Positions 1-60,698 of a stretch of DNA of 60,698 nucleotides are shown piece by piece. Positions within the stretch are counted from its first letter, which is position 1. Every line of letters starts with the position of its first letter. The notes beneath the pieces were generated by a model. It had not been told where the DNA came from, ran no database searches, and worked only from the letters and a program-made list of their open reading frames with translations. Where the stretch lies: assembly GCA_964430025.1 (NCBI GenBank), contig CAYSFA010000001.1, positions 1 through 60,698 on the forward strand, in the 5' to 3' direction. The DNA is from an uncultured Anaerolineaceae bacterium. Its GTDB lineage: Bacteria > Chloroflexota > Anaerolineae > Anaerolineales > Anaerolineaceae. The position numbers and the translations under genes were made by a program.

Positions 1-814
1 CCTGTTTAGGGGCAATTGGAACCGGCTGAGTTAGCGTTTTGCTGGAATTCTCTTGCGATTGAAGAGGGAGACTCTCGGTTGAGGAACTTGTTTTTTGTTT
101 TTCTTTCTGGTCCTTTTCTTGGGGGGTAATTTTTCCTACCTGCGATTTCAATTGTTCAACAGAGCGTAACTTTTGCTCTGGCATCTGCATTTTACTGCTG
201 GCATCTTGTGAAGCTTTTTGAAGCTCATTCGCTTTGTCTTTAAACGAACCGCCAATGGACCCGGGCAATATTGATCCTAAAGATCCTAAGATTCCTGAAA
301 ATAATCGCACAAATCCCAATCCTTTTTTTGATTTTTCTTTGGCTTTGTTGGCAGTTTCATCCAGTTTCTGTTTGGTATCATTTTGATTTACCGATTTAAT
401 TTCTGATTTATCCGTTTGATTTGTACTATCGATCATTTGATTTGAAGATGTATTTACTGAAGTAGGACCTCCACTCAACCTAGCCATTTCCTCATCCTTA
501 GCTTTAATGAGAACTCTCTGAACTTCTTGTGACTTTGGTAGTGGCTTTCCTTCTAACAAACATTGATAAACTAACTCATCCTCAGGAATATTGAATCTGA
601 CTAAAAAGCGTTCATTTACATTTCCATCATTCTTAATGCGAATAAGTTTCTTAATTGTCTGATTTTTCCATTTGATCTTAAGAATGACGCGGATTAGGGC
701 AAATGAGATGATGATTGTCAGAACCAAGGCAAGTAAGGAAAAACCTAAAACTATTAATATTCCCAATGTGTCTGGTACGGAATTAAAAATTTTCTCTAAG
801 AATGAATTGATCAT
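1..814 (-). CDS. membrane protein, 3' end off-window (at least 271 aa); one N-terminal TM helix, polar Lys/Gln/Ser-rich tail with a glycine-zipper-like segment
   Basis: Own translation of the minus strand: ATG at 814-812 (MINSFLEKIFNSVPDTLGILIVLGFSLLALVLTIIISFALIRVIL...). I checked that the frame is open down to position 2. It is absent from the ORF track, probably because it has no in-window stop. It is co-oriented with the FHA gene and 37 nt downstream of it. Confidence 0.6.
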   Translation of the reverse strand, partial: MINSFLEKIFNSVPDTLGILIVLGFSLLALVLTIIISFALIRVILKIKWKNQTIKKLIRIKNDGNVNERFLVRFNIPEDELVYQCLLEGKPLPKSQEVQRVLIKAKDEEMARLSGGPTSVNTSSNQMIDSTNQTDKSEIKSVNQNDTKQKLDETANKAKEKSKKGLGFVRLFSGILGSLGSILPGSIGGSFKDKANELQKASQDASSKMQMPEQKLRSVEQLKSQVGKITPQEKDQKEKQKTSSSTESLPLQSQENSSKTLTQPVPIAPKQ

Positions 815-850
815 AATAATATCTCGATAACTAATATAGTTTTATATAAA

Positions 851-1957
851 TCATTCATCTTCATTCTCCATTGGCTCATCTGTTGTTACCTTCAACACCT
901 GAACTTTTGATTTTGGTACAGCTAATTTGGGTTTTCCTCGTTTAAATTCCGCGATTGGATCATTGTGTACCTCAGCGGTAATTGGCTCGTTCTCAGCCCA
1001 CCAATCAACCTCTTCGAGTGTTTCCTTCTTCTCCTCCAAAACTTCAATTTTCTCATCCTGATTATTATTGATTGGTTGACCTTCGGTAGATGGCTGATAA
1101 GGAATTTCTTTCGGCGATTCCTCTTCTAAGGTGGGTGAAAAAGTAATTGGTTGAAGCAATTCTTTTTTCACTTCCTTCCCAATTCCAGGTGTTTCATTTG
1201 GTTCTGGTACCATTTCTAATTGATCTTGCGCATCCGAATCAACATCAACTGTAAACCGGAAAATTGGTTCAACATTCAAAACTACCGGAATAATTACTTC
1301 TTCAGTTGGATAGGCATTAACAGCAAGAACCCTGATTTTAATGGGGCAATAACCTGCAGGTGGTCGCACACCTAAATGAAAAAAGCGAATTTGAAGTTTC
1401 TCCTCCCCACCTGGATACAAAAGTGGAGCTGGATCAATCTGGTAACAATCTGATGGTAATCCCTCCAAATCCATTTCAAATTGGCTTCTTTTTTCCTGCC
1501 CAAAATTCTTAAGGGTGATCAACCCGGTTAATTTCCTTCCTTCTTTAAGATCGAGTGAAGGCATCTCAAACGTAACACCAATATTTTCACTTCGCTTTTC
1601 TAATGAAATTCCATTCGCGGACTGGAGGTAAAAAGTTAATTGAAAGTCACCTAATTTCAGGCTATCTCCATCCTCTAAATTTCTGGATCCTTTGGCAGGA
1701 ACAACTACATTCCCTCTTGCTCCTGCTAACGACAAAGCCAATGGTTCATTCACGAGATTTACCATTTTGAAATTTCGCCTGTCAGTTTGTGTGCTGATAA
1801 GTTGTAGATGAGCACTTGCGACTCCACTTCCATACTCATCAGGAAGGACAATATCATTGAAACCTGCGCTGCCAATCATTGTCAAGGCTTTGGTTATCGG
1901 AAATGTTTTTGCCCATCCATTTCTGTCAATGACGTAAACTGATCCGTTGTAATTCAT
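851..1957 (-). CDS. FHA-domain protein with a central Ig-like (CARDB-like) region and an acidic C-terminal tail
   Basis: N-terminus fits the FHA pattern (TMIGSAGFNDIVLPDEYGSGVASAHLQLI ... NLEDGDSLKLGDFQLTF). The track start at 1969 is TTG. The ATG at 1957 is preceded by GGAG (ttGGAGaaaaccATG), so 1957 is preferred. Confidence 0.6.
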   Translation of the reverse strand: MNYNGSVYVIDRNGWAKTFPITKALTMIGSAGFNDIVLPDEYGSGVASAHLQLISTQTDRRNFKMVNLVNEPLALSLAGARGNVVVPAKGSRNLEDGDSLKLGDFQLTFYLQSANGISLEKRSENIGVTFEMPSLDLKEGRKLTGLITLKNFGQEKRSQFEMDLEGLPSDCYQIDPAPLLYPGGEEKLQIRFFHLGVRPPAGYCPIKIRVLAVNAYPTEEVIIPVVLNVEPIFRFTVDVDSDAQDQLEMVPEPNETPGIGKEVKKELLQPITFSPTLEEESPKEIPYQPSTEGQPINNNQDEKIEVLEEKKETLEEVDWWAENEPITAEVHNDPIAEFKRGKPKLAVPKSKVQVLKVTTDEPMENEDE

Positions 1958-1988
1958 GGTTTTCTCCAAATCATTTCTTCAACTCCAA

Positions 1989-3119
1989 TCAAGCGCCTTT
2001 ATACTTATCTTTCCACCCAAGAATAAATGTAAGCAAGTTTGATCCCCACTCAAAAGCTGTGCGTAATTCTCCTCGGGTTGGTTTGCGATCTTTCGCTTCT
2101 CCATTCCACAAAGCGCCATAATTAAAAGTGCTGAGGACACCACCATTTCCACTCAACCATTCTCCATCAGAAGTAAATCCTTGCGGGACTTCTACAAAGA
2201 AGTATGGTTCGGATAAGAGGGCATCACATTTCAATGCATTTCCTTTCAATTCCAATTGGATTTCTTTCGCAACAGCTTTGAATGAGTCTGCTGCCAGGCT
2301 ATCAACAGCTTCCATGAAAAGAAAACCACCTCGAGTAATATAACCTTGTAATCCTTTCAATTGGGCACTCGTCAGCTTAAATTTTCCAGAACCGACCAGA
2401 TAAATGAAGGCGTTTCCCAATACGCCAGGATCAAGCTGAACATCATCGTTCACAACCAGGTTGATGTGGTCTGATTTCCGAGCTACTTCAGCAAGTCGAA
2501 TCAACCCTTGACCTTGAATCTTTTCATTCACTTCCCCTAAATAAATAACCGCCGAAGTTAATAATTGTTCACTATTTAGTGAAATATTTCTACGGAAACG
2601 TAAATCAATCTCATTAATCTTCGGACCTTTCGCATTATCAGCATCATTGATATTTGAAGTCCGATTTTCTCTTGTGAATCTAGCCAGCTCTACCATAGAT
2701 CTTTCTGGAACCGATTGTCTGGCAGTGATTAAAAATTCATCTTGAAGAAAAGCGAGCCCTGAGCCATCATTATTCTTCTTCAAATTTGTGGTGGATTCAC
2801 GTTGAATGATCGTTAAATACAATGGCCCATCGATCTCATCCCCTAAATCATAGGCAACTGGTTCTGAAAGAACAATCACTTTCCCATAAGGATCGATGGC
2901 GATCCCAGGAAGGATAAATACCATTGAATCAGGGGGATCACTCGCTACTACTTCCAACCCAACCAAAATTCCAGAACCATGGAAGAAAAGGTTGTGAGCC
3001 TGGTTATATTGACGGTGAAAATCATGCGCTTGATTCCAAACATCAGCGGTAACTGACATTCCATCATAAGGTTTGATTCGTTTCTTGGGGAATAAATTCA
3101 ACAAATTCTCAGTGCTCAT
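1989..3119 (-). CDS. hypothetical CIS baseplate-distal protein in the Afp13 (fibre) slot; C-terminal half resembles DUF4159
   Basis: ATGA start/stop overlap with the gpI-like gene. The segment AFIYLVGSGKFKLTSAQLKGLQGYITRGGFLFMEA ... LLSEPYFF ... VLSTFNYGALW recalls the DUF4159 pattern. This is from memory and not computed. No fibre-like repeats or knob motifs are visible. Confidence 0.35.
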   Translation of the reverse strand: MSTENLLNLFPKKRIKPYDGMSVTADVWNQAHDFHRQYNQAHNLFFHGSGILVGLEVVASDPPDSMVFILPGIAIDPYGKVIVLSEPVAYDLGDEIDGPLYLTIIQRESTTNLKKNNDGSGLAFLQDEFLITARQSVPERSMVELARFTRENRTSNINDADNAKGPKINEIDLRFRRNISLNSEQLLTSAVIYLGEVNEKIQGQGLIRLAEVARKSDHINLVVNDDVQLDPGVLGNAFIYLVGSGKFKLTSAQLKGLQGYITRGGFLFMEAVDSLAADSFKAVAKEIQLELKGNALKCDALLSEPYFFVEVPQGFTSDGEWLSGNGGVLSTFNYGALWNGEAKDRKPTRGELRTAFEWGSNLLTFILGWKDKYKGA

Positions 3120-4159
3120 TTGGCATCCTCTCCTTCAAGTAGCTCATTTCTCAGTGTTTCCATAACTTCCAAATTTAATTTAAACGCAGTGTGGGCTGGT
3201 TTTCTATCTTCAATTAATTGAGTTATTCTTTGAATGTAGGCATTTTCGTTTCTGGATCGATCTCTCGCATCCATCCGATTTATCTCCTCTTCATCCACCT
3301 TCACATTAACAGTAAAAGTGTGCGGTAGATTCTGAGAACCTAAAGCGATTGCTCTTCCAAGCTTTGCTTCATTTCCTAATTGAAAATTCTGCGACCTATG
3401 TTCAATAATTTCAACCTGACCATTTGTGTAAATACTCAGGTAATCTTCCATTGAGCTCTTCGTTCCACGTCGCTGGTACATTTGAACTGCAACCTGCAGC
3501 AGATTCCTTTTTCGTTCTTCTGGTAAATTCTCATCCCAGACCACACCTAACCATGATCCCAACCAGGGTAGAAATTCGGATGGTGTGAAAGCTGGGTCAA
3601 AATACAAATCTATCTGATTGATCTGTTGGTTGATTGGCTTCCAGAAACTCTCAAAAAGCATTAAATAACGTCCAATAAAATCCTGGTCGTGGTAAATTTC
3701 TGGTAAATGATTAAGATAACTTCCCTTGGGATGAACCGCTACCCGGATATTCTCACTCGCAACAATTTGTCCTTTTGAATTAATAAGATCCGCTACACTG
3801 ACAAGATAGACCTTACGTACCTGATTTAGAACCTTTGCTTTGATTGTTAATTCAAGAAACTGACCAGGAAGATATTTCTTACCTAAATGCCAATCAACTA
3901 CCTGTGCTGCTTGTTGATCTTTTACGTAGGTATCACCCGTTTCATTTTCATTGATTGAAAACTCAATTAATTCAAGACCTAATGGTAAGGCTATAGAAAG
4001 TATTGAGTTGATATACTCTTTCTTAAACAATACTCTTGTAAAGAAATGAACAATCTCACCCGGGTAGCGACTATAGAAATCAGGCACGAAGGATAAATCT
4101 GGGACTTTTGTATATTCTATTTGATCCTCTACTTCAATAATTGGAAACATTCTGCTCAC
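3116..4159 (-). CDS. CIS baseplate protein, phage P2 gpI-like (Afp12-like)
   Basis: LPEIYHDQDFIGRYLMLFESFWKPINQQINQIDLYFDPAFTPSEFLPWLGSWLGVVWDENLPEERKRNLL is a typical Tail_P2_I core. The GTG start at 4159 overlaps the upstream stop (GTGA). An alternative ATG lies at 4150. Confidence 0.8.
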   Translation of the reverse strand: MSRMFPIIEVEDQIEYTKVPDLSFVPDFYSRYPGEIVHFFTRVLFKKEYINSILSIALPLGLELIEFSINENETGDTYVKDQQAAQVVDWHLGKKYLPGQFLELTIKAKVLNQVRKVYLVSVADLINSKGQIVASENIRVAVHPKGSYLNHLPEIYHDQDFIGRYLMLFESFWKPINQQINQIDLYFDPAFTPSEFLPWLGSWLGVVWDENLPEERKRNLLQVAVQMYQRRGTKSSMEDYLSIYTNGQVEIIEHRSQNFQLGNEAKLGRAIALGSQNLPHTFTVNVKVDEEEINRMDARDRSRNENAYIQRITQLIEDRKPAHTAFKLNLEVMETLRNELLEGEDAK

Positions 4160-6273
4160 TCTCTTTGAATATCTACCAAATCAATAACTGTGACTTCATG
4201 ATCTAAGGAACAGATCAACGCGTTCTCAGGAATCCAGATCACTTTTTCCTCCACGCGTGTAGGATTCGGTCGCTCATCCGGATTAATTGATTCTGTTTTT
4301 GGATTTACCGTTCGGGAAAAAATGTCGGCATCAATGACATACTTAACTCCAGGTACCCTCTGCACTAAAGAGTAGATTTCTGCAGAAAACAGACTCTTTC
4401 CAAAAGTCCAACCTTTCCATCCGGATTCCAGAAGATGATCTCTTTCTTCTATCTCTGGGAAAGGCACTAATGGATTCAAAAAATTGCTTAAGTGTTGTTT
4501 AACTCGTGTCAGAACAGTTCCAGGATTACTGTAATCATCCACGACAATTTTGACATCGACCTTAATGCCCATGTACTCAGGTTCTTTTACCCTCACATGT
4601 GTGGTTAACAACCTGAATTGATCCAGATAATTCCCTAATTCTTCAATGAATAATTGATTTACATAAAGCCTGGAAATATCTCCAACTGCCAATGAATCAG
4701 TCACAGAAGGAACAACCAACATTTCAACAATTCCGAGTTCCCCTCTATTCTTTTCGAGGTTTGGGGTGATACATTTTACCCTTGCTATCGTTCGACTAAA
4801 ATCCAATGCTAATTGTTCAAAATCCTGGGCGGTGACTGCACGTTTTTGCGCTTGTAACTCCCGCTGAGCCCGTAATTTCACCTCATCCAAAGTCTCCTGG
4901 TCTCTTCCACCTGTAGCTCGTACCAGATTTGTAACCCGAGACACGTAAGCAATAGAGGAACTCAATGTATTCAAATTGTTTACTGGTAAATTTCCAATCG
5001 ATCCACCGCCATAGCGATAACTACTGAAATATAACGGTCTACCACTTTCTGGAATTCGGCCATATTGAACAATTGAACCATCTGGTTGGCGTACTGAGGA
5101 TCCAAAAGTAATCGTCGCGGATGCTTCATCCAAAGTGAAATGTCTGTCAAATCGAGTCGATTTGGAAAAATCATGAACCACTTGCCAGGGAACTAAAACG
5201 TTTTCTCCATTTCGAAATTCTTCAACCAAAACAGTCTCGTTCTCTCTCAGCTTTAATACTGGAAATTGTTGTAATTGGAAAGTTTGACCAGGTTCTCCAC
5301 TACTGTTTCCTAAGAATTCCTGATCAATAGACAAAGCGTGGGTGGAAGGGACTGCTGCCCCTATCGAATAGGTTTCAATTCGTTGAACCCGAGGAGATTC
5401 AGTATACATCCCTTGGGAAGGATTTCTTTGTTCAATACGACATCGCACCCAATAAGCATTTTGGCCGCTCACGAGATCTGGTTTTGCTTCTAAAGGAAGA
5501 TACATAACCAGGCTTCCGGTTGGGTTGTTCAGACCACCTGTTGTATCTCTTTCACCCTGGAATTTACTTAGTGGAACTTCCTGCCATTTACCATCTCCCA
5601 TGGAACATTCCCAAACCCAAGGGGGGTCTTCACGCCGTATACCAACTGCCTCAGTAGGTTCACAGGTGAAATTGAACCGTAAAATATGGCCTTTAATATC
5701 ACAGGCTGGAACAGCAGCAATATCATTAACCGGGTCAAAACCTACATAGAAGGTGTCACCTTCTTTTGGATTGTATCGATCAAATGGATAGAATGTCTCG
5801 ATGCCCATTCTGGAAAGGAAATTCTTATTAACCTCTGTTAACTTTCTCAATTGATTCAATTTTGGTGGAAAAATCTCCAACAGTCGATCAGTCGAAAAAA
5901 CCACTTCATCCCCACCAGTCATATCAGAAACGACCTGAAATCCTTTCGGAATAATCACTGATTGCTGGTTGTCATCACTAATAGGAAGGGCAACCGAAAG
6001 CCAAAATGTTAAATCAGTTCTCGCACTGCTTGCAGGTTGAATTTTTAAACCTAATAATTCCAGAAATTTGATATAGTTTTTATCCGGGACACGATTTAAC
6101 CGATAAACCATCAATTCTGTCATCCAGGCGAACAGCTCAACCAAAGTGATTCCAGGATCGCTCAAATTATAATCAGTCCATTCTGGACAATACTGAATGA
6201 TTCTCTTTCTCGCCTCATCCACCAGGTCTTTTTGAAATCTTAGATCGTCTAAATTCGGGGTTGGTAACGGCAT
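4156..6273 (-). CDS. CIS baseplate protein, baseplate-J / T4 gp6-like (Afp11-like)
   Basis: N-terminus PLPTPNLDDLRFQKDLVDEARKRIIQYCPEWTDYNLSDPGITLVELFAWMTE is characteristic of baseplate-J assembly proteins. RBS AGGAG lies 7 nt upstream of the ATG. Position follows gp25 and PAAR. Confidence 0.85.
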   Translation of the reverse strand: MPLPTPNLDDLRFQKDLVDEARKRIIQYCPEWTDYNLSDPGITLVELFAWMTELMVYRLNRVPDKNYIKFLELLGLKIQPASSARTDLTFWLSVALPISDDNQQSVIIPKGFQVVSDMTGGDEVVFSTDRLLEIFPPKLNQLRKLTEVNKNFLSRMGIETFYPFDRYNPKEGDTFYVGFDPVNDIAAVPACDIKGHILRFNFTCEPTEAVGIRREDPPWVWECSMGDGKWQEVPLSKFQGERDTTGGLNNPTGSLVMYLPLEAKPDLVSGQNAYWVRCRIEQRNPSQGMYTESPRVQRIETYSIGAAVPSTHALSIDQEFLGNSSGEPGQTFQLQQFPVLKLRENETVLVEEFRNGENVLVPWQVVHDFSKSTRFDRHFTLDEASATITFGSSVRQPDGSIVQYGRIPESGRPLYFSSYRYGGGSIGNLPVNNLNTLSSSIAYVSRVTNLVRATGGRDQETLDEVKLRAQRELQAQKRAVTAQDFEQLALDFSRTIARVKCITPNLEKNRGELGIVEMLVVPSVTDSLAVGDISRLYVNQLFIEELGNYLDQFRLLTTHVRVKEPEYMGIKVDVKIVVDDYSNPGTVLTRVKQHLSNFLNPLVPFPEIEERDHLLESGWKGWTFGKSLFSAEIYSLVQRVPGVKYVIDADIFSRTVNPKTESINPDERPNPTRVEEKVIWIPENALICSLDHEVTVIDLVDIQRE

Positions 6274-6306
6274 ACCTGATCTCCTAATTGGTTCAATAAT
6301 CGATAA

Positions 6307-6720
6307 TTACCAGTTTTCTTCCTCTTCCAGGAAGAAAGGATAAACAATACTGCGCACATCATGAGTCGCTTTAATTTCATAATTAATTTCTACCTGGAGA
6401 GAGCCATCCAAGTCATCATCCATTAAAACTTCAACCTGCAACACCTGAATTCTTGGTTCCCAAAAATTTAAAGCATCCAGAACATATTTCTTCAGTAAAC
6501 TGGCTGTGGTTGCATCTCGTACTTCAAACAATAGATCATGTGCTTTGCATCCAAAGGTCGGTCGCATTACCCGTTCACCTGGTCTGGTACCAAGGATGAT
6601 ACGAATAGATTGTTCGATATCTTCCGCACCACTAACAAGCGCTATCTCTCCACGAGTGTTCACCTTCATTGGAAAAGCAAGCCCAGTTCCTAAATATGCT
6701 TTTCGTAAATCTTTCGTCAT
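6307..6720 (-). CDS. baseplate wedge protein, GPW/gp25 family (Afp9-like)
   Basis: IEQSIRIILGTRPGERVMRPTFGCKAHDLLFE matches the gp25 lysozyme-like fold motif; 137 aa. Confidence 0.9.
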   Translation of the reverse strand: MTKDLRKAYLGTGLAFPMKVNTRGEIALVSGAEDIEQSIRIILGTRPGERVMRPTFGCKAHDLLFEVRDATTASLLKKYVLDALNFWEPRIQVLQVEVLMDDDLDGSLQVEINYEIKATHDVRSIVYPFFLEEEENW

Positions 6721-6738
6721 ATCAATTTCATTCCTTTT

Positions 6739-7029
6739 TTATCCACCGATCAACACATTAGGTTGGCCTTTAGCCACCACTGTAGAAACAGGCACACCAG
6801 TTGCAGGGTTTGATCCGGCAACCTGACTGGTCATTCGCGCCGCCGGTCTACCACCAATGAGGACAGTCATGCTTCCCATCACGATCGATCCCATACAAGC
6901 TGCCCCGCTGACCATATCACCAACAACCGATGCCGGAAGTCCACCAATCAAGACATTGGCTACACCAGGTCCAGTGATAGCATCTCCGGTTGCGGTCATA
7001 TCTGATACTCTTGCTGCTGGAAAACTCAT
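6739..7029 (-). CDS. PAAR-domain spike-tip protein (Afp10-like)
   Basis: Two literal PAAR motifs (FPAARVSD, RPAARMTS), Gly-rich, 96 aa, immediately downstream of the spike gene. RBS is AGGAGAG. Confidence 0.9.
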   Translation of the reverse strand: MSFPAARVSDMTATGDAITGPGVANVLIGGLPASVVGDMVSGAACMGSIVMGSMTVLIGGRPAARMTSQVAGSNPATGVPVSTVVAKGQPNVLIGG

Positions 7030-7059
7030 TATTCTCTCCTGTCCTGATCCATATTTTGC

Positions 7060-8919
7060 CTAATTGATCTTGACCAATGATCCTTGAATTTGAACAATTC
7101 CACCACTCTTAAGAGTAGTTTGGGCTGATCCATTAACTTCAACTTGAGGTCCTTTCAACGCTGCTCCTGACATTTGCAAAGTCAGTTCTCCTGGACCAGC
7201 TTTCAAACCGACTTTTTGTTTTGATTCCAGAGTCATGGCACTTTGACTTTCAATTTTTGCACCAGCTTTAGTGGTTAAGCTCATCTCCCCTTTACTGGTG
7301 ACTGAAAATTTTCCATCAGCCTCAAAAATCAAATCTCCTTTGGCTTTAAAAGTTATGGAATTTTTACTGGTATCAAACTCAATCAGATTATTTTTGGTTT
7401 TATCTTGAATTGTTATTTTTTCTTTCCCATTTTCATCATTCAACTCAATCAAATGCCCACTTCTAGAACGAATTACTCGGCTCTCAACTTTTTCATCTTT
7501 TAAAGCTTCTCCACTCGCTCCAGCAGGCAATTTATCCTTCCCATTCCACAGACCCCCAACGATATAGGGTAAATTAACATCCCCTTGTTCAAAGGCAACC
7601 AGAACTTCATCATCAATTTCAGGCATAAAGAAGATACCTCTCTCCTTACCTGCCCCAATTGAAGCTACTCTGGCCCAGGTACTGGAAAGTTCTGCTCCTT
7701 CATATTTCGACATCCATGGAAATTTGACCTGCGCACGACCCAATTTATCAGGATCTTTTATGCTCGTCACTAATGCACTCACCACACCATCAATTCGGTG
7801 TGAATTTGACTGATTATTTGAATTTAACAAAGAATGGATCGTATTCGGTGCTAACCCTGATACTCCAAAGGTCACTGTATATTCGCCATGTCCAAAATAA
7901 TGTTGCGCTTCTGTTACATGATATTTTCCTTTAAAGCGGGTCCCCACCCCATCAACTTCAACCACCTTCCCAGCGATTAAACGAGGATCACCATAAGCCA
8001 ATTCCCCTTCTGCTTGAATGAAAGTGCTCTCGGATAAATTTTTAATTCCCTTAGCCATTTCATCAGCCATTGCTTTGGTTGTTGCTAACCCAATATCGGA
8101 AAAATCCTCTGCTTTCGTAAAAGCTGTTTCTGCCGCTTTTCCACCTGACGAAGGTGTAAATCCGATTTTTGGAGCAATATTATCTGAGCCTGTATCCTTG
8201 CCCACAACTGCAACTTTCTGTTTCACATCCCAACCTGTTGCCGTTGTAGAAGAAAACTGACCAACCACAGAGATTCGAGGTTCAAATCTACGTAAATTTA
8301 ACCCCCAGGTTAATGTTGCGGGGTTTCTCCCAGATACTTGGGTTCCAATTTTCTTAAAACACAATTTTTCATCGTTAACATACACCTGATAGCCAATTCG
8401 TCTTGCTCGATATTGAAGAAAATCCCAATCTGTCATGTTGTGCTGCATCAAATATTCATATTGTATGGATGTGGAAGCAACATCAGTACTCAATCCAGCC
8501 CCGGATGCAATTTTATTTACAATATCACTATCTTTTACCTTCAAGAAAGTCCGGCTTTTCTTACCACGGGTTAAACGGTGTGCCTTATCATATCCGCGAA
8601 TCTTCAGTGTCACAGGTCCCCCCGCTGTAAAAACAGGTTCGATTGCAGTGATCTCACCACTGATTAAATCACTATTCACCGTTGAAGTCTCCATTGGAAT
8701 TTCATCAGTTGTGATGCTAATTTTTACCTTTGAACCAATCTTGAATACATCAGAATCAATGTAAGTATATTTTCCTGTTTTTTGGTCTTCCTCATCCTTG
8801 ATCAACAAACTGAACATTGATGGCATGGATAAATTTGTATCAACTATTACCTCAATCAAGTCATATTCTAAGTTCCTGAGTGTTTGTCCATTAATTGTGA
8901 TTTTGATTTCTTCTGTCAT
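7060..8919 (-). CDS. VgrG-like spike / phage late control D (gp27-gp5) protein (Afp8-like)
   Basis: The gp5 OB-fold region GRAQVKFPWMSKYEGAELSSTWARVASIGAGKERGIFFMPEIDDEVLVAFEQGDVNLPYIVGGLWNG is followed by a beta-helical repeat tail. Confidence 0.9.
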   Translation of the reverse strand: MTEEIKITINGQTLRNLEYDLIEVIVDTNLSMPSMFSLLIKDEEDQKTGKYTYIDSDVFKIGSKVKISITTDEIPMETSTVNSDLISGEITAIEPVFTAGGPVTLKIRGYDKAHRLTRGKKSRTFLKVKDSDIVNKIASGAGLSTDVASTSIQYEYLMQHNMTDWDFLQYRARRIGYQVYVNDEKLCFKKIGTQVSGRNPATLTWGLNLRRFEPRISVVGQFSSTTATGWDVKQKVAVVGKDTGSDNIAPKIGFTPSSGGKAAETAFTKAEDFSDIGLATTKAMADEMAKGIKNLSESTFIQAEGELAYGDPRLIAGKVVEVDGVGTRFKGKYHVTEAQHYFGHGEYTVTFGVSGLAPNTIHSLLNSNNQSNSHRIDGVVSALVTSIKDPDKLGRAQVKFPWMSKYEGAELSSTWARVASIGAGKERGIFFMPEIDDEVLVAFEQGDVNLPYIVGGLWNGKDKLPAGASGEALKDEKVESRVIRSRSGHLIELNDENGKEKITIQDKTKNNLIEFDTSKNSITFKAKGDLIFEADGKFSVTSKGEMSLTTKAGAKIESQSAMTLESKQKVGLKAGPGELTLQMSGAALKGPQVEVNGSAQTTLKSGGIVQIQGSLVKIN

Positions 8920-8934
8920 TTTCTTTCCTACTCT

Positions 8935-9651
8935 TTACAGGGGAGGGATAATTAATACTTGACCGGGATGAATATCAGTTGGATCATCCAATCCGTTCGC
9001 TGCGGCAATTTCCCGCCATAATCCTGGATGACCATATTCGGTGAAGGCTAAATAATCCAAACGGTCCCCCTGTCGTACCAGATGCGTTTTGCGAGATTCA
9101 GTCCTTGTGGTTGGATTTTGACTATCCTGTGGGCCATCTTCATCAAATGCTTGAATAAAATCTACTTTGGCTCTTGCTCTTACAGGAATTCCACTCGCCA
9201 AAAATAGTGTGTAACTAATTTCCACTTTCTTGATGACCGCAATAAATAAAACTAAATCTCCCCAAATGAATTGCACCAAAGGCGGATCATCATCTTTCTT
9301 TTTGGGATCACCTGCCCCCATAAGAGTTAAAGAAAGCAGTTGATTGGTAAATCCACGCACATCCTGATTTTCCAATCTGGTCGTGTCGAATACAAGATCC
9401 AGACTGAATTCCGCAGGATTTCCACCCCCAAACGCCAAGTCTGGAGAATTTAATTCAGGTCTTGGTTCTACTTTATCTTTTTCTCCTCGGCCTGCCCGCC
9501 ATTCCACTGTTTTTACGATGGTCAACGAAGAAGGATTAAATTGGCAATCAATGGTCTTTGCCCCTGCTCCAGCTGAATAAATAATCTTAGCCTTTTGTAA
9601 GGTTGGTTTTTCAGATGGTGGATTTAGTGTGCTTTTAATTTTGTCGAACAA
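8935..9651 (-). CDS. tube-initiator protein with C-terminal LysM domain (Afp7-like)
   Basis: N-terminal tube-like fold (IDCQFNPSSLTIVKTVEW) plus C-terminal LysM (VRQGDRLDYLAFTEYGHPGLWREIAAANGLDDPTDIHPGQVLIIPP). TTG start is preceded by GGAGGTG. Confidence 0.85.
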   Translation of the reverse strand: MFDKIKSTLNPPSEKPTLQKAKIIYSAGAGAKTIDCQFNPSSLTIVKTVEWRAGRGEKDKVEPRPELNSPDLAFGGGNPAEFSLDLVFDTTRLENQDVRGFTNQLLSLTLMGAGDPKKKDDDPPLVQFIWGDLVLFIAVIKKVEISYTLFLASGIPVRARAKVDFIQAFDEDGPQDSQNPTTRTESRKTHLVRQGDRLDYLAFTEYGHPGLWREIAAANGLDDPTDIHPGQVLIIPPL

Positions 9652-9677
9652 GGGTCACCTCCAATTTTCTCTTCCGA

Positions 9678-12527
9678 TCAAAATAGCCGACCAGAATTCC
9701 TTTCTTTTTCAATCGCAATCCAGCGTTTTATAATCGGATATACATCCTTCGCTAATTTTTCCAAATCAACCTTAACATCTACCAATTCTGTGGGTTGTGG
9801 AGAAATTTCAATATTTTCATTCGAACTTTCAATCTGTCGTTGAACGACCGGACCTTGAACTTCCATTTCTGGTTTGAAATATCCCTCAGTGGTTTCTACT
9901 TTTTTTGTCTTCACCACAGGCAACTCAACCTCAGATGGTTTTGGTTTTGGATAGCTTTTCCCTGAATTAGCTTCCTTTTGTGGTTGCAAAGGGATAAGTG
10001 TTAACTTTTCTGAACGAGGAGATTGCTTTCTTTGTGAAGGTGAAGATTTTATAATTTCAGATGAAGTTGTTTTATTAATTCTTCCGCCAGGTTTTTGTTG
10101 ACTGCGCTGAGAAATAATTACAGGCGGTATTCCACTGACCTCATCAAGTTCGGAAGGCTTCTTTTCAATGGATCGAGCCGATTGGTCAATTTTTCTTTGG
10201 ATCGTTTTTCTCCCTGGCGATGAGATCAACAACCTGTCCTGAAAAGAAGGTGTAAAAATCCTTTTTGGCTGAGAACCAGTCAAATTCTTTTGTTCCTGGG
10301 TTCTTTTTGTTCCCTTCATAGACACCAATATCTGATCTCTTATTGATGGAGGTTCTCCGACAACGCTGGGCGATGGAGAAGAACTCTGGGGAACAACACC
10401 TTCATCACCGGAAAGAGTTTGCCTATCAGGTTTGGAAATGTCTCGCAAAATTGGTTTCGAAAGTGATTCAGATTTAGATATGCTTTTTAAAATAATAGGC
10501 AATTTCGGTTTATTTGATTGCCCTTGAACTTTTCGTTTAATATTTGTATTAGTCGTCTCGCTAATTCGTTTTCGAATGTTCCTGGGAGATATATCAATCT
10601 TAATTTTTTCAGGTTGCACATCCAAGGAAGGCTTATCCTTTGGTGTCTGCAATTGTTGGCGTAATGGTTTATCGATCGGGAGAGATTCTGATCTTCTCTC
10701 TTTTGATGAAGATTGAACTTCTGGCTCAGCTCTTTCTTGGTTGATTTCTTGATCTGTCGTCACTTGACGCTGGACAACAGGTTTTTGTGCCGGGGTAATA
10801 CCAGGCCTTTCAATACCAGGATGAAATACAGGTTTTGGTTTCTCCTGTGAAATTTGCTTGTTCTTTTTAATAATTTGATCAGTAAAAGTTTTAATTACTG
10901 AAGGTTGTGACTTTTTCTTGATAACCAATGGTTTATCTAAAATTTCTGGTTTTGTACTGTCCACTAATCTTTCAAGGGTTTGTGGTTCATTTACTTCAGT
11001 TTTTCTATTTGATAACTCAATACTTCGACTTTCTAATTTTTCTGGTTGAGTCTGAGAAGGTACTGGTTTGCTCTGTTTCTGCTTAGGTGTTTCTTCATGT
11101 TTCTCTAAAGCAGTTTGAAGTTTTTCTTCTTTTCTCCTAGTATCATCAGTCGGGAATTTTTGTTCCAATTCTTGTGATGATTCCCCTTCTTTCCTTTTGG
11201 ATTGAACCTGCGGTTTCTTTGCCAAAGGAAAATTCATCTTATCCGTTTCTTCTGATGTCCTGGTTGTTGGCTTTTCATTCATGATGACCGGTTCATGATC
11301 ACCATCTTTGGCCATTTCTCTTTGAATTTTATGATCAAAAGTTTGTTCAAAGGCACGTTCTTTTGTTGTAGGTTTTGGAGAAGATTGATCACTTTCTTTA
11401 TTTTCGCCATTCGAACTGATCTTTTCTTTTTTCTCAGGCGAGATTTCTTTTGGTGATCCCATTTTATTAATGGATGATGAAGAGGGTTGTGTTTGTTTAT
11501 CCTCTGTAATTTTTTTGATTAATTTTTTATCTTCCAGCTTCTCAGGTGAAACTTGTTGCTGGTCGCTTTGGTCATTGTCTGTTTTTGAAAACGACTTCTT
11601 CGGACTCAGAGTCCTAAGTTCTTCTTTGATTTCCTGCTCATGGGAAGGTTTAATTTCTTGAACTGTTCGTTTTGTTTCAAAAGTTTTTTCTGAGGAGTCG
11701 CTCTCCTCTTTCTTCTCCTGAGTGCGAGGAGTCTGATCGATTTGTCTTCTGATGACCTGGTTTTGATCGGTTTTATCAAAAGCGGGATTCTCGATATTTT
11801 CAGTTTTTGAGCTGACTTTTTGAGTGCTTGCTTCTGGTTTTTGTTGTTTTTCCTCTTTTACCTTTGATTTCTCAGGAGGTAAAGTCTTGTCTTCTGAGGT
11901 TGGCACAGAGTTGCTTACCTCTTCTATTTTTCCAGAATATCGACTGGTTTTAGGATGAATTTCTTCAACCTTGCTGAAAGGACGTTGTGGAAGATCACTC
12001 TTCTTGGGTGTTGGTTTTGTATTTTTTCCTTCCTGTGCACTTAAGCGTGCTCGTCTTCTGGCAATGAAAGAAGGTTCACCTTCAGAAATCGGAGGAGGGT
12101 CGAAGGGAGGAATTATTTGTCCACCAATTGGAAGACCTGTTGATAAACCACCTAAAGATGGTTGTGGGGGAATTACAGTTGGAGTCTCAACTGACGCCCC
12201 ATTTTGCAGGAGCATATCCACCTTATCCCAGGACTGACCCTTTGGAGTACTTACTTTCTTTGCACCAAGAGTCATGGGAAGCTGCTTATTTGTCTTGAGC
12301 TTGTCACTAAAAGATTTTATTTTTCCTCTGAGCTTTGTTCCTGGAGGGTTCAAATAATGTTGCTTTACGATGGAAGAAGGCCGAATTATTTTGGAAATCT
12401 TTGATTTAATTTTTGGCAGAATCACACCTGAAGCAGACTTCCTATTGAGAAGTCTGGTAGCCATCGGAGAAATATCAGGCTTGCTGTTATTATTTTGCGC
12501 TGTTGAGGTGTTTTCGATTTCTGCCAT
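9678..12527 (-). CDS. tape-measure-slot protein (Afp14-like by position only); 949 aa, extremely low-complexity K/E/P/S/Q/T-rich with a short structured C-terminus
   Basis: Sits between the tube paralogs and the LysM initiator, where CIS and P2-like tails encode the length determinator. Only the last ~35 aa (VDVKVDLEKLAKDVYPIIKRWIAIEKERNSGRLF) look like an ordered amphipathic helix. No family motif recognised. Confidence 0.45.
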   Translation of the reverse strand: MAEIENTSTAQNNNSKPDISPMATRLLNRKSASGVILPKIKSKISKIIRPSSIVKQHYLNPPGTKLRGKIKSFSDKLKTNKQLPMTLGAKKVSTPKGQSWDKVDMLLQNGASVETPTVIPPQPSLGGLSTGLPIGGQIIPPFDPPPISEGEPSFIARRRARLSAQEGKNTKPTPKKSDLPQRPFSKVEEIHPKTSRYSGKIEEVSNSVPTSEDKTLPPEKSKVKEEKQQKPEASTQKVSSKTENIENPAFDKTDQNQVIRRQIDQTPRTQEKKEESDSSEKTFETKRTVQEIKPSHEQEIKEELRTLSPKKSFSKTDNDQSDQQQVSPEKLEDKKLIKKITEDKQTQPSSSSINKMGSPKEISPEKKEKISSNGENKESDQSSPKPTTKERAFEQTFDHKIQREMAKDGDHEPVIMNEKPTTRTSEETDKMNFPLAKKPQVQSKRKEGESSQELEQKFPTDDTRRKEEKLQTALEKHEETPKQKQSKPVPSQTQPEKLESRSIELSNRKTEVNEPQTLERLVDSTKPEILDKPLVIKKKSQPSVIKTFTDQIIKKNKQISQEKPKPVFHPGIERPGITPAQKPVVQRQVTTDQEINQERAEPEVQSSSKERRSESLPIDKPLRQQLQTPKDKPSLDVQPEKIKIDISPRNIRKRISETTNTNIKRKVQGQSNKPKLPIILKSISKSESLSKPILRDISKPDRQTLSGDEGVVPQSSSPSPSVVGEPPSIRDQILVSMKGTKRTQEQKNLTGSQPKRIFTPSFQDRLLISSPGRKTIQRKIDQSARSIEKKPSELDEVSGIPPVIISQRSQQKPGGRINKTTSSEIIKSSPSQRKQSPRSEKLTLIPLQPQKEANSGKSYPKPKPSEVELPVVKTKKVETTEGYFKPEMEVQGPVVQRQIESSNENIEISPQPTELVDVKVDLEKLAKDVYPIIKRWIAIEKERNSGRLF

Positions 12528-12536
12528 AATCTATCT

Positions 12537-13181
12537 TTAGAATATTGATTTCACAGCACTCAGTGGGCTCATGGGTAAACCAAATTTAGGATCAATTGTT
12601 AATCCTTCATGAACGATTTCCATGGTCTCAATTGCTACTGAATTAATGTCCGACACGTTCAAATCTGACAATTTCCAACTGGCTGGATAAGCATTTACGA
12701 CATTCCAGCGTTTGACAACGCCGTAACCACCGCTCCCTGGGATTAACGATGTAACACTTTGTCCGGTTGCTCCTTGAATAATAGAAAGATTCAATCTTTT
12801 TACCTGGAAATCATATATGCCAAATTGGAACCAATCCCACAATTCTTTGGAGACAGTCATCCCGCGTTTGAAGGTGATCCGATTGAATTCAATTTGACCA
12901 GGCAAATTATGGACCCCGTCATTAAACCCACCTTCCTGAATGGTCTCCACCTTTCTGGATACACCAATCCCACTCACCTCGGTGAATAGGCCAACGATCA
13001 ACCCCGAGATTTCTATGTAGAAAAGATATGTTGGGGCAGGATCAAAGCGAACCCCGGTTAAATTTTCTAATTGCCGGATTCCTGCAGCCCCTACCATCCC
13101 CTTAGCAGCATCCATAATACTTTTTGGAGCTGGTTTGTTGGCAGGTTTATCAATTTTCTTAGGTCCATCAATTAGACTCAT
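12537..13181 (-). CDS. tube-like protein (T4 gp19 fold paralog) with ~55-aa N-terminal extension
   Basis: YLFYIEISGLIVGLFTEVSGIGVSRKVETIQEGGFNDGVHNLPGQIEFNRITFKRGMTVSKELWDWF parallels the two tube proteins (FKFGLEIEGKLSGFF ... LTWTEVTLKRGVTSNLDIWDW). Confidence 0.75.
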   Translation of the reverse strand: MSLIDGPKKIDKPANKPAPKSIMDAAKGMVGAAGIRQLENLTGVRFDPAPTYLFYIEISGLIVGLFTEVSGIGVSRKVETIQEGGFNDGVHNLPGQIEFNRITFKRGMTVSKELWDWFQFGIYDFQVKRLNLSIIQGATGQSVTSLIPGSGGYGVVKRWNVVNAYPASWKLSDLNVSDINSVAIETMEIVHEGLTIDPKFGLPMSPLSAVKSIF

Positions 13182-13198
13182 CTTTAACTCCTTTCCAT

Positions 13199-13357
13199 AA
13201 TTCAGCGGGGCAATCGTTCGTTTTCTTCTCTAAGTTTTCGCTTTAGAAGTTTCATTATCTCTTTCGCAAGTTCTTCAACATCAACATTTTTCAATTGTTG
13301 ATGTTCAACTTTTGCAATGTCTGATGTTTTATTCGATTCACTTTCTTCTAAAGACAT
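13199..13357 (-). CDS. unannotated 52-aa ORF; its C-terminus repeats the C-terminal motif of the tape-measure-slot protein
   Basis: Own translation: MSLEESESNKTSDIAKVEHQQLKNVDVEELAKEIMKLLKRKLREENERLPR*. Below the length cutoff of the ORF track. A purine-rich GAGAGAG lies upstream. It ends 17 nt before the next gene's start. Confidence 0.5.
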
Positions 13358-13385
13358 TCAATCTCTCTCTTTTCACAAAGGAAAA

Positions 13386-13550
13386 TTATGTGGTTACATT
13401 CATTCTTTTATTAATCTTTGCAATCTCTTTTACCCATTGACGACGCTGGCGATGCTCCAGATCGAGTACTTTATCCAGATCCCAATGGAAATGGTAGGAA
13501 ATGTAGGCTACCTCCTCATAGATCTGATCGAGAGGGTAGCCTACGATTCC
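13386..13550 (-). other. -1-frame open extension (53 codons after the G run) with no start codon of its own, reachable from the upstream CDS by a -1 shift
   Basis: Codon-by-codon translation of the -1 frame: ...LGGG IVGYPLDQIYEEVAYISYHFHWDLDKVLDLEHRQRRQWVKEIAKINKRMNVTT*, stop at 13386-13388. There is no ATG/GTG/TTG before Met-48 of this stretch. The frame is closed by TGA just upstream of the G run (13569-13571). Confidence 0.5.
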
Positions 13551-13556
13551 CCCCCC
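13503..13556 (-). promoter_or_regulatory. candidate -1 recoding signal: G8 run (G GGG GGG heptamer) + 5-nt spacer + 10-bp perfect hairpin
   Basis: Coding strand reads aac ttg ggg ggg gaa tcg tag. C8 on the plus strand is at 13549-13556. Spacer is gaatc. Stem gtaggctacc (13544-13535) pairs with ggtagcctac (13512-13503). After one mismatch the stem extends by 5 more pairs (incl. 2 G-U), leaving a 10-nt loop. Confidence 0.5.
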
Positions 13557-13912
13557 AAGTTTGCCAGGTCAATTTCGACTGGTTTTCCACAATGATTACA
13601 GGTCACTGTTCGAGTAGTTTTACCTGTTTCATTGATCTGTTGGTAAAAGGATTGCAAGTACGCCAAATCAGCAGCGAAAAGATTTTCAACAACGCTGGTG
13701 GTAATATGCTGTAATGTGCCTAAACTGGTAATTACCCTGGTTAACAATACAATTATTAAATAGGCTTCATTGGATTGAACACGCATGTCATTTAATGGGG
13801 TAATTTCATCCATTGCAGTCGCCAAACGCATGACTCCGCGTTTATGGAGATTTCCTTCCCGATCAACGTATCCAATTGGTAATTCAAATTCAAATTCAGT
13901 ATGTAAGCTCAT
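13541..13912 (-). CDS. small CIS protein in the tail-assembly-chaperone slot (Afp6-slot; P2 gpE / Mu gp41-like position)
   Basis: 123 aa, sits between the tube genes and the tape-measure-slot gene. The N-terminal pattern FEFELPIGYVDREGNLHKRGVMRLATAMDEI resembles phage tail assembly chaperones (recall only). A single CxxC (CNHC) lies near the C-terminus. Confidence 0.5.
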   Translation of the reverse strand: MSLHTEFEFELPIGYVDREGNLHKRGVMRLATAMDEITPLNDMRVQSNEAYLIIVLLTRVITSLGTLQHITTSVVENLFAADLAYLQSFYQQINETGKTTRTVTCNHCGKPVEIDLANLGGES

Positions 13913-13946
13913 TCTCCAGCTTTCCTTTCAGATGTATTTACATTCA

Positions 13947-14420
13947 TCATGGATCAGTTCTCTCTATCGATTCGGCAACAATCGTCAGTGAAAATTTTGC
14001 TACATTTGCCACATTGTATTGATTGCTTTCGAATCCCGAGATTTTCGAAGGCCATGCGTTGAAAAGATTCCATGCAACCAGTGGAATGTATTCGCCATCT
14101 TTTAATGCATTTAAGGTGATGGTGACATTTTTCCTTGCATCAGAATAAGCGCCACTACTTGCCTGGACAAACCAGTTATAGAGCTCTTTGGTATTGCCAA
14201 ATCCGCTTTTCAATTCCACAGGGGAATAAGAGGTCATTCCGGGTATTAATAATGTGCTAGATTCTCCTGAACTGTAAACGACATTGTGTTTGATAACATT
14301 GATTTCAACCTCTCCACCAGAAAGAGTATCGAAAGTAGCTAAGCGGGTTTGGTTTACATCCAAAGTGTAATAACAATCCAGAGGATTTAACTTAAAATCT
14401 TCTTTTATAGAACTAAGCAT
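13947..14420 (-). CDS. CIS tube protein 2 (T4 gp19 family; Afp5-like)
   Basis: 157 aa. YYTLDVNQTRLATFDTLSGGEVEINVI ... VELKSGFGNTKELYNWF ... WNLFNAWPSKISG parallels tube 1 (WEFTNAWPSKVVG). Confidence 0.85.
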   Translation of the reverse strand: MLSSIKEDFKLNPLDCYYTLDVNQTRLATFDTLSGGEVEINVIKHNVVYSSGESSTLLIPGMTSYSPVELKSGFGNTKELYNWFVQASSGAYSDARKNVTITLNALKDGEYIPLVAWNLFNAWPSKISGFESNQYNVANVAKFSLTIVAESIERTDP

Positions 14421-14477
14421 GACTTCACCATCTTTACCTTAAATATTAACAATCATCAAAGATGATTAATGAAGGTG

Positions 14478-14510
14478 GAGGATCTATCAATTCATGTTTG
14501 ATAGATCCTC
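14478..14510 (-). promoter_or_regulatory. intercistronic 13-bp perfect hairpin between tube gene 1 and tube gene 2
   Basis: gaggatctatcaa (14478-14490) / loop ttcatgt / ttgatagatcctc (14498-14510). No U-run follows on the minus-strand transcript, so it is not a canonical intrinsic terminator. Confidence 0.4.
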
Positions 14511-14526
14511 AAAATTGGAAATTAAC

Positions 14527-14973
14527 CTAAGGTTTTACTCGTTCCATGCCTTCATGTACGATCGTAACTTCTTCAAGCATGTACTCTGTGCTTCCTGAAT
14601 CCAACTCTGGGCCAACAACTTTGCTCGGCCAGGCATTGGTGAACTCCCAACGGGCAATCGGCTGCTGATCTTGTGAATAAGCAATAATTGAGCAGTTTGT
14701 TCGGGCATCTTCTACCTTCCCCTGCACAACCAAATTTCGCCAATCCCAAATATCCAAATTACTGGTGACACCACGCTTGAGTGTTACTTCAGTCCAGGTC
14801 AGGCGACCAGGCAATTTTTGAATAATTGTCTCACCGTTTTCATTTACAACTTTATGGTCGACAACTTCAGTTTCAGAGCCAATTCCACCTACAATGGTAA
14901 AAAAGCCACTTAATTTTCCTTCAATTTCTAGTCCAAACTTAAACGCAACAAGAGGGTCTTCACGTCCAGGCAT
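14527..14973 (-). CDS. CIS tube protein 1 (T4 gp19 family; Afp1-like)
   Basis: MPGREDPLVAFKFGLEIEGKLSGFFTIVGGIGSETEVVDHK... is the classic tail-tube N-terminus. The second ATG (14973) has better spacing to the AAAGGAG RBS than the track start at 14979. Confidence 0.9.
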   Translation of the reverse strand: MPGREDPLVAFKFGLEIEGKLSGFFTIVGGIGSETEVVDHKVVNENGETIIQKLPGRLTWTEVTLKRGVTSNLDIWDWRNLVVQGKVEDARTNCSIIAYSQDQQPIARWEFTNAWPSKVVGPELDSGSTEYMLEEVTIVHEGMERVKP

Positions 14974-15006
14974 TTTCATGCTCCTTTCTAGTGATTAATG
15001 TTTTAT

Positions 15007-16665
15007 TTACTCTGAGCCCGGGCCAGCCCATTGACTAATCCGGAAGATAACAAATTCTGCTGGTTTGACTGGTGCCATACCAATTTCAATGATCAAACGA
15101 CCTAAATCCCGTGATTCTGGTGGATTTAACTCATCATCACACTTGACATAGAAAGCTTCATCAGGTGAACTTCCGAATAATGCGCCATCACGCCATACCA
15201 TCTTCAGGAAGGCGGTTGCATCTCTGCGAACTCTTGCCCAAAGTTTCCGATCATTCGGTTCGAAAACAACCCATTGAGTTCCATTTTCAATGGATTTCTC
15301 AACATAGTTGAATAACCGACGAACGTTTATATACCGCCAAGAAGGATTGCTGGAAAGCGTTCTTCCACCCCATACTCGGATTCCCCGTCCCGGGAAACTG
15401 CGAACAACATTTACACCGATTGGGTTGAGTGTATCTTGTTCACCTTTTGTGGTTTGATAACCAAGACCAACTGCTCCAAGCACGACTTCATTTGCAGGGG
15501 CTTTGTGGACACCACGGGTATTGTCATTGCGTGCCCATACACCTGCCATATGCCCTGAAGGTGGAATTGCAATAACTTTATTGGTAACTGGATCCATTAC
15601 CTCAATCCAGGGATAATAAAGTGCGCCATAGCTGGAATCATATCCTGCTGTGTTCATTCGCCAATTCTTGATTTCCTGAGGGCTCATATTTGGCGGAGCA
15701 TCCAAAATCGCAACACGATCGCCCAAGCGTTCACAATGGGCAAGCATCATGGATTGAACACCTTTAACCATATCCATGTCTAGTTTTTGACCAGGCATTA
15801 CAGTCATCAAATCAGGAACACAAACCATTGTGACATCATCAAGAACTTCTAGCCCTTCCACACCGCTTCGTTTCGTGACATCGCCCTGAAACTCGGTTGG
15901 GGTTGGGGGAGGTAAAAGGGATTTCTCAATCGTGAGGACCTGTTCCTGTTCTTTTGGCACAAGCTGGGTGACTGTTGCTTTGTCATTGGTAACAACTAAC
16001 TCCACTAATTTTGAGAATTTGTTGTTTTTATAGGCTACTCCAACTTTCTTCTCGCCATTGACCGACATATCCTGCAATTGGACTTCTTTGAGTGTTTCTA
16101 CTACTTTCCAGGATGTGTCTGATTTTTCTTGTTCCACAAAAAGTGTGAAGCTGGTTCCACCATCTCCTTCACCAGCTACATCTTCTTCAACTTTGCCTTC
16201 TTCATCTTTAGAAGATTTTTTGGTTGTGGAAGCAGGTGCAGGAAGGAATACATCACCAACACGAACTCTAATGCGCATACCTTCTGTCCCAGAAGTGCGT
16301 GCGCGTGCAGTTAATGCTGGTTTTCCTTGTTGGTTCAGTAAGGTTGCTTCAGCTTTGGGGAATGTCCGAACGCTGACTACATAACATCGTGAACCACCAT
16401 TCATAAAATAACCATAAATTGCTTGAGGAAGATACGCTCCTGACACAAAACTTCCATATCTTTCAACGTATTGGGTCCAATTAGTAACGAGTTGGGGTTT
16501 ATTTAATAAATTCTCAACTAATTGTTCTCCATCTACCTCGCGAACCATCTCTGCTTTTTCAGTGAAACCAACAAAAGCAGCCATCGCGGTACCAACACCT
16601 TCAATTGGCTTCGGACCACGATCTACTTCTTCAACATAAACTCCTGGTGATAAATATTCTGGCAT
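15007..16665 (-). CDS. contractile sheath protein (Afp2/3/4-like); only sheath gene in the locus
   Basis: MPEYLSPGVYVEEVDRGPKPIEGVGT is the hallmark sheath N-terminus. The C-terminal domain has GVNVVRSFPGRGIRVWGGRTLS. 552 aa. Confidence 0.95.
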   Translation of the reverse strand: MPEYLSPGVYVEEVDRGPKPIEGVGTAMAAFVGFTEKAEMVREVDGEQLVENLLNKPQLVTNWTQYVERYGSFVSGAYLPQAIYGYFMNGGSRCYVVSVRTFPKAEATLLNQQGKPALTARARTSGTEGMRIRVRVGDVFLPAPASTTKKSSKDEEGKVEEDVAGEGDGGTSFTLFVEQEKSDTSWKVVETLKEVQLQDMSVNGEKKVGVAYKNNKFSKLVELVVTNDKATVTQLVPKEQEQVLTIEKSLLPPPTPTEFQGDVTKRSGVEGLEVLDDVTMVCVPDLMTVMPGQKLDMDMVKGVQSMMLAHCERLGDRVAILDAPPNMSPQEIKNWRMNTAGYDSSYGALYYPWIEVMDPVTNKVIAIPPSGHMAGVWARNDNTRGVHKAPANEVVLGAVGLGYQTTKGEQDTLNPIGVNVVRSFPGRGIRVWGGRTLSSNPSWRYINVRRLFNYVEKSIENGTQWVVFEPNDRKLWARVRRDATAFLKMVWRDGALFGSSPDEAFYVKCDDELNPPESRDLGRLIIEIGMAPVKPAEFVIFRISQWAGPGSE

Positions 16666-16776
16666 TTTTTCTTCCTTTCTATCAATTTGATAAATGATTG
16701 AGATAACTTATTAAGAACTCTTTTTTTCTCTATTGGACCTCCTTAATGCTTATTTCCATGAAAAAATAAAACCGAT

Positions 16777-17625
16777 TTAGACACTAATTTCCAAAAAGGG
16801 ATTTGGAACAACAAATTTTTCATGCCTCAAAATCCTATCATTGAAAGAAATATCAAGATGATAGGTACCTTGCGTTAATTTAAGAAGCGCAAATTCACCA
16901 TTTTCTAAAACGGGAATTTCTTTTCCTGTTTCTTTCAGTACTAGCTTTAAGGTAACCGGTGAATATTTCTGACTATTTACTTTTCCCCGAACGGAGAAAT
17001 AAGACTTGGAATCGACTAATTTCGCATTCGGATCATCGAATTTTTGACGGTCTGGATCAGGATTTTGTTTGAACCGAACTTCTGAAGTAGCAACTCTGGG
17101 AGAGGTCACAGGTTTATATGGATCAATCGTCAAAGTGACAGTCAAACGAATTCCAGGGTGGGGATCATTGTCAATCATCCCCCAAAAATCTGATAATTTT
17201 TGTAAGCTTTTGCTTTGGCCCACCTCCAATCGAACGGGAACAGGTTGGTTTTTCAGGTTATCTGGAAGCATCTCTTCCGGTATGTAAGCTTGTCGAAGTA
17301 AAGTTGTTAAGGCGGCTGCTAGTAGTTGCTGCTCATCTTGAATTTCTTTCGCCCAGCTAGTTATCAGATAGTAATAATTCATCCGTACCGGATTCCGATG
17401 TAGAGTAACTGTTCCATCCCCATTGTCTGTTTGAGTCCACTGTTCAGAGCCTCTTAATTCAATGTTTTCTAAAATATCGTACATATAAATATTTAGTGTT
17501 GGCTTACTTAACCGGGATGACCATTCCTTCTTGGGAATTTCGAATTGAATATCAACATCGCCTTTCCGAACTGGCATTTCACTGAGAAGCAGCTTCCGTA
17601 AAGCTTCATTCAACTCATAGATCAT
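16777..17625 (-). CDS. DUF4255 (Pvc16_N) tail terminator/cap protein (Afp16-like)
   Basis: MIYELNEALRKLLLSEMPVRKGDVDIQFEIPKKEWSSRLSKPTLNIYMYDILEN matches the DUF4255 N-terminal pattern as I recall it. It overlaps the upstream gene by 11 nt. Confidence 0.75.
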   Translation of the reverse strand: MIYELNEALRKLLLSEMPVRKGDVDIQFEIPKKEWSSRLSKPTLNIYMYDILENIELRGSEQWTQTDNGDGTVTLHRNPVRMNYYYLITSWAKEIQDEQQLLAAALTTLLRQAYIPEEMLPDNLKNQPVPVRLEVGQSKSLQKLSDFWGMIDNDPHPGIRLTVTLTIDPYKPVTSPRVATSEVRFKQNPDPDRQKFDDPNAKLVDSKSYFSVRGKVNSQKYSPVTLKLVLKETGKEIPVLENGEFALLKLTQGTYHLDISFNDRILRHEKFVVPNPFLEISV

Positions 17626-18184
17626 AACCGGGGAACTCCTCTGCCTTGGTGTTAAGTCTCACTAAATCTTTTATATAAGTGTACAAAGACATTACTCCAG
17701 ACGCAATTAGATTCAGACTGTTAATTCGTAACTGGGAATAATAAGCCATCGCATTTACTGTTTCCATCACGAGATCAATACTGGGTTCATCTCCCATAAC
17801 CTCCAAAACATGGCGATAATAAATAACTTTCTGGCTCTCATTCATGCCAAACGCACCAATAGGTGTGGACCAATTAGCCATTAATATCAAACGTGCCAAA
17901 TCCGAAATGGCTTCCTTTTTGAAATCAAACGGAAAGCGAATATAAAACTGCAGGAAATCCACTTTGGAATCATTAAATTCCTGTGATATTAGAGAAGCAT
18001 CAGGATCTGTGTTCGCCAGCTCCAATAAATCACTCAGGTAAAAAATCGTTAGTGCTAAATCGGAATCCTTCTCCAAAACAACAACGAGTTGTTCTTTGGT
18101 GTTGTCTTCGTTTAAGGGAACTTCGTAAGACTCATACCCCTGTTGAAGCAAGCCTTCTTTTATGTCCTTAAGAATTATTTTCAC
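17615..18184 (-). CDS. hypothetical acidic 189-aa protein between cargo and cap; possible YbjN/T3SS-chaperone-like fold, or an immunity protein
   Basis: No definitive motif. Acidic, with alpha/beta-looking segments (LVVVLEKDSDLALTIFYL, FLQFYIRFPF, IGAFGMNESQKVIYYRHVLEV). GTG start with GAAAGGA RBS. The call rests mainly on position. Confidence 0.3.
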   Translation of the reverse strand: MKIILKDIKEGLLQQGYESYEVPLNEDNTKEQLVVVLEKDSDLALTIFYLSDLLELANTDPDASLISQEFNDSKVDFLQFYIRFPFDFKKEAISDLARLILMANWSTPIGAFGMNESQKVIYYRHVLEVMGDEPSIDLVMETVNAMAYYSQLRINSLNLIASGVMSLYTYIKDLVRLNTKAEEFPGYDL

Positions 18185-18200
18185 GAATGTCCTTTCCCGT

Positions 18201-21200
18201 TTAGAGCTTTGATAATTTCGATTTTATTAATGCAGTGGCTGCGGCTTCATCCTCGTCAATCCAGGAGGTATAAGAGGTAGTATCTCCTAAATTAATTAGG
18301 TTGATTTTCAAAACATTCACGACAAATTCAGCCGCTTTCTTGCTTGTGTTGGCATCCGAACTCCTTAGCAAGCCGATCAGATTTGTAGCCTGAGTATTTA
18401 ACTCAGAATCACTGGGCTTATTTTTCTTTTCTGCAATCATCTGTCCAATGCCACCAAGAATCCCTAAACCACTCATAGCTGCACCAGCAATTCCTAAGCC
18501 AAAACCACCTTCTTTTGACATTCCAGCCAAGCTACCAATACCACCAATCGTACCTAAGCCACTTCCAAGAAATGAAGTAACAGATTTAAAAATTCCGAAC
18601 CCTTTTCCTGTCTTATTCTGATTCTTTGCGGTAAATTGAGCAATCGCGTTCATTTTAACTTCATCGCTCGTTAATGCCCCACTAGCGGGAGCTGCTTTGA
18701 TGAATCCTTTGGCGGCACTACTTCTTTTCCTGGCGCTGTGCATCGAAGCGCTGCCTTTGCCCAATCCTAGTCCGGAACCTATCATCCCAAAGAAGCCACC
18801 AGCCACACCAAGGCCACTGGAAGCTTTGTCAGCACTATCTCCTGAAGGATCATTGGCTTTGATAACATTGCCTGAAAAACTCGAACCACTACTCGCCATA
18901 CCAAAAACTGATTGTGAAATTCCCCATCTTCCGCGGGATTTTTCTTTTTCTCCGTATAGTTTTGACGCTTTGGAACTGTTTTTGTCCGACATTTTGCTGC
19001 CACGCCGTAGTTGAGAAATACTGCCCAACAATGATCCACTGGAAGCCAGGAAATTTCCCGCGTCTGCAGCCGCGCTGGTACCAGCTCCAGCCCTGTCCAA
19101 TGTTTCATTATCCCCCGTACCCTTGGAAAGACTGGTAATTGACCCCGCCAACCCAACGCTACTAAGAACGGTATCTGTTGCGCCATGTCCTGTTACTTCC
19201 CCAATTTTATCCATGGCATTTTCTTTTTTGTCTCTTCTGAACTTCGCATTATTGATTGCTTTTTGTATCTCAGGAATTGTGGATTTCGAAAGAGCATCAC
19301 CTCGTATTAGTGCCCCTAATCCATTCCAGTAGGAAGGGGACATTTGAGGATAAGCATCTTTTATTTTCTTCCAATCAGCTGCGGAAGAGATATCCCGTTC
19401 ACCACCATCCAATGGCCATATCCCAGATACTGCTGCTGCCCCTAATTCACCTAATTGAGCATCATTTAATCCAAATTCCAGAAGATAACCTCTTCTTTCA
19501 TTGCTTGTGATTTTTGTCCAATTTGATAAACTCAATTTAAGTTTAGAAGTAATGTTTGTGAAAATTCCATCATCCTTAATTGGATTTCTGTTTTTGTCAA
19601 GCGGCCAATTTCCCTGGAGAGCTAGTACCACCAAATCTCCAATGTAAGATTTAGTGCCATTAGATAATAGAAAACTTCTTTGGTCTTTGTCAGCTATGGA
19701 AAGCCATTTTGCTAATGAAATTTTCAAAGTTTCGGTGATTGTTTTGAATTTATTATCGTCCAGGATATCCTGGTCACTTTCACCTTTTGGCCAACTACTT
19801 TGAAGAACAAGTTTGACTAATTCTCCTATGTAAGTCATTGAACTATTATCGAGCAGGAATCCTCTTCTTTCTTTCGTAATAGATAGCCAATTTGTCAAGG
19901 ATATTTTCAGGCTGTTAGTGATTTTAGTTAAATTACCATCATCAAAAATAAGTGCATCACTGCCATCTTTCGGCCATTTTCCTTGAATAACCATCCCAGC
20001 TAATTCAATAGCGTAAGATTTAATTCCATTATCAAGAAGACATTTTCTTTTGTTAAGATCCGTAATTCCCATCCAATTATTAATGGAAAGTTTAAAGGTT
20101 TTTGTCAGTAGACTTAATTTTTCATCGCTTAAAATTTCTTGATCATTTCCATCCTTTGGCCATTTGTTGGATAAAGCCAATGACACTAGTTCTGTAGCAT
20201 ATGGTTTAGTGCCGTTCTCCAAAAGGAATTTTCTTTGGGGTAAATTCGAAATATTAAGCCATTGATCAAGGGTAATATTCAAGGATTTTGTGATAATGTT
20301 GAATGAATTTGCATCCATGATATCCTGATCATTCCCGTCTTTTGGCCATTTACCCTGGAGAGCTAAATTCAATAATTGTTTTACGTATGGTTTTGTACCA
20401 TTCTGTAACAGGAAACCTCTTTGTTTTATCTCGCTAATCGTTTGCCATTGATCCAAAGCAATATTCCATGTAACAGTGATTAATTTATATGAATTTTCAT
20501 TAAGGATTTCCTGATCATTGCCATCTTTTGGCCATTTTGCTGCAAGTGCCAACTCTGCTAATTTAACCGCATACAGCTGTGCACTATTTTTCAACAGGAA
20601 GTCTCTCTGTTTTTTATCTGAAATGGTTTGCCACTTATCTAAAGAAATTTTCAGGGTGTCAGTGATAGTCTTAATGATATTCTCATCAAGAATGAACTGA
20701 TCATTTCCATCTTTTGGCCAATTACCCTGAAGGGCCAAATCAAATAATGTTTTTGCAAAAGGTTTCGTTCCATTCCCTAAGAGGAACCCTCTTTGGGTTT
20801 TTTCCATAATCGAGACCCATTGATTCAAGGTTTTTCCAAGTACCTCAGTGATGGTTTTGTAGCTATTCTCATCAGAGATATCCTGATCGTTACCATCTTT
20901 CGGCCAATTCTTAGTTTTAGCAAGTGCGATTAGATCCTGGATAAATGTTTTATCTTTCAAATCTATTAACAATTTTTTGTAAGGTGCATCCAATGTTGCC
21001 CAATCAGCGAAAGATACTTTTAGAGTTTCTATAATGATTCTCAATTTTGTTATCCCAGTTATCTCTGCACCAGATTCATCTTTTGGCCATTGTGATGCTT
21101 TCAATGCTGTGACTAACATTTGTGCTATCGCTGGATCCGATTTAACTAAATCCATTATTATTTTCTGTTTCTCTTGGGGAATGTTGTCCCAATCAGCTTG

Positions 21201-22064
21201 ATCCAACACACCTGCGCCTTGCACCAAGGCTAAATCCGCTGGGCTCAGACCTGGTTTGGGAGCTGGAGCTGGGGTTGAGGTTGTTTGGGATGGTGGAGTT
21301 GTGCCTTGCGGAGGAGTAGTGTTGGTTTGGGTCCCTCCCTTTGAGAATACACCACCGATTTTTGATTTTATTCCAGCCATTGTTAAACGTTGAACAGTAT
21401 CAGGGGTGGTGGAAGTAACCCCTTGAGATTGTCGTTGCCCAGATTTAGCAAATCCTTCTGCCTCATGTTCAAATTTATCATTTGGATCCCCTAACTTCAA
21501 TGGCCCATTCGATGCAGAACCGGAGGATTGTTGTACCACATGAGTCAACTCATGCATAAGAGTATCACGTCCTTCTTCTGAGTTGGGAGAGTAAGCTCCT
21601 TTTCGGAAGAAGATATCATTACCAATTGTGAAAGCTTTGGCTTGGATTTTCCGGCTGACAGTATCTGCCCGTTGATCAGCATGCAAACGAACATTTTCAA
21701 AACTTTTCCCAAATTTTGATTTCATCTGTTCAGAGACATCTGCCTGTAACGGTTGCCCGCCAGATTTTGCTCGTTGAATTTCATTGGTCACATATTTATT
21801 CAAAAACCCAGTCTGATCAACTACTGGATCTTCTGTTTTAGCAGGTTGAATTATTCTTCTTACTTCATTATTTCCATAGCGGTTTTGTAACGTTTGAATC
21901 ACCTGTGGAGTGGATTCCATCGGAGATTTAACTGCATGGATCAATTGGTCCACTGATTCAAATTGATTCTGAATCAGCTGTGGTTTCGAAAACTCATGTT
22001 TTTGGATATCATGTTCCTGATTCTTTTCCTTACTTTTCAGGTGTTCATTTTGAGTTTTTGCCAT
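18201..22064 (-). CDS. DUF4157 zinc-metallopeptidase-like (HEXXH) protein with ten ~62-aa repeats and a Gly/Ser-rich glycine-zipper C-terminal region; candidate CIS cargo/effector
   Basis: The DUF4157 core GGQPLQADVSEQMKSKFGKSFENVRLHADQRADTVSRKIQAKAFTIGNDIFFRKGAYSPNSEEGRDTLMHELTHVVQQ has HELTH at nt 21540-21554. It is followed by a Pro/Thr linker, then 10 WP(K/L)(D/G) repeats, then GxxxG-rich hydrophobic segments. ATG at 22064 (track GTG at 22070). Overlaps the ATPase gene's 3' end by 20-26 nt. Confidence 0.85.
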   Translation of the reverse strand: MAKTQNEHLKSKEKNQEHDIQKHEFSKPQLIQNQFESVDQLIHAVKSPMESTPQVIQTLQNRYGNNEVRRIIQPAKTEDPVVDQTGFLNKYVTNEIQRAKSGGQPLQADVSEQMKSKFGKSFENVRLHADQRADTVSRKIQAKAFTIGNDIFFRKGAYSPNSEEGRDTLMHELTHVVQQSSGSASNGPLKLGDPNDKFEHEAEGFAKSGQRQSQGVTSTTPDTVQRLTMAGIKSKIGGVFSKGGTQTNTTPPQGTTPPSQTTSTPAPAPKPGLSPADLALVQGAGVLDQADWDNIPQEKQKIIMDLVKSDPAIAQMLVTALKASQWPKDESGAEITGITKLRIIIETLKVSFADWATLDAPYKKLLIDLKDKTFIQDLIALAKTKNWPKDGNDQDISDENSYKTITEVLGKTLNQWVSIMEKTQRGFLLGNGTKPFAKTLFDLALQGNWPKDGNDQFILDENIIKTITDTLKISLDKWQTISDKKQRDFLLKNSAQLYAVKLAELALAAKWPKDGNDQEILNENSYKLITVTWNIALDQWQTISEIKQRGFLLQNGTKPYVKQLLNLALQGKWPKDGNDQDIMDANSFNIITKSLNITLDQWLNISNLPQRKFLLENGTKPYATELVSLALSNKWPKDGNDQEILSDEKLSLLTKTFKLSINNWMGITDLNKRKCLLDNGIKSYAIELAGMVIQGKWPKDGSDALIFDDGNLTKITNSLKISLTNWLSITKERRGFLLDNSSMTYIGELVKLVLQSSWPKGESDQDILDDNKFKTITETLKISLAKWLSIADKDQRSFLLSNGTKSYIGDLVVLALQGNWPLDKNRNPIKDDGIFTNITSKLKLSLSNWTKITSNERRGYLLEFGLNDAQLGELGAAAVSGIWPLDGGERDISSAADWKKIKDAYPQMSPSYWNGLGALIRGDALSKSTIPEIQKAINNAKFRRDKKENAMDKIGEVTGHGATDTVLSSVGLAGSITSLSKGTGDNETLDRAGAGTSAAADAGNFLASSGSLLGSISQLRRGSKMSDKNSSKASKLYGEKEKSRGRWGISQSVFGMASSGSSFSGNVIKANDPSGDSADKASSGLGVAGGFFGMIGSGLGLGKGSASMHSARKRSSAAKGFIKAAPASGALTSDEVKMNAIAQFTAKNQNKTGKGFGIFKSVTSFLGSGLGTIGGIGSLAGMSKEGGFGLGIAGAAMSGLGILGGIGQMIAEKKNKPSDSELNTQATNLIGLLRSSDANTSKKAAEFVVNVLKINLINLGDTTSYTSWIDEDEAAATALIKSKLSKL
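19290..21150 (-). repeat. in-frame tandem coding repeat, 10 units, central units exactly 186 nt (62 aa)
   Basis: The conserved core tggccaaaagatgg (plus strand ...ccatcttttggcca) ends at 21089, 20906, 20720, 20534, 20348, 20162, 19976, 19793, 19617 and 19417. Spacings are 183, 186, 186, 186, 186, 186, 183, 176 and 200 nt. The outer boundaries of the array are approximate. Confidence 0.85.
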
Positions 22065-24258
22065 TTCCACCTTCCTTTTGCGTCAATAACAGATCCTTAT
22101 CCTGGACCAATCTACCCATTTTTTGCATTTCCCTGCGAATTGCGTGAAGCAAATGCTGATTCGAAACATACGAGTTCTCACTCGCGGCTAGAAATGATGC
22201 GCTGATTATGACATTTCTAATCGAGCCACCGGTTAGTTTAAAACGATCACCTAATTCATTCAAATCAATATCCTCAGCCAGTGGGACTTCAGCGGGGAAT
22301 AATACTTTCCAGATCTTTTGTCTTTCCTTCTCATCTGGGAATGGAAAATCAACGATAAATTGAATTCGGCGGGTAAAAGCTTCATCCATGTTCGAACGGA
22401 GATTGGTCGCCAGGATGACTACTCCATCGTACGTCTCCATACGTTGGAGTAAATATCCTACTTCGATATTGGCATAGCGATCATGAGCGTCTTTTACCTC
22501 TGACCGTTTTCCAAAAATAGAATCAGCTTCATCAAAGAATAGAATTGCATTGCTGTTTTTTGCCTGGCTAAAAATCCTCTCTAAATTCTTTTCCGTTTCA
22601 CCAATATATTTACTAACAACGGTAGAAAGATCAATTTTGTACAAATCCATTCTCAATTCAGCTGCGATAACTTGTGCTGCAAGAGTTTTGCCAGTTCCTG
22701 GTGGACCTGCAAATAAAGCCGACACACCTGCATAAGGCATTAATCTTTTCCCTACTCCCCATTCATCCAAAACCACTGATCGCCAACGAATAGTATTCGC
22801 TAATTCACGCAGAGATTGAATTCCATCTTCAGGGAGAACTATATCTTCCCATTTATATCTGGGTTGAATTTTTGTTGCCAACGTATTCAGATGATGGCTG
22901 GAATAAAACCTGGCTGCTTCATATAAATCATCAATTGTGGTGGGCATTCCTTTACTGATAGCAAGATCTTGTGCAGAAAAAGCAACATTCTGGATCTGAC
23001 TGGCCGAAAGGTTAAACTGATTTGCGAAAATCTCTAATTCCTGGTCATCAATACGAGAATTGTCGCCAAGATATTCCTTCCAAATATTTAGTCGTTTCCC
23101 ACCAGGAGGATTTACACAATTCAGCCAGAATACAGGCTTGTTGTTTTCTTTTTGATTTCGAAGGATTGGCCAATTCTTTTCCTGATGAACTAGAACTGTA
23201 TCCTCAAAGTTTAAGAATTGTTGGAAGAAAGTATCGATTTCTTCATTGGTATTAAAAACAGCATCCAACCCGGTGATCATAGGAATTGCACCAGACAATT
23301 TCACATCCCTCATGAATATTCTGAATAAATCATTTTTTGATTGATCGTTGATCTGTAATTTATCCAGCTCTAGAACCAATAATGATTGTTCTTGTTTGGC
23401 AGCGATGTGATCAGAAATGTACTGCTTTTGTAATACATCATGACCATAAAGAATAATGATTGGTTTTTGTTTCAGAACAAAGTCCAATCCCTCAGGAAGA
23501 TCGAAAATTTCTGAGGTTCTGTTATTCATTGTAGGTGCTATCAAAGTTAAGCCTTCAGCAAGATATTTATCCGGTTGAAATTCACCAATTAACCATGAAA
23601 TAACCTCACCTGGAACGATGTAATTTTGCTTTAATATTGGCTTTTCGGCAGATTGAATATCTGAATAATTTCTGATCAGGTGGTTCTTGATCAAAGTCGA
23701 TGATTTATTAAAATACTTCAGATAAGTAAGTTTTTCAAAATCCGGTTTTAACAACAAATCAAAGATTAAAGAAATACTCGCGTACTTAGTGGTGACATCA
23801 TCATGTAGAAATCCAAAAATTTTCTCATAACGAGTATCCAACATAGGAGACAGGCAAACCAGAAAAGCATTAAATTCAAATTCGGATAAATTAAATAAAT
23901 TTCTAAATTCTTCAAGTTTTAATTTCTTGTTTTCAACCGAAGCTTGTGTCTTAATTCGGTCGATTTCCTCCGCAACCTGTTTTCTCAAATGAGTAAATTG
24001 TTGAATTTCTTCTTCTGGTAATGAACTGATCGACCCCCAATTTCCACCGATTGGTTGTTCGAGTACTTTCTGAATTGTTCCTTCTGAAATAAATAAACCC
24101 CTGAAATTTTCCGAGAAATTCAGACCGGCCAATTCCCAGCGCCGTATAGCTTCTCGAATATGCAAATCAATTTTTAGTAAATATAAATGCAAATACTGAA
24201 AATTTATATGCATTAAATTTTCAATATTGTCATCACTTTTCCAATATGTGTCTTCCAC
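22045..24258 (-). CDS. AAA+ ATPase (Afp15/Pvc15-like), first gene of the CIS operon
   Basis: C-terminal AAA module has Walker A GPPGTGKT and Walker B AILFFDEADSIF, preceded by a long N-terminal domain. GTG start at 24258 with GAAGGA 6 nt upstream. Confidence 0.85.
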   Translation of the reverse strand: MEDTYWKSDDNIENLMHINFQYLHLYLLKIDLHIREAIRRWELAGLNFSENFRGLFISEGTIQKVLEQPIGGNWGSISSLPEEEIQQFTHLRKQVAEEIDRIKTQASVENKKLKLEEFRNLFNLSEFEFNAFLVCLSPMLDTRYEKIFGFLHDDVTTKYASISLIFDLLLKPDFEKLTYLKYFNKSSTLIKNHLIRNYSDIQSAEKPILKQNYIVPGEVISWLIGEFQPDKYLAEGLTLIAPTMNNRTSEIFDLPEGLDFVLKQKPIIILYGHDVLQKQYISDHIAAKQEQSLLVLELDKLQINDQSKNDLFRIFMRDVKLSGAIPMITGLDAVFNTNEEIDTFFQQFLNFEDTVLVHQEKNWPILRNQKENNKPVFWLNCVNPPGGKRLNIWKEYLGDNSRIDDQELEIFANQFNLSASQIQNVAFSAQDLAISKGMPTTIDDLYEAARFYSSHHLNTLATKIQPRYKWEDIVLPEDGIQSLRELANTIRWRSVVLDEWGVGKRLMPYAGVSALFAGPPGTGKTLAAQVIAAELRMDLYKIDLSTVVSKYIGETEKNLERIFSQAKNSNAILFFDEADSIFGKRSEVKDAHDRYANIEVGYLLQRMETYDGVVILATNLRSNMDEAFTRRIQFIVDFPFPDEKERQKIWKVLFPAEVPLAEDIDLNELGDRFKLTGGSIRNVIISASFLAASENSYVSNQHLLHAIRREMQKMGRLVQDKDLLLTQKEGGNGKNSK

Positions 24259-24570
24259 GTGTGATCCTTCGATGGAATTTAAATTGTGTTAATGACTATT
24301 ATGATTAATTATAGATATCAATTAGAAATAGTAATAAGAAAAAACTAATAAATACTTAGAAAAAAATCTAAAATATGACATCTATCATAGCCACATTATT
24401 AGTTTAGTAATTTTTTCCTCAAATTGCAAACTTTTGTGACAGCAGACTCTTGTTTATTTATTAGAAAATTTTAATATTTCCTCCAAAAACCCCAAACGAA
24501 TTTTTCACAAAAAAACTAGCTACTTGGCTAATGAATGTTTTTATAGGATGGTTTATTATTGAATTAAATA
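24259..24570. promoter_or_regulatory. very AT-rich 312-bp intergenic region upstream of the CIS operon; presumed promoter region
   Basis: It is the largest non-coding stretch near the operon and lies directly 5' of the first CIS gene. I could not confidently place -35/-10 boxes. Confidence 0.3.
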
Positions 24571-24591
24571 TTGAACTATGTTATCAATTTT

Positions 24592-24834
24592 ATGAAAATG
24601 AAAGCAAATTCTTATTCCCCAACAAATACATTTGAACTAGAGGAACACTTCAGGAAAAGAAGACGAGTTCTCATTCAAATTATTGCGATTCTCAGCCTAA
24701 TTGTAGGTTGGAGCATACCTCTTTTAATCATTATTGGAATGATTCACAACAGTTTATGGGTACTATTCTTAGGAACTGGATTGATTGAGGTTGGTTTTAT
24801 TCTCCAATTATTGATATCTTCTGGCGAGATCTAA
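24592..24834 (+). CDS. small hypothetical membrane protein (two predicted TM helices)
   Basis: ORF-track protein with hydrophobic stretches LIQIIAILSLIVGWSIPLLIIIGMI and LWVLFLGTGLIEVGFILQLLI. No recognisable family, and the start is uncertain (TTG at 24571 or ATG at 24592). Confidence 0.3.
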   Translation: MKMKANSYSPTNTFELEEHFRKRRRVLIQIIAILSLIVGWSIPLLIIIGMIHNSLWVLFLGTGLIEVGFILQLLISSGEI

Positions 24835-24836
24835 CC

Positions 24837-25523
24837 TTACCATATTCCAGGAATCAATCGATATTTCACCTTCTTAATATATACCTCATACCCATCCAGC
24901 TCTTTGAGGAGTTTCTTTTCTTCATTTAATAATCTTATTGCAAGCATGAAAGGAAATACGATGGCTGGGATAATTGCCCAATAGGAACCTAATGCAACCG
25001 GGGTGAAAAGAAAAATTATTGTCATCGCCATATACATCGGATGTCGAACTACTGCATAAACACCATGGGATATTACCTTTTGTCCTTCTTCAACCTCAAC
25101 TGTGCGGGATGCAAATTCATTGGTTTTTACCGTCAGGATGAAGACAATATAACCTGCAAAAACTAAAACATCTGCGAAGATGGAAAACCAAACAGGAACA
25201 AAAGACCACCCAAAGCGTTTATCAAACCCTGGAACGAGAAAAATTGCAAGAATCAAAAATGACGACAGAACAATTATCCACTTTTGCTGATTCTCTCTTT
25301 CTTTCAGGTTCATCCTTCTTTCCAAAACAGTTTGCTGATTTTTTAACAAATAAAATGCGTAGATTATCATCGGAACAAATAACACTGCCATGTAAAGCCA
25401 GGCTTGCCAGAATTGAGTACTACCAGCTGTAAGAAAGAAAATCAAACCAACAATGGAGATCCCCATCAACAATCGAATACTTACCATAACAAACAAACGA
25501 GTTTGGGTAGTTTTTTTATTCAT
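24837..25523 (-). CDS. isoprenylcysteine carboxyl methyltransferase (ICMT)/phospholipid methyltransferase family membrane protein
   Basis: Multi-TM protein with the C-terminal motif GVYAVVRHPMYMAMTIIFLFTPVALGSYWA typical of the family. ATG at 25523 is preceded by AAGAGG. Confidence 0.65.
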   Translation of the reverse strand: MNKKTTQTRLFVMVSIRLLMGISIVGLIFFLTAGSTQFWQAWLYMAVLFVPMIIYAFYLLKNQQTVLERRMNLKERENQQKWIIVLSSFLILAIFLVPGFDKRFGWSFVPVWFSIFADVLVFAGYIVFILTVKTNEFASRTVEVEEGQKVISHGVYAVVRHPMYMAMTIIFLFTPVALGSYWAIIPAIVFPFMLAIRLLNEEKKLLKELDGYEVYIKKVKYRLIPGIW

Positions 25524-25559
25524 ATTAACCTCTTTGTGCAACTTCTCTCTGGTTTTATT

Positions 25560-27647
25560 TTACCGAGAAATTATCGGCAGGTAAGAGACAAAAACCTTTT
25601 CAAATGAGAGTTCATAAATTGCTTCTGTTCCAAAAAGAGCATCATAAAGAGGTTCAATTTTTACAAAATATCTTCCTGGGTTTTCAACTTCAAAAATCAA
25701 TCTCAAGTCCTGACCTGCTCCCACAGCTTGGGAGCTACTGATAATCGAACCTTCATTCTCTAAAAATACGGTTGCTTTTACCGCACTTCCGCCAGTGACT
25801 GACCTGACGTATACCTGATAATTCCCAGGTTCGGTAACTTCTCTCGTGAACCAATCCGGATTTTTGGATGTACATAAATTTCTCTGAGGAAGATCATCAG
25901 GGGAAATTCCATACGCCTGAGCTATGGAATCATCCGGCTCAAACCCATCTGGGTCACAGCCTGTCGGCATGGAAGCAGTTGTTTCAGAAATATCACCTGC
26001 TGGCCAGGCTTCCAACTGATTATTATTATCGATGGCACGTAATCTGAATTCGTAGGTTTCCCCGGCTTGACCCACAAACCAAGCCGAGCGTTGATTTCCT
26101 GAAATTGTAATTTGGTTGTTAACTGACCAATTTCCGGACATCGTTTTCCATTGGAGTTCAAAAGCAGAGATTCCTGCTCCACCTGAATTAGCCTGCCAGG
26201 TTAATTTAATTGCAGTTGAATCAAAACTTTCCGCAGGATTCAAAGAACTTGTAGGTGGAGGGCAAGCATGGTCCACAATAATTTTTCTGGGGGATAAATT
26301 GGAAGCGACATTTCCTTCATGATCCCAAACCCGCAAGGCAACTTCCAATTCCCCATTCAAAGGTGCAACAGTGCATAAGTTGACATCCCAGTCATAATTT
26401 CCACCAGATCCATTGGTAACTTGTGGACCAATCCCAACCCATTGATTATTGATTTTCGCGACTAATTGGACCGCTTTAACCCGAACATCATCATCAGCAT
26501 TCGCCGTGACATCTATGTTTGGGTTGTTTCCAGTTGCGACAATGTCACCAGCTGCAGGTCGGGATAAGCTGCCGGTGGGAGGATATGCCCCTATATTTCC
26601 TGACACGAACCAATCGTTTGCTGGGTTTCTCGGATCAGATTTATTTCCCAAACATTGGGTTGCGTTATCAAAAATCTCAAATTTAGATACCTCGTAACAG
26701 GTACGAGGGATCCCCCCATTAATTAGTACATCTGCAAAGCGAACATCGATCGACCTGCCCCAATAATACCCACTTGCTTCCCACAACGAATCCACAACCA
26801 TAAAATGAACGTGGTTCGAGGTGCTATAACCTGTATCATCTGTATCGCCAAGATACTCACCTCTTTTTACAGTTCTACCTTTGGTTAATTTATCAGGAAT
26901 GGTGCCTTGAGCAAGATGAAGATAGATTTGATAAGTTGACCCATTTGTATCTATCAAAACAATATAATTCGTACAAGATGAATTTCCATTCGTACAACTA
27001 TCTTTTGATGCTTCCACAGTTCCTTCTTTGGATGCCACCAGTGGAAAATGATCTGTGTTTGTAAAATCATAGGCATATCTACACACACTTTCATCACAGG
27101 ATGGGTACCCTAACTCAGGGATATTTTGAAAATGACTAATAGAACCTTCCAACCATTGCTTGGTACCTGCCACATAAGGGAGGTAGTACCCTGTTAGTGC
27201 CAAAGGTTGATTTAATTCATCCAATTTAACATCTTTGGGAACTGATTTCATTTCTGCAGGGAGTAAATTCTCGGGAATTTGCGAATACACAAAGTCCCAA
27301 TCCGAATCACCCATTAAGACAACTTCCCATTCCCCTTTCACCAGTCTTCCGATTGCCAAACCAGGTTCTGAAGCCAATTTTCGCCCATATTCATCCCGTA
27401 AAGCCAACCAAATGACAGCTAAATCACCATCCTCATTTAAATAAACAGAATCAATCTCGGGAGTAAACACATCTATTGATATCGTTGATTTGGTAGTTGA
27501 AATTTGAATCTTCTGGTCAAAAGCAACAGTCAATTCATTGACGATTTTTTCAGACACCGGCTCAGTATCAGGAGGTTCAGTGGCAGCAATCAGAAAAATT
27601 GCTGCTACAGAAAATATAATAAAGAGAAAGAATTTAATGGTTCGCAT
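25560..27647 (-). CDS. secreted M23 (LytM-type) metallopeptidase with fibronectin-III and pre-peptidase C-terminal (PPC) domains
   Basis: Signal/anchor MRTIKFFLFIIFSVAAIFLIAA. M23 motifs RGEYLGDTDDTGYSTSNHVHFMV. FN3-like TAIKLTWQANSGG...TYEFRLRAID. PPC-like DGFEPDDSIAQAYGI...NPDWFTREV. Confidence 0.75.
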   Translation of the reverse strand: MRTIKFFLFIIFSVAAIFLIAATEPPDTEPVSEKIVNELTVAFDQKIQISTTKSTISIDVFTPEIDSVYLNEDGDLAVIWLALRDEYGRKLASEPGLAIGRLVKGEWEVVLMGDSDWDFVYSQIPENLLPAEMKSVPKDVKLDELNQPLALTGYYLPYVAGTKQWLEGSISHFQNIPELGYPSCDESVCRYAYDFTNTDHFPLVASKEGTVEASKDSCTNGNSSCTNYIVLIDTNGSTYQIYLHLAQGTIPDKLTKGRTVKRGEYLGDTDDTGYSTSNHVHFMVVDSLWEASGYYWGRSIDVRFADVLINGGIPRTCYEVSKFEIFDNATQCLGNKSDPRNPANDWFVSGNIGAYPPTGSLSRPAAGDIVATGNNPNIDVTANADDDVRVKAVQLVAKINNQWVGIGPQVTNGSGGNYDWDVNLCTVAPLNGELEVALRVWDHEGNVASNLSPRKIIVDHACPPPTSSLNPAESFDSTAIKLTWQANSGGAGISAFELQWKTMSGNWSVNNQITISGNQRSAWFVGQAGETYEFRLRAIDNNNQLEAWPAGDISETTASMPTGCDPDGFEPDDSIAQAYGISPDDLPQRNLCTSKNPDWFTREVTEPGNYQVYVRSVTGGSAVKATVFLENEGSIISSSQAVGAGQDLRLIFEVENPGRYFVKIEPLYDALFGTEAIYELSFEKVFVSYLPIISR

Positions 27648-27859
27648 AAGTGATGAGCTAACCTCGTTTTGTACAACAAAATTAATCCAATTTATAGGAC
27701 AGAAATTTGACGTTTCAAGTACAAACTTTGTTCCTAAATTTTGATTAATTGACCTAATTTATATCAAATTAGTAAAGAATCAAAATATTTCCTCATTTTA
27801 TTGCAATTACTATGCCAAAAGAGGTTTTTCTGTCTATCCCCCAGGAGAGTATTTAATTT

Positions 27860-28663
27860 TTATTTTTTGTATTGATCATCAAGATGGACTTCGCCACTGG
27901 TGAAAATATCAGCATTGGGATTAAAGTTGGGAAAATCCCGATAATTCCAATCTCCATCATAATTTGGGCATGAAAAGGTCACAGGATGCGGCAAACTACC
28001 ATCCCAACATGTATTTGGTAAAGCCTTATAGAGACGTAGTTCCTTCTCCCAAAGCAGCTTTCCGTCAACAGTTTCCAATTTACCAAGAAAATTTATCTCC
28101 CAATATGGGGGGTCGAGAACAATGTTATGGTTTATGAAGGTATATCCTTTGGAGGGATTTTCTGAATTTTGAACAATTTTTCCAGAATACCAGGGGGTAG
28201 AGCCGTTTAAATCATAGAGGTTAAATGTCACCTCTTCATTTAAAGATTGATTAAATTCTACTTCCACTATAACAGCGCTTGCTGGCACCCGAACATTCAT
28301 TTCATTTTCTTCAATGAATCCATCGTATGTGGTGGAATAGTTATCCTTTGAAATGCCTGTCTCGGAAATCATAACGAAGACATCATTTGGGACTGACCAA
28401 ATTGAAAGATTCTCGTCAACCAAAGCTAACTCAGGTAACGGTGTTGAAGAATGGGTAAAAGTTGGTTCTACTGTGGCGGTTGGGCTAGGCTGCGATGTTG
28501 CTGTAAATGTTGGTGTTAAGGTAGGAATAATTACTTCCGTGGCAGTCATTGTGCTTTCAATTTCAGCGATTGGGGCTGTCGAAGGCTGACAGGAACTGAA
28601 TATTAATAGGGATAAAAAAGAAAAAAAGAAGATGACCTTTGAATAATTAATAGAAAATTTCAT
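27860..28663 (-). CDS. hypothetical lipoprotein
   Basis: Lipobox LLIFSSC after a hydrophobic leader, followed by a Thr/Pro-rich linker. No family recognised. Confidence 0.5.
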   Translation of the reverse strand: MKFSINYSKVIFFFSFLSLLIFSSCQPSTAPIAEIESTMTATEVIIPTLTPTFTATSQPSPTATVEPTFTHSSTPLPELALVDENLSIWSVPNDVFVMISETGISKDNYSTTYDGFIEENEMNVRVPASAVIVEVEFNQSLNEEVTFNLYDLNGSTPWYSGKIVQNSENPSKGYTFINHNIVLDPPYWEINFLGKLETVDGKLLWEKELRLYKALPNTCWDGSLPHPVTFSCPNYDGDWNYRDFPNFNPNADIFTSGEVHLDDQYKK

Positions 28664-28874
28664 GCTGATTCCTGAAAATAGATATGAATTTAATTCGGAC
28701 TAATTTTACCACTGGAATACTAATTTCTTACTCCTTTTATCATCAAATACACCTCCTAAGGATAGGAATAACTTAGCCCTCTGACCGGTGGTAATTAATG
28801 GATAAAAGATATGATTTAAGGAGAAAAATTTTACATCCATATTTGATTCGTTGCAGTAAACTTACTTGATTTTT

Positions 28875-30137
28875 ATGAAACATCTAAAGACTTCTTTACT
28901 GAATATTAATCTTCGTTGGTTCCTTTTTGGAATGATTCTGGCAAATATTGCCGGACAAATGGCTTATAGTATGTTATCTCTGTATCTCATTGATTTGGGA
29001 GCCAGTGTTGGCCAGGTTGGCCTGGTCTACACATTGGCATCCCTGGTCCCGATCGCTTTACAAATTTTCGGTGGTTGGTTCTCGGATACGGTCGGTCGAT
29101 TGAGAGCAATTGCTTTTGGAAGTGGAATTGCAGTATTTGGTTATGTATTGTTTTTCATCGCCCCATCCTGGGAATGGGTCCTGATTGGATTGTGTGTTGA
29201 ATTCGTATCAAATTCATTTGTCGGACCAAGCTTCAACGCTTATATCACAGAACAATCCAAGGAAGAGACCAGGGGTCGTGTTTTTGGAATTACCAATGGG
29301 ATCTACATGGTTGTCACAGTAATTGGACCAGCCTTAGCTGGGATCATTGCATATCGAATGAATTTCCGTTATATGATGACCATTGCGTTCATCTTTTATT
29401 TGCTTGCAACCATTGTGCGGATCTGGATGGCATTATCTGAGAGGTTTAAGCCAACGAAAACACCACAGAAACCAACCTGGAATGGTTTGACAACTCAATT
29501 TAAATCTATTGCTGCACTTCTGGTTTCAGGTGGAATACTCACCTGGATATGGATAAGTGATGCAATCACAGATTCCTCCTATATGTTAACCGGGGAATTG
29601 TTCCCAATTTATCTGTCTGATATTGGACTATTAAGTGTTGAACAAATAGGTCTTCTTGGATCTGCCTGGGGTATCGCTAGTATTGTAGGATCTTTTCTTA
29701 GTGGATGGCTGGTTGATAAAAAATCCGAAAAGTTGATTCTTACGGCAGGATTCATATTGTTGACAGGTGGAATGGTTGCCATGGTAATGGCGGACTCAAT
29801 TTTAGCCTTCTTAGGGTCGAGAGTCTTACATGGCTTAGGAATAGGCATAATAATACCTGCTTACGACTCACTCATTTCCAAGGTGGTTCCGGAAGATAAA
29901 CTTGGACTCGCGTTTGGTTTCTTTGGCACCTCTTTGGGCATCCTCTCCTTACCCATGCCCTGGATTGGAGCTCAGCTATGGGAAAGAATTTCGTCTCAGA
30001 CGCCATTCTGGGTCACGGCAATCCTATGCGCCTTAGCGATTCCGGTCGCTTGGTTGAAATTTGTTTTACCGAAGAAAAAGGAACAACTTGACACAGCGAT
30101 TGAACCAGATGCGATGACAACTACTATTGATATTTAA
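28875..30137 (+). CDS. MFS transporter
   Basis: About 12 hydrophobic segments and an MFS motif-A-like GGWFSDTVGRLRAI. ATG at 28875 (track TTG at 28866). Confidence 0.8.
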   Translation: MKHLKTSLLNINLRWFLFGMILANIAGQMAYSMLSLYLIDLGASVGQVGLVYTLASLVPIALQIFGGWFSDTVGRLRAIAFGSGIAVFGYVLFFIAPSWEWVLIGLCVEFVSNSFVGPSFNAYITEQSKEETRGRVFGITNGIYMVVTVIGPALAGIIAYRMNFRYMMTIAFIFYLLATIVRIWMALSERFKPTKTPQKPTWNGLTTQFKSIAALLVSGGILTWIWISDAITDSSYMLTGELFPIYLSDIGLLSVEQIGLLGSAWGIASIVGSFLSGWLVDKKSEKLILTAGFILLTGGMVAMVMADSILAFLGSRVLHGLGIGIIIPAYDSLISKVVPEDKLGLAFGFFGTSLGILSLPMPWIGAQLWERISSQTPFWVTAILCALAIPVAWLKFVLPKKKEQLDTAIEPDAMTTTIDI

Positions 30138-30140
30138 AAA

Positions 30141-30165
30141 AACAACCCCGTTCACCGGGGTTGTT
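30141..30165. terminator. bidirectional intrinsic terminator between convergent genes
   Basis: aacaaccccg (30141-30150) / loop ttcac / cggggttgtt (30156-30165), a 10-bp GC-rich stem. It is flanked by an A-run upstream and ttttc downstream. Confidence 0.8.
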
Positions 30166-30189
30166 TTCATCTAAATCAAAAACTGGATT

Positions 30190-31629
30190 TTATTGAACTT
30201 CTTCAACCAAATCATTAGCTGTTTCTGTTAAGGTTGCCAAAATTGCTTCAACCTGTGCCTGATCGGTTGCATTCCATAGTTCAGCAGATGCATCGTCGAT
30301 TGCACGACGTACTGATGACCATGCGGGGAATGTTTGTGGTTCAGAGGGACCAATAGCAGCCAATTGCACACCAGAAGCCCATACTGGATTCTCTTCTCCA
30401 TAATCTGCTAACAAAGCTTCGGTTGAAGACTGGGTACCATAGTAACCACTAATCTGAACCCAACGAGCTTGAATCTCAGGTGAAGTTAACCACTTCACAA
30501 ACAGCCAGGAAGCCATTTCTTGATCAGCTGTGCTTGGTACAACACCTAACATTTGTTGGAAAGCATTGACAGCTAAGGTGCCATCTGGGCCAGCAGCTGC
30601 TAACCAACCCCAAACATCAGTTGTGTTACCAGCATCTTCAAATGCTGCGGCATAGTATGGTGCACCAGCCGTTGAACTCATGGTGATAATTGCTTTGCGT
30701 AATGCCTGTTCTGGATTTGGATAACTTTCGGTCTGCCATGCGCAGCCTTCATTCTTCAGATCCAAAATGAACATGGAAGTATCAATTGCTTCCTGAGTGT
30801 TGAAATCATAAGCAGTTCCGTCTTCATTAAGTTCGTTACCACCAAAAGCATATAGGAAGTGTAACCAGTTGGTTGCACTTGGATAGTAAACGATACCACC
30901 GGTTCCAGCGAAATCTCCACCTTTGGTGGCATTATCTTCAGCTGCTGCACAAACAAGTGCTTTGAGTTCTTCTGTATTGGCTGGTGGATTTGCGAAACCA
31001 AGTTCTTCACCCCAGGTGAAGTTGTAAACCAACACATTGGCTGATTGGGTCATTGGATAAGCTACCCATGCACCATCGGGGGTTGAACCAGCAGCTTTTA
31101 AGTGAGGATAAAGGTCTGCCAATTGATCAGCAGTCAATCCATATTCAGCATCATTGATATAAGGGTTTAAATCAACGATAGAATCAACGGAATACCAGTC
31201 CGCAAGGGAATTGGTATAAGCCATCACTACATCCGGTAAATCACCAGATTGAATACCAGCATTGAATTTGTCTTCAACATCACCGTAATTTCCTTGGTTC
31301 AAAGCTTCTACAGTAATACCATATTCGTTGGTGGCATTAAATTCATCAACCAATGTTTGCAAACCCTCGCCTGGTGCGTCTGAATAGACATGCCAGAATT
31401 GGACAACGGTGCCAGCTAAAGGTTGTTCATCCATAGGTTCTTCTACCGGTTCCTCAACTGGTTCTTCTACTGGTTCTTCCACAGGTTCGGCGGGTTCTTC
31501 TACTGGTTCTTCCACTGGTTCTACAGGGGCAGCAGGTGCTTCGGTTGGAGTTGGTGTACAAGCAGCCAAAACCAAGGAAAACACCATCAAAATTGACAAT
31601 AATAAACTTATTTTTTTCATCTTTTTCAT
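30190..31629 (-). CDS. ABC transporter substrate-binding lipoprotein (carbohydrate family)
   Basis: Lipobox VLAAC, acidic (PVEE)n linker, then a family-1 SBP-like body. It is the last gene of a permease-permease-SBP operon. Confidence 0.8.
   Translation of the reverse strand: MKKMKKISLLLSILMVFSLVLAACTPTPTEAPAAPVEPVEEPVEEPAEPVEEPVEEPVEEPVEEPMDEQPLAGTVVQFWHVYSDAPGEGLQTLVDEFNATNEYGITVEALNQGNYGDVEDKFNAGIQSGDLPDVVMAYTNSLADWYSVDSIVDLNPYINDAEYGLTADQLADLYPHLKAAGSTPDGAWVAYPMTQSANVLVYNFTWGEELGFANPPANTEELKALVCAAAEDNATKGGDFAGTGGIVYYPSATNWLHFLYAFGGNELNEDGTAYDFNTQEAIDTSMFILDLKNEGCAWQTESYPNPEQALRKAIITMSSTAGAPYYAAAFEDAGNTTDVWGWLAAAGPDGTLAVNAFQQMLGVVPSTADQEMASWLFVKWLTSPEIQARWVQISGYYGTQSSTEALLADYGEENPVWASGVQLAAIGPSEPQTFPAWSSVRRAIDDASAELWNATDQAQVEAILATLTETANDLVEEVQ
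31435..31527 (-). repeat. coding microrepeat (E-P-V-E)n linker in the SBP lipoprotein
   Basis: Protein reads PVEPVEEPVEEPAEPVEEPVEEPVEEPVEEP. The plus-strand DNA shows repeated ggttcttc(t/c)ac(t/c/a)gg units. Confidence 0.8.
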
Positions 31630-31707
31630 CTCCTCAATATTTGATTCTGATTTTTACGATTCGCAAATAAAATCTTTATCGGTTCACCTCCATTAGATTC
31701 TATAAAC

Positions 31708-32574
31708 TTATCCTTTCAGTCCTGATCGTGCAATGCTTTCAGTAAATTGTCTCTGCGTGAAAAAATAAATGATCAGGATTGGAATAATGGTGATAAAAGC
31801 ACCAGCCATAGTCAAGTGAATTTCTTGACCAGCTTCATTGACAAAATTCATCAGACCTACAGAAATAGGTCTCCAATCTGGTGTATTGGTAACCAGCATC
31901 GGCCAAGCTAATGAGTTCCATGTCCCAATAAATGAGAGTACCAGGATAACCATTAATGGTGCTTTGGATAATGGCATTACAACCTGAACCAGGAAACGAA
32001 GATGCCCTGCTCCATCCATTTGGGCTGCATCAAATAATTCATCCGGTACCTGTGCAAAAAATTGCCTCAATAAAAATATGGAGAAGATTGATCCCATAAA
32101 GGGAATGGTTAAAGCAGGCCAGTTATTAATCCATGGGATAGGTCCAATACGGCCTAACCAGGTAACGGTAAGAAAATTCGGGATAATGAATACCATGGCT
32201 GGTATCATCATGGTACTCAATAGAATAGTGAAAATCAAGTTACGACCCGGAAAATTCATTTTAGCAAATGCGTAAGCAGCTAAGATACTAAAGGTGAGTT
32301 CGCCAGCGAGTGTTATCAAGGTAATGAGAATACTGTTGATAAAGTACTCGGAGAATTGAGCTCGCTTCCAGGCTTCTACGTAGTTCTCAAAATGCAAGGA
32401 AGATGGGAAAAACGCAGTACCTAACGCTTCTCCTAAACTCTTAAATGAGGTTGAAATCATCCAGATAAACGGGATAAGCGATAGAAAAGCACCAAGAAAG
32501 AGAATTGTATATGTCAGAATCTTTCTCTGTGTTGATATCGAGAATCGGCTAATTTTCTTTGTCTTTTTATCCAT
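31708..32574 (-). CDS. carbohydrate ABC transporter permease (MalG-like)
   Basis: EAA-loop motif [27 protein letters not shown]; 6 TM pattern. Confidence 0.85.
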
Positions 32575-34237
32575 AAAACACTCGTGAACCTTGTATTTTA
32601 TTGTTAATAAGCGTTAAGGCCAAAATAATTGCAAAAAGAACAAATGCCATGGCAGAAGCGTATCCATAACGCAACTTCTCAAAAAACTCAATAAATATGG
32701 CCACACTGAATGTATCAGTCGTACCTAAAGCAATGCTTTCACGGAAAATCCAGATTGTGTTAAACGCTTTGAAAGTTCCAATGATTGAAATTAATGATAG
32801 GAAATATGTGGTAGGAGATAATAAGGGGAAGGTAATATGTCTGAAAACATCCCATTTACTGGCCCCATCCACTTCGGCTGCATCAATTAATTCGGTTGGT
32901 ATATTTCCTAAACCTGCCAGATAAATAACCGTGTCATACCCCACAAATGTCCAAATGGAGTGAACGATAATCACCATCAGCGCTAAGCTTGGGCCAGCTG
33001 CCCACAAAGGAACATTTATTCCAAGATTCTCACCTAACAAAGTAAAGATACCTTTTGCCTCAAATAACCATTGTAAAGGTTCCATCCCTAAACCTTGCAG
33101 GAACATATTTACAGGAGCAGAATGACGGTTTGAAAACATCTGTTTAAAGACAGCGGCACTAGCGATTGCTGGGGTTACATAAGGGATGAAATAAATGATT
33201 CTGAAGGCGTTTGTCCCTACCAATTTTTGGAATAGCAAAATGGATAAAAACAAAGAAATGGCTAATTGAAATGGAACGGTACCAACTGCAAAGAATAGAG
33301 TAACCTTAAGACCTTTCCATAAATCTTTGTCCCCGGAAGCAACAATCGTTGGTATCTCGCCTATCAGTAGCCAACCACCAACCAGCAAAGCCATTGTGGC
33401 AAGAATGTGTAACCAAAAACTAAGTTGGTTCTTTGCTTGTTCCGATCTTTTCCAAATTAACCAACCAAGGATCAACAATAAGATTCCACTGCTAATCGTG
33501 ATAAATTGTGGCCATATACCCGGATCGACATCCTTAAGAAATGCAACTTCGTATGCAAGTGCAATTTGTTGTTGAGTATAGTAAAGTAGACCAACACCGA
33601 TACCCAACGCGACAAAAATAAGACTGAAATAAGCCTGGTATTCGAAATTTCTTGGATTTCTCCAAAAATACATCACCAAAGCACTAGCGATCAAACCAAT
33701 TAGCAAAATAATAAGAAACAATCGCCAGGCAGGCAATACAGTCTCGGCCTTTAAAGATTCTCCTAATAAACGTAAGAAAACGGCTTGTGTCCTTTCCAAG
33801 CCTCGAAGTTTATCTGCTATTCCAAGAACCTCTGGTAAAGCGTTATATACCCAATTTAGAAAAGAAAAAGCAATACCGGCGTTTACTATACCAGGCAGGA
33901 TACAAAGCCAAGGTTTTTCCTGGTGATCCTCTGCAGATTGCCTTATCTTTTTGATTAGGAAATAAATACTTAATAACGCACCTAACCCTAAGAAGAAAAC
34001 GACTACATACGCCAAATTTCCAACCGCATCTGTGTAGTTTTCCAATCCAATGATATCTCCACGTTTGATTCTCCATTTATGTAAACTAACATATAATGCG
34101 AAACCCACTGGAAAAATACCAAACATAAAAATTAGAATTACAGCTGGGGCGATGAATGTGTAAGCTGTAAGGTACTCTCTTAACTTTCTTCCTCTGCGAC
34201 CTTTGAACATATTTTGAAGGAAATTCTGATTTTTCAT
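32567..34237 (-). CDS. carbohydrate ABC transporter permease (MalF-like, extended N-terminal region)
   Basis: EAA-loop motif [25 protein letters not shown]. 556 aa with extra N-terminal TM helices. Overlaps the next permease by 8 nt. Confidence 0.85.
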
Positions 34238-34433
34238 CTTGATTCCCTATGAGAACATTTAAAAAGGATTAATTAGTAAGTCACTGAAAATTTTTGCAAA
34301 TATAATTATACAAGACAATTATGGATTCAATCTTCAATAATCGAAACCTTATTCCCCAAATCTCGAGATATTTGTCATTAGATTTCTGGAAAAATTGATA
34401 TGCTTTCAATTCAAACCATAAAAAGGATTTCAT

Positions 34434-35720
34434 ATGATTAATTATTTAAACACAGAAAGTCTGGAAAAAATTCGAAAGAACCGCCTACCAGAGTTGGATC
34501 TCCCACAAGAGTATGTATTACCATTTTATTCGGGGCGATCCATTTTGAATATTCCAGCTTCGATTTGTAAGGCGTTCAATTTACCTGCTTACCATACTGA
34601 GACACTCGAAAAGGATGTTTTCCCAATGGTTGATGAAAATATCCAAAGAATTATCATCATCCTTATGGATGGATTGGCATTGAATCGTTTTTCCAATTGG
34701 TTGGAAAATGGGAGAATCCCTGTCTGGAACCAATTGCTCAAATCCGGAACAATAGCGCCAATTACATCCATTTCGCCTAGTACCACATCAGCAGCCATGA
34801 CCACCCTTTGGACCGGTTCTTCCGCTGCAGAACATGGGGTAATGGGATATGAAGTCTGGCTCAAACAATATGGTATTGTCTCTAATATGATCTCACAATC
34901 TCCGATGAGTTTTAAATCTGGCCATTCTAACTTATCCCAGGCAGGTTTTGACGCGGAAACTGTTCTGACAGTGCCGAAATTGGGTGATTATCTGACCAGA
35001 AATGGGGTTTCAACTTACTCCTTCCAACACTACTCCATTGCTAATTCTGGGTTATCGCGTACTTTCATGAATGATATCAATATCTATCCATATTCCAACG
35101 AAGCCGAATGTTGGGTAAATTTGCGAGAATTAATTGAATCTAAACTTCACGAAAAATTGTATCTCTGGACGTATTGGAGTGCCTTGGATCACCTGGGTCA
35201 TCTATACGGACCTGACGATGAACGGGTCGAAGTTTATTTCGAAAATTTCAGCAGAAACCTAGAAGACAATTTACTAAATCGATTAACCAAAGAACAGCGG
35301 AATGGGACTTTATTGATTTTCACTTCTGATCATGGACAGGTAACCACACAAAAAGACCCAATCTATAGTTTGTCAAACCACCCAGAATTCATCAATTGTT
35401 TACACATCAAACCCACCGGGGAAAGCCGCTTTACATACCTGCATGTAAAACCTGGTTACGAAAGCACATTACGTGAGTACATTGAAAAGACCTGGCCTAA
35501 TAAGTACGTTGTTCTGGAATCAGCAAAAATTCTAAACTCCGGTTTATTAGGCAACGGGACACCTCATCCGGATATTCACAATCGCATTGGTGACCTTATT
35601 ATGCTCGCAAAGGATAATAATTATCTTTGGTGGTCTGATGAGAAAAACCCATTAATCGGACGACATGGCGGTTTAACTGAGATGGATATGGTTGTCCCAT
35701 TCGTTTCTGTCTTACTGTAA
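34434..35720 (+). CDS. alkaline-phosphatase-superfamily protein (type I phosphodiesterase / nucleotide pyrophosphatase-like)
   Basis: Motifs WSALDHLGHLYGP and LLIFTSDHGQ are typical of the AP/NPP clan. No obvious signal peptide. Confidence 0.65.
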   Translation: MINYLNTESLEKIRKNRLPELDLPQEYVLPFYSGRSILNIPASICKAFNLPAYHTETLEKDVFPMVDENIQRIIIILMDGLALNRFSNWLENGRIPVWNQLLKSGTIAPITSISPSTTSAAMTTLWTGSSAAEHGVMGYEVWLKQYGIVSNMISQSPMSFKSGHSNLSQAGFDAETVLTVPKLGDYLTRNGVSTYSFQHYSIANSGLSRTFMNDINIYPYSNEAECWVNLRELIESKLHEKLYLWTYWSALDHLGHLYGPDDERVEVYFENFSRNLEDNLLNRLTKEQRNGTLLIFTSDHGQVTTQKDPIYSLSNHPEFINCLHIKPTGESRFTYLHVKPGYESTLREYIEKTWPNKYVVLESAKILNSGLLGNGTPHPDIHNRIGDLIMLAKDNNYLWWSDEKNPLIGRHGGLTEMDMVVPFVSVLL

Positions 35721-35729
35721 AGAAGGATT

Positions 35730-38700
35730 ATGAGATATAAAATGAAAAGATTTTTCTATTGGATTTTTGTGCTAGTTTTTCTAACCAGTTGTGTTAAGCA
35801 ACCTGCTCCTACATCCACCCCATCCATGGAACCGCAACCTACCACCGGTCATTTGGTGATCAGTGAAATTATGGCCGGAGAATCCGGGAACAATAACCTG
35901 GATTTTATCGAGCTTTATAACCCATCACCGGAGTTAGTGGATCTGCAAGGTTATTCTCTTTGGTACCAATTGAAAAAGGATCAGGAGGATGTCCTGGTTT
36001 ACACCTGGGAAACTTCCGCTTATATCCCACCCTTTGGGCATTACTTGTTATTACGAACCAATCAAACATTGGGAATTGATGTAGATGCTTACTTCGATAC
36101 CTCCCTTGTACCACAAAGAGGGAGTCTTGCATTACGTTCGAAAGTAGAAGGTATCGTGGATATGGTTGCCTGGGGTGATGCGGATGCAGCTTTTGTTGAA
36201 ACAGCAAACGCACCAGCAATCGTTAACGGACGGTCAATAGAACGATTGCCTGGAGGTAAAGCTGGAAATGGGGAAGATACCAATAATAATGTCAAAGATT
36301 TTATTATAAATAAGCAACCTATTGCACAATCAACAACCAGTGTCACTACACCTTTGTTAGAAAAAGAAATCGAACTGTCCATAAATGTACAAGACACTTC
36401 TGAGCCTGGGGAAACACTTGTATACGATCTGTTTATTTCGAACTTAACAAACCAAACCTTGGAAGATGTAACTCTTCATTTCCCGATCGTTAAGGATTTA
36501 TCCCTACAGGATAGCTCGATAGGTTTTGATCAGAAAAACAATCAAATCGAATTTGATTTGGGTGATCTTGCCCCAAAAGATAATATCAATATTGTTCTTT
36601 CATTTGAAGTAGCCTGGAAGTACACAACCATCACAGTGCCTGGTATTTATGTCGATGCAACGAATATGTCTTACCCGATATTGAGTGGACCAAAACGTAC
36701 TCTCATTCAAGGCGGCTCAGTTCCTATCGGAATCGCACGAACATTATTAAATGATGAAGGAGTAATCATTGAAGGAACAGCAACCATGTATACCGGTGGA
36801 TACTACGCCGGTTCTTCTGGGGTAAAGTTCTATTTAGAAGATAATACTGGTGGAATTCAGGTATATGTACCCGGAGGTAGTGGAGAAGTTGATGTGCCAT
36901 TGGGAGCAAAAGTACGTGTCGTTGGGATACCTCAACCTTACCGGGGAGCAATCGAGATCGTACCTTCTCCTGAAGATGTCAATGTAGTCCAACAACCTGT
37001 TGACCCCTTTGCCTGGGAACCACGTTTGCTATCCATCGAAGACATTCTCAATGATTCTGAAGCCGTTGCTGGAACGCTGGTTACCATTAATGGAGAAGTT
37101 CAGCGGGTTGAGGAGTTTTCTTACAGTTATGAAATGGATCTCGTTCAAGACGGGAAAGTGCTTGGGATTTATGTAGATAAGTTAACAGAAATCAATGTTG
37201 AAGCAATTGAAATAGGACAATACTTTGAGATAACCGGAGTCCTTGAATTTGTGGATGATACCATTCAAATAAATCCACGTGTACAATCTGACCTGGTTAT
37301 GGTGCAACCACCAACCGTCACCCTGGAGGCTGATTTACCCATCAATTACAACGCAACGGAAGAGTTTGAGATTCAGTTGGTGGTTAATAATCATTACTCG
37401 GAGAATATTACTGATCTCAATATCACACTGGACGTTCCCGAAGGCTTTACGATCAATCAGATATCCGATGAAGGTCGTGAAGAAAACGGGAAGATCACCT
37501 GGAGTTTGAATAATTTACCAGGCGAAGGCAACGAACAAACCTTTAGTGTCTTTGGAGTAATTTCAGAGTCACTTGATTATCTATTTCTCGAGAATTACAA
37601 CTTAAGTTATGCTTCCCAGGAAGAAACCATTATTGGGAATCCTTCTTATAGTTTTCCGGGAGATTTTGTTCCAGTGTGGGCTATTCAAGGAAGAACTGCA
37701 CGGTCGCCTTATTTACTAAAGCAAGTAAAAACCAGTGGAGTTGTGACAGGAATTTTCCCTGAATTGGGTGGATTCTTCATTCAAGGAGATCCAGATCAGG
37801 ACGAGCTTACATCCCATGGTTTGTTTGTATACACAGAAATGGTAGATCCTTCAATCTCAATAGGAGATTTAATTTCTGTTGAAGGCATCATTCATGAACC
37901 TCAAAGTGAAACCCAACTCATCCTGGAAGATTGGCAGATACATGAAAGCAACCACCGATTGCCAAATCCTATTACGCTCGACCCACCAATCGATGAAATT
38001 GAAAGTAATAACTATTTTGAAACAATGGAAGGAATGATCGTTCAGATTGACGGACCTGCTCGTGCAGTTTCTCCCACGAATAAATACGGAGAAACAGCCC
38101 TGGTTCTTCCATCTTATATGGGCACACACCTGTTACAAGGGAAACAGAATGGAATGGCAATCCGAATCGATGATGGATCTTCTGTAACCCACTTTGATCA
38201 ATCGACCATGCCCTATGCCGCTTCCACCGGGGATCTTTTTTATGACATTCACGGACCATTATCCTTTTCCTACGGATATTTCAAGATTCAACCTTTAATT
38301 AACCCGGTAATCGAAACACAACCTCTCATTGCGGATGCTTTACCTACCACAGGAACGGATGAATTCCGTGTGATGACCTGGAATGTTGAAAATTTCTTCG
38401 ATTTTCTCGAACCACATCCCAGCAGTCCTTCGTTGCCAACCGTGGCAGAATATCGAGCCTGGGTGGAGAAGATTGCCAATGCTATTCTTCTTGCAGATTA
38501 CCCAGCGGTGATTGGTTTTCAGGAAGTGGAACATGTTGGCGCATTGGAAGATATAGCTGAACATCAACTTTTACAACAATTTAATTATCAAGCGGTTCTC
38601 CTGGAAGGGACAGACAGCCGCGGGATTGACGTCGGTTACTTAGTTCGAGGTGATGTGCAGGTCTTGGATGTACAACAATTCCCTGCACCGGAAGAATTGA

Positions 38701-39185
38701 CCCCCAGACCCCCATTACTGGTAAAGGTTCAAATTGATCTTGGGGGGAATACACGTATTGTTTATTTATTGAACAATCATTTTCTTGCGATGAGTGGAGG
38801 AGAGCAAGCGACTGAACCACGGCGGGTTGCCCAGGCAGCTTGGAATGGTAAATTGGTTCAACAAATTCTGGCGGATGATCCAGACGCTTTTGTCATTGTG
38901 ATGGGTGATCTTAATTCTTACTACGATTCTCCTCCGATTGATGCTCTTCGCCAGGCAGGCATGGTGCATACCTTTGATCAACTAACCCCTGAAGAAAGAT
39001 ATACCTATATTTATCAGGGAGTTGCCCAAGTGCTGGATCACATTTTAGTCCATCAAAATTACGAAGAAAACATCAGCCGTGTGGATATCCTACATGTCAA
39101 TGCAGATTATCCATTACAACCACCCGCAGATACGTCGGTGTTCCATAAATCGGATCACGACCCAGTTGTAATTACTTTTAAATAA
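35730..39185 (+). CDS. extracellular nuclease lipoprotein, lamin-tail-domain + endonuclease/exonuclease/phosphatase (ExeM/NucH-like)
   Basis: Lipobox FLTSC. LTD motif HLVISEIMAG...LDFIELYNPSPELVDLQGYSL. C-terminal EEP motifs FRVMTWNVENFF and FHKSDHDPVVITF. Confidence 0.8.
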   Translation: MRYKMKRFFYWIFVLVFLTSCVKQPAPTSTPSMEPQPTTGHLVISEIMAGESGNNNLDFIELYNPSPELVDLQGYSLWYQLKKDQEDVLVYTWETSAYIPPFGHYLLLRTNQTLGIDVDAYFDTSLVPQRGSLALRSKVEGIVDMVAWGDADAAFVETANAPAIVNGRSIERLPGGKAGNGEDTNNNVKDFIINKQPIAQSTTSVTTPLLEKEIELSINVQDTSEPGETLVYDLFISNLTNQTLEDVTLHFPIVKDLSLQDSSIGFDQKNNQIEFDLGDLAPKDNINIVLSFEVAWKYTTITVPGIYVDATNMSYPILSGPKRTLIQGGSVPIGIARTLLNDEGVIIEGTATMYTGGYYAGSSGVKFYLEDNTGGIQVYVPGGSGEVDVPLGAKVRVVGIPQPYRGAIEIVPSPEDVNVVQQPVDPFAWEPRLLSIEDILNDSEAVAGTLVTINGEVQRVEEFSYSYEMDLVQDGKVLGIYVDKLTEINVEAIEIGQYFEITGVLEFVDDTIQINPRVQSDLVMVQPPTVTLEADLPINYNATEEFEIQLVVNNHYSENITDLNITLDVPEGFTINQISDEGREENGKITWSLNNLPGEGNEQTFSVFGVISESLDYLFLENYNLSYASQEETIIGNPSYSFPGDFVPVWAIQGRTARSPYLLKQVKTSGVVTGIFPELGGFFIQGDPDQDELTSHGLFVYTEMVDPSISIGDLISVEGIIHEPQSETQLILEDWQIHESNHRLPNPITLDPPIDEIESNNYFETMEGMIVQIDGPARAVSPTNKYGETALVLPSYMGTHLLQGKQNGMAIRIDDGSSVTHFDQSTMPYAASTGDLFYDIHGPLSFSYGYFKIQPLINPVIETQPLIADALPTTGTDEFRVMTWNVENFFDFLEPHPSSPSLPTVAEYRAWVEKIANAILLADYPAVIGFQEVEHVGALEDIAEHQLLQQFNYQAVLLEGTDSRGIDVGYLVRGDVQVLDVQQFPAPEELTPRPPLLVKVQIDLGGNTRIVYLLNNHFLAMSGGEQATEPRRVAQAAWNGKLVQQILADDPDAFVIVMGDLNSYYDSPPIDALRQAGMVHTFDQLTPEERYTYIYQGVAQVLDHILVHQNYEENISRVDILHVNADYPLQPPADTSVFHKSDHDPVVITFK

Positions 39186-39203
39186 ACAGAACTATCTAAC
39201 TAC

Positions 39204-39234
39204 AAGAGCCCGATCAGTTTACAATCGGGCTCTT
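39204..39234. terminator. intrinsic terminator between convergent nuclease and SDR genes
   Basis: aagagcccgat (39204-39214) / 9-nt loop / atcgggctctt (39224-39234), followed by attttt. Confidence 0.8.
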
Positions 39235-39253
39235 ATTTTTCCCAATCCATAAG

Positions 39254-40072
39254 TTAATTTTTAGCTAATAGCGATTGCATTTGTTTGGTAATGAATCCTG
39301 TCGCCCCTTTGGAACTGATTCGATAGAACAGATCCATCAATTTCGAATCATTACCAACAAAAACATCATATTTGTCTTTCTCCATACCTTTTACTATAAT
39401 CTCAGCAGCATCTTTGGGATCTAATGGTTTGATCGAACTTTTATTACTGTCATTTGCCTGTTGCATGGCACGTTGATCGATACCAGAATTAGCAGCAATG
39501 TTTGTTCCAATGGCACCAGGAAATACAACTGTCACTGCAACATTCGTATCCATAAGCTCAGCATGTAACCCTTCTGTCAATAATTTCACAGCAGCTTTGG
39601 AAGCACCGTAAATAGTCTGCCCAGGTACTGGAAGGAAGCCACCCATACTGGAAATGTTAACAATATGTGCCACTGGCCTGGTTAGAAAATGAGGTAAAAA
39701 TGCCTTTGTCATCGTTAAAGTACCACAGAAATTTACATCAAAAACTCGTTGAATAACTTCATAACTAAGATCATTTATCTTGTCAAAAGGTTGAATGATG
39801 CCAGCATTGTTGATCAGTCCATCCACAACCCCATGCTTTGCGATGATCTCATCTTTTGCCTTCAGAACTTCTTCCCTAACCGCAATATTTACAACATGCA
39901 TAGAAAATTTATCTTTTTTCTCACCAACCAACTCAGCGGTTTCCACTAATGCGGATTCCTTAATATCCACACCTGCCACCGTAGCACCTTTTGCTATTAA
40001 ATTAAGGGTGATTTCCCGCCCCATTCCATTTCCAGCGCCAGTTACTACAATCACTTTATTTTGTACTTTCAT
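39254..40072 (-). CDS. short-chain dehydrogenase/reductase (SDR)
   Basis: TGAGNGMG cofactor motif and YGASK catalytic motif. ATG at 40072 is preceded by GGGAGGGA. Confidence 0.85.
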   Translation of the reverse strand: MKVQNKVIVVTGAGNGMGREITLNLIAKGATVAGVDIKESALVETAELVGEKKDKFSMHVVNIAVREEVLKAKDEIIAKHGVVDGLINNAGIIQPFDKINDLSYEVIQRVFDVNFCGTLTMTKAFLPHFLTRPVAHIVNISSMGGFLPVPGQTIYGASKAAVKLLTEGLHAELMDTNVAVTVVFPGAIGTNIAANSGIDQRAMQQANDSNKSSIKPLDPKDAAEIIVKGMEKDKYDVFVGNDSKLMDLFYRISSKGATGFITKQMQSLLAKN

Positions 40073-40315
40073 CAATTCCCTCCCAGGACTAATAATTGAT
40101 TAATTATAGAAAATGATCACAGCTTATACAAGAATTTATCCAATCTGAGAGAAAGATGGAACCATTTTTGAGATAACTTTATCTTGAAGAGAGTGGGCAA
40201 CCCATTCAAAACGTACATAATGTAATTTAAAATATTAAGCCAATATGATTAATTGGCAGTACGAATTTTCCTACCCAATGATAGGAATTCTTTTACTGTC
40301 CATCAATTACTTTAT

Positions 40316-40888
40316 TTACACCCTTAACGAGCCGCGAAATCCTCTTACACCATAATATGAATCAGCACCATTATGGTAAATAAACACTCTTCCGAAGCGA
40401 CGATCTCCAAAAATTGATCCACCGTGTTTTCTGACATCTAAAGGTGTTTTCAACCAACTCGAAGTTTTGGTATCAAATTCTCCAAGTTCCTGTAAGTAGA
40501 AATATTCTTCTTCTGTAAGAAGGTCTATTCCCATCTTTTCTGCCATATTTACAGCACTATCCTCAGGGGGATATTTTTTTCTGGCTTCTAACGCTTCATG
40601 GTCATAACAAACATTTCTGCGATCTTTGGGAGTCTCCTCAGAACAATCAAAGAAAATGAATTCACCATTGATGTCATCAAAACCAACCACATCAGGCTCT
40701 CCCCCAGTTTTTTCCATCTCCTGCAGTGACCACATCTTTTCTGGGTTGGCCACCAGTTTCTTTGAAACGTTTTCCCAATCCAGGTTTGCATGTCTCTTCA
40801 TATTCTTCTCAAATCGACGTTTCAAAATTAGGATTAGTGCATCCTGCACTTCTGTTTTCAACTGTTTTATGATTTTCATATTACTCAT
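40316..40888 (-). CDS. DUF4256-family protein
   Basis: WSLQEMEKTGGEPDVVGFD ... FFDCSEETPKDRRNVCYD ... FDTKTSSWLKTP ... YHNGADSYYGVRGFRGSLRV matches my recollection of the DUF4256 consensus over its full length. Confidence 0.6.
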   Translation of the reverse strand: MSNMKIIKQLKTEVQDALILILKRRFEKNMKRHANLDWENVSKKLVANPEKMWSLQEMEKTGGEPDVVGFDDINGEFIFFDCSEETPKDRRNVCYDHEALEARKKYPPEDSAVNMAEKMGIDLLTEEEYFYLQELGEFDTKTSSWLKTPLDVRKHGGSIFGDRRFGRVFIYHNGADSYYGVRGFRGSLRV

Positions 40889-40942
40889 ACTTCTATCCTA
40901 AAAATTTTATGAACAAATATCAATATTCCGTACAATTCCAGA

Positions 40943-41362
40943 TCAAATAAAAGCCCCGATTCCAAACAACAAAACAAAAATAAAAATCATTACCCCTAAA
41001 AAAATTGAATAATTTTTAGGTTCTATTTGCCCGCCACGATCCATTTTCCTAATCAGAGGGAATAGACGCCAATAGAATGTAAGGGTGGCGATTCCTAAAG
41101 CGATTAGACTTAATTGTTGTATTTTTAGATCTCCAAAAAATACAATTACCCCCAACAAAAGTAGAAAAATCAATTTTGTGCCAGCCACCCAGTTCACCAG
41201 GTACTTAATGAAATCATGGATATCAGGGTACTGTTTTGATGTTTCCCAGGCAGAAAATACTCCCACCGCATTTGCCATTTTGGATCCTGGTTTGAAAAAT
41301 AAAGCCAGAACATTGGAGGTCTCAAGAATGATAAAACCAAGAATTACAATTTTTACAAACAT
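40943..41362 (-). CDS. hypothetical 4-TM membrane protein
   Basis: Hydrophobicity pattern only. Confidence 0.4.
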   Translation of the reverse strand: MFVKIVILGFIILETSNVLALFFKPGSKMANAVGVFSAWETSKQYPDIHDFIKYLVNWVAGTKLIFLLLLGVIVFFGDLKIQQLSLIALGIATLTFYWRLFPLIRKMDRGGQIEPKNYSIFLGVMIFIFVLLFGIGAFI

Positions 41363-41427
41363 ATTGCAACCTCCCAGTGGTAGTTTTCTCTACATAAACT
41401 ATGGATCAATCCAAAAAAGCCCAAAAT

Positions 41428-43041
41428 TCAAGCTTTTTTGTTCTTAGCTGCTTTTAGGATTTTTTGTGTTGCATACCAACCTGTCAACATGGCAATGGGT
41501 ACCCCTGCAGGGGAATAGGACCATTGTCCCGCTTGATAGACATTTGGAATCGGTGTTAAGACAGATTTTGGGATATCCTGTAATTTGTTGATCACGGGCG
41601 AAGGTGTTTCAAACGACCAACCCACGATAGCGCCTTCTGAACTTCCCGCAATTTTTTCAATGGTCAATGGTGTTGAAGAAAATTTGAAAATAATGTCATC
41701 TTCCAAATTCTTGTAAATTGAACCTGAAAAAATTTTGACAATATGATTTACGGCGCTAGCTTTAAATTCCTCATACCAACCTGCTTTATCCACCAGTTTT
41801 AACAGCTGATAATCAAACAAACAACTCACCATCAATCCAGACTTGCCCTCCGGGGCTAGCGTTGAATCACGAAGAGCGGGAATCGAAATTTCAAAAGTAT
41901 TCAATCTTAAATATTTTTCAAGCCAATCAAATACTTCTTCCTTCAATTTATGTTCAAAATTGTCGATAATGTTTTGTCTTTCTTTTGTGTTTGTTTCCCC
42001 TAGCCCTTGCGACGAAGGCGTATAAAACAAGTGTTCGCCACCATTTTGTTGAAAGTAAGATGGAGGACGATTCACAGCTAGATTCAAAATAAGGACTGAT
42101 TCTGCCCCCATGGCTGCTTGCATATTGGTAGAAACTGCTTTCACTTCATCTGAAATCTCTTTATCTAATCCATCAATATTAAGATTAAGGTACATTGTTT
42201 TCAGGTCTGCTGCCCAAATCAGATGATCATATTGGTACTCATTACCGGATGCATCTACAACCTTCGATTGCTCAGGCACAATTTCGACAATCTTTGTGTT
42301 TAGTTTTATTTTTCCACCACTTGCTAGAATTTTTTCTTGTAATAGATTACTAAGTGTCCCAGTTCCATTTTTAGGATAAAAATAATCCATGTAAACATAA
42401 AAATATCCAAGGGCAAAATATGTGGGAGTTCTTCTGAAAAAGTGTTGGATGATGATATCAATCGCTGATTGATTCGATAATCTTTCCTTTAAAAAATCTT
42501 CCATGGGAAGGTTGTATTGATTCAATTTTTGAAGGGTAATCAGGAACTTAACTGTCCAGGGGATCAGTTTTTTGAAAATAAATTTCTTGTTGCTCTTCAG
42601 ATCAAGAAAATTCGGATTATCAAATTCATATAATACTTTGGTATAGTCGGATTGTTTTGAAATCTCCGCAATAACATTTCTAATTTCATCCTTGTTGTCA
42701 GGGTATAGCAGTTCTAGTATCCGTTTGTACTCCTGTAAATCCTCCATTGAATTTACTCGGAAAAAATGATCTTCTATTCCTATAGAAATTTTGTTTTCTA
42801 AAGTATTCAGTTGGATCCCCAAATCATTGAAAATTGGTTTCACGATACCAGAATTCACATACGCTCTGGGACCAGAATCAAAGAAGAATCCATTACTTTC
42901 GAAGGTGCCTACCAATCCCCCAACCCGATCGTTTTTATCCACCAATAATACGTTGTAATTCTCTCTGATTAAATAGGCAGCTGCGGTTAACCCTGCCATT
43001 CCAGCACCAACAATTACAACTTTGTTATCCTTATCACTCAT
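41428..43041 (-). CDS. FAD-dependent oxidoreductase, phytoene-desaturase/amine-oxidase-like
   Basis: Dinucleotide-binding N-terminus VVIVGAGMAGLTAAAYL...VLLVDKNDRVGG. The ATG at 43041 overlaps the upstream SDR stop. Confidence 0.7.
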   Translation of the reverse strand: MSDKDNKVVIVGAGMAGLTAAAYLIRENYNVLLVDKNDRVGGLVGTFESNGFFFDSGPRAYVNSGIVKPIFNDLGIQLNTLENKISIGIEDHFFRVNSMEDLQEYKRILELLYPDNKDEIRNVIAEISKQSDYTKVLYEFDNPNFLDLKSNKKFIFKKLIPWTVKFLITLQKLNQYNLPMEDFLKERLSNQSAIDIIIQHFFRRTPTYFALGYFYVYMDYFYPKNGTGTLSNLLQEKILASGGKIKLNTKIVEIVPEQSKVVDASGNEYQYDHLIWAADLKTMYLNLNIDGLDKEISDEVKAVSTNMQAAMGAESVLILNLAVNRPPSYFQQNGGEHLFYTPSSQGLGETNTKERQNIIDNFEHKLKEEVFDWLEKYLRLNTFEISIPALRDSTLAPEGKSGLMVSCLFDYQLLKLVDKAGWYEEFKASAVNHIVKIFSGSIYKNLEDDIIFKFSSTPLTIEKIAGSSEGAIVGWSFETPSPVINKLQDIPKSVLTPIPNVYQAGQWSYSPAGVPIAMLTGWYATQKILKAAKNKKA

Positions 43042-43996
43042 TGAAACCACCCAAACTCATACTGATCCTCCATAATTTTTCAGCCTCTTCTTTGTCTAAA
43101 GCTGGAGGGGCAAGCTCTTCTTCCGTGGTGAGATTAAAGAATCTTCCTGAAACATCCTCTAAATCCGGGGAGACCCCCAAATAATAGAGCGCTTCAGCTG
43201 AATCGGATAATGGACGAGCAGATCGATCAATAAAAAACTTTTTGAATTGTTTATAAAGCCAACCATTGCTTTGCCCACTATTAGTCCGTACATTTCCAGG
43301 ATGCATCGCATTTATTGTTATGCCAGACCCTTGAAAATATTCATTAAATTTTATCATCGAAAGCAATTGAGCCATTTTTGCTGATCCATAACTTTGCAAT
43401 CCTGAATACTTATGGTGATCCCACCGTAAATCATCCATATGCATCCCAAAAGCAGAAAATCGATAGGCTTCAGAATTTACAAATAAAATACGGCCACTTT
43501 TTTGGTTTCTGAGTTTTTCACGGATGTAATAATTTAAGAGAAAGGTTGAAAGATAATTGGTTTGAAATATAGCTTCATGGTTATCAATGGTGAAAGTCTT
43601 TTTCGTGAGATATACCCCGGCATTATGGATGATTAAATCAATATCCCTTTCCAGGGTTACCAGAACCTGTGCAACTGAATGAACATCCGCTAATTTTGAA
43701 AAATCTGCGATTAAGTAAGAACAATCAGAATTGAATTTAGTGTGAAGCTCTTCACATAGTTCCTTAGATTTACCTTCATTTCGGTTGATGAATAATAAGG
43801 TTGCACCCTGTGAAGCAAATTTTCTCGCAGTAGCATAGCCAATTCCAGAGGTTGCCCCTGTAATTACCACCAAACGATCAGCATAACTATCAGGGCAAAT
43901 CTTAGGATCTAATTTTGAATTGCGAATCATTGCAAAGATATTAGACCATTTATAATCTTTCCAATATCGATTCAATTCTCCTCCAGAATAGGTCAA
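43034..43996 (-). CDS. SDR-family oxidoreductase (retinol-dehydrogenase-like)
   Basis: ITGATSGIG and YGSAK motifs. The TTG start at 43996 is uncertain. Confidence 0.75.
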   Translation of the reverse strand: MTYSGGELNRYWKDYKWSNIFAMIRNSKLDPKICPDSYADRLVVITGATSGIGYATARKFASQGATLLFINRNEGKSKELCEELHTKFNSDCSYLIADFSKLADVHSVAQVLVTLERDIDLIIHNAGVYLTKKTFTIDNHEAIFQTNYLSTFLLNYYIREKLRNQKSGRILFVNSEAYRFSAFGMHMDDLRWDHHKYSGLQSYGSAKMAQLLSMIKFNEYFQGSGITINAMHPGNVRTNSGQSNGWLYKQFKKFFIDRSARPLSDSAEALYYLGVSPDLEDVSGRFFNLTTEEELAPPALDKEEAEKLWRISMSLGGFNE

Positions 43997-44139
43997 TTTT
44001 ATCAGAAATGGCTCAAAATCTCATGATTATTCATGAGGGTTTTTCAAGCAAGCATTCCTACCCAGGGTGCAGAGGAAAAGGAAAACGATTACTGGGATAA
44101 CCATAAAGAATGAATTTATGTGGATGGGGTGTTACCGGA

Positions 44140-46233
44140 TTAAATATCTTCCCGAGCAAAACGAATCATAATACTTTGAAAATTTTTCAGATCGAATTTT
44201 ATGCCTTTCTCCATCCAGGCAAGACCGGACCTTGGTCGAGGATCTCTATCCATTTTATAAAGCAAATCAGGATCAAGTCCTTGTGGAAAGATTATTGGCA
44301 GGTCGAATGGATCGGGGAGAAACGTTCGGAATACAAACAAAACACCTTCCTGTTTATCTTTGCTAATGTACTGAATAGCAGCCAGCGTATCTTCAACTAC
44401 CGAAAGAAGACGATATTGGTCACCAAACTGGATGATATGCCGAATCGCTTTATAGTCACTAATAAATTTTGCTGCTTCGTTGCACGCAGTTTTATCCCAC
44501 AATCTAAGATCTGCGCCTATTCCTAATACACCACACATACTCACGTGAAAGCGGAATTCCAAAGGAAGAACCTCTTTCCAGGCATCTGTAACCCAGGATT
44601 CCAATGTAATTGCTGGAAAGACTCTTGAAAATCCTTCCTGAATCCATAATCTTGTGCAGGCATTTGTATTATCGCTAGCCCAAATTTGGTCGGCAAACCG
44701 TAAAATACCCAAGTCTACCCGTCCCCCACCCCCGGAACAACTTTGCCAAACCACATTCGGATGTTTCTTTTGAAGTTTTCCCCATAAAGTGTACAAGCCC
44801 TCGACATAACGAACCCAAATCTCGCGTGGATCGCCTGGTGCACCAGGCCAGCCCGGTTCACTGACATTTCTATTCATGTCCCATTTGACAAAACTGATAT
44901 TGTTTTCTGTTAATAGTGTGTCAATAACATTAAATAAATATTTTTGGACATCATCCCTCCCTAGATTCAAAATCAACTGGTTTCGGCTTTCATTGCGTTT
45001 TCGGGTTTGAAAATGGATCACCCAATCCGGATGAGACCGGTAGAGCTCGCTGTCAGGATTGACCATTTCCGGTTCAATCCACAATCCAAATTCCATACCC
45101 AACTCATTCACTTTTTGAATAAGCGGAGATAATCCATAGGGAAACTTGATTTCGTCTGGCCACCAGTCCCCTAATCCGGAGCGATCATCTTTACGACCGT
45201 GAAACCATCCATCATCCACCACAAACAACTCAACTCCAATCCCAGCTGCAATTTCCGCAAGCTCTGTTTGGGATTTTTCATCAATATCGAAAGAAGTCGC
45301 CTCCCATGAGTTGTAAAGAACCTTATGAAGAGTTTTACCATGTGGAATTATTCGATCTCTTATGTAATCATGTAAATTTCTACTAGCCTCCCCAAACCCA
45401 TTTATCGTAAAACCCGCCAGAGTAGTTGGGGTTATAAATGTTTCGCCTTTTTTTAATTTCCAAACATAATCCCAATCATTCAACCCAAGATGAATACGTG
45501 TTGATTCAAAATCCGTTACTTCTGCTTCCAATTTCCAATTACCGCTCCAGGCAAGAACTCCAAACCAGACTTTTCCATAATTCTCACTCGCGTCACCTTT
45601 ATCAATTGCGAACCATGGGTTATGGTGATGGCTGGTTGTTAATCTGCGACTTTCAATCACCTTGATGCCTTTTGTTAGTAATTCATGATGGAAATGCATT
45701 TCATCATTCCATCTGCCTGACAAATGGGAAAACCAATAACCTGTACCACGAGGAAGATTCCAACATGCTGAAAATATCCGTGTGATAGTAAGCGGTTCAT
45801 CCCCTAAATTTGAAATAGAAACCCACCGTTCAATTAGATTCAATGATTCATATAAACGATAATACAAATTTAACCGCACTGGATAATGATCATCCTGAAA
45901 GAATAAGCAAAGTTCCGGAGTCGGCACAGTTTTCACTTCAAACGAATCATAATTGAGTACAAAGTCACGTGTACCATCTGAAAAACTAACCAATACATCA
46001 GGCTCGGTAAACTTCATACCATTCCATGTTGGATACTCCTCCGGAGTCAGATGGGTTGCATTATTGAATGATGCCCATTTTTTACCTGCCGGAGGAGATG
46101 GGTAATCATTTAAACTTTTTAAGCGTTTTCCCCAATAACTATGGGCTAAAATGCCATCTGTATTGATGCCCATTGCATACCCCATTTGATTTGTTTCCAG
46201 AATCCAGCAGTTAGATAAATGATGAATTGGCAT
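44140..46233 (-). CDS. alpha-galactosidase, glycoside hydrolase family 36
   Basis: VLYNSWEATSFDIDE ... ELFVVDDGWFHGRKDDRSGLGDWW ... FGLWIEPEMVNPDSELY ... VKWDMNR are hallmark GH36 segments. Confidence 0.9.
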   Translation of the reverse strand: MPIHHLSNCWILETNQMGYAMGINTDGILAHSYWGKRLKSLNDYPSPPAGKKWASFNNATHLTPEEYPTWNGMKFTEPDVLVSFSDGTRDFVLNYDSFEVKTVPTPELCLFFQDDHYPVRLNLYYRLYESLNLIERWVSISNLGDEPLTITRIFSACWNLPRGTGYWFSHLSGRWNDEMHFHHELLTKGIKVIESRRLTTSHHHNPWFAIDKGDASENYGKVWFGVLAWSGNWKLEAEVTDFESTRIHLGLNDWDYVWKLKKGETFITPTTLAGFTINGFGEASRNLHDYIRDRIIPHGKTLHKVLYNSWEATSFDIDEKSQTELAEIAAGIGVELFVVDDGWFHGRKDDRSGLGDWWPDEIKFPYGLSPLIQKVNELGMEFGLWIEPEMVNPDSELYRSHPDWVIHFQTRKRNESRNQLILNLGRDDVQKYLFNVIDTLLTENNISFVKWDMNRNVSEPGWPGAPGDPREIWVRYVEGLYTLWGKLQKKHPNVVWQSCSGGGGRVDLGILRFADQIWASDNTNACTRLWIQEGFSRVFPAITLESWVTDAWKEVLPLEFRFHVSMCGVLGIGADLRLWDKTACNEAAKFISDYKAIRHIIQFGDQYRLLSVVEDTLAAIQYISKDKQEGVLFVFRTFLPDPFDLPIIFPQGLDPDLLYKMDRDPRPRSGLAWMEKGIKFDLKNFQSIMIRFAREDI

Positions 46234-46263
46234 TAACCCTCCGGGAGGACATTATTATTGTTA

Positions 46264-47205
46264 TTATTTCTGTTGGTATTTTTCTAGCACATCATGACAG
46301 AGAGAATGTGTTTTTAAGGCATCTTCGTAGCTGCTGAACACGAGCCCAGGATCATTTTTCTTAATAGCTTTAATAAACATTTTATCTTCACTCAGGAATG
46401 GATCATTCTTAACCTTTTTTTCATTTTTCTGATGGGATGATTCATAAATGACACTCGCCTGCGTGATGGTAATCATTGTGCCTTCACAAATAAGTTTTAC
46501 ATAAACATCGACGGGGCTCCCAAGTATACAGGTGGCTGAAAAAACACCTGGAGCTCCGGTTTCAAATCTAAGCAGCGCAGCGCTCACATCTGCAATATCT
46601 GAATCAGGAAAGCTGTTTCGTTTGTTCCTGTAACTTATCGAATCTACTAGATTCGCTTCACCAACCAGATAACGTGCCAAGTCAAATAAATGAGTTGCTT
46701 GCTCGACGATTTGCCCCCCACTAGTCTTTTGGTGTCGCCACCATTCTGGTGGAGGGGTTGAATCATGCCAGGCTGCCAACACCATACGGACAGGGTTATC
46801 CCTTATAAAATCCATCAACTCCGGAATAGTATCCATTGCCCGCCAATGATACCCAACCGCCGCGACAAGTCCTTTTTCATTTATTTTCTTGCCAATCTCT
46901 TCACCAGTATTGCGGTCGGCTGATAATGGTTTTTCAACAAAGATAGGGATCCCTCTGTCGACAAATGCCATTTCTATCTCTCCATGTTCTGCTGGGGGAA
47001 TAGTGATCCAAGCAGCATCAACTTCTTCATTTTTTAGTAGGTCACGAACAGAATAATATCCCCTTCCACCCCACCGTTTGATTGCTGTTTCTAATTCTTT
47101 CTGAATGGGAGAAACATGACCTATAATTTCTACCCCGTCTTCTTCTACCAACTTAGCCACGTGGCGATTTGCCACCCAACCAGCTCCTACAAACGCTATT
47201 TTCAT
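46264..47205 (-). CDS. Gfo/Idh/MocA-family oxidoreductase
   Basis: MKIAFVGAGWVANRH Rossmann N-terminus and an EKPL motif. ATG at 47205 is preceded by GGAGGAAG. Confidence 0.8.
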   Translation of the reverse strand: MKIAFVGAGWVANRHVAKLVEEDGVEIIGHVSPIQKELETAIKRWGGRGYYSVRDLLKNEEVDAAWITIPPAEHGEIEMAFVDRGIPIFVEKPLSADRNTGEEIGKKINEKGLVAAVGYHWRAMDTIPELMDFIRDNPVRMVLAAWHDSTPPPEWWRHQKTSGGQIVEQATHLFDLARYLVGEANLVDSISYRNKRNSFPDSDIADVSAALLRFETGAPGVFSATCILGSPVDVYVKLICEGTMITITQASVIYESSHQKNEKKVKNDPFLSEDKMFIKAIKKNDPGLVFSSYEDALKTHSLCHDVLEKYQQK

Positions 47206-47223
47206 AACTTCCTCCATGGAATA

Positions 47224-48255
47224 TCAATAATCAAAAATAACTTTAACTGAGCCACCAGGATCTACATCAAGATAACGATATGCTTCACTTGCATTACTGT
47301 AAGGAAATCGTTTTCCGATCATTGGAGTTGTTTGAAGCTTTTGTGTTTCCAGAAGATGAAGTGCTGTCTCTTCGACTCTCTTTAGATCCCACATCGGGTA
47401 ATTACGATGAGGCATGCCCCATACTGGCATACTCGAAACGAGAATGAGCCGGTTGTGATGCCATTCTGCTCCGAGATCAAGTTGATTTCCTTTTCCTTTA
47501 AAATAGCTCGCAGTTACCAATCGACCGCCCGGATGCACAGATCGAATGGCTGATTGTAAAGCACTGTAAGCACCAGATATTTCAATTGCAACATCCACGC
47601 CTTTGCCTTGTGTATCCTGCTTGATTTGCATTCCAACATCAGTTTGACTGGCATCAAAACACTCATCAGCCCCAAAAAGACCAGCTAACTCTAACCTTTG
47701 GGGAATTACATCAACAGCGAATATTTGTCTGGCTCCATTCAACCTGGCGATTTGTACGGCTAGGAGACCTAATGCACCAAGCCCAAAAACTGCTACATTA
47801 TCACCCACCTTAACTTGTGCATCATGGACTGCCTGTAAGGCGAAAATTGCAGGATCTGTGAAAAGAGCTGTTTCAGGTTCCATGCCCTCTTTAAGTAAAT
47901 ACAAGCTATCTTCTTTACATACATTGGTAGGTCGGTGTGGTAATCCACCATGAACAAGATCACCTATCTTAAATCTCTTTACCATCGGACCAGTTTCAAT
48001 TACATCTCCGGTGAGCCAAGAACCTAAATTACATGGATATAGACTATTTTGCTTTGTTGGTTTAAAAATTCGTAAATCCGCATCAAATAATTGGTTAAGA
48101 AATGGTGTCTTCCCTTGATACAATGCCATTTCAGTACCGGTTTTGATCCCGCTGACCAAACTTTTTACTCGCACTTCATCAGCCTGAAGTGGCAATTCTG
48201 AATACTCAGAAAATCGGATAGTTTCTGGAGCTGTAACAAGAAATTCATTCGGCAT
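47224..48255 (-). CDS. zinc-type medium-chain alcohol/sugar dehydrogenase (MDR)
   Basis: GDNVAVFGLGALGLLAVQIARLNGA cofactor motif and MDR-length protein. ATG at 48255 is preferred over the track GTG at 48270. Confidence 0.75.
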   Translation of the reverse strand: MPNEFLVTAPETIRFSEYSELPLQADEVRVKSLVSGIKTGTEMALYQGKTPFLNQLFDADLRIFKPTKQNSLYPCNLGSWLTGDVIETGPMVKRFKIGDLVHGGLPHRPTNVCKEDSLYLLKEGMEPETALFTDPAIFALQAVHDAQVKVGDNVAVFGLGALGLLAVQIARLNGARQIFAVDVIPQRLELAGLFGADECFDASQTDVGMQIKQDTQGKGVDVAIEISGAYSALQSAIRSVHPGGRLVTASYFKGKGNQLDLGAEWHHNRLILVSSMPVWGMPHRNYPMWDLKRVEETALHLLETQKLQTTPMIGKRFPYSNASEAYRYLDVDPGGSVKVIFDY

Positions 48256-48279
48256 ATTGGATCCCTTCACAAAGGGGTT

Positions 48280-49104
48280 TCACCCCTTAATAGCTCCAGC
48301 AGTCAATCCGCGCATGAATTGACTCTGGAAAATAATATAAATAATGATTAACGGTAAAGTGGCTAATGTAACGCCCGCTGCAACAAGCCCATAATTCATT
48401 GTATACCTACCGGAAAAAAACATTAGCCCAAGTGAAATAGGACGAAGTGTTTCTTCATTTAAGAATAAGAGCGGCATTAAAAATGCATTCCAGGTCCACA
48501 TAAATTGAAAAACGATTAAGGTGGAGACTGCAGGCCCAGCCAGGGGAAGCATAACTCTAAAAAAGACATCAAATTCCGTACAACCATCCACCCTTGCAGC
48601 ATCCGCTAAATCCATGGGTAGGTCATGAAAGAACGCCTGCATGAGGAATATACCAAAAGGTAACCCTAATGCTACAGCCGGTAGAATCATCGCCCAATAC
48701 GAACCTAACAGTTTAAGTTCTTGCAGGTTGTAATACATAGGGATCATGATGGACTGGAAAGGAACCATCAGTCCGATCAGGAAAATGAAAAACAGGATTT
48801 TTGAACCAAAAAATTTCAGTCTTCCAAAAGCATATCCCGCCAGACAGGAGAGTGCAACTACACCAGTAACTGTTGGAATCGTAACAATGATGGAGTTCCC
48901 AAAATACTTATTGAATCGTCCAACTGTCCAGGCTTTAATAAGGTTTTCCCAATGTAATATAGTCGGTAATGAAAAAGGGTCTTTGAAGATTTCTTCCGAT
49001 GATTTCAAAGCTGCCATCCACATCACAAGGATGGGTGTGATGCAGATGATTACAAAGATGAGCAGAATTCCATATTTTATGAAGCTTCCTGTCATTTTGT
49101 TCAT
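48280..49104 (-). CDS. carbohydrate ABC transporter permease
   Basis: EAA motif ADAARVDGCTEFDVFFRVMLPLAGP. Confidence 0.85.
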   Translation of the reverse strand: MNKMTGSFIKYGILLIFVIICITPILVMWMAALKSSEEIFKDPFSLPTILHWENLIKAWTVGRFNKYFGNSIIVTIPTVTGVVALSCLAGYAFGRLKFFGSKILFFIFLIGLMVPFQSIMIPMYYNLQELKLLGSYWAMILPAVALGLPFGIFLMQAFFHDLPMDLADAARVDGCTEFDVFFRVMLPLAGPAVSTLIVFQFMWTWNAFLMPLLFLNEETLRPISLGLMFFSGRYTMNYGLVAAGVTLATLPLIIIYIIFQSQFMRGLTAGAIKG

Positions 49105-49107
49105 AAT

Positions 49108-50025
49108 TCACGCCTTCGACCGTAATTTCAAAAATAATACTGAAGTAATCAAAGACAGAATGGTCATTACCATGGATAAAGCTGCTCCATAACCTACTGA
49201 ATTGAGTTGAAAGCTTTGTTTGTAGGTATAGGTAGCAATCAATTCTGTACTATTGGCTGGCCCTCCACCTGTCATGATGTAGACAATATCAAAGACATTT
49301 AAGCCACCAATCAATGTATAAGCAACGATCATCGTGAGCACACTGCTCAATTGTGGAATGGTGACATGAAAAAACTGCTGAAATGAGTTTGCTCCATCAA
49401 TATTGGCTGCATCATACAACTCGGTATCCACATTCTGCATCCCAGCCATCAGGATTACCAGACAAAATCCGAAGTAACTCCAAATTGCAGTGATCAATAC
49501 CATATAGAGAGCCAGAGTAGGATCACCTAACCATCCCCGACTGAGATGGCTAAATCCAAAAGTGCTTAAAATCCTGTTCAACATGCCATAAATAGGGTTA
49601 TATACCCAACCCCAAATGATGCCAATCACCACGGGAGAAAGCATTACAGGCATAAAATATATTGTCCGGAAAAAAGTTCTTCCTTTGGTATTTTTGCCAG
49701 ACAGTAATACTGCCAACAATAAACCTAAAATGATTGGAGCGATCGTTCCAATAATCACCCAAATGAAATTATTTTTGAGTGATTTCCACATCAGATCATC
49801 CTGAAGTAAATTTAAATAATTACCTAGCCCTACAAAATTTTTGACAGGGTTTATGCCATTCCAATCCGTTAAACTTATTTGGATAGATTGGACGAAAGGA
49901 ACAATAAAAAAAATGAAATATAGAATAAAAGCAGGCAAAACAAACAATACCCCATATTTGTTTTGATATATCCTTAACTTGAATCCATGAGAGGATTGAT
50001 TTTTCCTGCTCTTACGAAATTTCAT
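49108..50025 (-). CDS. carbohydrate ABC transporter permease
   Basis: EAA motif YDAANIDGANSFQQFFHVTIPQLS. Confidence 0.85.
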   Translation of the reverse strand: MKFRKSRKNQSSHGFKLRIYQNKYGVLFVLPAFILYFIFFIVPFVQSIQISLTDWNGINPVKNFVGLGNYLNLLQDDLMWKSLKNNFIWVIIGTIAPIILGLLLAVLLSGKNTKGRTFFRTIYFMPVMLSPVVIGIIWGWVYNPIYGMLNRILSTFGFSHLSRGWLGDPTLALYMVLITAIWSYFGFCLVILMAGMQNVDTELYDAANIDGANSFQQFFHVTIPQLSSVLTMIVAYTLIGGLNVFDIVYIMTGGGPANSTELIATYTYKQSFQLNSVGYGAALSMVMTILSLITSVLFLKLRSKA

Positions 50026-50112
50026 TCGTTTCCTCAGAACTTCGGTTTGGAGCGGGGAATCCTCATCCCCCGCTCCTTGCTCGTTTCCCGATTCGGTAAA
50101 TTGACTCGTGGA

Positions 50113-51402
50113 TTATTTTTTATCTGCTTCCCAAGCCGTCTGTAATTCCTCAACAAGTTGTTCAGGTGTTTTTAAACCTAACAAGACAGCTTGGTATCCA
50201 TCGCCTTGTAACGTATTAAAGTTATCACCTGCCAGCACATCGATGTTATACCCAAGTGGAACGGTAGTCACCGCATCCACAGCAAATTTCATCAGGGGTG
50301 AGAGATTCAAATCAGTAGTTGGGATGGTTACAGGCGGAATGATGGACAGATCTTCCAGCCATATTTTTCCACCATCTTCAGAAAACATGAAATCCAGAAA
50401 TTCGATGGCTTCCGTAGGATGTTGGGTCTTCGCATTAACAAAATAACCAGAACCCATCCCTCCTGGTGGCATGACAGGTTTTCCATCGATCGATGGGAAG
50501 AAAAAGAATCCCACTTCAAAATCTTTAGCATTATTAGACATTTCACTAAGCAACCAGGTGCCAGTGATATCCATTGCAGCTTGTCCTGAATAAAATACAG
50601 CATTTCCATCTTCATAGGAAATCGCGGTTGTATCTTTTAGGAAGTAACCAGCCTGGTTCAAATCTACGAAAAAGGTCTGGACCGTTTTAACAATGTCAGG
50701 ATCGTTCCAGCTTCCATCTCCATACAAAATTTGATCTAGTTTTTCTTTCCCGGCAATATTGTTGGCCATTATGCTGAACTGATGATAAGCAGGCCATTTA
50801 GGACCATCAGCGAAAGCAATGGGAGTATACCCAGCAGCTTTGGCTTTGTCACAGATATCGATAAACTCTTCAAAAGTTTTCGGTTCGGATACTCCTAACT
50901 CACTAAATATTTTTTTATTGTAATAAACTCCAATGAACTCAAGTTCATTGCCGATACCATAAGCTTTACCCCCAAAAGTTACCCTTTCTTTCGTCCAGTC
51001 AAAGATGCGATCATTCCATCCCTTTTCTGCATATGCATCGTCAAGAGGCAATAACAACCCTGCTTCTGACAAAACTCCAGCGTAGCCTGGGCCGGTATCA
51101 TAATAAATGATGTCTGGGCCATTTTCTGCTCCAAGTGCAGTCTGTACGACTGGTCTTAAGTTATCAATCGTTTGCGCATCCCGTTGGAATTCAACGTTTG
51201 GATGAGTTTCCTGAAATTTGGCAATCATCTTGTCCATCCCAGCACTTTGGCCTTCTTCTGTGAAGGTGTCCCAAACATGCAAAGTTATCTTTTCAGTTTG
51301 CACATCGGCATCTGGGTTCGATTGTGGTGTTTCACCTGGCTGACAGCCAAAGAGACTCAATGCCAGCATGAGGGCAAAACATAATGCAATTATCTTTTTC
51401 AT
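50113..51402 (-). CDS. ABC transporter sugar-binding lipoprotein
   Basis: MKKIIALCFALMLALSLFGC lipobox start at 51402, preceded by GGAGGAG. The track's 33-aa basic N-terminal extension to 51501 lacks an RBS and would bury the signal peptide. Confidence 0.85.
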   Translation of the reverse strand: MKKIIALCFALMLALSLFGCQPGETPQSNPDADVQTEKITLHVWDTFTEEGQSAGMDKMIAKFQETHPNVEFQRDAQTIDNLRPVVQTALGAENGPDIIYYDTGPGYAGVLSEAGLLLPLDDAYAEKGWNDRIFDWTKERVTFGGKAYGIGNELEFIGVYYNKKIFSELGVSEPKTFEEFIDICDKAKAAGYTPIAFADGPKWPAYHQFSIMANNIAGKEKLDQILYGDGSWNDPDIVKTVQTFFVDLNQAGYFLKDTTAISYEDGNAVFYSGQAAMDITGTWLLSEMSNNAKDFEVGFFFFPSIDGKPVMPPGGMGSGYFVNAKTQHPTEAIEFLDFMFSEDGGKIWLEDLSIIPPVTIPTTDLNLSPLMKFAVDAVTTVPLGYNIDVLAGDNFNTLQGDGYQAVLLGLKTPEQLVEELQTAWEADKK

Positions 51403-51532
51403 TTCTCCTCCTGAATGGTTAGTTGGATTAACAGTTGGTTTCGAACAAACAATCATCTTTCCTTTACTTTTTTTTCTTTTCTGTTTCCTCCTCTCAATCA
51501 TGCCCTGGTTGAAAAAATCACCTTCAAAATTA

Positions 51533-51552
51533 ATGTGTCATCGATGACACAT
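51533..51552. promoter_or_regulatory. LacI-family operator candidate, 20-bp perfect palindrome
   Basis: atgtgtcatc|gatgacacat with core TGTCATCGATGACA, which fits the TGWNANCGNTNWCA class. It lies 131 nt upstream of the SBP ATG. Confidence 0.7.
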
Positions 51553-51565
51553 AGTTGAAAAAAAA

Positions 51566-52600
51566 TTAAATTAATCGGGGTGTGCTGGTTGAAGATCTCA
51601 CCGTTAAACTGGTGGATAAATGCTCAACTCTGAAACCATCTTGGTGAGTATTTTTTCCAGCCAGTGCTTCAATAGCAATCCTAGCAGCGGTTTGACCAAT
51701 TTCAAACATAGGTTGCCTTACTGTGGTTAGTGGGGGTGAAAGGTATGGAGCATAGGTATCATCAAAACCTACCACGGAAATATCATGAGGTACACGTAAA
51801 TGGTGTTCATAGATTGCTTGCAAAACACCGGCTGCGAGAATATCACACGATGCGATGACCGCCGTTATTTCACCTTCTTTCAAAAATTTTTCCATAGCTT
51901 GGTAGCCATCTTCCACAGAATAATATTTACCTGTGGTATATAAATCATCAGAAGTTGTAATATTATTTTTTTTCAATGCATCTTGATACCCTGATAGGCG
52001 TTGTTCATCGACTGATATATCAGTCAGGTAACTTCGCGGATCCCCCCCAATATACCCAATTCGTTTGTGTCCTAAATTTATTAAATGCTCGGTTGCACTC
52101 ACCGCTCCACTGTAATTATCAACCAACACTTTGTGAGATTTCACTTTAGTTGGTCTTTCTACCTGGATGACAGGTATCTGAGCAGAAAGAGCAGTTTCAA
52201 CATTTTTAGGATCAATGGGGGTTGTGAATATAATGGCATCCACCTGTCTTTGCACAAATGTTTCAACTCCTAAAGCTTCTCGCATTGGGTCTTCAAAAAC
52301 ATTCCAGATCAATACACTGTAACCGTTTTGAATCGCTTCACTTTCAACGCCTAGTTCAACCCCAGCGAAAAAGGGGTTCGGCGAGATACTGGTGAGTAAA
52401 TGACCGATCGTTTTCGTTCGCTGCTGACGTAGGCTTTGCGCAAGAATATTAAGACGATACCCTGTTTTATGAATGGCCTCCTCTACCTGTTTTCGAGCAT
52501 CCTTCGAAACGAATCCACGCCCATGCAGCACACGAGCCACTGTGGCTGTGGATACCTGTGCTTCTCTAGCTACATCTTTTAAGGTGGGTTTTTTGGGCAT
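51566..52600 (-). CDS. LacI-family transcriptional regulator
   Basis: N-terminal HTH TLKDVAREAQVSTATVARVLHG followed by a periplasmic-binding-protein-like sugar-binding fold. Confidence 0.9.
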   Translation of the reverse strand: MPKKPTLKDVAREAQVSTATVARVLHGRGFVSKDARKQVEEAIHKTGYRLNILAQSLRQQRTKTIGHLLTSISPNPFFAGVELGVESEAIQNGYSVLIWNVFEDPMREALGVETFVQRQVDAIIFTTPIDPKNVETALSAQIPVIQVERPTKVKSHKVLVDNYSGAVSATEHLINLGHKRIGYIGGDPRSYLTDISVDEQRLSGYQDALKKNNITTSDDLYTTGKYYSVEDGYQAMEKFLKEGEITAVIASCDILAAGVLQAIYEHHLRVPHDISVVGFDDTYAPYLSPPLTTVRQPMFEIGQTAARIAIEALAGKNTHQDGFRVEHLSTSLTVRSSTSTPRLI

Positions 52601-52618
52601 TCAGTCTCCATTATAATT

Positions 52619-52634
52619 ATGTCATCGATGACAT
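52619..52634. promoter_or_regulatory. LacI-family operator candidate, 16-bp perfect palindrome (autoregulatory position)
   Basis: atgtcatcgatgacat, 19 nt upstream of the lacI-family ATG (52600). Confidence 0.7.
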
Positions 52635-52693
52635 TTTTTTATTATATCAACTAAATATTTGATGTCAAGAGGGTCCAGGCTGAATTAAGCTCA

Positions 52694-54040
52694 TCAAGAT
52701 TTAACCGCTTCCATCTTTTCAATTTTTTTGAGAACTTCATCATAACGGCTTTTGGATAATGGATAAATCAACAAAAAAATGTTCGCAATCAATATAAAAA
52801 TACCGGGAAGAACTCCAATCAGAAGCCGAATACCCAGGATAGATCTGCCCGTCTGCGCTACATCAGGGACATAACCAAATAATTCCAGTCCTTGCCCAAC
52901 CAAAAAACCAGCCAGTGCACCGCCTAACGCAATAACAAATGTCCACACACTGAAATACACTCCCTCACTTCGTTTTCCGGTTTGAGAGTAACCATACTCT
53001 ATGGTATCTGGCACAATTGCCCACGGACTAACATAGTGGGAAGCAAAACCAATCCCAGCTAATGCCATCAATAACAATCCTCCAATGGTTCCTAGCTTAT
53101 CAGCAAAAAAAGCAAAAATTAAAACTGAAGTTAAGGTTAATGTCATTCCTATAAAATATGCTTGTTTCTTGCCAATCTTTTTGCATAACCACACCCATAA
53201 TGGAATGGTGATCATACTCACGACTAGCAATGTGATCATTGCCAAAGTAACCGAATTTTCATCAAGAATTAGATACTTATAATAGTAAATCAACATCGTT
53301 TGCATGATCGCCACTGCAGTGGAGTTTGCAAACCAGGTGGACAGGATGATTACATAAGGACGGTTAGAAAACACCGATTTCAATGACTGAAAAACATTAC
53401 CACTAAGTTTTGCTTCTACCACATGTGGTTCTTTAACACTAATAAAGGTGATTATCAATGACAATGAGGCTAAAAACCCAAAGACAGCTGACATTCCAAT
53501 AAAGCCGGCAGTTCGACCAGAGAAAAGTGACATGAGAGGCATCGCTGCTCCAGCCCCCAGCAAGGTTCCAACCACTGCAAAAGACATTTTGTAACCTGAA
53601 ACATTTGCACGCTCATTATAATCACTCGTCAATTCCGGGAGGAGGGCATTATAAGGAATATTGGTGAATGAATAAACCGTACAGAAAAACACATAAGTGA
53701 GCATTGCCCAGATAAATTTCCCTGTTTGGCCATCTATCCCAGGATTTCGGAACATCAGCACAAATGCTACCCCGAATGGAATGGCAAAGAAAAGCAAATA
53801 CGGCCTCCGCCTCCCCCACCTCGACTTTGTGTGATCAGAAATCGAACCAATCAAGGGATCGATAATAGCATCCCAGATTTTGCCTACTAATAAAGCCGTC
53901 CCTGCCACTCCAGCGCTCAGACGGACTTCATCCGTAAGAAAATTCATCAACCAAAAAGAAGTTACCGTAAAAAAAATGTTGCTGCTGAATTCCCCTACAC
54001 CATACCCAAGTTTTGTTTTTAAAGAGAGCTTATTGTTCAT
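52694..54040 (-). CDS. glycoside-pentoside-hexuronide (GPH):cation symporter family transporter
   Basis: KLGYGVGEFSSNIFF and DPLIGSISDHTKSRWGRRRPYLL signature motifs; 12 TM. Confidence 0.85.
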   Translation of the reverse strand: MNNKLSLKTKLGYGVGEFSSNIFFTVTSFWLMNFLTDEVRLSAGVAGTALLVGKIWDAIIDPLIGSISDHTKSRWGRRRPYLLFFAIPFGVAFVLMFRNPGIDGQTGKFIWAMLTYVFFCTVYSFTNIPYNALLPELTSDYNERANVSGYKMSFAVVGTLLGAGAAMPLMSLFSGRTAGFIGMSAVFGFLASLSLIITFISVKEPHVVEAKLSGNVFQSLKSVFSNRPYVIILSTWFANSTAVAIMQTMLIYYYKYLILDENSVTLAMITLLVVSMITIPLWVWLCKKIGKKQAYFIGMTLTLTSVLIFAFFADKLGTIGGLLLMALAGIGFASHYVSPWAIVPDTIEYGYSQTGKRSEGVYFSVWTFVIALGGALAGFLVGQGLELFGYVPDVAQTGRSILGIRLLIGVLPGIFILIANIFLLIYPLSKSRYDEVLKKIEKMEAVKS

Positions 54041-54213
54041 TTCCTATTCCTGATTACGAATGAAAATTGATTCTGGATTAAATTGAGATGATTAAAAGTT
54101 CAGATCGAACCCGACGCCATTTGTTGTACAAAAATTGAGATTTTTTCCTAAGATTGTGAAAGTATTTGAATATGTAAGAAACGAATATTGCTGATGGGTT
54201 CGAATTTGGACAG

Positions 54214-54249
54214 TATAATAAATATGTCATCGATGACATATTTATTATA
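54214..54249. promoter_or_regulatory. LacI-family operator candidate embedded in a 36-bp perfect palindrome
   Basis: tataataaatatgtcatc|gatgacatatttattata, verified base by base. It lies 174 nt upstream of the GPH ATG and 64 nt downstream of the ATPase stop. Confidence 0.65.
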
Positions 54250-54312
54250 GCATTATATTAATCTCTGTCAATCATCAGTATTCTCGGATTTAATCTAATT
54301 CACAATGTGAGA

Positions 54313-56730
54313 TTAAGAATTTACACTCGGAATCTGATATCCCAATAACCGCAGGGCATTCAGTGCAACCAGAACGGTGCTGCCCTCATGGAAGATGACT
54401 GCCGCGCTGAGTTCCACCAAACCAGCAACAGAGGTGACAATCAGTATACCTATAACACCCAGCGAAATGGCCAGGTTTTGTTGTATTATTTTTCGGCTGG
54501 CTCGGCTTAACCCCACAGCAAAGGGTAACTTACAAAGGTCGTCTGCCATTAACGCTACATCTGCAGTTTCAAGCGCGACAGCTGTACCAGCTCCTCCCAT
54601 GGCGATCCCGACGGTGGAGGTAGCTAATGCTGGAGCATCGTTGACCCCATCCCCCACCATAGCGACAGCACCATATTCTTTCTGTAAGCTTTTCACCATT
54701 TCCAGTTTATCCTCAGGCAAAAGAGATGCTTTCACTTCGGTCACGCCTACTTCCCGACCAACCTGTTCAGCAACAAATTGGTTATCACCAGTCAACATGA
54801 TCAGCTGATGAATGCCTAATTCCCTCAGATGAGACAAAACCGATACCACAGTTGGTCGAGGCACATCCGAAAGTGCAATAATGCCAAGAAATGTGCCATT
54901 GTGACTGACGATCATGGTGGTTCGCCCTCGATTTTCCAGATTTTCTACTTGATGGCGAAGACTTTCATCCACTTCTTTTTCATGTCCATCTTCGAAAAGT
55001 TTGAGAGAACCAATTAAAACCGGTTGTCCACCAACCTGGCTGCGAACTCCCTGACCGGGAACATTTTCCAATTCACTTGCGGAAGGAAGGGAGAGTTTTC
55101 TTTCCTGGGCAGCCAACACAATCGCCTGTGCCAGAGGATGGTTCGATTGTTGTTCCACCGAAGCAGCTATTCCCAATAGTTCATCGGAATTTGTGCCATT
55201 TAACGGCACGATGTCGGTTACCTGAAACCGACCTTTGGTGAGCGTTCCGGTCTTGTCAAAAGCAATTACATCCAATTTCCCTAAATTTTCGAGATGCACG
55301 CCGCCTTTGATCAACACGCCACTCCTGGCTGCCCTGGCAATTCCTGAAAGAACTGCTGCAGGGGTTCCGACAGCCAATGCACAGGGGGAGGCAGCCACCA
55401 ACAGCAGCATGGCACGATAAAAACTATCTGAAAGGGGTAGCCAGCCCATAAGTGGGGGAACAACCGCCACGAGAACAACCAAGATTAAGACAATCGGAAC
55501 AAACCATGCAGTGAACCGTTCGGTGAATTGCTGGGTTGGGCTTTGTTGCGCCTGGGCTTCAGCCACCATTTTAATAACCCTGCTAAGAGTGGTATCTTCT
55601 GGCCTGTGAGAAACACGTACTTCCAAAGCTGCTTCGTGGTTGATCGTGCCAGCAAACACTTCATCATGTACACTTTTCTGAACTGGAACAGATTCGCCGG
55701 TAATCGGACTTTGGTCCACTGCACTATCCCCCAGAATAACCACACCATCTACAGGAATACGATCCCCTGGACGGACAATAACTACATCATCAATGGCAAG
55801 CTCTGCAACTGGAGTCTCAACTATTTCTCCTCCCAGGCGGACCCAGGCAGTTTTTGGCATCAATTCCCCCAATGCATTTATCGCATTACGGGCTTTATCC
55901 AGGGCGTAGTGCTCTCCGGCATGTCCCAGACCAAACAAGAAAAGCAGAAAAGCACCCTCAGCCCATTCCCCCAGGATTGCTGCGCCGACAGCAGCTGCCA
56001 GCATCAAAGTGTCCGTGTCAAATTTCCCTCTGAATAAGGCAGGGATGGCATGCACGGCGGTATCATACCCACTGGACAGATAGGATAATATAAAGAATCC
56101 CAAGGTGACCAATGCCGGCCAACCTAGAAATCGTTCTCCTATCCAACCAAATAAGAGCAGCAAACCTCCTAATACAATCAGGATCAGGTCCCATCGTTTC
56201 TGCATCCATTGCGGTAGGAATTTAGGTACATGGCTATGTTCATGTTCTTCATGCTCCCCTTCGTGATCTTTCAATAAATCTTCAGGTCGCTCCGGACGAG
56301 CACCAAAACGCCGCATGGTGTGTTCAATCTGATTCAAAGTAAGTGATTTATCATCAAATGCCACAAAAACCAACCCGGCAGTGTAGCTGACACTGGCATG
56401 CAGCATACCTATCATGTCTTCCAATTCTTTTGTTAAGGAAGTCGCGGAATCAGCTGAGTTCAGCCCTGAAAATGGAATCTCAGCATGCCTGTAACGGTTA
56501 CTGATTTCAGCACCGGCTTTTTCGGCGATGCGGCTAACTGCGGCGAGAGAAATCAGATTTGGTTCATAATGAATACATACATCAACAGGATCATGATCCT
56601 CATGCAGATGAACCCTAATAATACCTTTGTGGGATTGCAATTGGTCAATTATTTTCTCTTTACAGTCATTACAGTCATCGTGTTCAAGAAGGATCAGTGG
56701 AATTGAGATTTCGACGATTTTTTCAGACAT
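54313..56730 (-). CDS. heavy-metal-translocating P1B-type ATPase (Zn/Co/Cd-type predicted)
   Basis: DKTGTLT, GDGVNDAPAL and HEGSTVLVALNALRLL motifs. The TM6 motif is SPC (AASPCALAV) rather than CPC. N-terminal CNDC and a His-rich stretch DHEGEHEEHEHSH. Confidence 0.9.
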   Translation of the reverse strand: MSEKIVEISIPLILLEHDDCNDCKEKIIDQLQSHKGIIRVHLHEDHDPVDVCIHYEPNLISLAAVSRIAEKAGAEISNRYRHAEIPFSGLNSADSATSLTKELEDMIGMLHASVSYTAGLVFVAFDDKSLTLNQIEHTMRRFGARPERPEDLLKDHEGEHEEHEHSHVPKFLPQWMQKRWDLILIVLGGLLLLFGWIGERFLGWPALVTLGFFILSYLSSGYDTAVHAIPALFRGKFDTDTLMLAAAVGAAILGEWAEGAFLLFLFGLGHAGEHYALDKARNAINALGELMPKTAWVRLGGEIVETPVAELAIDDVVIVRPGDRIPVDGVVILGDSAVDQSPITGESVPVQKSVHDEVFAGTINHEAALEVRVSHRPEDTTLSRVIKMVAEAQAQQSPTQQFTERFTAWFVPIVLILVVLVAVVPPLMGWLPLSDSFYRAMLLLVAASPCALAVGTPAAVLSGIARAARSGVLIKGGVHLENLGKLDVIAFDKTGTLTKGRFQVTDIVPLNGTNSDELLGIAASVEQQSNHPLAQAIVLAAQERKLSLPSASELENVPGQGVRSQVGGQPVLIGSLKLFEDGHEKEVDESLRHQVENLENRGRTTMIVSHNGTFLGIIALSDVPRPTVVSVLSHLRELGIHQLIMLTGDNQFVAEQVGREVGVTEVKASLLPEDKLEMVKSLQKEYGAVAMVGDGVNDAPALATSTVGIAMGGAGTAVALETADVALMADDLCKLPFAVGLSRASRKIIQQNLAISLGVIGILIVTSVAGLVELSAAVIFHEGSTVLVALNALRLLGYQIPSVNS

Positions 56731-56782
56731 TTTTCCTCAGCAGTAATGATATTTCCTATTAATAAATATTTCCTGGTCGGTG

Positions 56783-57124
56783 CTACGCATGACTTACATG
56801 GTCTAAACCACGTTGAAATAATTCAGCGATATGCTCATCATCCAATGCCACAAAGACCTGCCTTCCTTGTTTACGTGTGCGAATAACCCGCTTATCACGT
56901 AGTCCGCGTAATTGATGGGATACTGCAGATTTTGATAACCCGACGATCCGAACCAGGTCTCCAACGTTGACCTCCCCTTCCAGTAAGATTGACAAGATTC
57001 TCAATCGGGTAGGATCACTAAGCGACCCGAACAAGGCTGCCAACCGAATTGCTGTATCTTCATTCAGGAACGTAATTGATAAAGATTTATCCATAATCTC
57101 TCCAATAGTTGCATGATTGCTCAA
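56783..57124 (-). CDS. ArsR/SmtB-family metalloregulator with an alpha5-type (Zn/Co) site
   Basis: wHTH region LSKSAVSHQLRGLRDKRVI. No alpha3 Cys pair (EVNVGDL). The C-terminal D-E-H-x10-H-x2-H (DEHIAELFQRGLDHVSH) has the spacing of the CzrA/SmtB alpha5 site. Confidence 0.8.
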   Translation of the reverse strand: MSNHATIGEIMDKSLSITFLNEDTAIRLAALFGSLSDPTRLRILSILLEGEVNVGDLVRIVGLSKSAVSHQLRGLRDKRVIRTRKQGRQVFVALDDEHIAELFQRGLDHVSHA

Positions 57125-57429
57125 CTATTGGATATCTTATAGCAAATTGTACTTTATGTCAAATCATAAATTTATGTTATTTTTGGATTTTTATGCAGAA
57201 ATAAAATAACTGAATAATTGTAGACCTGGATGAAGGAAAAAAGGATATGAATAAAAAAATCCAACTTTTCAGACAGATTTTGAAGGTAGCGGGGAGTGGA
57301 TTGGATTCACTTATCCCTCCGCAAGGAGAGGGAAACACTTTCACAGGTTATTAAGCAACTAGTTTTGTATAAATACACCTTGCCACCAGGTTAAGTTGTA
57401 CAATAAATCAAAACAGATCCCAAGATGAG

Positions 57430-59112
57430 GTGAAGTTGATCGAGAAAATTAATCAAAGCAGCCGGATCATTGTTGTAACATTGTTTGCATTAATGACTCT
57501 ACTCGGTCTTCTCGTTACCCCCGATTACGGGATGCCCTGGGATGAAGAGCTGGAAATACGGACCCTTGGTTCCAATGTTCGGGAATACATCAGCCTTTTC
57601 AAGGGGAAATTAGGCGAGCCATCCCAATCCTCACTCGGCATCCCATTCCCAGATTACCTTCAGAACCCAGACATGGACCACGGGCAGTCGGTCTATTACC
57701 CCCTAACGCCCGCTCTTTTCGCTGACTACGGTTCGAACGGCTCCAGGACCATGATGCTCATCTGGCACGGCTACACCTTTCTAATTTTTATGGCTGGTGT
57801 GATGGGGTTGTATTTTGTATGCAAATTTCTTACCGGAGACTGGAAGTACGGCCTTCTCGGAAGTCTTTTTTTGTTCCTGAGCCCGCGCTTTTTTGCTGAA
57901 GGTCATTACAACAGCAAGGACATGGTAGTGATGTCATTGATTATCCTGTTAATTGCTGCCGGGATCAAATTGATCGAGTCCAAGCGTTACTCATCCGCGA
58001 TCCTTTTTGCTTTCACGGCTGCGATTGCAACCAACATGCGCATCACGGCTCTCTTCATGTTTGGACTGCTCGGAGCACTCTATATTGTTAACCTGACCGT
58101 AAGAAAGGAATGGAAAGTCAAAAATCTCTGGGTCGGTCTCACTGCGATTCTTTCGTTCCTGCTGGTTTCCTACCTGATCACTCCCGCCGCCTGGCGCACA
58201 CCGCTCGAATACATTACCTATGTGATCGGTCGTTCGTCCAACTTTGCCGATTGGCCTGGCGTCGTGTATTTCCAGGGCTGGGTACGCCGGCCGGTGCCTT
58301 CCAGCTACATCCCAACCATGATTGCGATCACCACGCCTCTTCTCATCCTGGTACTTATCCTGCTCGGGCACGTTACAGCGTTTGTAGAATTTTTCCGCGG
58401 AGTGATGAGAAAAAAATTGATGAGGGAGACGGCATATTATCTCGTTTGCATCTTCTTCATATGGACCTTCCTGCTTTTCGCGATGATCAGGCAACCGATC
58501 CTTTATAACAGCTGGAGGCATTTTTATTTTCTGTACGGCCCGATGTTGATCCTTGCAGTCGCTGCTGTGCGCTTTTTGGTGGAACTCAAAAAGGGGAAAC
58601 TCAAGATTGTTGTTTTTTCAGCAGTCTCAATCCAGTTGCTGGTTTGCGTGGTTGTGATCTACATTTCCCACCCATTTCAGTACGTTTATTACAATCTCCT
58701 TGCCGGAAAAGATCCAGCTCAGAATTATGAATTTGATTATTGGAACGTCTCACAGACTCAGATGCTCATGAAATTGGCAGATCAAATCGATGGGGATAAG
58801 ATCAATGTCTGCGCATCCGATTGGTACTCTGCTGATGGGCTTGGGAAGTCGATAAAAGTTCTTCCCGAGGATTACAAAGAACGCGTCCAGCTTCGTTCTT
58901 GTTCCATTCTCGGGATGAAAACCGAAGCCGATTACCTGGTTGTTAACCGGGTTGTATTACAGGTGATGGAAGGCGAAAAACGCCAGCAGTGTTCCACCTG
59001 GCTGTACTATCCAGGCAGTATGTTCGATCTTTTGGACAAATATCCGGCTGTGACTTCACTTCGCGCATTTGGCTCAGAGTTTATGACAGTCTATAACCTT
59101 AGCAGGCAATAG
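57430..59112 (+). CDS. GT-C fold membrane glycosyltransferase (ArnT/PMT, GT39-like)
   Basis: About 12 TM helices with an acidic first-loop motif (TPDYGMPWDEELE) and a soluble C-terminal domain. GTG start is uncertain. GC is visibly higher than the window average. Confidence 0.5.
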   Translation: MKLIEKINQSSRIIVVTLFALMTLLGLLVTPDYGMPWDEELEIRTLGSNVREYISLFKGKLGEPSQSSLGIPFPDYLQNPDMDHGQSVYYPLTPALFADYGSNGSRTMMLIWHGYTFLIFMAGVMGLYFVCKFLTGDWKYGLLGSLFLFLSPRFFAEGHYNSKDMVVMSLIILLIAAGIKLIESKRYSSAILFAFTAAIATNMRITALFMFGLLGALYIVNLTVRKEWKVKNLWVGLTAILSFLLVSYLITPAAWRTPLEYITYVIGRSSNFADWPGVVYFQGWVRRPVPSSYIPTMIAITTPLLILVLILLGHVTAFVEFFRGVMRKKLMRETAYYLVCIFFIWTFLLFAMIRQPILYNSWRHFYFLYGPMLILAVAAVRFLVELKKGKLKIVVFSAVSIQLLVCVVVIYISHPFQYVYYNLLAGKDPAQNYEFDYWNVSQTQMLMKLADQIDGDKINVCASDWYSADGLGKSIKVLPEDYKERVQLRSCSILGMKTEADYLVVNRVVLQVMEGEKRQQCSTWLYYPGSMFDLLDKYPAVTSLRAFGSEFMTVYNLSRQ

Positions 59113-59240
59113 CAAAGCGATTTGGGATCGGAAATTCAAATCTTTACTTGGTTGTTTAACTCTCGTTGAATCATCTTGCTTATCTGTCGATATTTGCTAC
59201 AATAAACTTTAAAAACTAAAATGGTTTTAGGAGTTTCCTA

Positions 59241-59792
59241 TTGGCGACCAGAGAACAACTCTATTCTGAGACTATGAATCTATATTCCGCAAAGGGCAGC
59301 AGGTTCACCATGGATGAACTGGCGTCGCGGCTTTGCATCAGCAAGAAAACCCTCTATGAAATGGTGCACTCGAAGGAAGAACTGGCCGTGCAAGTTATCG
59401 AATATTACTTCAATGAAGTGGACGTCCTGCAAACAGCCATTCACGAAGACCACTCGCTCTCGACGGTTGAAAAACTGCGTCGGTTGTTGTGTGCCACACC
59501 GGATTTTCCTCTGCGCAAGTATCACCTGCACGACCTGAAAATGAACCTACCCGCAGCCTATGAAATGCTGGACAACAAGCTGCGTTTTGGTTGGGAGAAG
59601 ACGGCGTCAGTGATCGAACAAGCCAAGGCAGAAGGAGCCATCAGGAATATCGACACGCAATTGTTCAGCAAACTCTATGCTGCAGCCATCGAAGAGATCA
59701 TCCAGGGAAATGACATCACCGCCGACCTGGTTTTCAAGCGCAAGCAGGAGGAAATCGTTGACATTCTGCTGAACGGCATCTGCACAAAATGA
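59241..59792 (+). CDS. TetR-family transcriptional regulator
   Basis: N-terminal HTH FTMDELASRLCISKKTLYEMVHSKEEL. TTG start with AGGAG 7 nt upstream. Confidence 0.75.
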   Translation: MATREQLYSETMNLYSAKGSRFTMDELASRLCISKKTLYEMVHSKEELAVQVIEYYFNEVDVLQTAIHEDHSLSTVEKLRRLLCATPDFPLRKYHLHDLKMNLPAAYEMLDNKLRFGWEKTASVIEQAKAEGAIRNIDTQLFSKLYAAAIEEIIQGNDITADLVFKRKQEEIVDILLNGICTK

Positions 59793-59988
59793 CAAATTCA
59801 AAAATAACAATTTCTTCATCAATCATTGAAGCACGGAAGGGCAGTCGATGAAAAAGAATAAACGTCAAAACCCCACATCTCATCACGATAAGCTAGTCGC
59901 GCCGATGCGGGCCACGCAAAATGATATGTCTTGATGTCCAGGTAGTCACTCAAATCAGCGCATTGGTTTATCTCATTCTACTTGATTG

Positions 59989-60698
59989 TCAATCTTCGAC
60001 AAAACTCTTCAAGATTTCTCCAGTAGCAGGATCGATGAGACGATTGTTCACCAAAATTGGTCGCGATTCGATATTTTCCACATGATCAAGCTTATACCGA
60101 TAGGGTTCATTTTTCACCATGACCCACCATAATCCCTCTGCAATTCGGCGTGCCAATGCTGACGTCGCTTTGTAATAGTGTACCCTGCTACGATATTGAT
60201 CAAACCATGCTTTGAGAGGACCTTTACCATGAATAGCAAGTGCTTTAGCAGCTGAAAGGAGATGAAATTTAACTCGTGCATTTCCATGAGATGATCTGCG
60301 TTTCAACAACTTTCCTCCAGAAACTTCATTGGCGGGTACCACCCCAATCGCTTTAGAAAACGCTTCAGCTGTGCAGTAACGCTGATGGTAATTGGATCCC
60401 AACTCCGCGATTATTCGTAATGCAAGCATCGATGTTACTCCCGGAACAGTCGTCATCAAATCCACTTGATTTTCTAAATGACTTAAATTGATTTTGTCCA
60501 AAATCTCATTCTCGGCTTGTTTGATACGATCATTCAACATAATTACATCACCTAAAACTTCTTCAAGGTATGGAAGAATGTAATCTGGAAGCGGAACAGC
60601 AGCACATTTCACAATCTCAGGACGCTTATTGCGATTACGATGCAAAGCTGCAATTTCCTCTGGCGTTCTTCGATCAATAATTCCCTGTAAGATATTCA
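59989..60698 (-). mobile_element. IS110-family transposase gene, 5' end off-window
   Basis: C-terminal Transposase_20-like region LMTTVPGVTSMLALRIIAELGS ... AFSKAIGVVPANEVSGGKLLKRRSSHGNARVKFHLL. The frame remains open upstream of the track's Met (60645) to the window edge (NILQGIIDRRTPEEIAALHRNRNKRP). Confidence 0.8.

Follow-up and report, generated by a model that had tools for sequence, protein, structure and literature searches.

Contractile injection systems (CIS) of subtype IId typically combine a 5' block of ATPase, cargo and cap genes with a single sheath gene and lack the Afp13 fibre (PMC10066040, PMC12237407, PMC10020575); in Streptomyces, Roseiflexus and Deinococcota, their particles are located inside the cell (PMC10066040, PMC12998442). 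In Roseiflexus, the only member of the Chloroflexota imaged so far, the IId particles lie free in the cytoplasm; Gaisin et al. (2026) report no close cisA homologue, leave the docking mechanism open, and also note a CIS cluster in an Aggregatilineales MAG (PMC12998442). Precedents for membrane adaptors encoded next to baseplate genes are CisA (PMC12237407), tCIS Cis13 (PMC8894136) and the haloarchaeal protein Hbor_38620 (PMC11566945). The haloarchaeal T6SS-like CIS (9ezm; PMC11566945) and the Anabaena thylakoid-anchored CIS (PMC8894136), phage-tail-like as is the system described here, both act anchored to an internal membrane face via such cluster-encoded adaptors, whereas anchoring in the present case is only inferred; their anchors, the six-TM Hbor_38620 and a transmembrane (TM) helix on Cis13, respectively, are unrelated to the candidates discussed below, and neither includes an FHA or DUF4159 domain.

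The window, i.e., the whole stretch of DNA analysed, is an entire contig of 60,698 bp, one end of which falls within the gene of a TM protein. The host is a filamentous Chloroflexota bacterium of the class Anaerolineae, which also includes the order Aggregatilineales, and the operon is chromosomal. As originally predicted, positions 1-24258 hold one tightly packed, co-oriented minus-strand operon. Its 21 genes make up a full CIS (Table 1): 18 complete ORFs from 851 to 24258, each 96 aa or longer, plus a 19th truncated at the left window end, and two small ORFs. The genes overlap by 4, 4, 11 or 26 nt or are separated by gaps of 9-36 nt, with only two larger gaps, of 106 and 111 nt, flanking the tube and sheath genes. 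The operon has every structural module, namely the cap, sheath, tube with two paralogues, genes in the chaperone and tape-measure positions, LysM initiator, VgrG-PAAR spike, and gp25/Cis11/Cis12 wedge, and the set is completed by the AAA+ ATPase and the DUF4157 cargo gene with its YbjN-like partner. Pfam searches reproduce all motif and domain calls of the original prediction, with the FHA call depending on a family profile and AlphaFold for support. The ATPase gene is likewise the first one in the related loci L046-L050, and the cluster is found across Anaerolineae and Caldilineae genomes, with flanks that vary between close relatives; one cultured carrier is Ornatilinea apprima P3M-1 (L034). 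From 24.8 to 60.7 kb, the window holds ordinary chromosomal genes (sugar, transport, redox), none of them for head, terminase, integrase or lysis functions.

Table 1. Genes of the CIS operon, from the 5' end of the operon to the contig end.
Feature	Position	Strand	Support
Cis15-type AAA+ ATPase, N-terminal winged-helix and single AAA domain; operon gene 1	22045..24258	-	Pfam AAA 1.3e-28, WHD 7.7e-28
Putative cargo/effector, 1289 aa, DUF4157/eCIS_core HEXXH domain (residues 107-184)	18201..22070	-	Pfam eCIS_core 4.2e-28
YbjN-like protein, 189 aa	17615..18184	-	Pfam YbjN 1.7e-4, 22.3 bits vs cutoff 22
Cis16 cap/tail terminator, Pvc16_N (DUF4255)	16777..17625	-	Pfam 9.1e-29
Single contractile sheath protein	15007..16665	-	Pfam Phage_sheath_1 and 1C
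Inner tube protein, gp19 type	14527..14979	-	Pfam Phage_T4_gp19 1.1e-34
Second gp19-type tube paralogue	13947..14420	-	Pfam Phage_T4_gp19 2.9e-17
123-aa protein, tail-assembly-chaperone position	13541..13912	-	Conserved, no Pfam family
DUF6760-homologous reading frame, -1 frame relative to the 123-aa ORF	13386..13568	-	DUF6760 hits on orthologues
Conserved 51-aa ORF	13202..13357	-	Orthologous ORFs of 43-56 aa in L046-L050
Third gp19-type tube paralogue, N-terminal extension, Cis1b/Cis5-like tube initiator layer	12537..13181	-	Pfam Phage_T4_gp19 1e-29
Tape-measure-position protein, 949 aa, K/S/P/E/Q-rich, low-complexity	9678..12527	-	Composition
Cis7 tube initiator, C-terminal LysM domain	8935..9651	-	Pfam CIS_tube 1.3e-23, LysM 3.6e-6
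Cis8 VgrG-like spike	7060..8919	-	Pfam Phage_base_V 2.5e-24, Phage_GPD 4.4e-9
PAAR spike tip	6739..7029	-	Pfam PAAR_motif 4.5e-15
Cis9, gp25-like sheath initiator	6307..6720	-	Pfam GPW_gp25 2.4e-26
Cis11 baseplate wedge (Baseplate_J)	4156..6273	-	Pfam 1.6e-13
Cis12 (Tail_P2_I), extra ~145-aa N-terminal domain	3116..4159	-	Pfam Tail_P2_I 1.9e-16, NCBIfam CIS12_fam 7e-28
Putative peripheral baseplate adaptor in the fibre slot; shoulder domain and DUF4159 head	1989..3119	-	DUF4159 28.9 bits vs cutoff 25.9
Soluble protein: degenerate FHA (1-~115), PapD/Cep192-like beta-sandwich (~120-230), disordered acidic tail	851..1969	-	Family profile and AlphaFold
Membrane protein of ~370 aa, 5' part only (271 codons), cut by the contig end	1..814	-	N-terminal TM helix

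The sheath matches over its full length the Streptomyces CIS sheaths 8bky (1e-161) and 8bl4 (1e-158), followed by the haloarchaeal CIS sheath (9ezm, 7e-116) as the second-closest solved group, whereas the Afp/PVC sheaths match only its C-terminal half (~1e-48). Cis11 likewise aligns over its whole length with Streptomyces Cis11 (chain 9gtp_1K, 8.4e-111), the best PDB match of the cap is Streptomyces Cis16 (chain 9gts_0A, 9.9e-25), and the best solved relative of Cis12 is Streptomyces Cis12 (9gtp_E, 2e-12), with only residues 150-246 aligned. The sheath has at least 8000 homologues; the best 120 listed are 72-92% identical to it, and those that are named come from Anaerolineae/Chloroflexi MAGs. 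The order of the core genes is the same as in the actinomycete locus L039 and the published order from sco4259 to sco4242 (PMC10020575, PMC10066040). Judged by sequence, the operon encodes a complete Streptomyces-type CIS, of the already described subtype IId or “cytoplasmic CIS”. The domain calls of the original prediction hold in profile searches but its Afp/PVC-type extracellular label does not; a block of ATPase, cargo and cap genes at the 5' end, one sheath gene only and a missing Afp13 fibre, regarded there as unusual, are the published norm of IId. It is the 3' gene set of the locus that is new.

Afp/PVC (subtype Ia eCIS) shares the core parts, including the Cis15 ATPase, the Cis16 cap and DUF4157-type cargo, but has three sheath paralogues, an adenovirus-like Afp13 fibre, and ATPase and cap genes at the 3' end; assignment of the window system to this type is not supported, as Streptomyces CIS is the closest match for all four of sheath, Cis11, Cis12 and cap. 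With CIS-Sc of Streptomyces coelicolor (IId; 8bky, 9gtp, 9gts), the source of these closest solved relatives, the system shares the single sheath gene, the lack of an Afp13 fibre, a filamentous multicellular host, and a chromosomal order that runs from the ATPase through effectors and sheath to the baseplate and an accessory membrane protein. It differs in possessing a PAAR gene, absent from S. coelicolor, three rather than two tube paralogues, the 949-aa tape-measure-position protein, and a Cis12 with an extra N-terminal domain. Furthermore, no protein is built like CisA, with a disordered N-terminus in the cytoplasm, a TM helix and a C-terminal domain resembling binding proteins; in its stead, there are FHA and TM proteins, to which the relatives add a separate Peripla_BP_6 lipoprotein. 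The Roseiflexus and other Chloroflexota-Deinococcota systems belong to the same IId lineage, the former also to the same phylum, and the particles seen there are intracellular, but by their description these are unattached and no TssK/DUF4159, FHA or TM module is reported (PMC12998442).

The 1289-aa DUF4157 protein, a cargo that may be membrane-active, contains ten repeats of ~62 aa (residues ~328-930). Its C-terminus is rich in Gly, Ser and Ala and carries GxxxG glycine-zipper motifs, 12 of which are found in the last ~270 aa versus one in the first 960 aa. In close relatives, the YbjN-like gene always follows a DUF4157 gene, and L046 has two pairs of genes for DUF4157 and a 187-aa protein. 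YbjN proteins are relatives of the chaperones used in type III secretion, and the 189-aa protein is possibly a chaperone or adaptor of the DUF4157 protein. The 123-aa protein, with no match in Pfam or NCBIfam, is retained wherever a related locus extends over this position (55-95% identity; 63% in Actinoplanes). The DUF6760-homologous frame, identified by Pfam matches on the orthologues in L046 and L047, has no ATG, GTG or TTG start; a run of eight G at 13549-13556, conserved as G7-8, forms a G GGG GGG slippery site, and a -1 frameshift predicted at this run would fuse the two tail-chaperone ORFs. The tape-measure-position protein also has no match in Pfam or NCBIfam; it varies in length (634-941 aa in relatives), and conservation is confined to the extreme C-terminus (55-66% identity).

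The original prediction found no recognisable Afp13-type fibre, but the fibre slot is occupied by a TssK/phage receptor-binding protein (RBP) shoulder protein. The AlphaFold model of this putative adaptor (pLDDT 87.6) consists of two domains, an N-terminal TssK/RBP shoulder (residues ~1-190) and a C-terminal DUF4159 head with a flavodoxin-like/GATase1-like fold. A Foldseek search identifies 4i66 (3.6e-8) and, for the N-terminal domain, TssK (5y0e, 5mwn and 6n38, 1.7e-6 to 2.4e-4) and tCIS Cis19 (All3314; chain 7b5h_AA, 8e-4), the latter also with weak sequence similarity; this domain further matches IglD and phage RBPs, fibre proteins are among the fold matches as well, and residues 18-112 match NCBIfam CIS13_fam (4.9e-8). 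In the T6SS, TssK connects the baseplate to the membrane complex. The adaptor shares with TssK the shoulder fold and the position after the Tail_P2_I wedge protein, Cis12 having been termed TssG-like (PMC12923769), but sequence identity is only 13-16%, and the DUF4159 head is distinct from the C-terminal head of TssK; moreover, in agreement with the original prediction, the window encodes no canonical T6SS, with no TssB/C, Hcp, ClpV or TssJLM. TssK-like shoulder domains also anchor bona fide eCIS fibres (“eBAP3”; PMC12923769), and the eBAP3/eBAP4 fibres and the tCIS crown protein Cis19 (7b5h) similarly have a ~200-aa shoulder-like N-terminal domain encoded directly after Tail_P2_I; compared by description, they differ in that the adaptor ends in a compact DUF4159 domain and not a lectin, Ig or collagen shaft. 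The adaptor family comprises at least 294 clusters at 50% identity. Its gene directly follows Cis12 in all 34 complete related loci with a long Cis12 and is missing in all six with a short one; Streptomyces Cis12 (190 aa) is devoid of the ~145-aa N-terminal domain. The literature searched yields no link between DUF4159 and CIS. The adaptor, FHA and TM genes at the 3' end, in place of tail fibres, are a previously undescribed set.

The FHA call in the soluble protein is below the Pfam threshold (Yop-YscD_cpl, E = 1.5e-3); this profile is matched by 28 of the 35 family members, and the modelled N-terminal domain superposes on FHA domains with TM-scores of 0.7-0.8. The family has an invariant Gly-Ser where canonical FHA domains have Gly-Arg, and the sequences of both FHA domains, that of this protein and that of the giant protein described next, appear to be without the Arg and Ser that canonically bind phosphothreonine, which makes classic kinase signalling unlikely. 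In orthologues, the TM protein has an additional C-terminal TM helix. The operon had been thought to end with the DUF4159-like, FHA and membrane proteins, but relatives show that it continues past the contig end, with genes for a 2090-aa protein and a Peripla_BP_6 family lipoprotein. The giant protein is bitopic, with a cytoplasmic FHA domain, a beta-sandwich followed by the TM helix (residues 150-408), and ~20 extracellular Ig domains, the same topology as in T3SS SctD. The FHA, TM and giant genes follow the adaptor in most of the 18 loci, a few being truncated or with only some parts detected. In the sister clade, the giant and Peripla_BP_6 genes are located upstream of the ATPase in L047 and L049 (only the latter gene is recognisable in L048); the presence of the pair at the opposite operon end indicates that the linkage survives rearrangement. 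By description, the combination of a beta-sandwich and a TM helix resembles the Streptomyces Sco4256-58 effectors (PMC10020575), so that these membrane proteins could be cargo rather than an anchor.

The adaptor, FHA, TM, giant and lipoprotein set is probably a membrane-docking or trigger module, and we give about even chances to a CIS with a TssK-like adaptor that docks at its own cytoplasmic membrane and fires through it on cue. Docking is inferred from fold, gene position and linkage; these lend support to the original suggestion of a possibly cell-associated or membrane-anchored lineage. Alternatively, a classical extracellular CIS would be released by lysis, with the DUF4159 protein as a “mini-fibre” binding a target-cell glycan and the FHA and TM genes regulating production or release. 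This is rather unlikely, although the hallmark Cis15, Cis16 and DUF4157 genes are all present, the N-terminal domain resembles RBPs as well, and the position of the adaptor after Tail_P2_I corresponds to the eBAP3 arrangement, which includes “minimal attachment-only modules” (PMC12923769). The DUF4159-protein family profile also shows weak, distant similarity to the IFT52 domain. We take this to be the GIFT domain, a putative sugar binder, in which case the head could be a receptor-binding domain; its flavodoxin-like/GATase1-like fold, however, is neither a lectin nor an Ig-type binding domain. Furthermore, the closest characterised relatives are unreleased and act inside the cell (PMC10066040, PMC12998442), neither the operon nor its immediate neighbourhood, in the window or relatives, contains a holin, endolysin or other release gene, and the persistent linkage of cytoplasmic-FHA and TM proteins to the cluster is left unexplained.

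An unlikely alternative is a free-floating, stress-fired cytoplasmic CIS with no stable anchor, as in CIS-Sc and Roseiflexus, in which the FHA, two-TM and giant proteins would serve as effectors directed at membranes or as immunity-like factors, counterparts of the Sco4256-4258 family, whose members combine a PapD-like domain with a single TM helix and a variable C-terminus. The IId affinity of the sheath and Cis11 is compatible with this possibility, as are the Sco4256 homologues reported in IId clusters of filamentous Chloroflexi (Vladimirov et al., PMC10020575) and the weak matches to the beta-sandwich and TM region of the giant protein near the more distant IId-like loci L031, L032 and L042; nevertheless, the giant protein, bitopic, 2090 aa long and with ~20 Ig domains outside the cell, is implausible as tube-loaded cargo, and the TssK-like adaptor with its strict coupling to the extended Cis12 is unaccounted for. 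A defective prophage tail or R-type tailocin is very improbable, as originally argued, despite the phage-type sheath, tube and baseplate domains and sheath relatives on two short IMG/VR contigs, because the AAA+ ATPase, DUF4255 cap and DUF4157 protein are CIS-specific, neither the 60.7 kb nor the flanks of relatives contain a capsid, portal, terminase, integrase or lysis cassette, and the cluster recurs across Anaerolineae and Caldilineae in differing surroundings.

Under the membrane-docking hypothesis, the particle would assemble in the cytoplasm, devoid of fibres, and the shoulder protein would form trimers seated on the enlarged Cis12, at the edge of the baseplate. The DUF4159 heads would contact the membrane set encoded next to them, i.e., the FHA and beta-sandwich protein, the two-TM protein, the ~2090-aa bitopic protein and the Peripla_BP_6 lipoprotein, and thereby dock the baseplate at the inner face of the cytoplasmic membrane, coupling an envelope or extracellular cue to firing. 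Contraction would then push the spike, together with the DUF4157 protein, across the membrane of the producing cell itself, and the outcome might be either regulated death of the filament cell, as known from Streptomyces, or delivery to a neighbouring cell in the manner of a T6SS.

An ORF scan places every long ORF within nucleotides 1-24258 of the window on the minus strand. Neighboring genes overlap (by 4, 4, 11 and 26 nt) or are spaced by 9-36 nt, except for two gaps of 106 and 111 nt that flank the tube/sheath genes on both sides. A Pfam search of the window products recovers all the motifs named in the original prediction. The core families of contractile injection systems (CIS), namely sheath, gp19 tube, gp25, Baseplate_J, Tail_P2_I and the VgrG spike, all score above the gathering cutoff. 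The tube-related genes encode three gp19-type proteins and a CIS_tube/LysM initiator, and the spike and baseplate comprise VgrG, PAAR, gp25, Baseplate_J (Cis11) and Tail_P2_I (Cis12). Also present are the Cis15 AAA+ ATPase with its AAA and winged helix (WHD) domains, the Cis16 (DUF4255) cap (Pvc16_N, 9.1e-29), a DUF4157 protein (eCIS_core, 4.2e-28) and a protein with a DUF4159 match barely above the cutoff. The core structural parts of the eCIS-type list (dbeCIS/Geller 2021) are present in the window, and this operon is correctly annotated as a CIS. Neither the Rfam nor the tRNA scan of the window gives a match, and promoter and terminator scans stay at or below shuffle expectation and are left unused. 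Of the genes directly upstream, one encodes a membrane methyltransferase of the PEMT/ICMT-like kind and another a secreted M23 peptidase that also carries Ig, FN3 and PPC domains. A lysis or release module made up of these genes was considered and rejected: the closest relative, L050, has unrelated genes in this position, so they are probably unrelated to the operon.

Coordinates of the features discussed, in the window and in related loci from other genomes (L-handles)
Feature	Sequence	Positions	Remarks
CIS operon	window	1-24258	minus strand
Two-TM protein	window	1-814	incomplete
FHA protein	window	851-1969	
Adaptor (TssK-shoulder + DUF4159)	window	1989-3119	
Cis12 (Tail_P2_I)	window	3116-4159	
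Cis11 (Baseplate_J)	window	4156-6273	
Tape-measure-position protein	window	9678-12527	949 aa
Small basic ORF	window	13202-13357	51 aa
Predicted frameshift fusion	window	13386-13912	~174 aa
ORF in tail-chaperone position	window	13541-13912	123 aa
G8 run	window	13549-13556	
DUF4157/YbjN-like pair	window	17615-22070	
DUF4157 protein	window	18201-22070	1289 aa
Upstream PEMT/ICMT-like and M23 peptidase genes	window	24837-27647	
DUF4157/YbjN-like pair	L046	1996-9025	
DUF4157/YbjN-like pair	L050	5664-9032	
VWA + Ig membrane protein (Caldilineae)	L018	15624-19502	replaces two-TM protein
VWA + Ig membrane protein (Caldilineae)	L022	17379-20102	replaces two-TM protein
Giant FHA-TM-Big_3_5 protein + Peripla_BP_6	L044	13452-21066	
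Giant FHA-TM-Big_3_5 protein + Peripla_BP_6	L047	1-4882	
Giant FHA-TM-Big_3_5 protein + Peripla_BP_6	L049	1-4797	
Giant FHA-TM-Big_3_5 protein + Peripla_BP_6	L048	3661-4926	only Peripla_BP_6 recognizable

Among solved structures, the best matches of the sheath (full length, 1e-161 / 1e-158), Cis11 (8e-111), Cis12 (2e-12) and the cap (Cis16, 1e-24) are all Streptomyces CIS proteins. After these, the sheath is closest to the haloarchaeal T6SS-like system (7e-116), followed by Anabaena tCIS (5e-56) and then PVC/Afp (~1e-48, C-terminal half only). The S. coelicolor system CIS-Sc scores 542 bits (sheath) and 374 bits (Cis11) over the full length, compared to at most 194 bits for tCIS, AlgoCIS, PVC and Afp. 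Judged by this similarity ranking and the literature rather than by a tree, the sheath and Cis11 appear to group with the Streptomyces-type "cytoplasmic CIS" of subtype IId. The sheath has at least 8000 homologs; identity is 72-92% among the best 120 listed, and those that carry a name come from Anaerolineae/Chloroflexi MAGs. A genome scan with Cis11 yields 43 loci, nearly all from Anaerolineae or Caldilineae and including the isolate Ornatilinea apprima P3M-1; the actinomycete loci L037 and L039 are distant members of the related set. The gene arrangement in the window (ATPase, cargo, cap, sheath, tubes, LysM initiator, spike, gp25, Cis11, Cis12, accessory gene) is identical in core order to that of the Actinoplanes locus L039. 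The published IId order runs from the sco4259 ATPase through the sco4256-58 effectors, the sco4253 sheath and the sco4245-43 baseplate genes to sco4242 (cisA), a membrane accessory gene, and the published cluster lacks an Afp13 fiber (PMC10066040, PMC10020575, PMC12237407). In contrast, Afp/PVC (subtype Ia) possess several sheath paralogs (Afp2-4) and a 3'-terminal ATPase and cap, whereas the window encodes one sheath ORF and carries the ATPase and cap genes at the 5' end. The operon was initially read as a non-canonical Afp/PVC system, but the features listed as unusual (the single sheath, the 5' ATPase and cap, and the absence of Afp13) are normal in the described IId lineage, so that most of the claimed novelty dissolves and the core is best described as a new member of that lineage, encoding a complete IId-type particle. 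Recent imaging shows particles of this subtype within cells of Roseiflexus, other Chloroflexota and Deinococcota (PMC12998442). The lineage is already known; what is new is the module of adaptor, FHA and membrane proteins, and the probable recoding site. Chloroflexi, FHA and DUF4159 are not mentioned in Geller 2021 or in the 2025 metagenome CIS survey.

The slot after the baseplate genes, which in Afp/PVC holds the Afp13-type (adenovirus-like) fiber, indeed contains no such fiber; it is occupied by a protein with a TssK-like domain that co-varies with Cis12. The gene of this protein, referred to here as the adaptor, lies directly 3' of the Tail_P2_I gene. A sequence search of PDB with the adaptor returned nothing useful, and a profile search was swamped by spurious matches to de novo TIM barrels. 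The AlphaFold model (45-sequence alignment, pLDDT 87.6) consists of two domains. A Foldseek search connects the C-terminal domain to the DUF4159 crystal structure 4i66 (3.6e-8) and the N-terminal ~190 residues to the shoulder of TssK, the connector at the T6SS baseplate (1.7e-6 to 2.4e-4), to IglD of Francisella and to Cis19, the crown protein of Anabaena; structure comparison, by which alone this domain is resolved, also finds phage receptor-binding and fiber proteins. The similarity to TssK is confined to the N-domain (E = 1.7e-6, probability 1.0, TM 0.2-0.3 at partial coverage, 13-16% identity), the head domain of the adaptor being unrelated to TssK, and the NCBIfam CIS13 model matches residues 18-112. 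The adaptor gene follows Cis12 in 34 of the 34 complete loci with a long Cis12 (at least 319 aa) and is absent from the 6 loci with a short Cis12. The long form carries an extra N-terminal domain of ~145 aa that is missing in the 190-aa Streptomyces Cis12; this extension occurs only alongside the adaptor (34/34 vs 0/6, compared with L031, L035 and L037). In other settings, genes for DUF4159 proteins often occur together with VWA/MoxR (Bat-type) genes; the searchable literature yielded no link between DUF4159 and CIS. In L009, a MoxR-like ATPase, spotted by eye in the translation, is encoded just downstream, by coincidence or not. A 2026 catalog reports such shoulder domains ("eBAP3/4") in the products of genes that follow Tail_P2_I and likens them to TssK-TssG (PMC12923769); with its ~200-aa shoulder-like N-domain, the adaptor fits the eBAP3-type position, and its fold matches TssK, Cis19 and phage receptor-binding proteins.

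The cluster is also linked to genes for membrane proteins that have cytoplasmic FHA domains. The last gene in the window does encode a membrane protein, a truncated ORF with a TM helix at its start, but the operon does not end with the DUF4159, FHA and membrane genes as initially proposed: the window is the entire 60,698-bp contig, so that the operon is cut by the contig end, and in relatives it continues further. An exact-sequence look-up of the window FHA protein, from its TTG and then its ATG start, returned no contig, and the missing 3' end was therefore rebuilt from the related loci L001, L002, L041 and L044. The order there is the adaptor, an FHA + beta-sandwich protein (368 aa), a two-TM protein (370 aa), a giant protein of 2090 aa with an N-terminal FHA domain, beta-sandwiches, one TM helix (390-408) and ~20 Big_3_5 Ig domains, and a Peripla_BP_6 lipoprotein. 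This type is represented by 18 loci, a few of them cut short or with only some of the parts seen. In 16 loci, including that of Ornatilinea, the adaptor is followed by a different protein of 540-565 aa with an N-terminal TM, and the Caldilineae loci encode a VWA/Ig protein of 900-1300 aa as the middle membrane protein. In the contigs nearest the Ornatilinea-type group, the Peripla_BP_6 gene is located right upstream of the ATPase gene in the same orientation; in L047 and L049 the gene of the giant FHA-Ig protein comes before it, and in L048 two genes whose products have no Pfam match. The pair of the giant protein and Peripla_BP_6 thus follows the baseplate genes in one clade and precedes the ATPase in its sister clade, and linkage maintained through a move between the operon ends argues for a functional tie.

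The window FHA protein itself is below the Pfam threshold, but the FHA call holds at the level of the family, in which 28 of the 35 members match Yop-YscD_cpl, the YscD-type FHA model, and by structure, the first domain of the AlphaFold model aligning in Foldseek with the FHA domains of MDC1, GarA, OdhI and Rv0020c (TM 0.63-0.82). The family has an invariant Gly29-Ser30 and lacks the conserved Ser three residues before His50; the FHA domain of the giant protein also has Gly-Ser instead of the canonical Gly-Arg and lacks the conserved Ser as well. This resembles the degenerate FHA domain of the T3SS ring protein SctD/YscD, and the topology of the giant protein is that of SctD. Canonical phospho-signaling (T6SS Fha/PpkA) was rejected as the main explanation, since neither FHA domain has the binding Arg/Ser and no kinase is linked to the cluster. 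No window protein has the architecture of CisA (cytoplasmic N-terminus, one TM, binding-protein-like C-terminus); relatives encode a separate Peripla_BP_6 lipoprotein. The Streptomyces CisA has a binding-protein-like extracytoplasmic domain (PMC12237407), and a functional parallel between this domain and the lipoprotein is possible.

The tail-chaperone position is occupied by a 123-aa ORF that is 55-95% conserved, even in Actinoplanes, and ends in a G8 run, the sole G/C homopolymer of at least 8 nt in the window. The next conserved frame, annotated as DUF6760 in relatives, is in the -1 frame and has no ATG, GTG or TTG start in the window; more than half of the junction-covering loci likewise have no DUF6760 start codon. 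The G GGG GGG run (G7-8) is conserved in the DNA of 27 of the 30 junction-covering sequences (29 loci and the window), with GC content from 39 to 65%; L029 keeps only a G6 run, and the actinomycete loci L037 and L039 have none. GGG accounts for 18% of the glycine codons of the operon, and GGG-GGG occurs once among 40 Gly-Gly pairs. The slippery site lies directly upstream of the gene in the tape-measure position. Phage tail assembly chaperones employ -1 frameshifting, as in lambda G/GT and P2 E/E+E'. From these sequence features, a programmed -1 frameshift yielding a fusion protein is probable. A literature search found no relevant report of a frameshifted tail chaperone in CIS, and a search for DUF6760 was without result.

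The tape-measure-position protein is nearly all K/S/P/E/Q-rich low complexity; its length in relatives is 634-941 aa, with only the last ~30 residues conserved. It differs both from helical phage tape measures and from Tme of S. davawensis, which bears DUF4157 (PMC11126660). Between the chaperone genes and the third tube paralog, there is a 51-aa ORF whose C-terminus is basic and conserved (...LLKRKLREENERLPR); orthologs of this ORF (43-56 aa) are called in relatives. The DUF4157 protein, likely the cargo, combines a HEXXH domain, ten ~62-aa tandem repeats (residues 328-930), each ending in a WPKDGNDQ-like motif, and a Gly/Ser/Ala-rich C-terminus (residues 960-1230) with 12 GxxxG glycine-zipper motifs; the latter composition suggests membrane insertion or pore formation. 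A search for tandem repeats in DNA was uninformative because the repeats are too diverged at that level. In the subgroup of the window, a YbjN-like protein of 175-189 aa always follows the DUF4157 protein. L046 carries two of these pairs in tandem; in the sister clade, the DUF4157 proteins are shorter and have no partner. The pair resembles a cassette of an effector with its chaperone or immunity protein.

The proposed mechanism is that the particle would assemble in the cytoplasm, an adaptor trimer on Cis12 would dock it against the cytoplasmic membrane from the inside, with the FHA and TM proteins as the link, a cue would come from the long extracellular Ig stalk and the lipoprotein, and contraction would push VgrG-PAAR and cargo through the membrane. 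This membrane-docked reading has, in our judgment, about an even chance of being correct. The outcome could be either Streptomyces-like regulated cell death or T6SS-like export, between which the evidence does not decide. The strongest counters to docking are that shoulder domains also anchor genuine fibers (PMC12923769), as expected for a true eCIS in which the adaptor is a mini-fiber, and that Roseiflexus particles float free (PMC12998442), as would a cytoplasmic CIS in which the membrane proteins are Sco4256-like effectors. Both of these rivals are less probable than docking. Against the mini-fiber stand the intracellular action of the closest characterized relatives and the FHA-TM proteins that stay linked to the cluster through a rearrangement; against the free-floating particle stand the adaptor with its strict coupling to the extended Cis12 and the implausibility of the giant protein as a tube-loaded cargo. 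A canonical T6SS (i-iii) has TssB/TssC, Hcp, ClpV and TssJ/L/M, whereas none of these Pfam families is found in the window products or in the downstream genes of relatives, in agreement with the initial view that a T6SS is unlikely. A prophage or tailocin remnant, already doubted on the same grounds, is very improbable despite the tail-type core genes: no capsid, portal, terminase, lysis cassette or integrase lies beside the tail genes in the 60.7 kb or in the flanks of relatives, and the other 36 kb of the window encode ordinary chromosomal metabolism and transport. Returning to docking, a tentative and rather doubtful extension is that all five linked components, from the TssK-shoulder/DUF4159 adaptor through the FHA + beta-sandwich and two-TM proteins to the SctD-like giant (FHA-TM-Ig repeats) and the lipoprotein of the binding-protein type, form an undescribed envelope-spanning docking/trigger complex that would turn a IId particle into a device with T6SS-like contact- or stress-triggered firing in filamentous Chloroflexota. 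Membrane anchoring would then have been invented independently, and the complex would be the missing counterpart of CisA in this phylum. The same extension holds that a conserved programmed -1 frameshift at G GGG GGG produces the tail chaperone of this lineage, as it does in phages.

Only for Streptomyces does CisA explain the way in which "cytoplasmic" CIS locate and pierce a membrane, and a 2026 study of Chloroflexota reports no close cisA homolog in that phylum (PMC12998442). The operon family described here provides a testable candidate set of docking/trigger proteins by which Chloroflexota CIS might reach a membrane. Its sheath has thousands of relatives, its adaptor family falls into at least 294 clusters (50% identity) that share the two-domain length, and one carrier, Ornatilinea apprima, is in culture. 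The predicted frameshift, if true, would extend a conserved recoding signal of phage tail chaperones to non-viral injection systems. Anaerobic digesters, sediments and activated sludge harbor abundant Anaerolineae, and a device for regulated cell death or the killing of neighbors in these bacteria could matter for floc and granule ecology.

What the first reader, a model, noticed from the sequence alone, without database searches (positions are those of the whole stretch)
13386..13912. Candidate programmed -1 frameshift (or phase-variable G8 tract) at the end of the chaperone-slot gene
Seen in sequence: the 123-aa gene ends ...aac ttg ggg ggg gaa tcg tag. The G run (C8 on the plus strand, 13549-13556) contains a G GGG GGG heptamer on which both tRNAs could re-pair after a -1 slip. 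Five nt downstream begins a perfect 10-bp hairpin (13544-13535 / 13512-13503), extendable by 5 more pairs, which also sequesters the stop codon. The -1 frame has no start codon of its own. It stays open for 53 codons (IVGYPLDQIYEEVAYISYHFHWDLDKVLDLEHRQRRQWVKEIAKINKRMNVTT*) and ends 28 nt before the next ORF. Without this extension, 13358-13540 would be the largest non-coding gap (183 nt) in a tightly packed operon. Established knowledge: phage tail assembly chaperone genes, located between tube and tape-measure genes, use a conserved -1 frameshift near the 3' end of the first ORF. Examples are lambda G/GT and P2 E/E+E'. This gene sits in that slot. Inference: the CIS may make two chaperone isoforms (about 123 and about 175 aa). 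I am not aware of this being part of standard Afp/PVC gene models. Speculation: the CxxC in frame 0 and the HFH in the extension could form a Zn site only in the fusion. Alternatives are slipped-strand phase variation at the G8 tract, or a homopolymer sequencing error where G9 would give a simple fused ORF.
Basis: partly seen in the sequence, partly recalled or inferred. Interest (0 to 1): 0.8.

Follow-up and report, generated by a model that had tools for sequence, protein, structure and literature searches.

The report
Frameshifted tail chaperone in injection system
A small assembly-chaperone gene in a bacterial phage-tail-like injection system almost certainly makes a second, longer protein by a programmed -1 ribosomal slip on a run of G's followed by an RNA hairpin; tailed phages are known to do this, but I found no report of it in these bacterial machines.

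Summary
The 123-aa gene (13541-13912, minus strand) ends ttg ggg ggg gaa tcg tag. The -1 frame opens only 5 codons upstream of the G8 run. It has no ATG, GTG or TTG before a Met near its end. It encodes a 53-aa domain that matches Pfam DUF6760 (E 1.5e-15).

The same layout recurs in 79/80 genome loci, 11/12 IMG/VR loci that carry the extension, and 74/74 metagenome loci, spanning Chloroflexota, Actinobacteria and Cyanobacteria. In each, the -1 overlap holds a G5-G8 run that starts at codon position 3 (NNG GGG G), and in nearly all a hairpin lies 4-8 nt downstream. The hairpin shows compensatory changes. It is far more stable than synonymous recodings of the same peptide (75/75 loci z < -2, median -5.0).

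Lineages that encode the fusion in one frame lack the hairpin, and two of the three also carry a separate short-form paralog.

The N-domain matches the phage tail assembly chaperone family PHROG 508. The extension is homologous to the E' frameshift extension of phage P2 (hhalign 94.7%).

Verdict: a real, conserved -1 programmed frameshift of the P2 E/E+E' type in a contractile injection system. Sequencing error and phase variation are rejected. The Zn-site idea is not supported. I rate it a new member of a known kind.

The parts
13541..13912 (-). Frame-0 ORF, 123 aa: short isoform of the tail assembly chaperone. It has an N-domain and a C-terminal CxxC strand pair, and ends ...DLANLGGES*.
   Evidence: It matches PHROG 508 'tail assembly chaperone' at E 2.5e-6, as do 33/35 family members, best 3.8e-10. 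About 2190 homologs are nearly all 120-123 aa and end LGG(E/V/S)(S).
13549..13556 (-). G8 run. The slippery heptamer G GGG GGG is 13556-13550. The run begins at the third position of the Leu codon, and this phase is family-wide.
   Evidence: In 79/80 genome loci and 74/74 metagenome loci the run (G5-G9) starts at codon position 3.
13569..13571 (-). TGA stop in the -1 frame. It sets the 5' limit of the shift window: 13568 down to the frame-0 sense codon 13546-13544, with TAG at 13543-13541.
   Evidence: Read directly. The overlap is 25 nt. The median overlap window across loci is 37 nt.
13386..13550 (-). -1 frame extension: GGA (Gly), then 53 codons (IVGYPLDQIYEEVAYISYHFHWDLDKVLDLEHRQRRQWVKEIAKINKRMNVTT), then TAA. 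This is a DUF6760 / P2 E'-like domain with no start codon of its own.
   Evidence: (DUF6760, E 1.5e-15). The extension profile aligns to P2 E' with hhalign probability 94.7%, E 6.4e-8. Of 80 extensions, 47 also hit PF06528 Phage_P2_GpE.
13503..13544 (-). Stimulatory RNA hairpin. Outer 10-bp stem: 13544-13535 with 13512-13503. Inner 4-bp stem: 13533-13530 with 13517-13514. Loop: 12 nt. It starts 5 nt after the heptamer and holds the frame-0 TAG in its 5' arm.
   Evidence: In the covariation count, 85% of cells pair against at most 51% when the partners are slid, and there are compensatory CG<->GC, CG->UA and GC->AU changes. In the synonymous-recoding control, 75/75 loci have z < -2 and this window has z -6.4.
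13947..14979 (-). Context: two tube genes (gp19-like), 13947-14420 and 14527-14979, immediately upstream. The sheath gene is at 15007-16665.
9678..13357 (-). Context downstream: a 51-aa ORF (13202-13357), a tube-like 214-aa gene (12537-13181) and a 949-aa K/S/P/E-rich ORF (9678-12527). The 949-aa ORF lies just upstream of the LysM tube initiator and VgrG, which makes it the candidate tape measure or ruler.
   Evidence: The position criterion is the one used for Tme in PMC11126660.

Best explanation
Proposed mechanism. This is the tail assembly chaperone gene of a lineage-II-type contractile injection system, and it is decoded in two ways. Most ribosomes read ttG GGG GGG GAA TCG TAG and release the 123-aa short form. 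A fraction slip one base back while Gly-tRNA(s) sit on the G-run. The invariant core is a GGG codon preceded and followed by G. The ribosome is paused there by the hairpin 5 nt downstream. After the slip it reads GGA AUC GUA ... and adds a 53-aa E'-like (DUF6760) domain, giving a fusion of about 175 aa (...ANLGGGIVGYPLDQ...).

Likely function, by homology and analogy with P2 E/E+E' and lambda G/GT. The shared N-domain would coat the tape-measure-like protein. The extension on the minor long form would recruit tube subunits. The decoding event would therefore fix the ratio of the two forms.

Shown here:
- the sequence anatomy;
- conservation and codon phase of the slip site;
- selection on the RNA hairpin;
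- homology of both halves;
- existence of natural in-frame fusions.

Inferred:
- that slippage is ribosomal;
- its efficiency;
- the binding partners.
For: 1. The -1 ORF is real coding sequence with no start codon. It matches DUF6760 at E 1.5e-15 and has no ATG, GTG or TTG.

2. The -1 relationship is conserved in 79/80 species-level genome loci, 11 of the 12 IMG/VR loci in which the extension was detected and 74/74 metagenome loci.

3. Run length varies (G5, G6, G7, G8, G9), but the run always starts at codon position 3. That phase lock is expected for tRNA re-pairing. It is not required for RNA polymerase slippage or for a Shine-Dalgarno role.

4. The hairpin lies 4-8 nt downstream in nearly all loci.
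- It shows compensatory changes, and 0/500 shuffles reach the observed covariation score.
- Kitasatospora keeps a perfect 10-bp stem using a different 5' arm register.
- It is much more stable than synonymous recodings of the same peptide: median z -5.0, and 75/75 loci below -2.

5. Three lineages encode the N-domain and DUF6760 in one frame (P0131, P0138, P0170) inside injection-system loci. These have no unusual hairpin (z +0.4, +0.5, -1.0). Two of the three (L098, L099) carry a separate N-domain-only paralog just upstream. So two isoforms appear to be needed, and the hairpin goes with the frameshift.

6. Homology:
- N-domain to PHROG 508 'tail assembly chaperone';
- extension to P2 E';
- the predicted fold (pLDDT 88) resembles Mu FS-gp41 and other myophage chaperones.

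7. P2 is annotated with the same gene order (sheath, tube, E/E+E', T) and a -1 frameshift.

8. The tract length is not an error: independent contigs that encode the identical protein or close relatives all have G8.
Against: - There is no direct expression data: no peptides, no Ribo-seq and no reporter assay.
- G-rich heptamers are not among the efficient -1 sites characterised in E. coli (my own knowledge). In G5 loci the A-site codon (GAA or GAG) would re-pair with a G.U in the middle position.
- 18/78 loci, and Streptomyces, have ATG, GTG or TTG in the -1 frame overlapping the stop. One low-GC lineage (L097) clearly encodes DUF6760 as a separate ATGA-coupled ORF. The domain can therefore work as a free peptide in some lineages.
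- In this window the first non-Gly codon of the extension is AUC, a weak near-cognate start codon.
- One locus (L075) has no G-run.
Confidence: 0.8

Rival explanations
1. Separate peptide by coupled (re)initiation. Ribosomes that terminate at TAG 13543-13541 restart a few nucleotides upstream on the near-cognate AUC (13547-13545), using the G-run as a Shine-Dalgarno-like element. The hairpin would enforce dependence on upstream translation. DUF6760 would then be a free peptide of about 53 aa, not a fusion.
For: - L097 encodes DUF6760 as a separate 59-aa ORF whose ATG overlaps the upstream stop, at the aligned position.
- 13 loci have ATG at that codon.
- Streptomyces gene callers start the ORF at a GTG overlapping TGA.
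- The codon is AUN in 58/78 loci.
- The frame-0 stop lies 2-4 codons after the first GGG in 75/78 loci.
Against: - 60/78 loci have no canonical start codon nearby. At least 16 have GTC, GTA, GCA or similar at that position.
- In G5 and G6 loci the G-run ends 1 nt before the codon, which is too close for a Shine-Dalgarno role.
- The codon-phase lock of the run has no role in this model.
- In-frame fusions exist in other lineages, and the homologous P2 E' is made as a fusion.
- The strong hairpin is absent or weak where no frameshift is needed, including L097 (z -1.7).
Confidence: 0.1
2. Transcriptional slippage. RNA polymerase adds one G on the G8 template run, so a fraction of mRNAs carry G9 and encode the fusion in a single frame.
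For: Homopolymer runs can cause RNA polymerase slippage (reviewed in PMC5009743). G9 would give an in-frame fusion, which follows directly from the sequence.
Against: - Many relatives make do with G5-G6 (33 of 80 genome loci), which is too short for productive slippage by what is known (own knowledge).
- The conserved codon phase and the conserved downstream hairpin at ribosomal-pausing distance are not explained by this model.
Confidence: 0.05
3. DNA-level artefact or switch. Either the true tract is G9 (an assembly error or pseudogene), or the G8 tract is a phase-variable contingency locus that toggles between split and fused states.
For: G8 is a homopolymer prone to slippage. One genome locus (L003, from a long-read MAG) has G7.
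Against: - 39 genome loci and 45 metagenome loci have exactly G8, and no in-frame length was found.
- L103, which encodes the identical protein on an independent contig, has G8. L106 is a near-identical G8 twin of L003.
- Thousands of homologs end at the same place.
- The extension stays under purifying selection: 80/80 match DUF6760.
Confidence: 0.03

Closest known systems
Phage P2 gpE / gpE+E' (tail assembly chaperone pair, -1 frameshift)
   Same: - The gene sits after the sheath and tube genes and before the tape measure.
- The short form comes from frame 0. The long form comes from a -1 slip a few codons before the stop (annotation).
- The extension is homologous: motif VA.I.FHWP..E.L....W; hhalign 94.7%, E 6.4e-8; 47/80 extensions hit PF06528.
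   Different: - The P2 slip site is T TTT TTG. Here it is G GGG G(N) with a strongly selected downstream hairpin.
- The N-domain carries an extra CxxC strand pair, and hhalign detects no similarity to the gpE N-part.
- The host element is a bacterial injection system with no head genes.
- In this window two genes separate the chaperone from the candidate ruler.
Phage lambda gpG / gpGT
   Same: Same logic: two chaperone isoforms share an N-terminus through a -1 frameshift near the 3' end. G binds the tape measure and T binds the tube protein. The ratio is about 30:1 and neither protein is in the particle (PMC5009743).
   Different: No sequence similarity was detected. The lambda slip site is G GGA AAG (own knowledge). 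Lambda is a siphophage.
Phage Mu gp41 / FS-gp41
   Same: - It is a myophage tail assembly chaperone with a G-run at the recoding site (CGG GGG CGA).
- The predicted fold of the fusion resembles FS-gp41 (Foldseek E 0.024, probability 0.92).
- There are weak Gp41_Mu Pfam hits.
   Different: - The Mu extension lies in the +1/-2 frame, not the -1 frame.
- Sequence-profile similarity is not significant.
Pfam DUF6760 (PF20546), as currently annotated
   Same: The extension is a bona fide member (E 1.5e-15; 80/80 extensions).
   Different: Databases treat DUF6760 as a free-standing small protein of unknown function. In Streptomyces, for example, a 52-aa gene is called from a GTG. Here it has no start codon and is best read as the frameshift extension of the upstream chaperone.
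Hairpin-stimulated bacterial -1 frameshifts (dnaX, IS911-type)
   Same: A slippery run followed by a stem-loop 5-8 nt downstream, producing two products from one start (own knowledge; review PMC5009743).
   Different: Those sites use A AAA AAG-type heptamers, often with an upstream Shine-Dalgarno stimulator. Here the site is a G-only run and the frame-0 stop lies inside the stem.

Membership tests
Phage-type tail assembly chaperone with programmed frameshift (P2 E/E+E', lambda G/GT class) | Two overlapping reading frames, located after the tube gene(s) and before the tape-measure gene | tested here: met
   Order on the minus strand: sheath, tube, tube, this gene, 51-aa ORF, tube-like gene, 949-aa disordered ORF, LysM tube initiator, VgrG. 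The slot is therefore met with two intervening ORFs. In Streptomyces the large ORF follows directly.
Phage-type tail assembly chaperone with programmed frameshift (P2 E/E+E', lambda G/GT class) | The second frame is -1 relative to the first, has no initiation signal of its own, and overlaps the 3' end of the first | tested here: met
   for this window. The -1 relation holds in 79/80, 11/12 and 74/74 related loci. 60/78 loci have no ATG, GTG or TTG nearby.
Phage-type tail assembly chaperone with programmed frameshift (P2 E/E+E', lambda G/GT class) | A conserved slippery sequence, in the correct phase, inside the overlap | tested here: met
   NNG GGG G is present, with the run starting at codon position 3, in every locus that has a G-run except L003.
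Phage-type tail assembly chaperone with programmed frameshift (P2 E/E+E', lambda G/GT class) | Sequence or structural homology of both parts to known chaperone parts | tested here: met
   N-domain: PHROG 508. Extension: P2 E'. Fold: Mu FS-gp41 and chaperone models. Limits: nothing significant in the PDB, and the N-domain versus P2 gpE comparison is not significant.
Phage-type tail assembly chaperone with programmed frameshift (P2 E/E+E', lambda G/GT class) | Both isoforms are made in a fixed ratio, both are needed for tail or tube assembly, and both are absent from the finished particle | not testable with these tools
   This needs reporter assays, mass spectrometry and genetics. Indirect support: two of the three lineages without the frameshift encode a short paralog plus an in-frame long form.
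Pfam DUF6760 (PF20546) | Score above the curated gathering threshold | tested here: met
   57.4 bits against a cut-off of 27, E 1.5e-15.
Phase-variable homopolymer (contingency locus) | Tract-length polymorphism that switches the reading frame among close relatives or within populations | tested here: not met
   84 G8-type loci all have exactly G8. There is one G7 (L003), which has a near-identical G8 twin (L106). No in-frame length was seen. Read-level data were not available.
Translationally coupled overlapping genes (ATGA/GTGA type) | A canonical start codon of the downstream ORF at or next to the upstream stop | tested here: not met
   This window has ATC/GTA at those positions. The feature is met in 18/78 relatives and in L097 and Streptomyces.
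Transcriptional slippage site | A homopolymer long enough for productive RNA polymerase slippage, conserved as such | tested here: inconclusive
   The run is G8 here, but G5-G6 in 33/80 genome loci with the same architecture. No transcript data were available.

The most novel reading that the evidence does not exclude
The frameshift would be an ancestral, obligatory part of assembly and length control in all lineage-II-type contractile injection systems, including the Streptomyces model systems. The published gene models I read list these genes as unknown and the tape measure as absent. Run length (G5 to G8), hairpin strength and the adjacent stop would tune the short:long isoform ratio. In G8 lineages, transcriptional or DNA-level slippage on the same run could add a second, regulatable layer. 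This would make tube initiation and length determination in injection systems directly testable and engineerable.
Probability: 0.2. Interest if true: 0.7.

Novelty: new member of a known kind. Interest (0 to 1): 0.55.

Why it matters
1. It gives a function and a decoding rule to a widespread 'unknown' family. DUF6760 becomes the E'-like frameshift extension of the upstream chaperone, which is currently annotated as 'hypothetical', 'zinc-ribbon' or 'phage tail assembly protein'. Thousands of genomes are affected, including Streptomyces and Kitasatospora.

2. It shows that these injection systems kept the P2-type chaperone module. The injection-system literature I could search does not mention it. 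Chen 2019 (PMC6899500) lists subtype-specific genes without a known function and says tape measures are generally absent in lineage II. Casu 2023 (PMC10066040) lists 'additional proteins of unknown function' and no typical tape measure.

3. It has a practical consequence. Heterologous expression or engineering of such systems will fail, or will change the isoform ratio, if the overlap, G-run or hairpin is 'cleaned up', codon-optimised or split into separate genes.

4. It offers a natural comparative series for studying G-run -1 slippage outside E. coli:
- frameshift with hairpin;
- in-frame fusion, in two of three cases with a separate short paralog, without hairpin;
- split, coupled ORFs.

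Tried and rejected
Searches that found nothing:
- NCBIfam: no family for either part.
- PDB by sequence: nothing.
- PDB by fold: nothing significant. The only sensible hit is YqbN (3klu), TM 0.49, probability 0.33.
- tblastn of the fusion against 50,697 phage genomes: no match. The family is therefore not simply a recent prophage gene.

Comparisons that were not significant:
- hhalign of the family against Mu FS-gp41 (E 0.64).
- hhalign of the N-domain against the P2 gpE N-part. Only the E' part aligned.

Ideas rejected:
- The Zn-site idea (CxxC + HFH). Natural fusions lack the CxxC, and only the second His and the Trp are conserved.
- The 'fused' 176-aa homolog P0004 as evidence for a plain ORF. 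Its sequence leaves the family alignment upstream of the CxxC, so it reached the -1 frame through an earlier indel on a 706-nt contig.
- The G8 run as significant in itself. It is the only one in the window, and one is about what chance gives.

Literature: nine full-text searches and seven papers read found no mention of a frameshift or a tail assembly chaperone in eCIS or CIS gene clusters. The library lacks most subscription-journal papers, so prior description cannot be excluded.

Exceptions left unresolved:
- L075: no G-run, and a longer frame-0 ORF.
- L065-L067: a 9-codon insert after the run and a different downstream fold.
Full report
**1. The observation**

The minus-strand gene 13541-13912 encodes 123 aa and ends aac ttg ggg ggg gaa tcg tag. 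The G8 run is 13556-13549. In frame 0 it reads ttG GGG GGG Gaa.

The -1 frame is closed by TGA at 13571-13569, so it opens only five codons before the run. After the run it reads GGA AUC GUA GGC ... for 53 further codons, to TAA at 13388-13386. That is 28 nt before the next ATG. It holds no ATG, GTG or TTG until a Met five residues from its end.

A perfect 10-bp stem (13544-13535 with 13512-13503) begins 5 nt after the heptamer and contains the TAG. Four inner pairs follow a single mismatch. Folding of 13495-13560 gives -29.9 kcal/mol, z -4.06.

The run is the only G8 in the window, but one such run is what chance predicts. The evidence therefore has to come from coding content and conservation.

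**2. The -1 frame is coding, and the setting is a contractile injection system**

The 53-aa peptide matches Pfam DUF6760 at E 1.5e-15. The neighbouring genes are:
- a Pvc16-type cap, a sheath gene and two gp19-like tube genes upstream;
- a 51-aa ORF, a third tube-like gene and a 949-aa ORF without domains downstream;
- then a CIS_tube+LysM initiator, VgrG, a small PAAR-like ORF, gp25, baseplate J and P2-I;
- further upstream, an AAA ATPase and an eCIS_core (DUF4157) protein.

The 949-aa protein is K/S/P/E-rich and has no hydrophobic segments. It occupies the position immediately upstream of the tube initiator and spike. That position is used to argue tape-measure ancestry for Tme in Streptomyces (PMC11126660).

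**3. Conservation of the split**

About 2190 homologs of the fusion query were found. Almost all of the top 120 are 120-123 aa and end LGG(E/V/S)(S).

In 80 species-representative genome loci (Chloroflexota, Kitasatospora, Leptolyngbya-like cyanobacteria), every one carries DUF6760 downstream. It lies in the -1 frame in 79 of them.

The overlap holds a G-run of 5 (18 loci), 6 (15), 7 (7) or 8 (39) bases. Whatever its length, the run starts at the third position of the preceding codon: NNG GGG G. Further loci agree:
- 11 IMG/VR loci behave the same way.
- 74/74 metagenome loci do too: G8 45, G7 11, G6 10, G5 7, G9 1.

The exception, L003 (G7 in a G8 context, from a long-read MAG), has a near-identical twin with G8 (L106). 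The contig that encodes the identical protein to this window (L103) also has G8. Sequencing error, pseudogenisation and phase variation are therefore rejected.

**4. The hairpin is selected as RNA**

A stem GGCUACC/GGUAGCC with an inner CUCG/CGAG helix lies 4-8 nt after the run in nearly all loci. On an alignment of 70 distinct sequences:
- 85% of cells pair, against at most 51% when the partners are slid by 1-3 columns.
- 0/500 shuffles reach the observed covariation score.
- Individual pairs switch CG<->GC (18 sequences), CG->UA (6) and GC->AU (4).

These counts are inflated by relatedness. However, some of the switches couple a synonymous change in one arm to an amino-acid change in the other (Tyr TAC->TAT with Val->Ile). 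Kitasatospora keeps a perfect 10-bp stem by using a 5' arm shifted 5 nt (GUACGCGACC/GGUCGCGUAC).

As a control for protein constraint, I recoded the same 19 codons synonymously 200 times per locus. The real sequence was more stable in all 75 loci (z < -2; median -5.0; this window -27.3 against -9.4 kcal/mol, z -6.4).

**5. Natural experiments**

Three 50%-identity cluster representatives (P0131, P0138, P0170) encode N-domain plus DUF6760 in a single frame. All three lie in injection-system loci. At the equivalent position they have no unusual structure (z +0.4, +0.5, -1.0). Two of the three also have a separate N-domain-only paralog immediately upstream. In those two lineages, the 'short plus long isoform' output is achieved by duplication and fusion instead of recoding. 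The hairpin is present only where recoding is needed.

Cyanobacterial loci have both a paralog and the frameshifted gene.

One low-GC locus (L097) encodes DUF6760 as a separate 59-aa ORF whose ATG overlaps the upstream stop. In addition, 18/78 genome loci have ATG, GTG or TTG at or next to the aligned codon. Streptomyces gene callers start a 52-aa DUF6760 gene at a GTG overlapping TGA, although the CTG GGG GAA TCG TGA junction has the same phase there.

This is the main rival reading: coupled initiation of a free peptide. It cannot apply generally, for three reasons:
- 60/78 loci have no canonical start codon.
- Many have GTC or GTA at that codon.
- In G5 and G6 loci the run is too close to that codon to act as a Shine-Dalgarno element.

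For this window it would need initiation at AUC.

**6. What it is homologous to**

The N-domain hits PHROG 508 'tail assembly chaperone' (E 2.5e-6), as do 33/35 family members (best 3.8e-10). There are weak Pfam hits to Gp41_Mu and Phage_TAC_7.

I rebuilt P2 E+E' from the annotated -1 frameshift in NC_001895. A profile of 80 extensions aligns to the E' segment with hhalign probability 94.7%, E 6.4e-8, sharing VA.I.FHWP..E.L....W. Of the 80 extensions, 47 also hit PF06528 Phage_P2_GpE individually.

An AlphaFold model of the fusion (pLDDT 88.3) has no significant PDB match. In BFVD it matches T4-like baseplate-hub assembly proteins (E down to 5e-7), Mu 'FS-gp41' (E 0.024, probability 0.92) and annotated tape-measure or tail assembly chaperones.

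Mu gp41 also has a G-run at its recoding site (CGG GGG CGA), but its extension is in the +1/-2 frame. The rebuilt product is 188 aa, the length of the FS-gp41 BFVD target (target_len 188).

**7. Mechanism**

The best-supported model is ribosomal -1 slippage.
- Gly-tRNA on the in-phase GGG re-pairs perfectly one base back.
- In G6-G8 loci the A-site Gly codon also re-pairs (G GGG GGN).
- In G5 loci the A-site GAA or GAG would re-pair with a G.U at the middle position (inference).
- The hairpin at 5 nt is at the classical stimulator distance. The frame-0 stop, 2-4 codons on, lies in its 5' arm.

The products are a 123-aa form and a form of about 175 aa.

By analogy with lambda G/GT (ratio about 30:1; G binds the tape measure and T binds the tube protein; PMC5009743) and by homology with P2 E/E+E', the long form would bridge the ruler-like protein and the tube subunits. 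Efficiency, partners and necessity are inferred, not shown.

**8. Novelty**

The phenomenon is textbook for tailed phages. In the searchable literature I found no paper linking a frameshift or a tail assembly chaperone to eCIS or CIS loci, and no paper that mentions DUF6760.
- Chen 2019 describes lineage-II subtype-specific genes of unknown function and 'generally absent' tape measures.
- Casu 2023 lists 'additional proteins of unknown function' and no typical tape measure.
- The two Streptomyces effector papers do not mention it.

I therefore rate it a new member of a known kind, with moderate interest. It corrects annotation in thousands of genomes, bears on engineering of these systems and offers a G-run frameshift model. 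It does not reveal a new principle.

**9.

The Zn-site idea is not supported. The 'largest gap' remark is roughly right. The other large gap (6721-7059) holds a 96-aa PAAR-like ORF.

Noticed in passing
window 13202-13357 (-) and 9678-12527 (-): The 51-aa ORF just downstream of the extension and the 949-aa disordered ORF share a C-terminal motif. VDVEELAKEIMKLLKRKLREENER aligns with VDLEKLAKDVYPIIKRWIAIEKER (11/24 identical, pairwise E 2e-4). No other ORF in the window has it. It could be a common docking or packaging tag.
   Followed up: partly
window 9678-12527 (-): The 949-aa ORF has no Pfam or PHROG hit, is K/S/P/E/Q-rich and has no hydrophobic 19-mers. It sits immediately upstream of the LysM tube initiator and VgrG, which makes it a candidate ruler or tape-measure-like protein. 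The literature says lineage II lacks one.
   Followed up: partly
window 18201-22070 (-): A 1289-aa protein with an N-terminal eCIS_core (DUF4157) domain lies between the AAA ATPase and a YbjN-like gene. The tapemeasure-related effector Tme of S. davawensis (PMC11126660) also carries a DUF4157 domain.
   Followed up: no
window 6739-7029 (-): A 96-aa Gly/Val/Ala-rich ORF lies between gp25 and VgrG, in the usual PAAR position. It was not checked against Pfam.
   Followed up: no
L098 2668-2994; L099 981-1397; L077 3004-3348; L080 3001-3342: Several lineages carry an extra N-domain-only chaperone paralog without the CxxC, directly upstream of the gene that carries DUF6760 (by fusion or by frameshift). 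This suggests repeated duplication of the chaperone.
   Followed up: partly
L097 3001-3545: In a low-GC IMG/VR contig, DUF6760 is a separate 59-aa ORF whose ATG overlaps the upstream TGA (ATGA). There is no G-run and only a weak AU-rich stem. This is a third way of expressing the domain.
   Followed up: partly
L003 about 3360 (CAVXXH010000005.1) versus L106: L003 has G7 where its near-identical relative L106 has G8, which puts the extension in the +1 frame. Because L003 comes from a long-read MAG, this is most likely a homopolymer assembly error.
   Followed up: yes
L183 (phage Mu NC_000929) 3553-4131: Mu gp41 has a CGG GGG CGA run ten codons before its stop. The open frame that gives the 188-aa FS-gp41 is +1/-2, not -1. 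The RefSeq record used here annotates only the 144-aa form.
   Followed up: partly
L075 3280-3700; L065-L067 3300-3560: These are exceptions to the rule. L075 (Dehalococcoidaceae) has a longer frame-0 ORF and no G-run before its -1 DUF6760. L065-L067 have the G5 site followed by a 9-codon Gly-rich insert and a different downstream fold. Their recoding sites are unresolved.
   Followed up: partly
L184 2501-5498 (Streptomyces CP052033.1): The Streptomyces order is sheath, tube, chaperone (165 aa), DUF6760 (called as 52 aa from a GTG), then an ORF of at least 1122 aa. This is the same order as P2 FI-FII-E/E'-T, and the junction CTG GGG GAA TCG TGA has the same phase. Published Streptomyces CIS models could be used to test the frameshift directly.
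   Followed up: partly

Follow-up and report, generated by a model that had tools for sequence, protein, structure and literature searches.

Gene Organization of the Locus

The window analysed is a 60,698-nucleotide stretch of DNA from an uncultured Anaerolineaceae bacterium, in which a complete contractile injection system (CIS) operon surrounds a gene coding for a DUF4157 (eCIS_core) protein, the largest ORF of the CIS cluster. The longest reading of this ORF (18201..22070, minus strand) gives 1289 aa with a GTG start. The N-terminus MAKTQN is, however, common to 18 of 18 relatives and the ATG at 22064 was therefore taken as the start, giving a protein of 1287 aa, the length stated in an earlier sequence-only reading of this DNA. 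The features of the locus are as follows:

9678..12527, minus strand: basic 949-aa protein of low complexity at the tape-measure position (context only, outside the DUF4157 gene)
16777..17625, minus strand: Pvc16_N cap/tail terminator gene, 11-nt overlap with the partner gene
17615..18184, minus strand: partner gene, 189 aa, pI 4.4, YbjN/type III secretion chaperone fold, invariant C-terminal EEFPGYDL
18201..22064, minus strand: whole DUF4157/eCIS_core gene, 1287 aa plus stop (ORF, Pfam)
18204..18419, minus strand: C-terminal tail, aa 1216-1287, three helices, conserved end ..WIDEDEAAA.ALIKSKLSKL
18420..19355, minus strand: conserved C-terminal module, aa 904-1215, in which a brief helical lead-in precedes a basic region rich in Gly, Ser and Ala
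19356..21215, minus strand: ten tandem ~62-aa helical repeats, aa 284-903 (repeat HMM)
21216..21518, minus strand: linker, aa 183-283, with the conserved motifs GPLKLGDPNDKFExEAE and VQR ahead of a stretch rich in Pro and Thr
21519..21752, minus strand: eCIS_core (DUF4157) domain, aa 105-182, HELTH at 21540-21554
21753..22064, minus strand: N-terminal region, aa 1-104, polar, probably disordered, conserved islands MAKTQN and LQxxYGNxxVxR
22045..24258, minus strand: Afp15/Pvc15-type AAA+ ATPase (WHD and AAA), 3' end overlapping the start of the DUF4157 gene by 20 nt

The layout described in the sequence-only reading was recovered, running from a polar N-terminus through DUF4157 with HELTH, a Pro/Thr linker, ten repeats and a Gly/Ser-rich region to a helical tail, and so were the neighbours it named, the overlapping Afp15-type ATPase gene on one side and a small acidic protein followed by the Pvc16_N cap gene on the other. 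The order ATPase, DUF4157 gene, partner, cap and sheath was kept in the 12 loci covering this slot, some of which end at a contig edge. One DUF4157 gene occupied the slot in each locus with enough flanking sequence, with the exception of locus L004, which carries two tandem pairs of DUF4157 and partner genes with 5 and 3 repeats.

The best structural matches of the sheath were 8bky/8bl4 from the Streptomyces CIS (E = 1e-161; AlgoCIS sheath E = 6e-52), and the machine is a member of the contractile injection lineage of Streptomyces type (class IId), here found in the Anaerolineaceae. A separate 949-aa gene in the tape-measure position, missed in the earlier reading, lies after a tail-assembly-chaperone-like gene (phrog_508) and a tube-like gene and before the LysM tube initiator. 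Its product has a conserved C-terminal plug-like motif and measures 949 aa in the window and 952 aa in locus L015, with an identity of only 37%.

Domains of the DUF4157 Protein

The N-terminal region (aa 1-104) is rich in Q, K, E and N and falls on the disordered side of the charge-hydropathy boundary. The adjoining Pfam match to eCIS_core (PF13699, formerly DUF4157; aa 105-182; E = 4e-28; 97.8 bits against a cut-off of 22 bits) contains an intact HExxH motif, and HELTHV was invariant across the family. The earlier reading had located this motif correctly but numbered its residues (H173/E174/H177) from the GTG; counted from the ATG, HELTH occupies aa 171-175.

The repeats have the consensus W..I....QR.FLL.N..K.Y...L..LAL.G.WPKDG.DQ.I.D.....IT..L.I.L, a period of 61-63 aa with W anchors from 326 to 883 and a mean pairwise protein identity of 38%. 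All ten units passed the repeat HMM at i-E < 0.01, whereas a DNA tandem-repeat finder reported nothing over the array because the repeats are only ~48% identical as DNA. AF2 modelling of the last three units gave pLDDT >90, with four short helices per unit and a beta-bridge at the WPKDG loop, and confidence did not drop between units. A rigid rod of the kind modelled would need to be unfolded before it could enter the tube lumen. The 62-aa repeat matched nothing in any library and the array is previously uncatalogued; the repeat is confined to about 30 protein clusters. Across the family the N-terminal part and a C-terminal part of ~380 aa are constant, and the copy number of the array between them ranged from 3 to 14 by gain or loss of whole units. 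The window and L015 differ in repeat number (10 and 6, respectively), yet their sheath, tube and LysM proteins are 95-97% identical.

The C-terminal module carries the conserved motifs RG..M, SMHSARKRS.AAK.F and IAQFT.KNQNKTGKG and recurred in DUF4157 proteins that lack the repeats but occupy the same place in the operon. Its Gly-rich region (aa 956-1215; G 20%, S 16%, A 12%; net charge +12; module pI 10) has five uncharged Gly-rich segments; three Gly-rich segments (aa 1084-1102, 1162-1180 and 1188-1206) are weakly hydrophobic. The segment 18423-19165, singled out earlier as a possible membrane-inserting end, corresponds to aa 967-1214. The Gly/Ser richness noted there was confirmed, but GxxxG as a motif was not, with 12 occurrences against 9.8 predicted from glycine content and only four matches to [GAS]xxxGxxxG. 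The true feature of the region is glycine richness, with no specific GxxxG motif. Insertion energy was favourable for none of the segments (best +2.5 kcal/mol) and no significant similarity to any toxin, pore former or tape measure was obtained in fold and sequence searches, making the proposed pore-forming C-terminus weak. AF2 predicted long helices for the module, with the lowest confidence in the most hydrophobic Gly-rich part, and three helices at pLDDT about 90 for the tail. The module, although marginal in hydrophobicity, may act on membranes.

The Partner Protein

The "small acidic protein" of the earlier reading has a YbjN/type III chaperone fold that had been missed there. Its AF2 model (pLDDT 91) is a soluble globular protein and Foldseek matched it with a probability of about 1.0 to the YbjN family (DR_1245, PA14_16140, YbjN, AmyR) and to ExsC, SicP, VecA and Spa15, with further chaperone matches to SigE and, at a probability of 0.75-0.8, to CesT and SycH. 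Sequence similarity to Pfam YbjN was marginal (22.3 bits against a cut-off of 22) and a weak match of this kind was obtained for 18 of the 19 partner homologues. The partner gene always adjoined the DUF4157 gene, was duplicated together with it in L004, and its product (pI 4.4) contrasts in charge with the basic Gly-rich module. We infer that the partner is a loading chaperone of the DUF4157 protein. The YbjN fold also occurs in proteins with no tie to secretion. Like type III secretion (T3SS) class I chaperones and the YbjN family, the partner is small and acidic with an alpha-beta fold, and its gene lies beside that of the presumed client in an operon that includes an ATPase gene. It differs from both in having ~40 extra residues and the invariant EEFPGYDL tail; its host machine is a contractile injection system and not a type III system, and its binding to the cargo is putative.

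Comparison With Known Systems

A disordered N-terminus, DUF4157 and a variable C-terminal part make up the established plan of lumen cargo, represented by Cgo1 and Cgo2 of AlgoCIS from Algoriphagus machipongonensis (PMC8894135). AlgoCIS loading needs the N-terminal region and Alg15, while DUF4157 is dispensable (bioRxiv 10.64898/2026.05.27.728243). By analogy, aa 1-104 may be the loading signal here. The present protein shares with Cgo1/Cgo2 the disordered N-terminal region, the central DUF4157 with HExxH, a long lineage-specific C-terminal part, an AAA+ loader in the same CIS cluster and a similar size (Cgo2, 1228 aa). AlgoCIS is, however, of another CIS lineage, its cargo shows no sequence similarity outside DUF4157, and for it neither a repeat array nor a Gly-rich module nor a partner of YbjN type is reported (PMC8894135; bioRxiv 10.64898/2026.05.27.728243).

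The closest solved relative is the Streptomyces CIS, likewise of class IId and from a filamentous bacterium, whose tube lumen is filled with the effectors Sco4256-58, proteins bearing a transmembrane segment (PMC10066040). Of the pair Sle1/Sle2, the former ends in a helical hairpin and reaches lipid membranes, and the latter, a DUF4157 protein, binds proteins of the spike complex (PMC10066040; PMC10020575; PMC13277306). Membrane-interacting helices may be shared with the protein described here, and Sle1 and Sle2 together look like a split version of its fusion of DUF4157 with a helical module. In contrast, Sco4256-58 are described as having one transmembrane domain and C-terminal domains that are ricin-like or of other kinds, with DUF4157 unmentioned, and the 440-aa coiled coil of Sle1 has a remote resemblance to tape measures that was not found in the present protein. 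The sle genes are reversed in direction and situated upstream of the sheath gene, whereas the DUF4157 and partner genes are within a same-strand gene run. A partner with a T3SS-chaperone fold is unreported for the Streptomyces CIS (PMC10066040; PMC10020575; PMC13277306).

The tape-measure-related Tme of Streptomyces davawensis (PMC11126660) is also a very large CIS effector that begins with DUF4157 and has predicted membrane helices and a modular C-terminus. It is ~70% disordered, with remote tape-measure homology and an EndA-like nuclease end, none of which were found here. Tme lies directly upstream of the baseplate genes, a position taken here by the 949-aa gene. Glycine-zipper membrane-depolarising toxins of other secretion systems, e.g., Tse5-CT, TelE and TspA, belong to secreted multidomain proteins whose C-terminal end has weakly hydrophobic helices rich in Gly, Ala and Ser. 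The present C-terminal helices resemble these descriptions, but there was no match to such toxins in sequence or fold, few [GAS]xxxGxxxG matches, no GxxxG excess over composition, and a soluble neighbour in place of a membrane immunity protein.

Interpretation

The gene probably codes for an effector (cargo) of a Streptomyces-type, phage-tail-like contractile injection system in a filamentous member of the Anaerolineaceae (Chloroflexi). Context and plan support the earlier claim of a payload, but not that of an unusual tripartite architecture, the three-part plan being standard; what is unfamiliar is confined to the repeat and the C-terminal module. The tandem duplication in L004 and the free variation of repeat number in near-identical machines agree better with cargo than with a structural part of fixed stoichiometry, for which both would be odd. 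They weigh against an unlikely reading of the protein as a non-toxic conserved accessory or structural part (a lumen filler, a plug or a cap-proximal assembly factor) with the partner as assembly chaperone; an assembly factor would dock through its conserved extreme C-terminus on the cap or terminator. This reading would account for the lack of a recognisable toxin domain, for the single gene per slot outside L004, and for the conservation of the C-terminal module, the extreme C-terminal motif and the cap-adjacent slot across diverged loci, repeat-less relatives included. Classical polymorphic toxins vary at the C-terminus, and a conserved C-terminal module and slot with a variable middle is unlike them and could fit an accessory component. 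Characterised DUF4157 proteins of the same plan are, however, cargo and did not show up in structural maps (PMC8894135). There is likewise only a small chance that the cargo is paired with an immunity (antitoxin) protein, the 189-aa neighbour neutralising the C-terminal module instead of assisting loading. Toxin-immunity pairs are reported beside some eCIS operons, and the tight linkage and joint duplication of the genes and an acidic partner for a basic module would agree with this, but the matches of its fold are to secretion chaperones and YbjN proteins and to no known immunity family, and the partner gene overlaps the cap gene within the structural operon. Immunity proteins against membrane-damaging toxins are usually membrane proteins, unlike the soluble partner.

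It is very unlikely that the protein is a membrane adaptor anchoring the machine in the producer, its Gly-rich helices sitting in the membrane of the producer and its repeat rod acting as a spacer, comparable to the putative adaptor Sco4242 of Streptomyces or to thylakoid anchoring in Anabaena. A rod of variable length would be sensible as a spacer, and the machine is of the cytoplasmic Streptomyces-type lineage, for which Sco4242 was proposed in this role (PMC10066040). All segments are, however, too weakly hydrophobic for a conventional transmembrane helix, the protein has no signal peptide or N-terminal anchor, its DUF4157 N-terminal plan is that of loaded cargo, and its gene is at the ATPase/cap end of the operon, whereas Sco4242 lies after the baseplate genes. 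A role as tape measure (tail-length ruler), in which the number of repeats would fix the length of the tube, is disfavoured and hardly credible, although the largest ORF of the cluster varies in quantised 62-aa steps and Streptomyces CIS clusters are reported to lack a typical Afp14-type tape measure. The canonical position is held by the 949-aa gene with its kept length and plug-like motif, paralogues with different repeat numbers coexist in the L004 operon, and repeat number correlated weakly with the length of the tape-measure-like gene (r = 0.46 over six loci, resting on one locus).

As cargo, the newly made protein may be bound by the acidic partner, at the basic, weakly hydrophobic Gly-rich module or at the N-terminal signal, which would keep it soluble and harmless inside the producer. 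The AAA+ ATPase would then recognise the disordered N-terminal region, remove the partner and thread the chain into the tube lumen, a step that would have its counterpart in AlgoCIS, as shown there for Alg15 and the N-terminal domain of Cgo, and that has a likeness in the handling of chaperone-effector complexes by the type III secretion ATPase. DUF4157 may tether the cargo to the spike/tube-initiator core, as reported for Streptomyces Sle2. The repeat array would serve as a helical rod or spacer, variable in length and built of small units that unfold easily, and not as a ruler. After expulsion of the cargo on sheath contraction, the long Gly/Ser/Ala-rich C-terminal helices could associate with a membrane and damage it. 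This class of payload is known, whereas the repeat array, the glycine-rich end and the small chaperone-like partner are previously undescribed.

Operon and machine lineage

The putative cargo gene lies in a complete contractile injection system (CIS) operon that runs on the minus strand from 24258 to 851.

Gene order of the operon on the minus strand, read from 24258 to 851
AAA+ ATPase (WHD + AAA), DUF4157 cargo, 189-aa protein, cap, sheath
two tube genes, 123-aa tail-assembly-chaperone-like gene (phrog_508), tube-like gene, 949-aa protein
LysM tube initiator, VgrG, PAAR, gp25, gp6/J, P2-I
gene with weak CIS13_fam and DUF4159 matches, 372-aa protein

Features discussed individually
851-1969, minus strand, 372-aa protein
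1989-3119, minus strand, 376-aa protein with the weak CIS13_fam and DUF4159 matches
9678-12527, minus strand, 949-aa tape-measure-like protein
13541-13912, minus strand, 123-aa tail-assembly-chaperone-like protein
17615-18184, minus strand, 189-aa acidic partner of the cargo
18201-22064, minus strand, 1287-aa DUF4157 cargo
25560-27647, minus strand, 695-aa secreted-type protein

The sheath was closest to the solved Streptomyces CIS sheaths 8bky and 8bl4 (E 1e-161, full length) and far more distant from those of the Anabaena tCIS (5e-56), AlgoCIS, PVC and Afp. This match, together with the Anaerolineaceae and Chloroflexia relatives, places the machine in class IId, Streptomyces-type, in a filamentous Chloroflexi lineage; the distribution of class IId in filamentous Chloroflexi has been noted earlier (PMC10020575).

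No conventional tail fibre was recognised in the operon. The 376-aa protein encoded after the baseplate genes has a short, weak CIS13_fam match (32.6 bits against a cut-off of 370) in addition to DUF4159. The 372-aa protein, encoded by the last gene of the minus-strand run, ends in an acidic, low-complexity region and has a weak, sub-threshold match to Yop-YscD_cpl (FHA-fold; aa 21-62, E 0.0015, 19 bits against a cut-off of 33). It may serve the CIS as a regulator or adaptor. Just upstream of the operon, the gene for the 695-aa protein (Peptidase_M23, Big_7, fn3, PPC) keeps its position in two close relatives among the loci with related operons (L015:2910-4997 and L016:1777-3867). In the window and in L016, the stretch that separates it from the ATPase gene contains a gene for a PEMT/ICMT-like membrane methyltransferase.

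The cargo gene and its N-terminal region

The ORF of the cargo is real and extends over 18201-22070 (minus strand) from a GTG, with the 1287-aa protein starting at the ATG at 22064, since 18 of 18 full-length relatives begin MAKTQN. The surroundings agree with the sequence-only reading: the gene shares 20 nt with the ATPase gene, and after a 16-nt gap it is followed by the gene of a small acidic protein (189 aa, pI 4.4), which in turn shares 11 nt with the Pvc16_N cap gene.

Domain analysis recovered the proposed DUF4157 core at aa 105-182 (PF13699; eCIS_core, a renaming of DUF4157; E 4e-28, 97.8 bits, cut-off 22). The HExxH motif is present as described; the residue numbers H173/E174/H177 once attached to it belong to numbering from the GTG, and from the ATG HELTH occupies aa 171-175 (nt 21540-21554). 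HELTH is invariant across 19 family members in the cargo alignment. The N-terminus is polar and charged as reported, with aa 1-104 rich in Q/K/E/N and, by a composition-based proxy, on the disordered side (mean hydropathy 0.378, below the charge-hydropathy boundary of 0.417). Two conserved islands stand within it, MAKTQN and LQxxYGNxxVxR, the latter being present in distant DUF4157 proteins too. On either side of DUF4157 stands the motif [VIL]QR, at aa 96 and 224 of the cargo, an arrangement that distant DUF4157 proteins share. A Pro/Thr linker joins DUF4157 to the repeat array. The features by which DUF4157 cargo is recognised in sequence were all found: eCIS_core with HExxH, a polar, probably disordered N-terminus and an Afp15/Alg15-type AAA+ protein in the cluster. 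The whole protein had no match in an NCBIfam scan, and neither it nor the family profile matched anything in a PDB sequence search.

The repeat array

The array consists, as first read, of ten repeats of about 62 aa (61-63 aa each, aa 284-903), all with i-E < 0.01 against a repeat HMM and with a mean pairwise identity of 38%. A DNA tandem-repeat finder returned nothing on the cargo gene because the units share only about 48% identity at the DNA level, and the repeats were therefore confirmed at the protein level. AF2 modelled three of them with pLDDT >90 and no drop between units, each unit forming four short helices with a beta-bridge at the WPKDG.D..I.D loop.

Copy number among family members was 3, 4, 5, 6, 8, 9, 10 or 14. 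The units of close relatives can be matched as orthologues by position, and these proteins differ by entire units. Of the relatives, P0001 is without unit 3 and P0002 without units 2-5, and P0004 retains units 1, 2, 9 and 10.

The repeat is absent from the Pfam and NCBIfam libraries, and the repeat and C-terminal regions gave only noise against Pfam at E up to 10. Among 1.84 billion representatives the repeat part of the profile matched nothing outside the cargo family. A PHROGs scan of the whole cargo gave one weak summed match of the repeats to phrog_18373 (unknown function), and three repeats queried by tblastn had no match in 50,697 phage records.

The Gly-rich C-terminal module

The conserved C-terminal part of the cargo (aa 904-1215 and the tail, aa 1216-1287) was modelled together with the last three repeats by AF2, which was given aa 718-1287 and the family alignment (pLDDT 76, pTM 0.66). 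The tail, described as helix-like and about 70 aa long, was recovered as three confidently modelled helices over the last 72 residues (pLDDT ~90). For the Gly-rich region the model shows long helices, five or six in number with 30-45 residues each (pLDDT 40-88), and confidence is lowest across the most hydrophobic stretch. Its Gly/Ser richness was confirmed (aa 956-1215: G 20%, S 16%, A 12%), and the 12 occurrences of GxxxG do not stand out from the 9.8 expected from glycine content. The same residues carry a net charge of +12 (pI 10) and five uncharged Gly-rich stretches. The best 19-aa windows on the Hessa scale scored +2.5, +4.3 and +4.6 kcal/mol, and [GAS]xxxGxxxG occurs four times. A glycine-zipper reading was downgraded, as GxxxG is no commoner than composition would give and every insertion energy lies above zero. 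Judged from their sequence, the Gly-rich segments would not be conventional transmembrane helices and may at most be conditionally membrane-active ones.

Foldseek of the AF2 model (last three repeats and C-terminus) found nothing significant in PDB or BFVD (best E 0.3-0.7), and tape measures appeared in the BFVD search only at E 0.5-5 with probability <=0.1. These and the pore-former SmhA were discarded as evidence because they were found only in Foldseek noise. A profile from a broadened C-terminal alignment against a 5.8-billion-protein set gained nothing, Gly-rich word matches having swamped the result.

The cargo family

A word-indexed search of 5.8 billion proteins gave 396 matches, only 18 of which extend beyond DUF4157. 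A HMMER profile of the last three repeats and C-terminus found 40 proteins at E <= 1e-3 among the 1.84 billion representatives. All full-length members have in common the N-terminal part, HELTHV, the linker motifs, a C-terminal part of about 380 aa and the end ..ALIKSKLSK[FL].

The C-terminal module is wider in distribution than the repeat. It occurs without WPKDG repeats in the DUF4157 proteins P0164, P0166 and P0170-P0176; some repeat-less relatives have a coiled-coil insert before the tail and some have other W-containing repeats. Both repeat-less loci examined show the same slot, in the order ATPase (where the contig extends), DUF4157 protein, ~175-aa protein, cap and sheath. Where relatives of cargo and partner are named, they belong to metagenome-assembled genomes of Anaerolineaceae or Chloroflexia (one recovered from a biogas fermenter), and the distant cargo relatives were all single metagenome sequences in a cluster look-up. 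One related locus holds tandem copies (L004:10001-17030), a 1040-aa cargo with five repeats and a 187-aa partner followed by an 866-aa cargo with three repeats and a 187-aa partner; identity is 64% between the partners and 43% between the cargo C-terminal modules.

A partner with a chaperone fold

The protein encoded directly after the cargo gene (189 aa, 21.6 kDa) has 27 detectable homologues and was found in six Anaerolineaceae/Chloroflexia assemblies only, with one genome per species searched over 185,579 species. Its Pfam match to YbjN is marginal (22.3 bits against a cut-off of 22) and was reproduced by 18 of 19 homologues. Foldseek of its AF2 model (pLDDT 91) retrieved YbjN-family structures (DR_1245, PA14_16140, Tll0839, YbjN, AmyR) together with type III class I chaperones, in keeping with the alpha-beta fold of this group (ExsC, SicP, VecA, SigE, Spa15, CesT, SycH). 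Probability was ~1.0 for the YbjN family and most of the chaperones and 0.75-0.8 for CesT and SycH, with E from 7e-4 to 0.2.

The partner adjoins the cargo gene in 12 of the 12 loci covering the slot, and in L004 its gene is duplicated along with the cargo gene. Its C-terminal tail, EEFPGYDL, is invariant (last eight codons 17615-17638, minus strand). A tail of the form E[EF]FPG[YF]DL was recorded in eight of eight partners beside a WPKDG-repeat cargo (L001, L003, both copies of L004, L005, L006, L011 and L012), that of L005 reading EEVFSGYDL as a variant. Partners beside repeat-less cargo (L013 and L014) are homologous (E 4e-12 and 7e-32) and do not have the EEFPGYDL tail. Co-variation of tail and repeat is not established, because the pattern is confounded by phylogeny. 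A literature search found no paper linking YbjN to contractile injection systems, and one on eCIS cargo loading and chaperones found no title or abstract describing a dedicated eCIS cargo chaperone.

The tape-measure-like gene

The 949-aa protein is K/E/S/P/Q-rich, low-complexity and basic (pI 9.7), and had no family match. It evolves fast yet keeps its length: in two machines with 95% sheath identity, the versions of this protein share 37% identity and measure 949 and 952 aa. Its C-terminus, LAKDVYPIIKRWIAIEKERNSGRL, is conserved.

Orthologues of the tape-measure-like gene in related loci
L001:18435-21233
L003:16156-18822
L005:14611-17019
L006:18417-21197
L011:7779-10334
L015:18790-21648

The [VIL]QR motif recurs in this protein at aa 401, 585, 776 and 895 (4 copies where shuffles give 0.73, P = 0.005), and the five orthologues in L001, L003, L005, L006 and L011 have 4-9 copies. 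It could be a candidate recognition or cleavage site. The 123-aa protein matches the phage tail assembly chaperone family phrog_508 (E 2.5e-6), and in related loci an ORF of 45-56 aa was called downstream of its equivalent, e.g., L001:17594-17764. The pair recalls the phage G/GT frameshift pair that precedes tape-measure genes.

Probable role as cargo

What the analysis establishes is the domain identity, the synteny, the build of the family and the fold of the partner. For the role of the protein, several characterised systems offer precedents. In AlgoCIS, Cgo1 and Cgo2 occupy the tube lumen and are released when the sheath contracts (PMC8894135); their loading requires the N-terminal domain and the AAA+ protein Alg15, with DUF4157 dispensable (bioRxiv 10.64898/2026.05.27.728243). 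The window's cargo has the identical plan of N-terminal region, DUF4157 and C-terminal part. Two DUF4157 proteins are also present in preparations of the Anabaena tCIS, although the map does not show them (PMC8894136). In Streptomyces, Sco4256-58 fill the lumen; they contain a transmembrane segment and show toxicity in E. coli (PMC10066040). In S. lividans, the DUF4157 protein Sle2 binds spike-complex proteins, and Sle1, which has a helical hairpin, reaches lipid membranes (PMC13277306), a pair that resembles a split version of the window's DUF4157-helical-module fusion. The giant effector Tme of S. davawensis begins with DUF4157 and has membrane helices (PMC11126660). The gene of a Tme-like effector would be expected immediately upstream of the baseplate/tube-initiator genes; in the window the 949-aa ORF (9678-12527) is found there, and the cargo gene stands between ATPase and cap. 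The PHROGs scan found no tape-measure family in the cargo, remote tape-measure homology being a trait of Tme.

Because of the Cgo1/Cgo2 plan and the Streptomyces-lineage precedents, we read the cargo as most likely the effector of this CIS. The acidic chaperone-fold partner would keep it soluble and loading-competent, the ATPase encoded by the overlapping gene would recognise its N-terminal region and thread the chain into the lumen, and the Gly-rich helical module would act on a membrane after ejection. A tentative, rather doubtful extension is that loading runs through a dedicated type III secretion-like chaperone that hands the cargo to the Afp15-type AAA+ unfoldase, with the repeat as a tunable, easily unfolded and refolded spacer. 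The partner would then hold the cargo, possibly docking by its EEFPGYDL tail, in a logic paralleling that of type III chaperone, effector and ATPase. The 62-aa repeat would be a purpose-built spacer whose acidic WPKDG.D..I.D loop may bind metal ions and whose number might tune either the lumen share per cargo molecule or the reach of the membrane-active end.

A repeat array of variable length could also make the cargo a tail-length ruler or tape measure, a role we disfavour. The 949-aa gene has the position of a tape measure and encodes a conserved C-terminal motif, and the cargo gene is misplaced for a ruler. Between the window and L015 the cargo has 10 versus 6 repeats, yet the sheath, tube and LysM proteins are 95-97% identical and the tape-measure-like proteins measure 949 and 952 aa. 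The L004 operon, moreover, holds two paralogues with different repeat numbers. It is possible that the cargo is a conserved, non-toxic accessory or structural part: the protein varies in its middle, in contrast to its constant C-terminal module and operon slot, and no fold of a toxin could be recognised. The weak hydrophobicity and the place of the gene in the operon make an adaptor to the producer's membrane unlikely. The partner could also be an immunity protein of the cargo instead of a chaperone, a reading that seems to us less likely.

Significance

Read as an effector, the cargo is not categorically new, since its class, DUF4157 CIS cargo, is already known. Three features appear to be undescribed so far: a 62-aa repeat that varies in number by whole units, a conserved Gly-rich module that repeat-less relatives in the same slot also have, and a co-inherited partner with a type III chaperone fold. 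It is an open question by what means contractile injection systems select and load a payload, which constrains their engineering, and the players implicated in loading so far are only an N-terminal disordered signal and an AAA+ protein. A chaperone-fold partner that constantly accompanies the cargo is a concrete, testable third player in cargo handling, and its lineage also includes the Streptomyces cell-death CIS. The family further provides a natural series in which one cargo carries from 3 to 14 helical units in otherwise near-identical machines, a ready-made experiment on loading versus cargo length and foldedness. If the Gly-rich module is truly membrane-active, it would represent a new effector domain among the class IId systems that filamentous bacteria carry.
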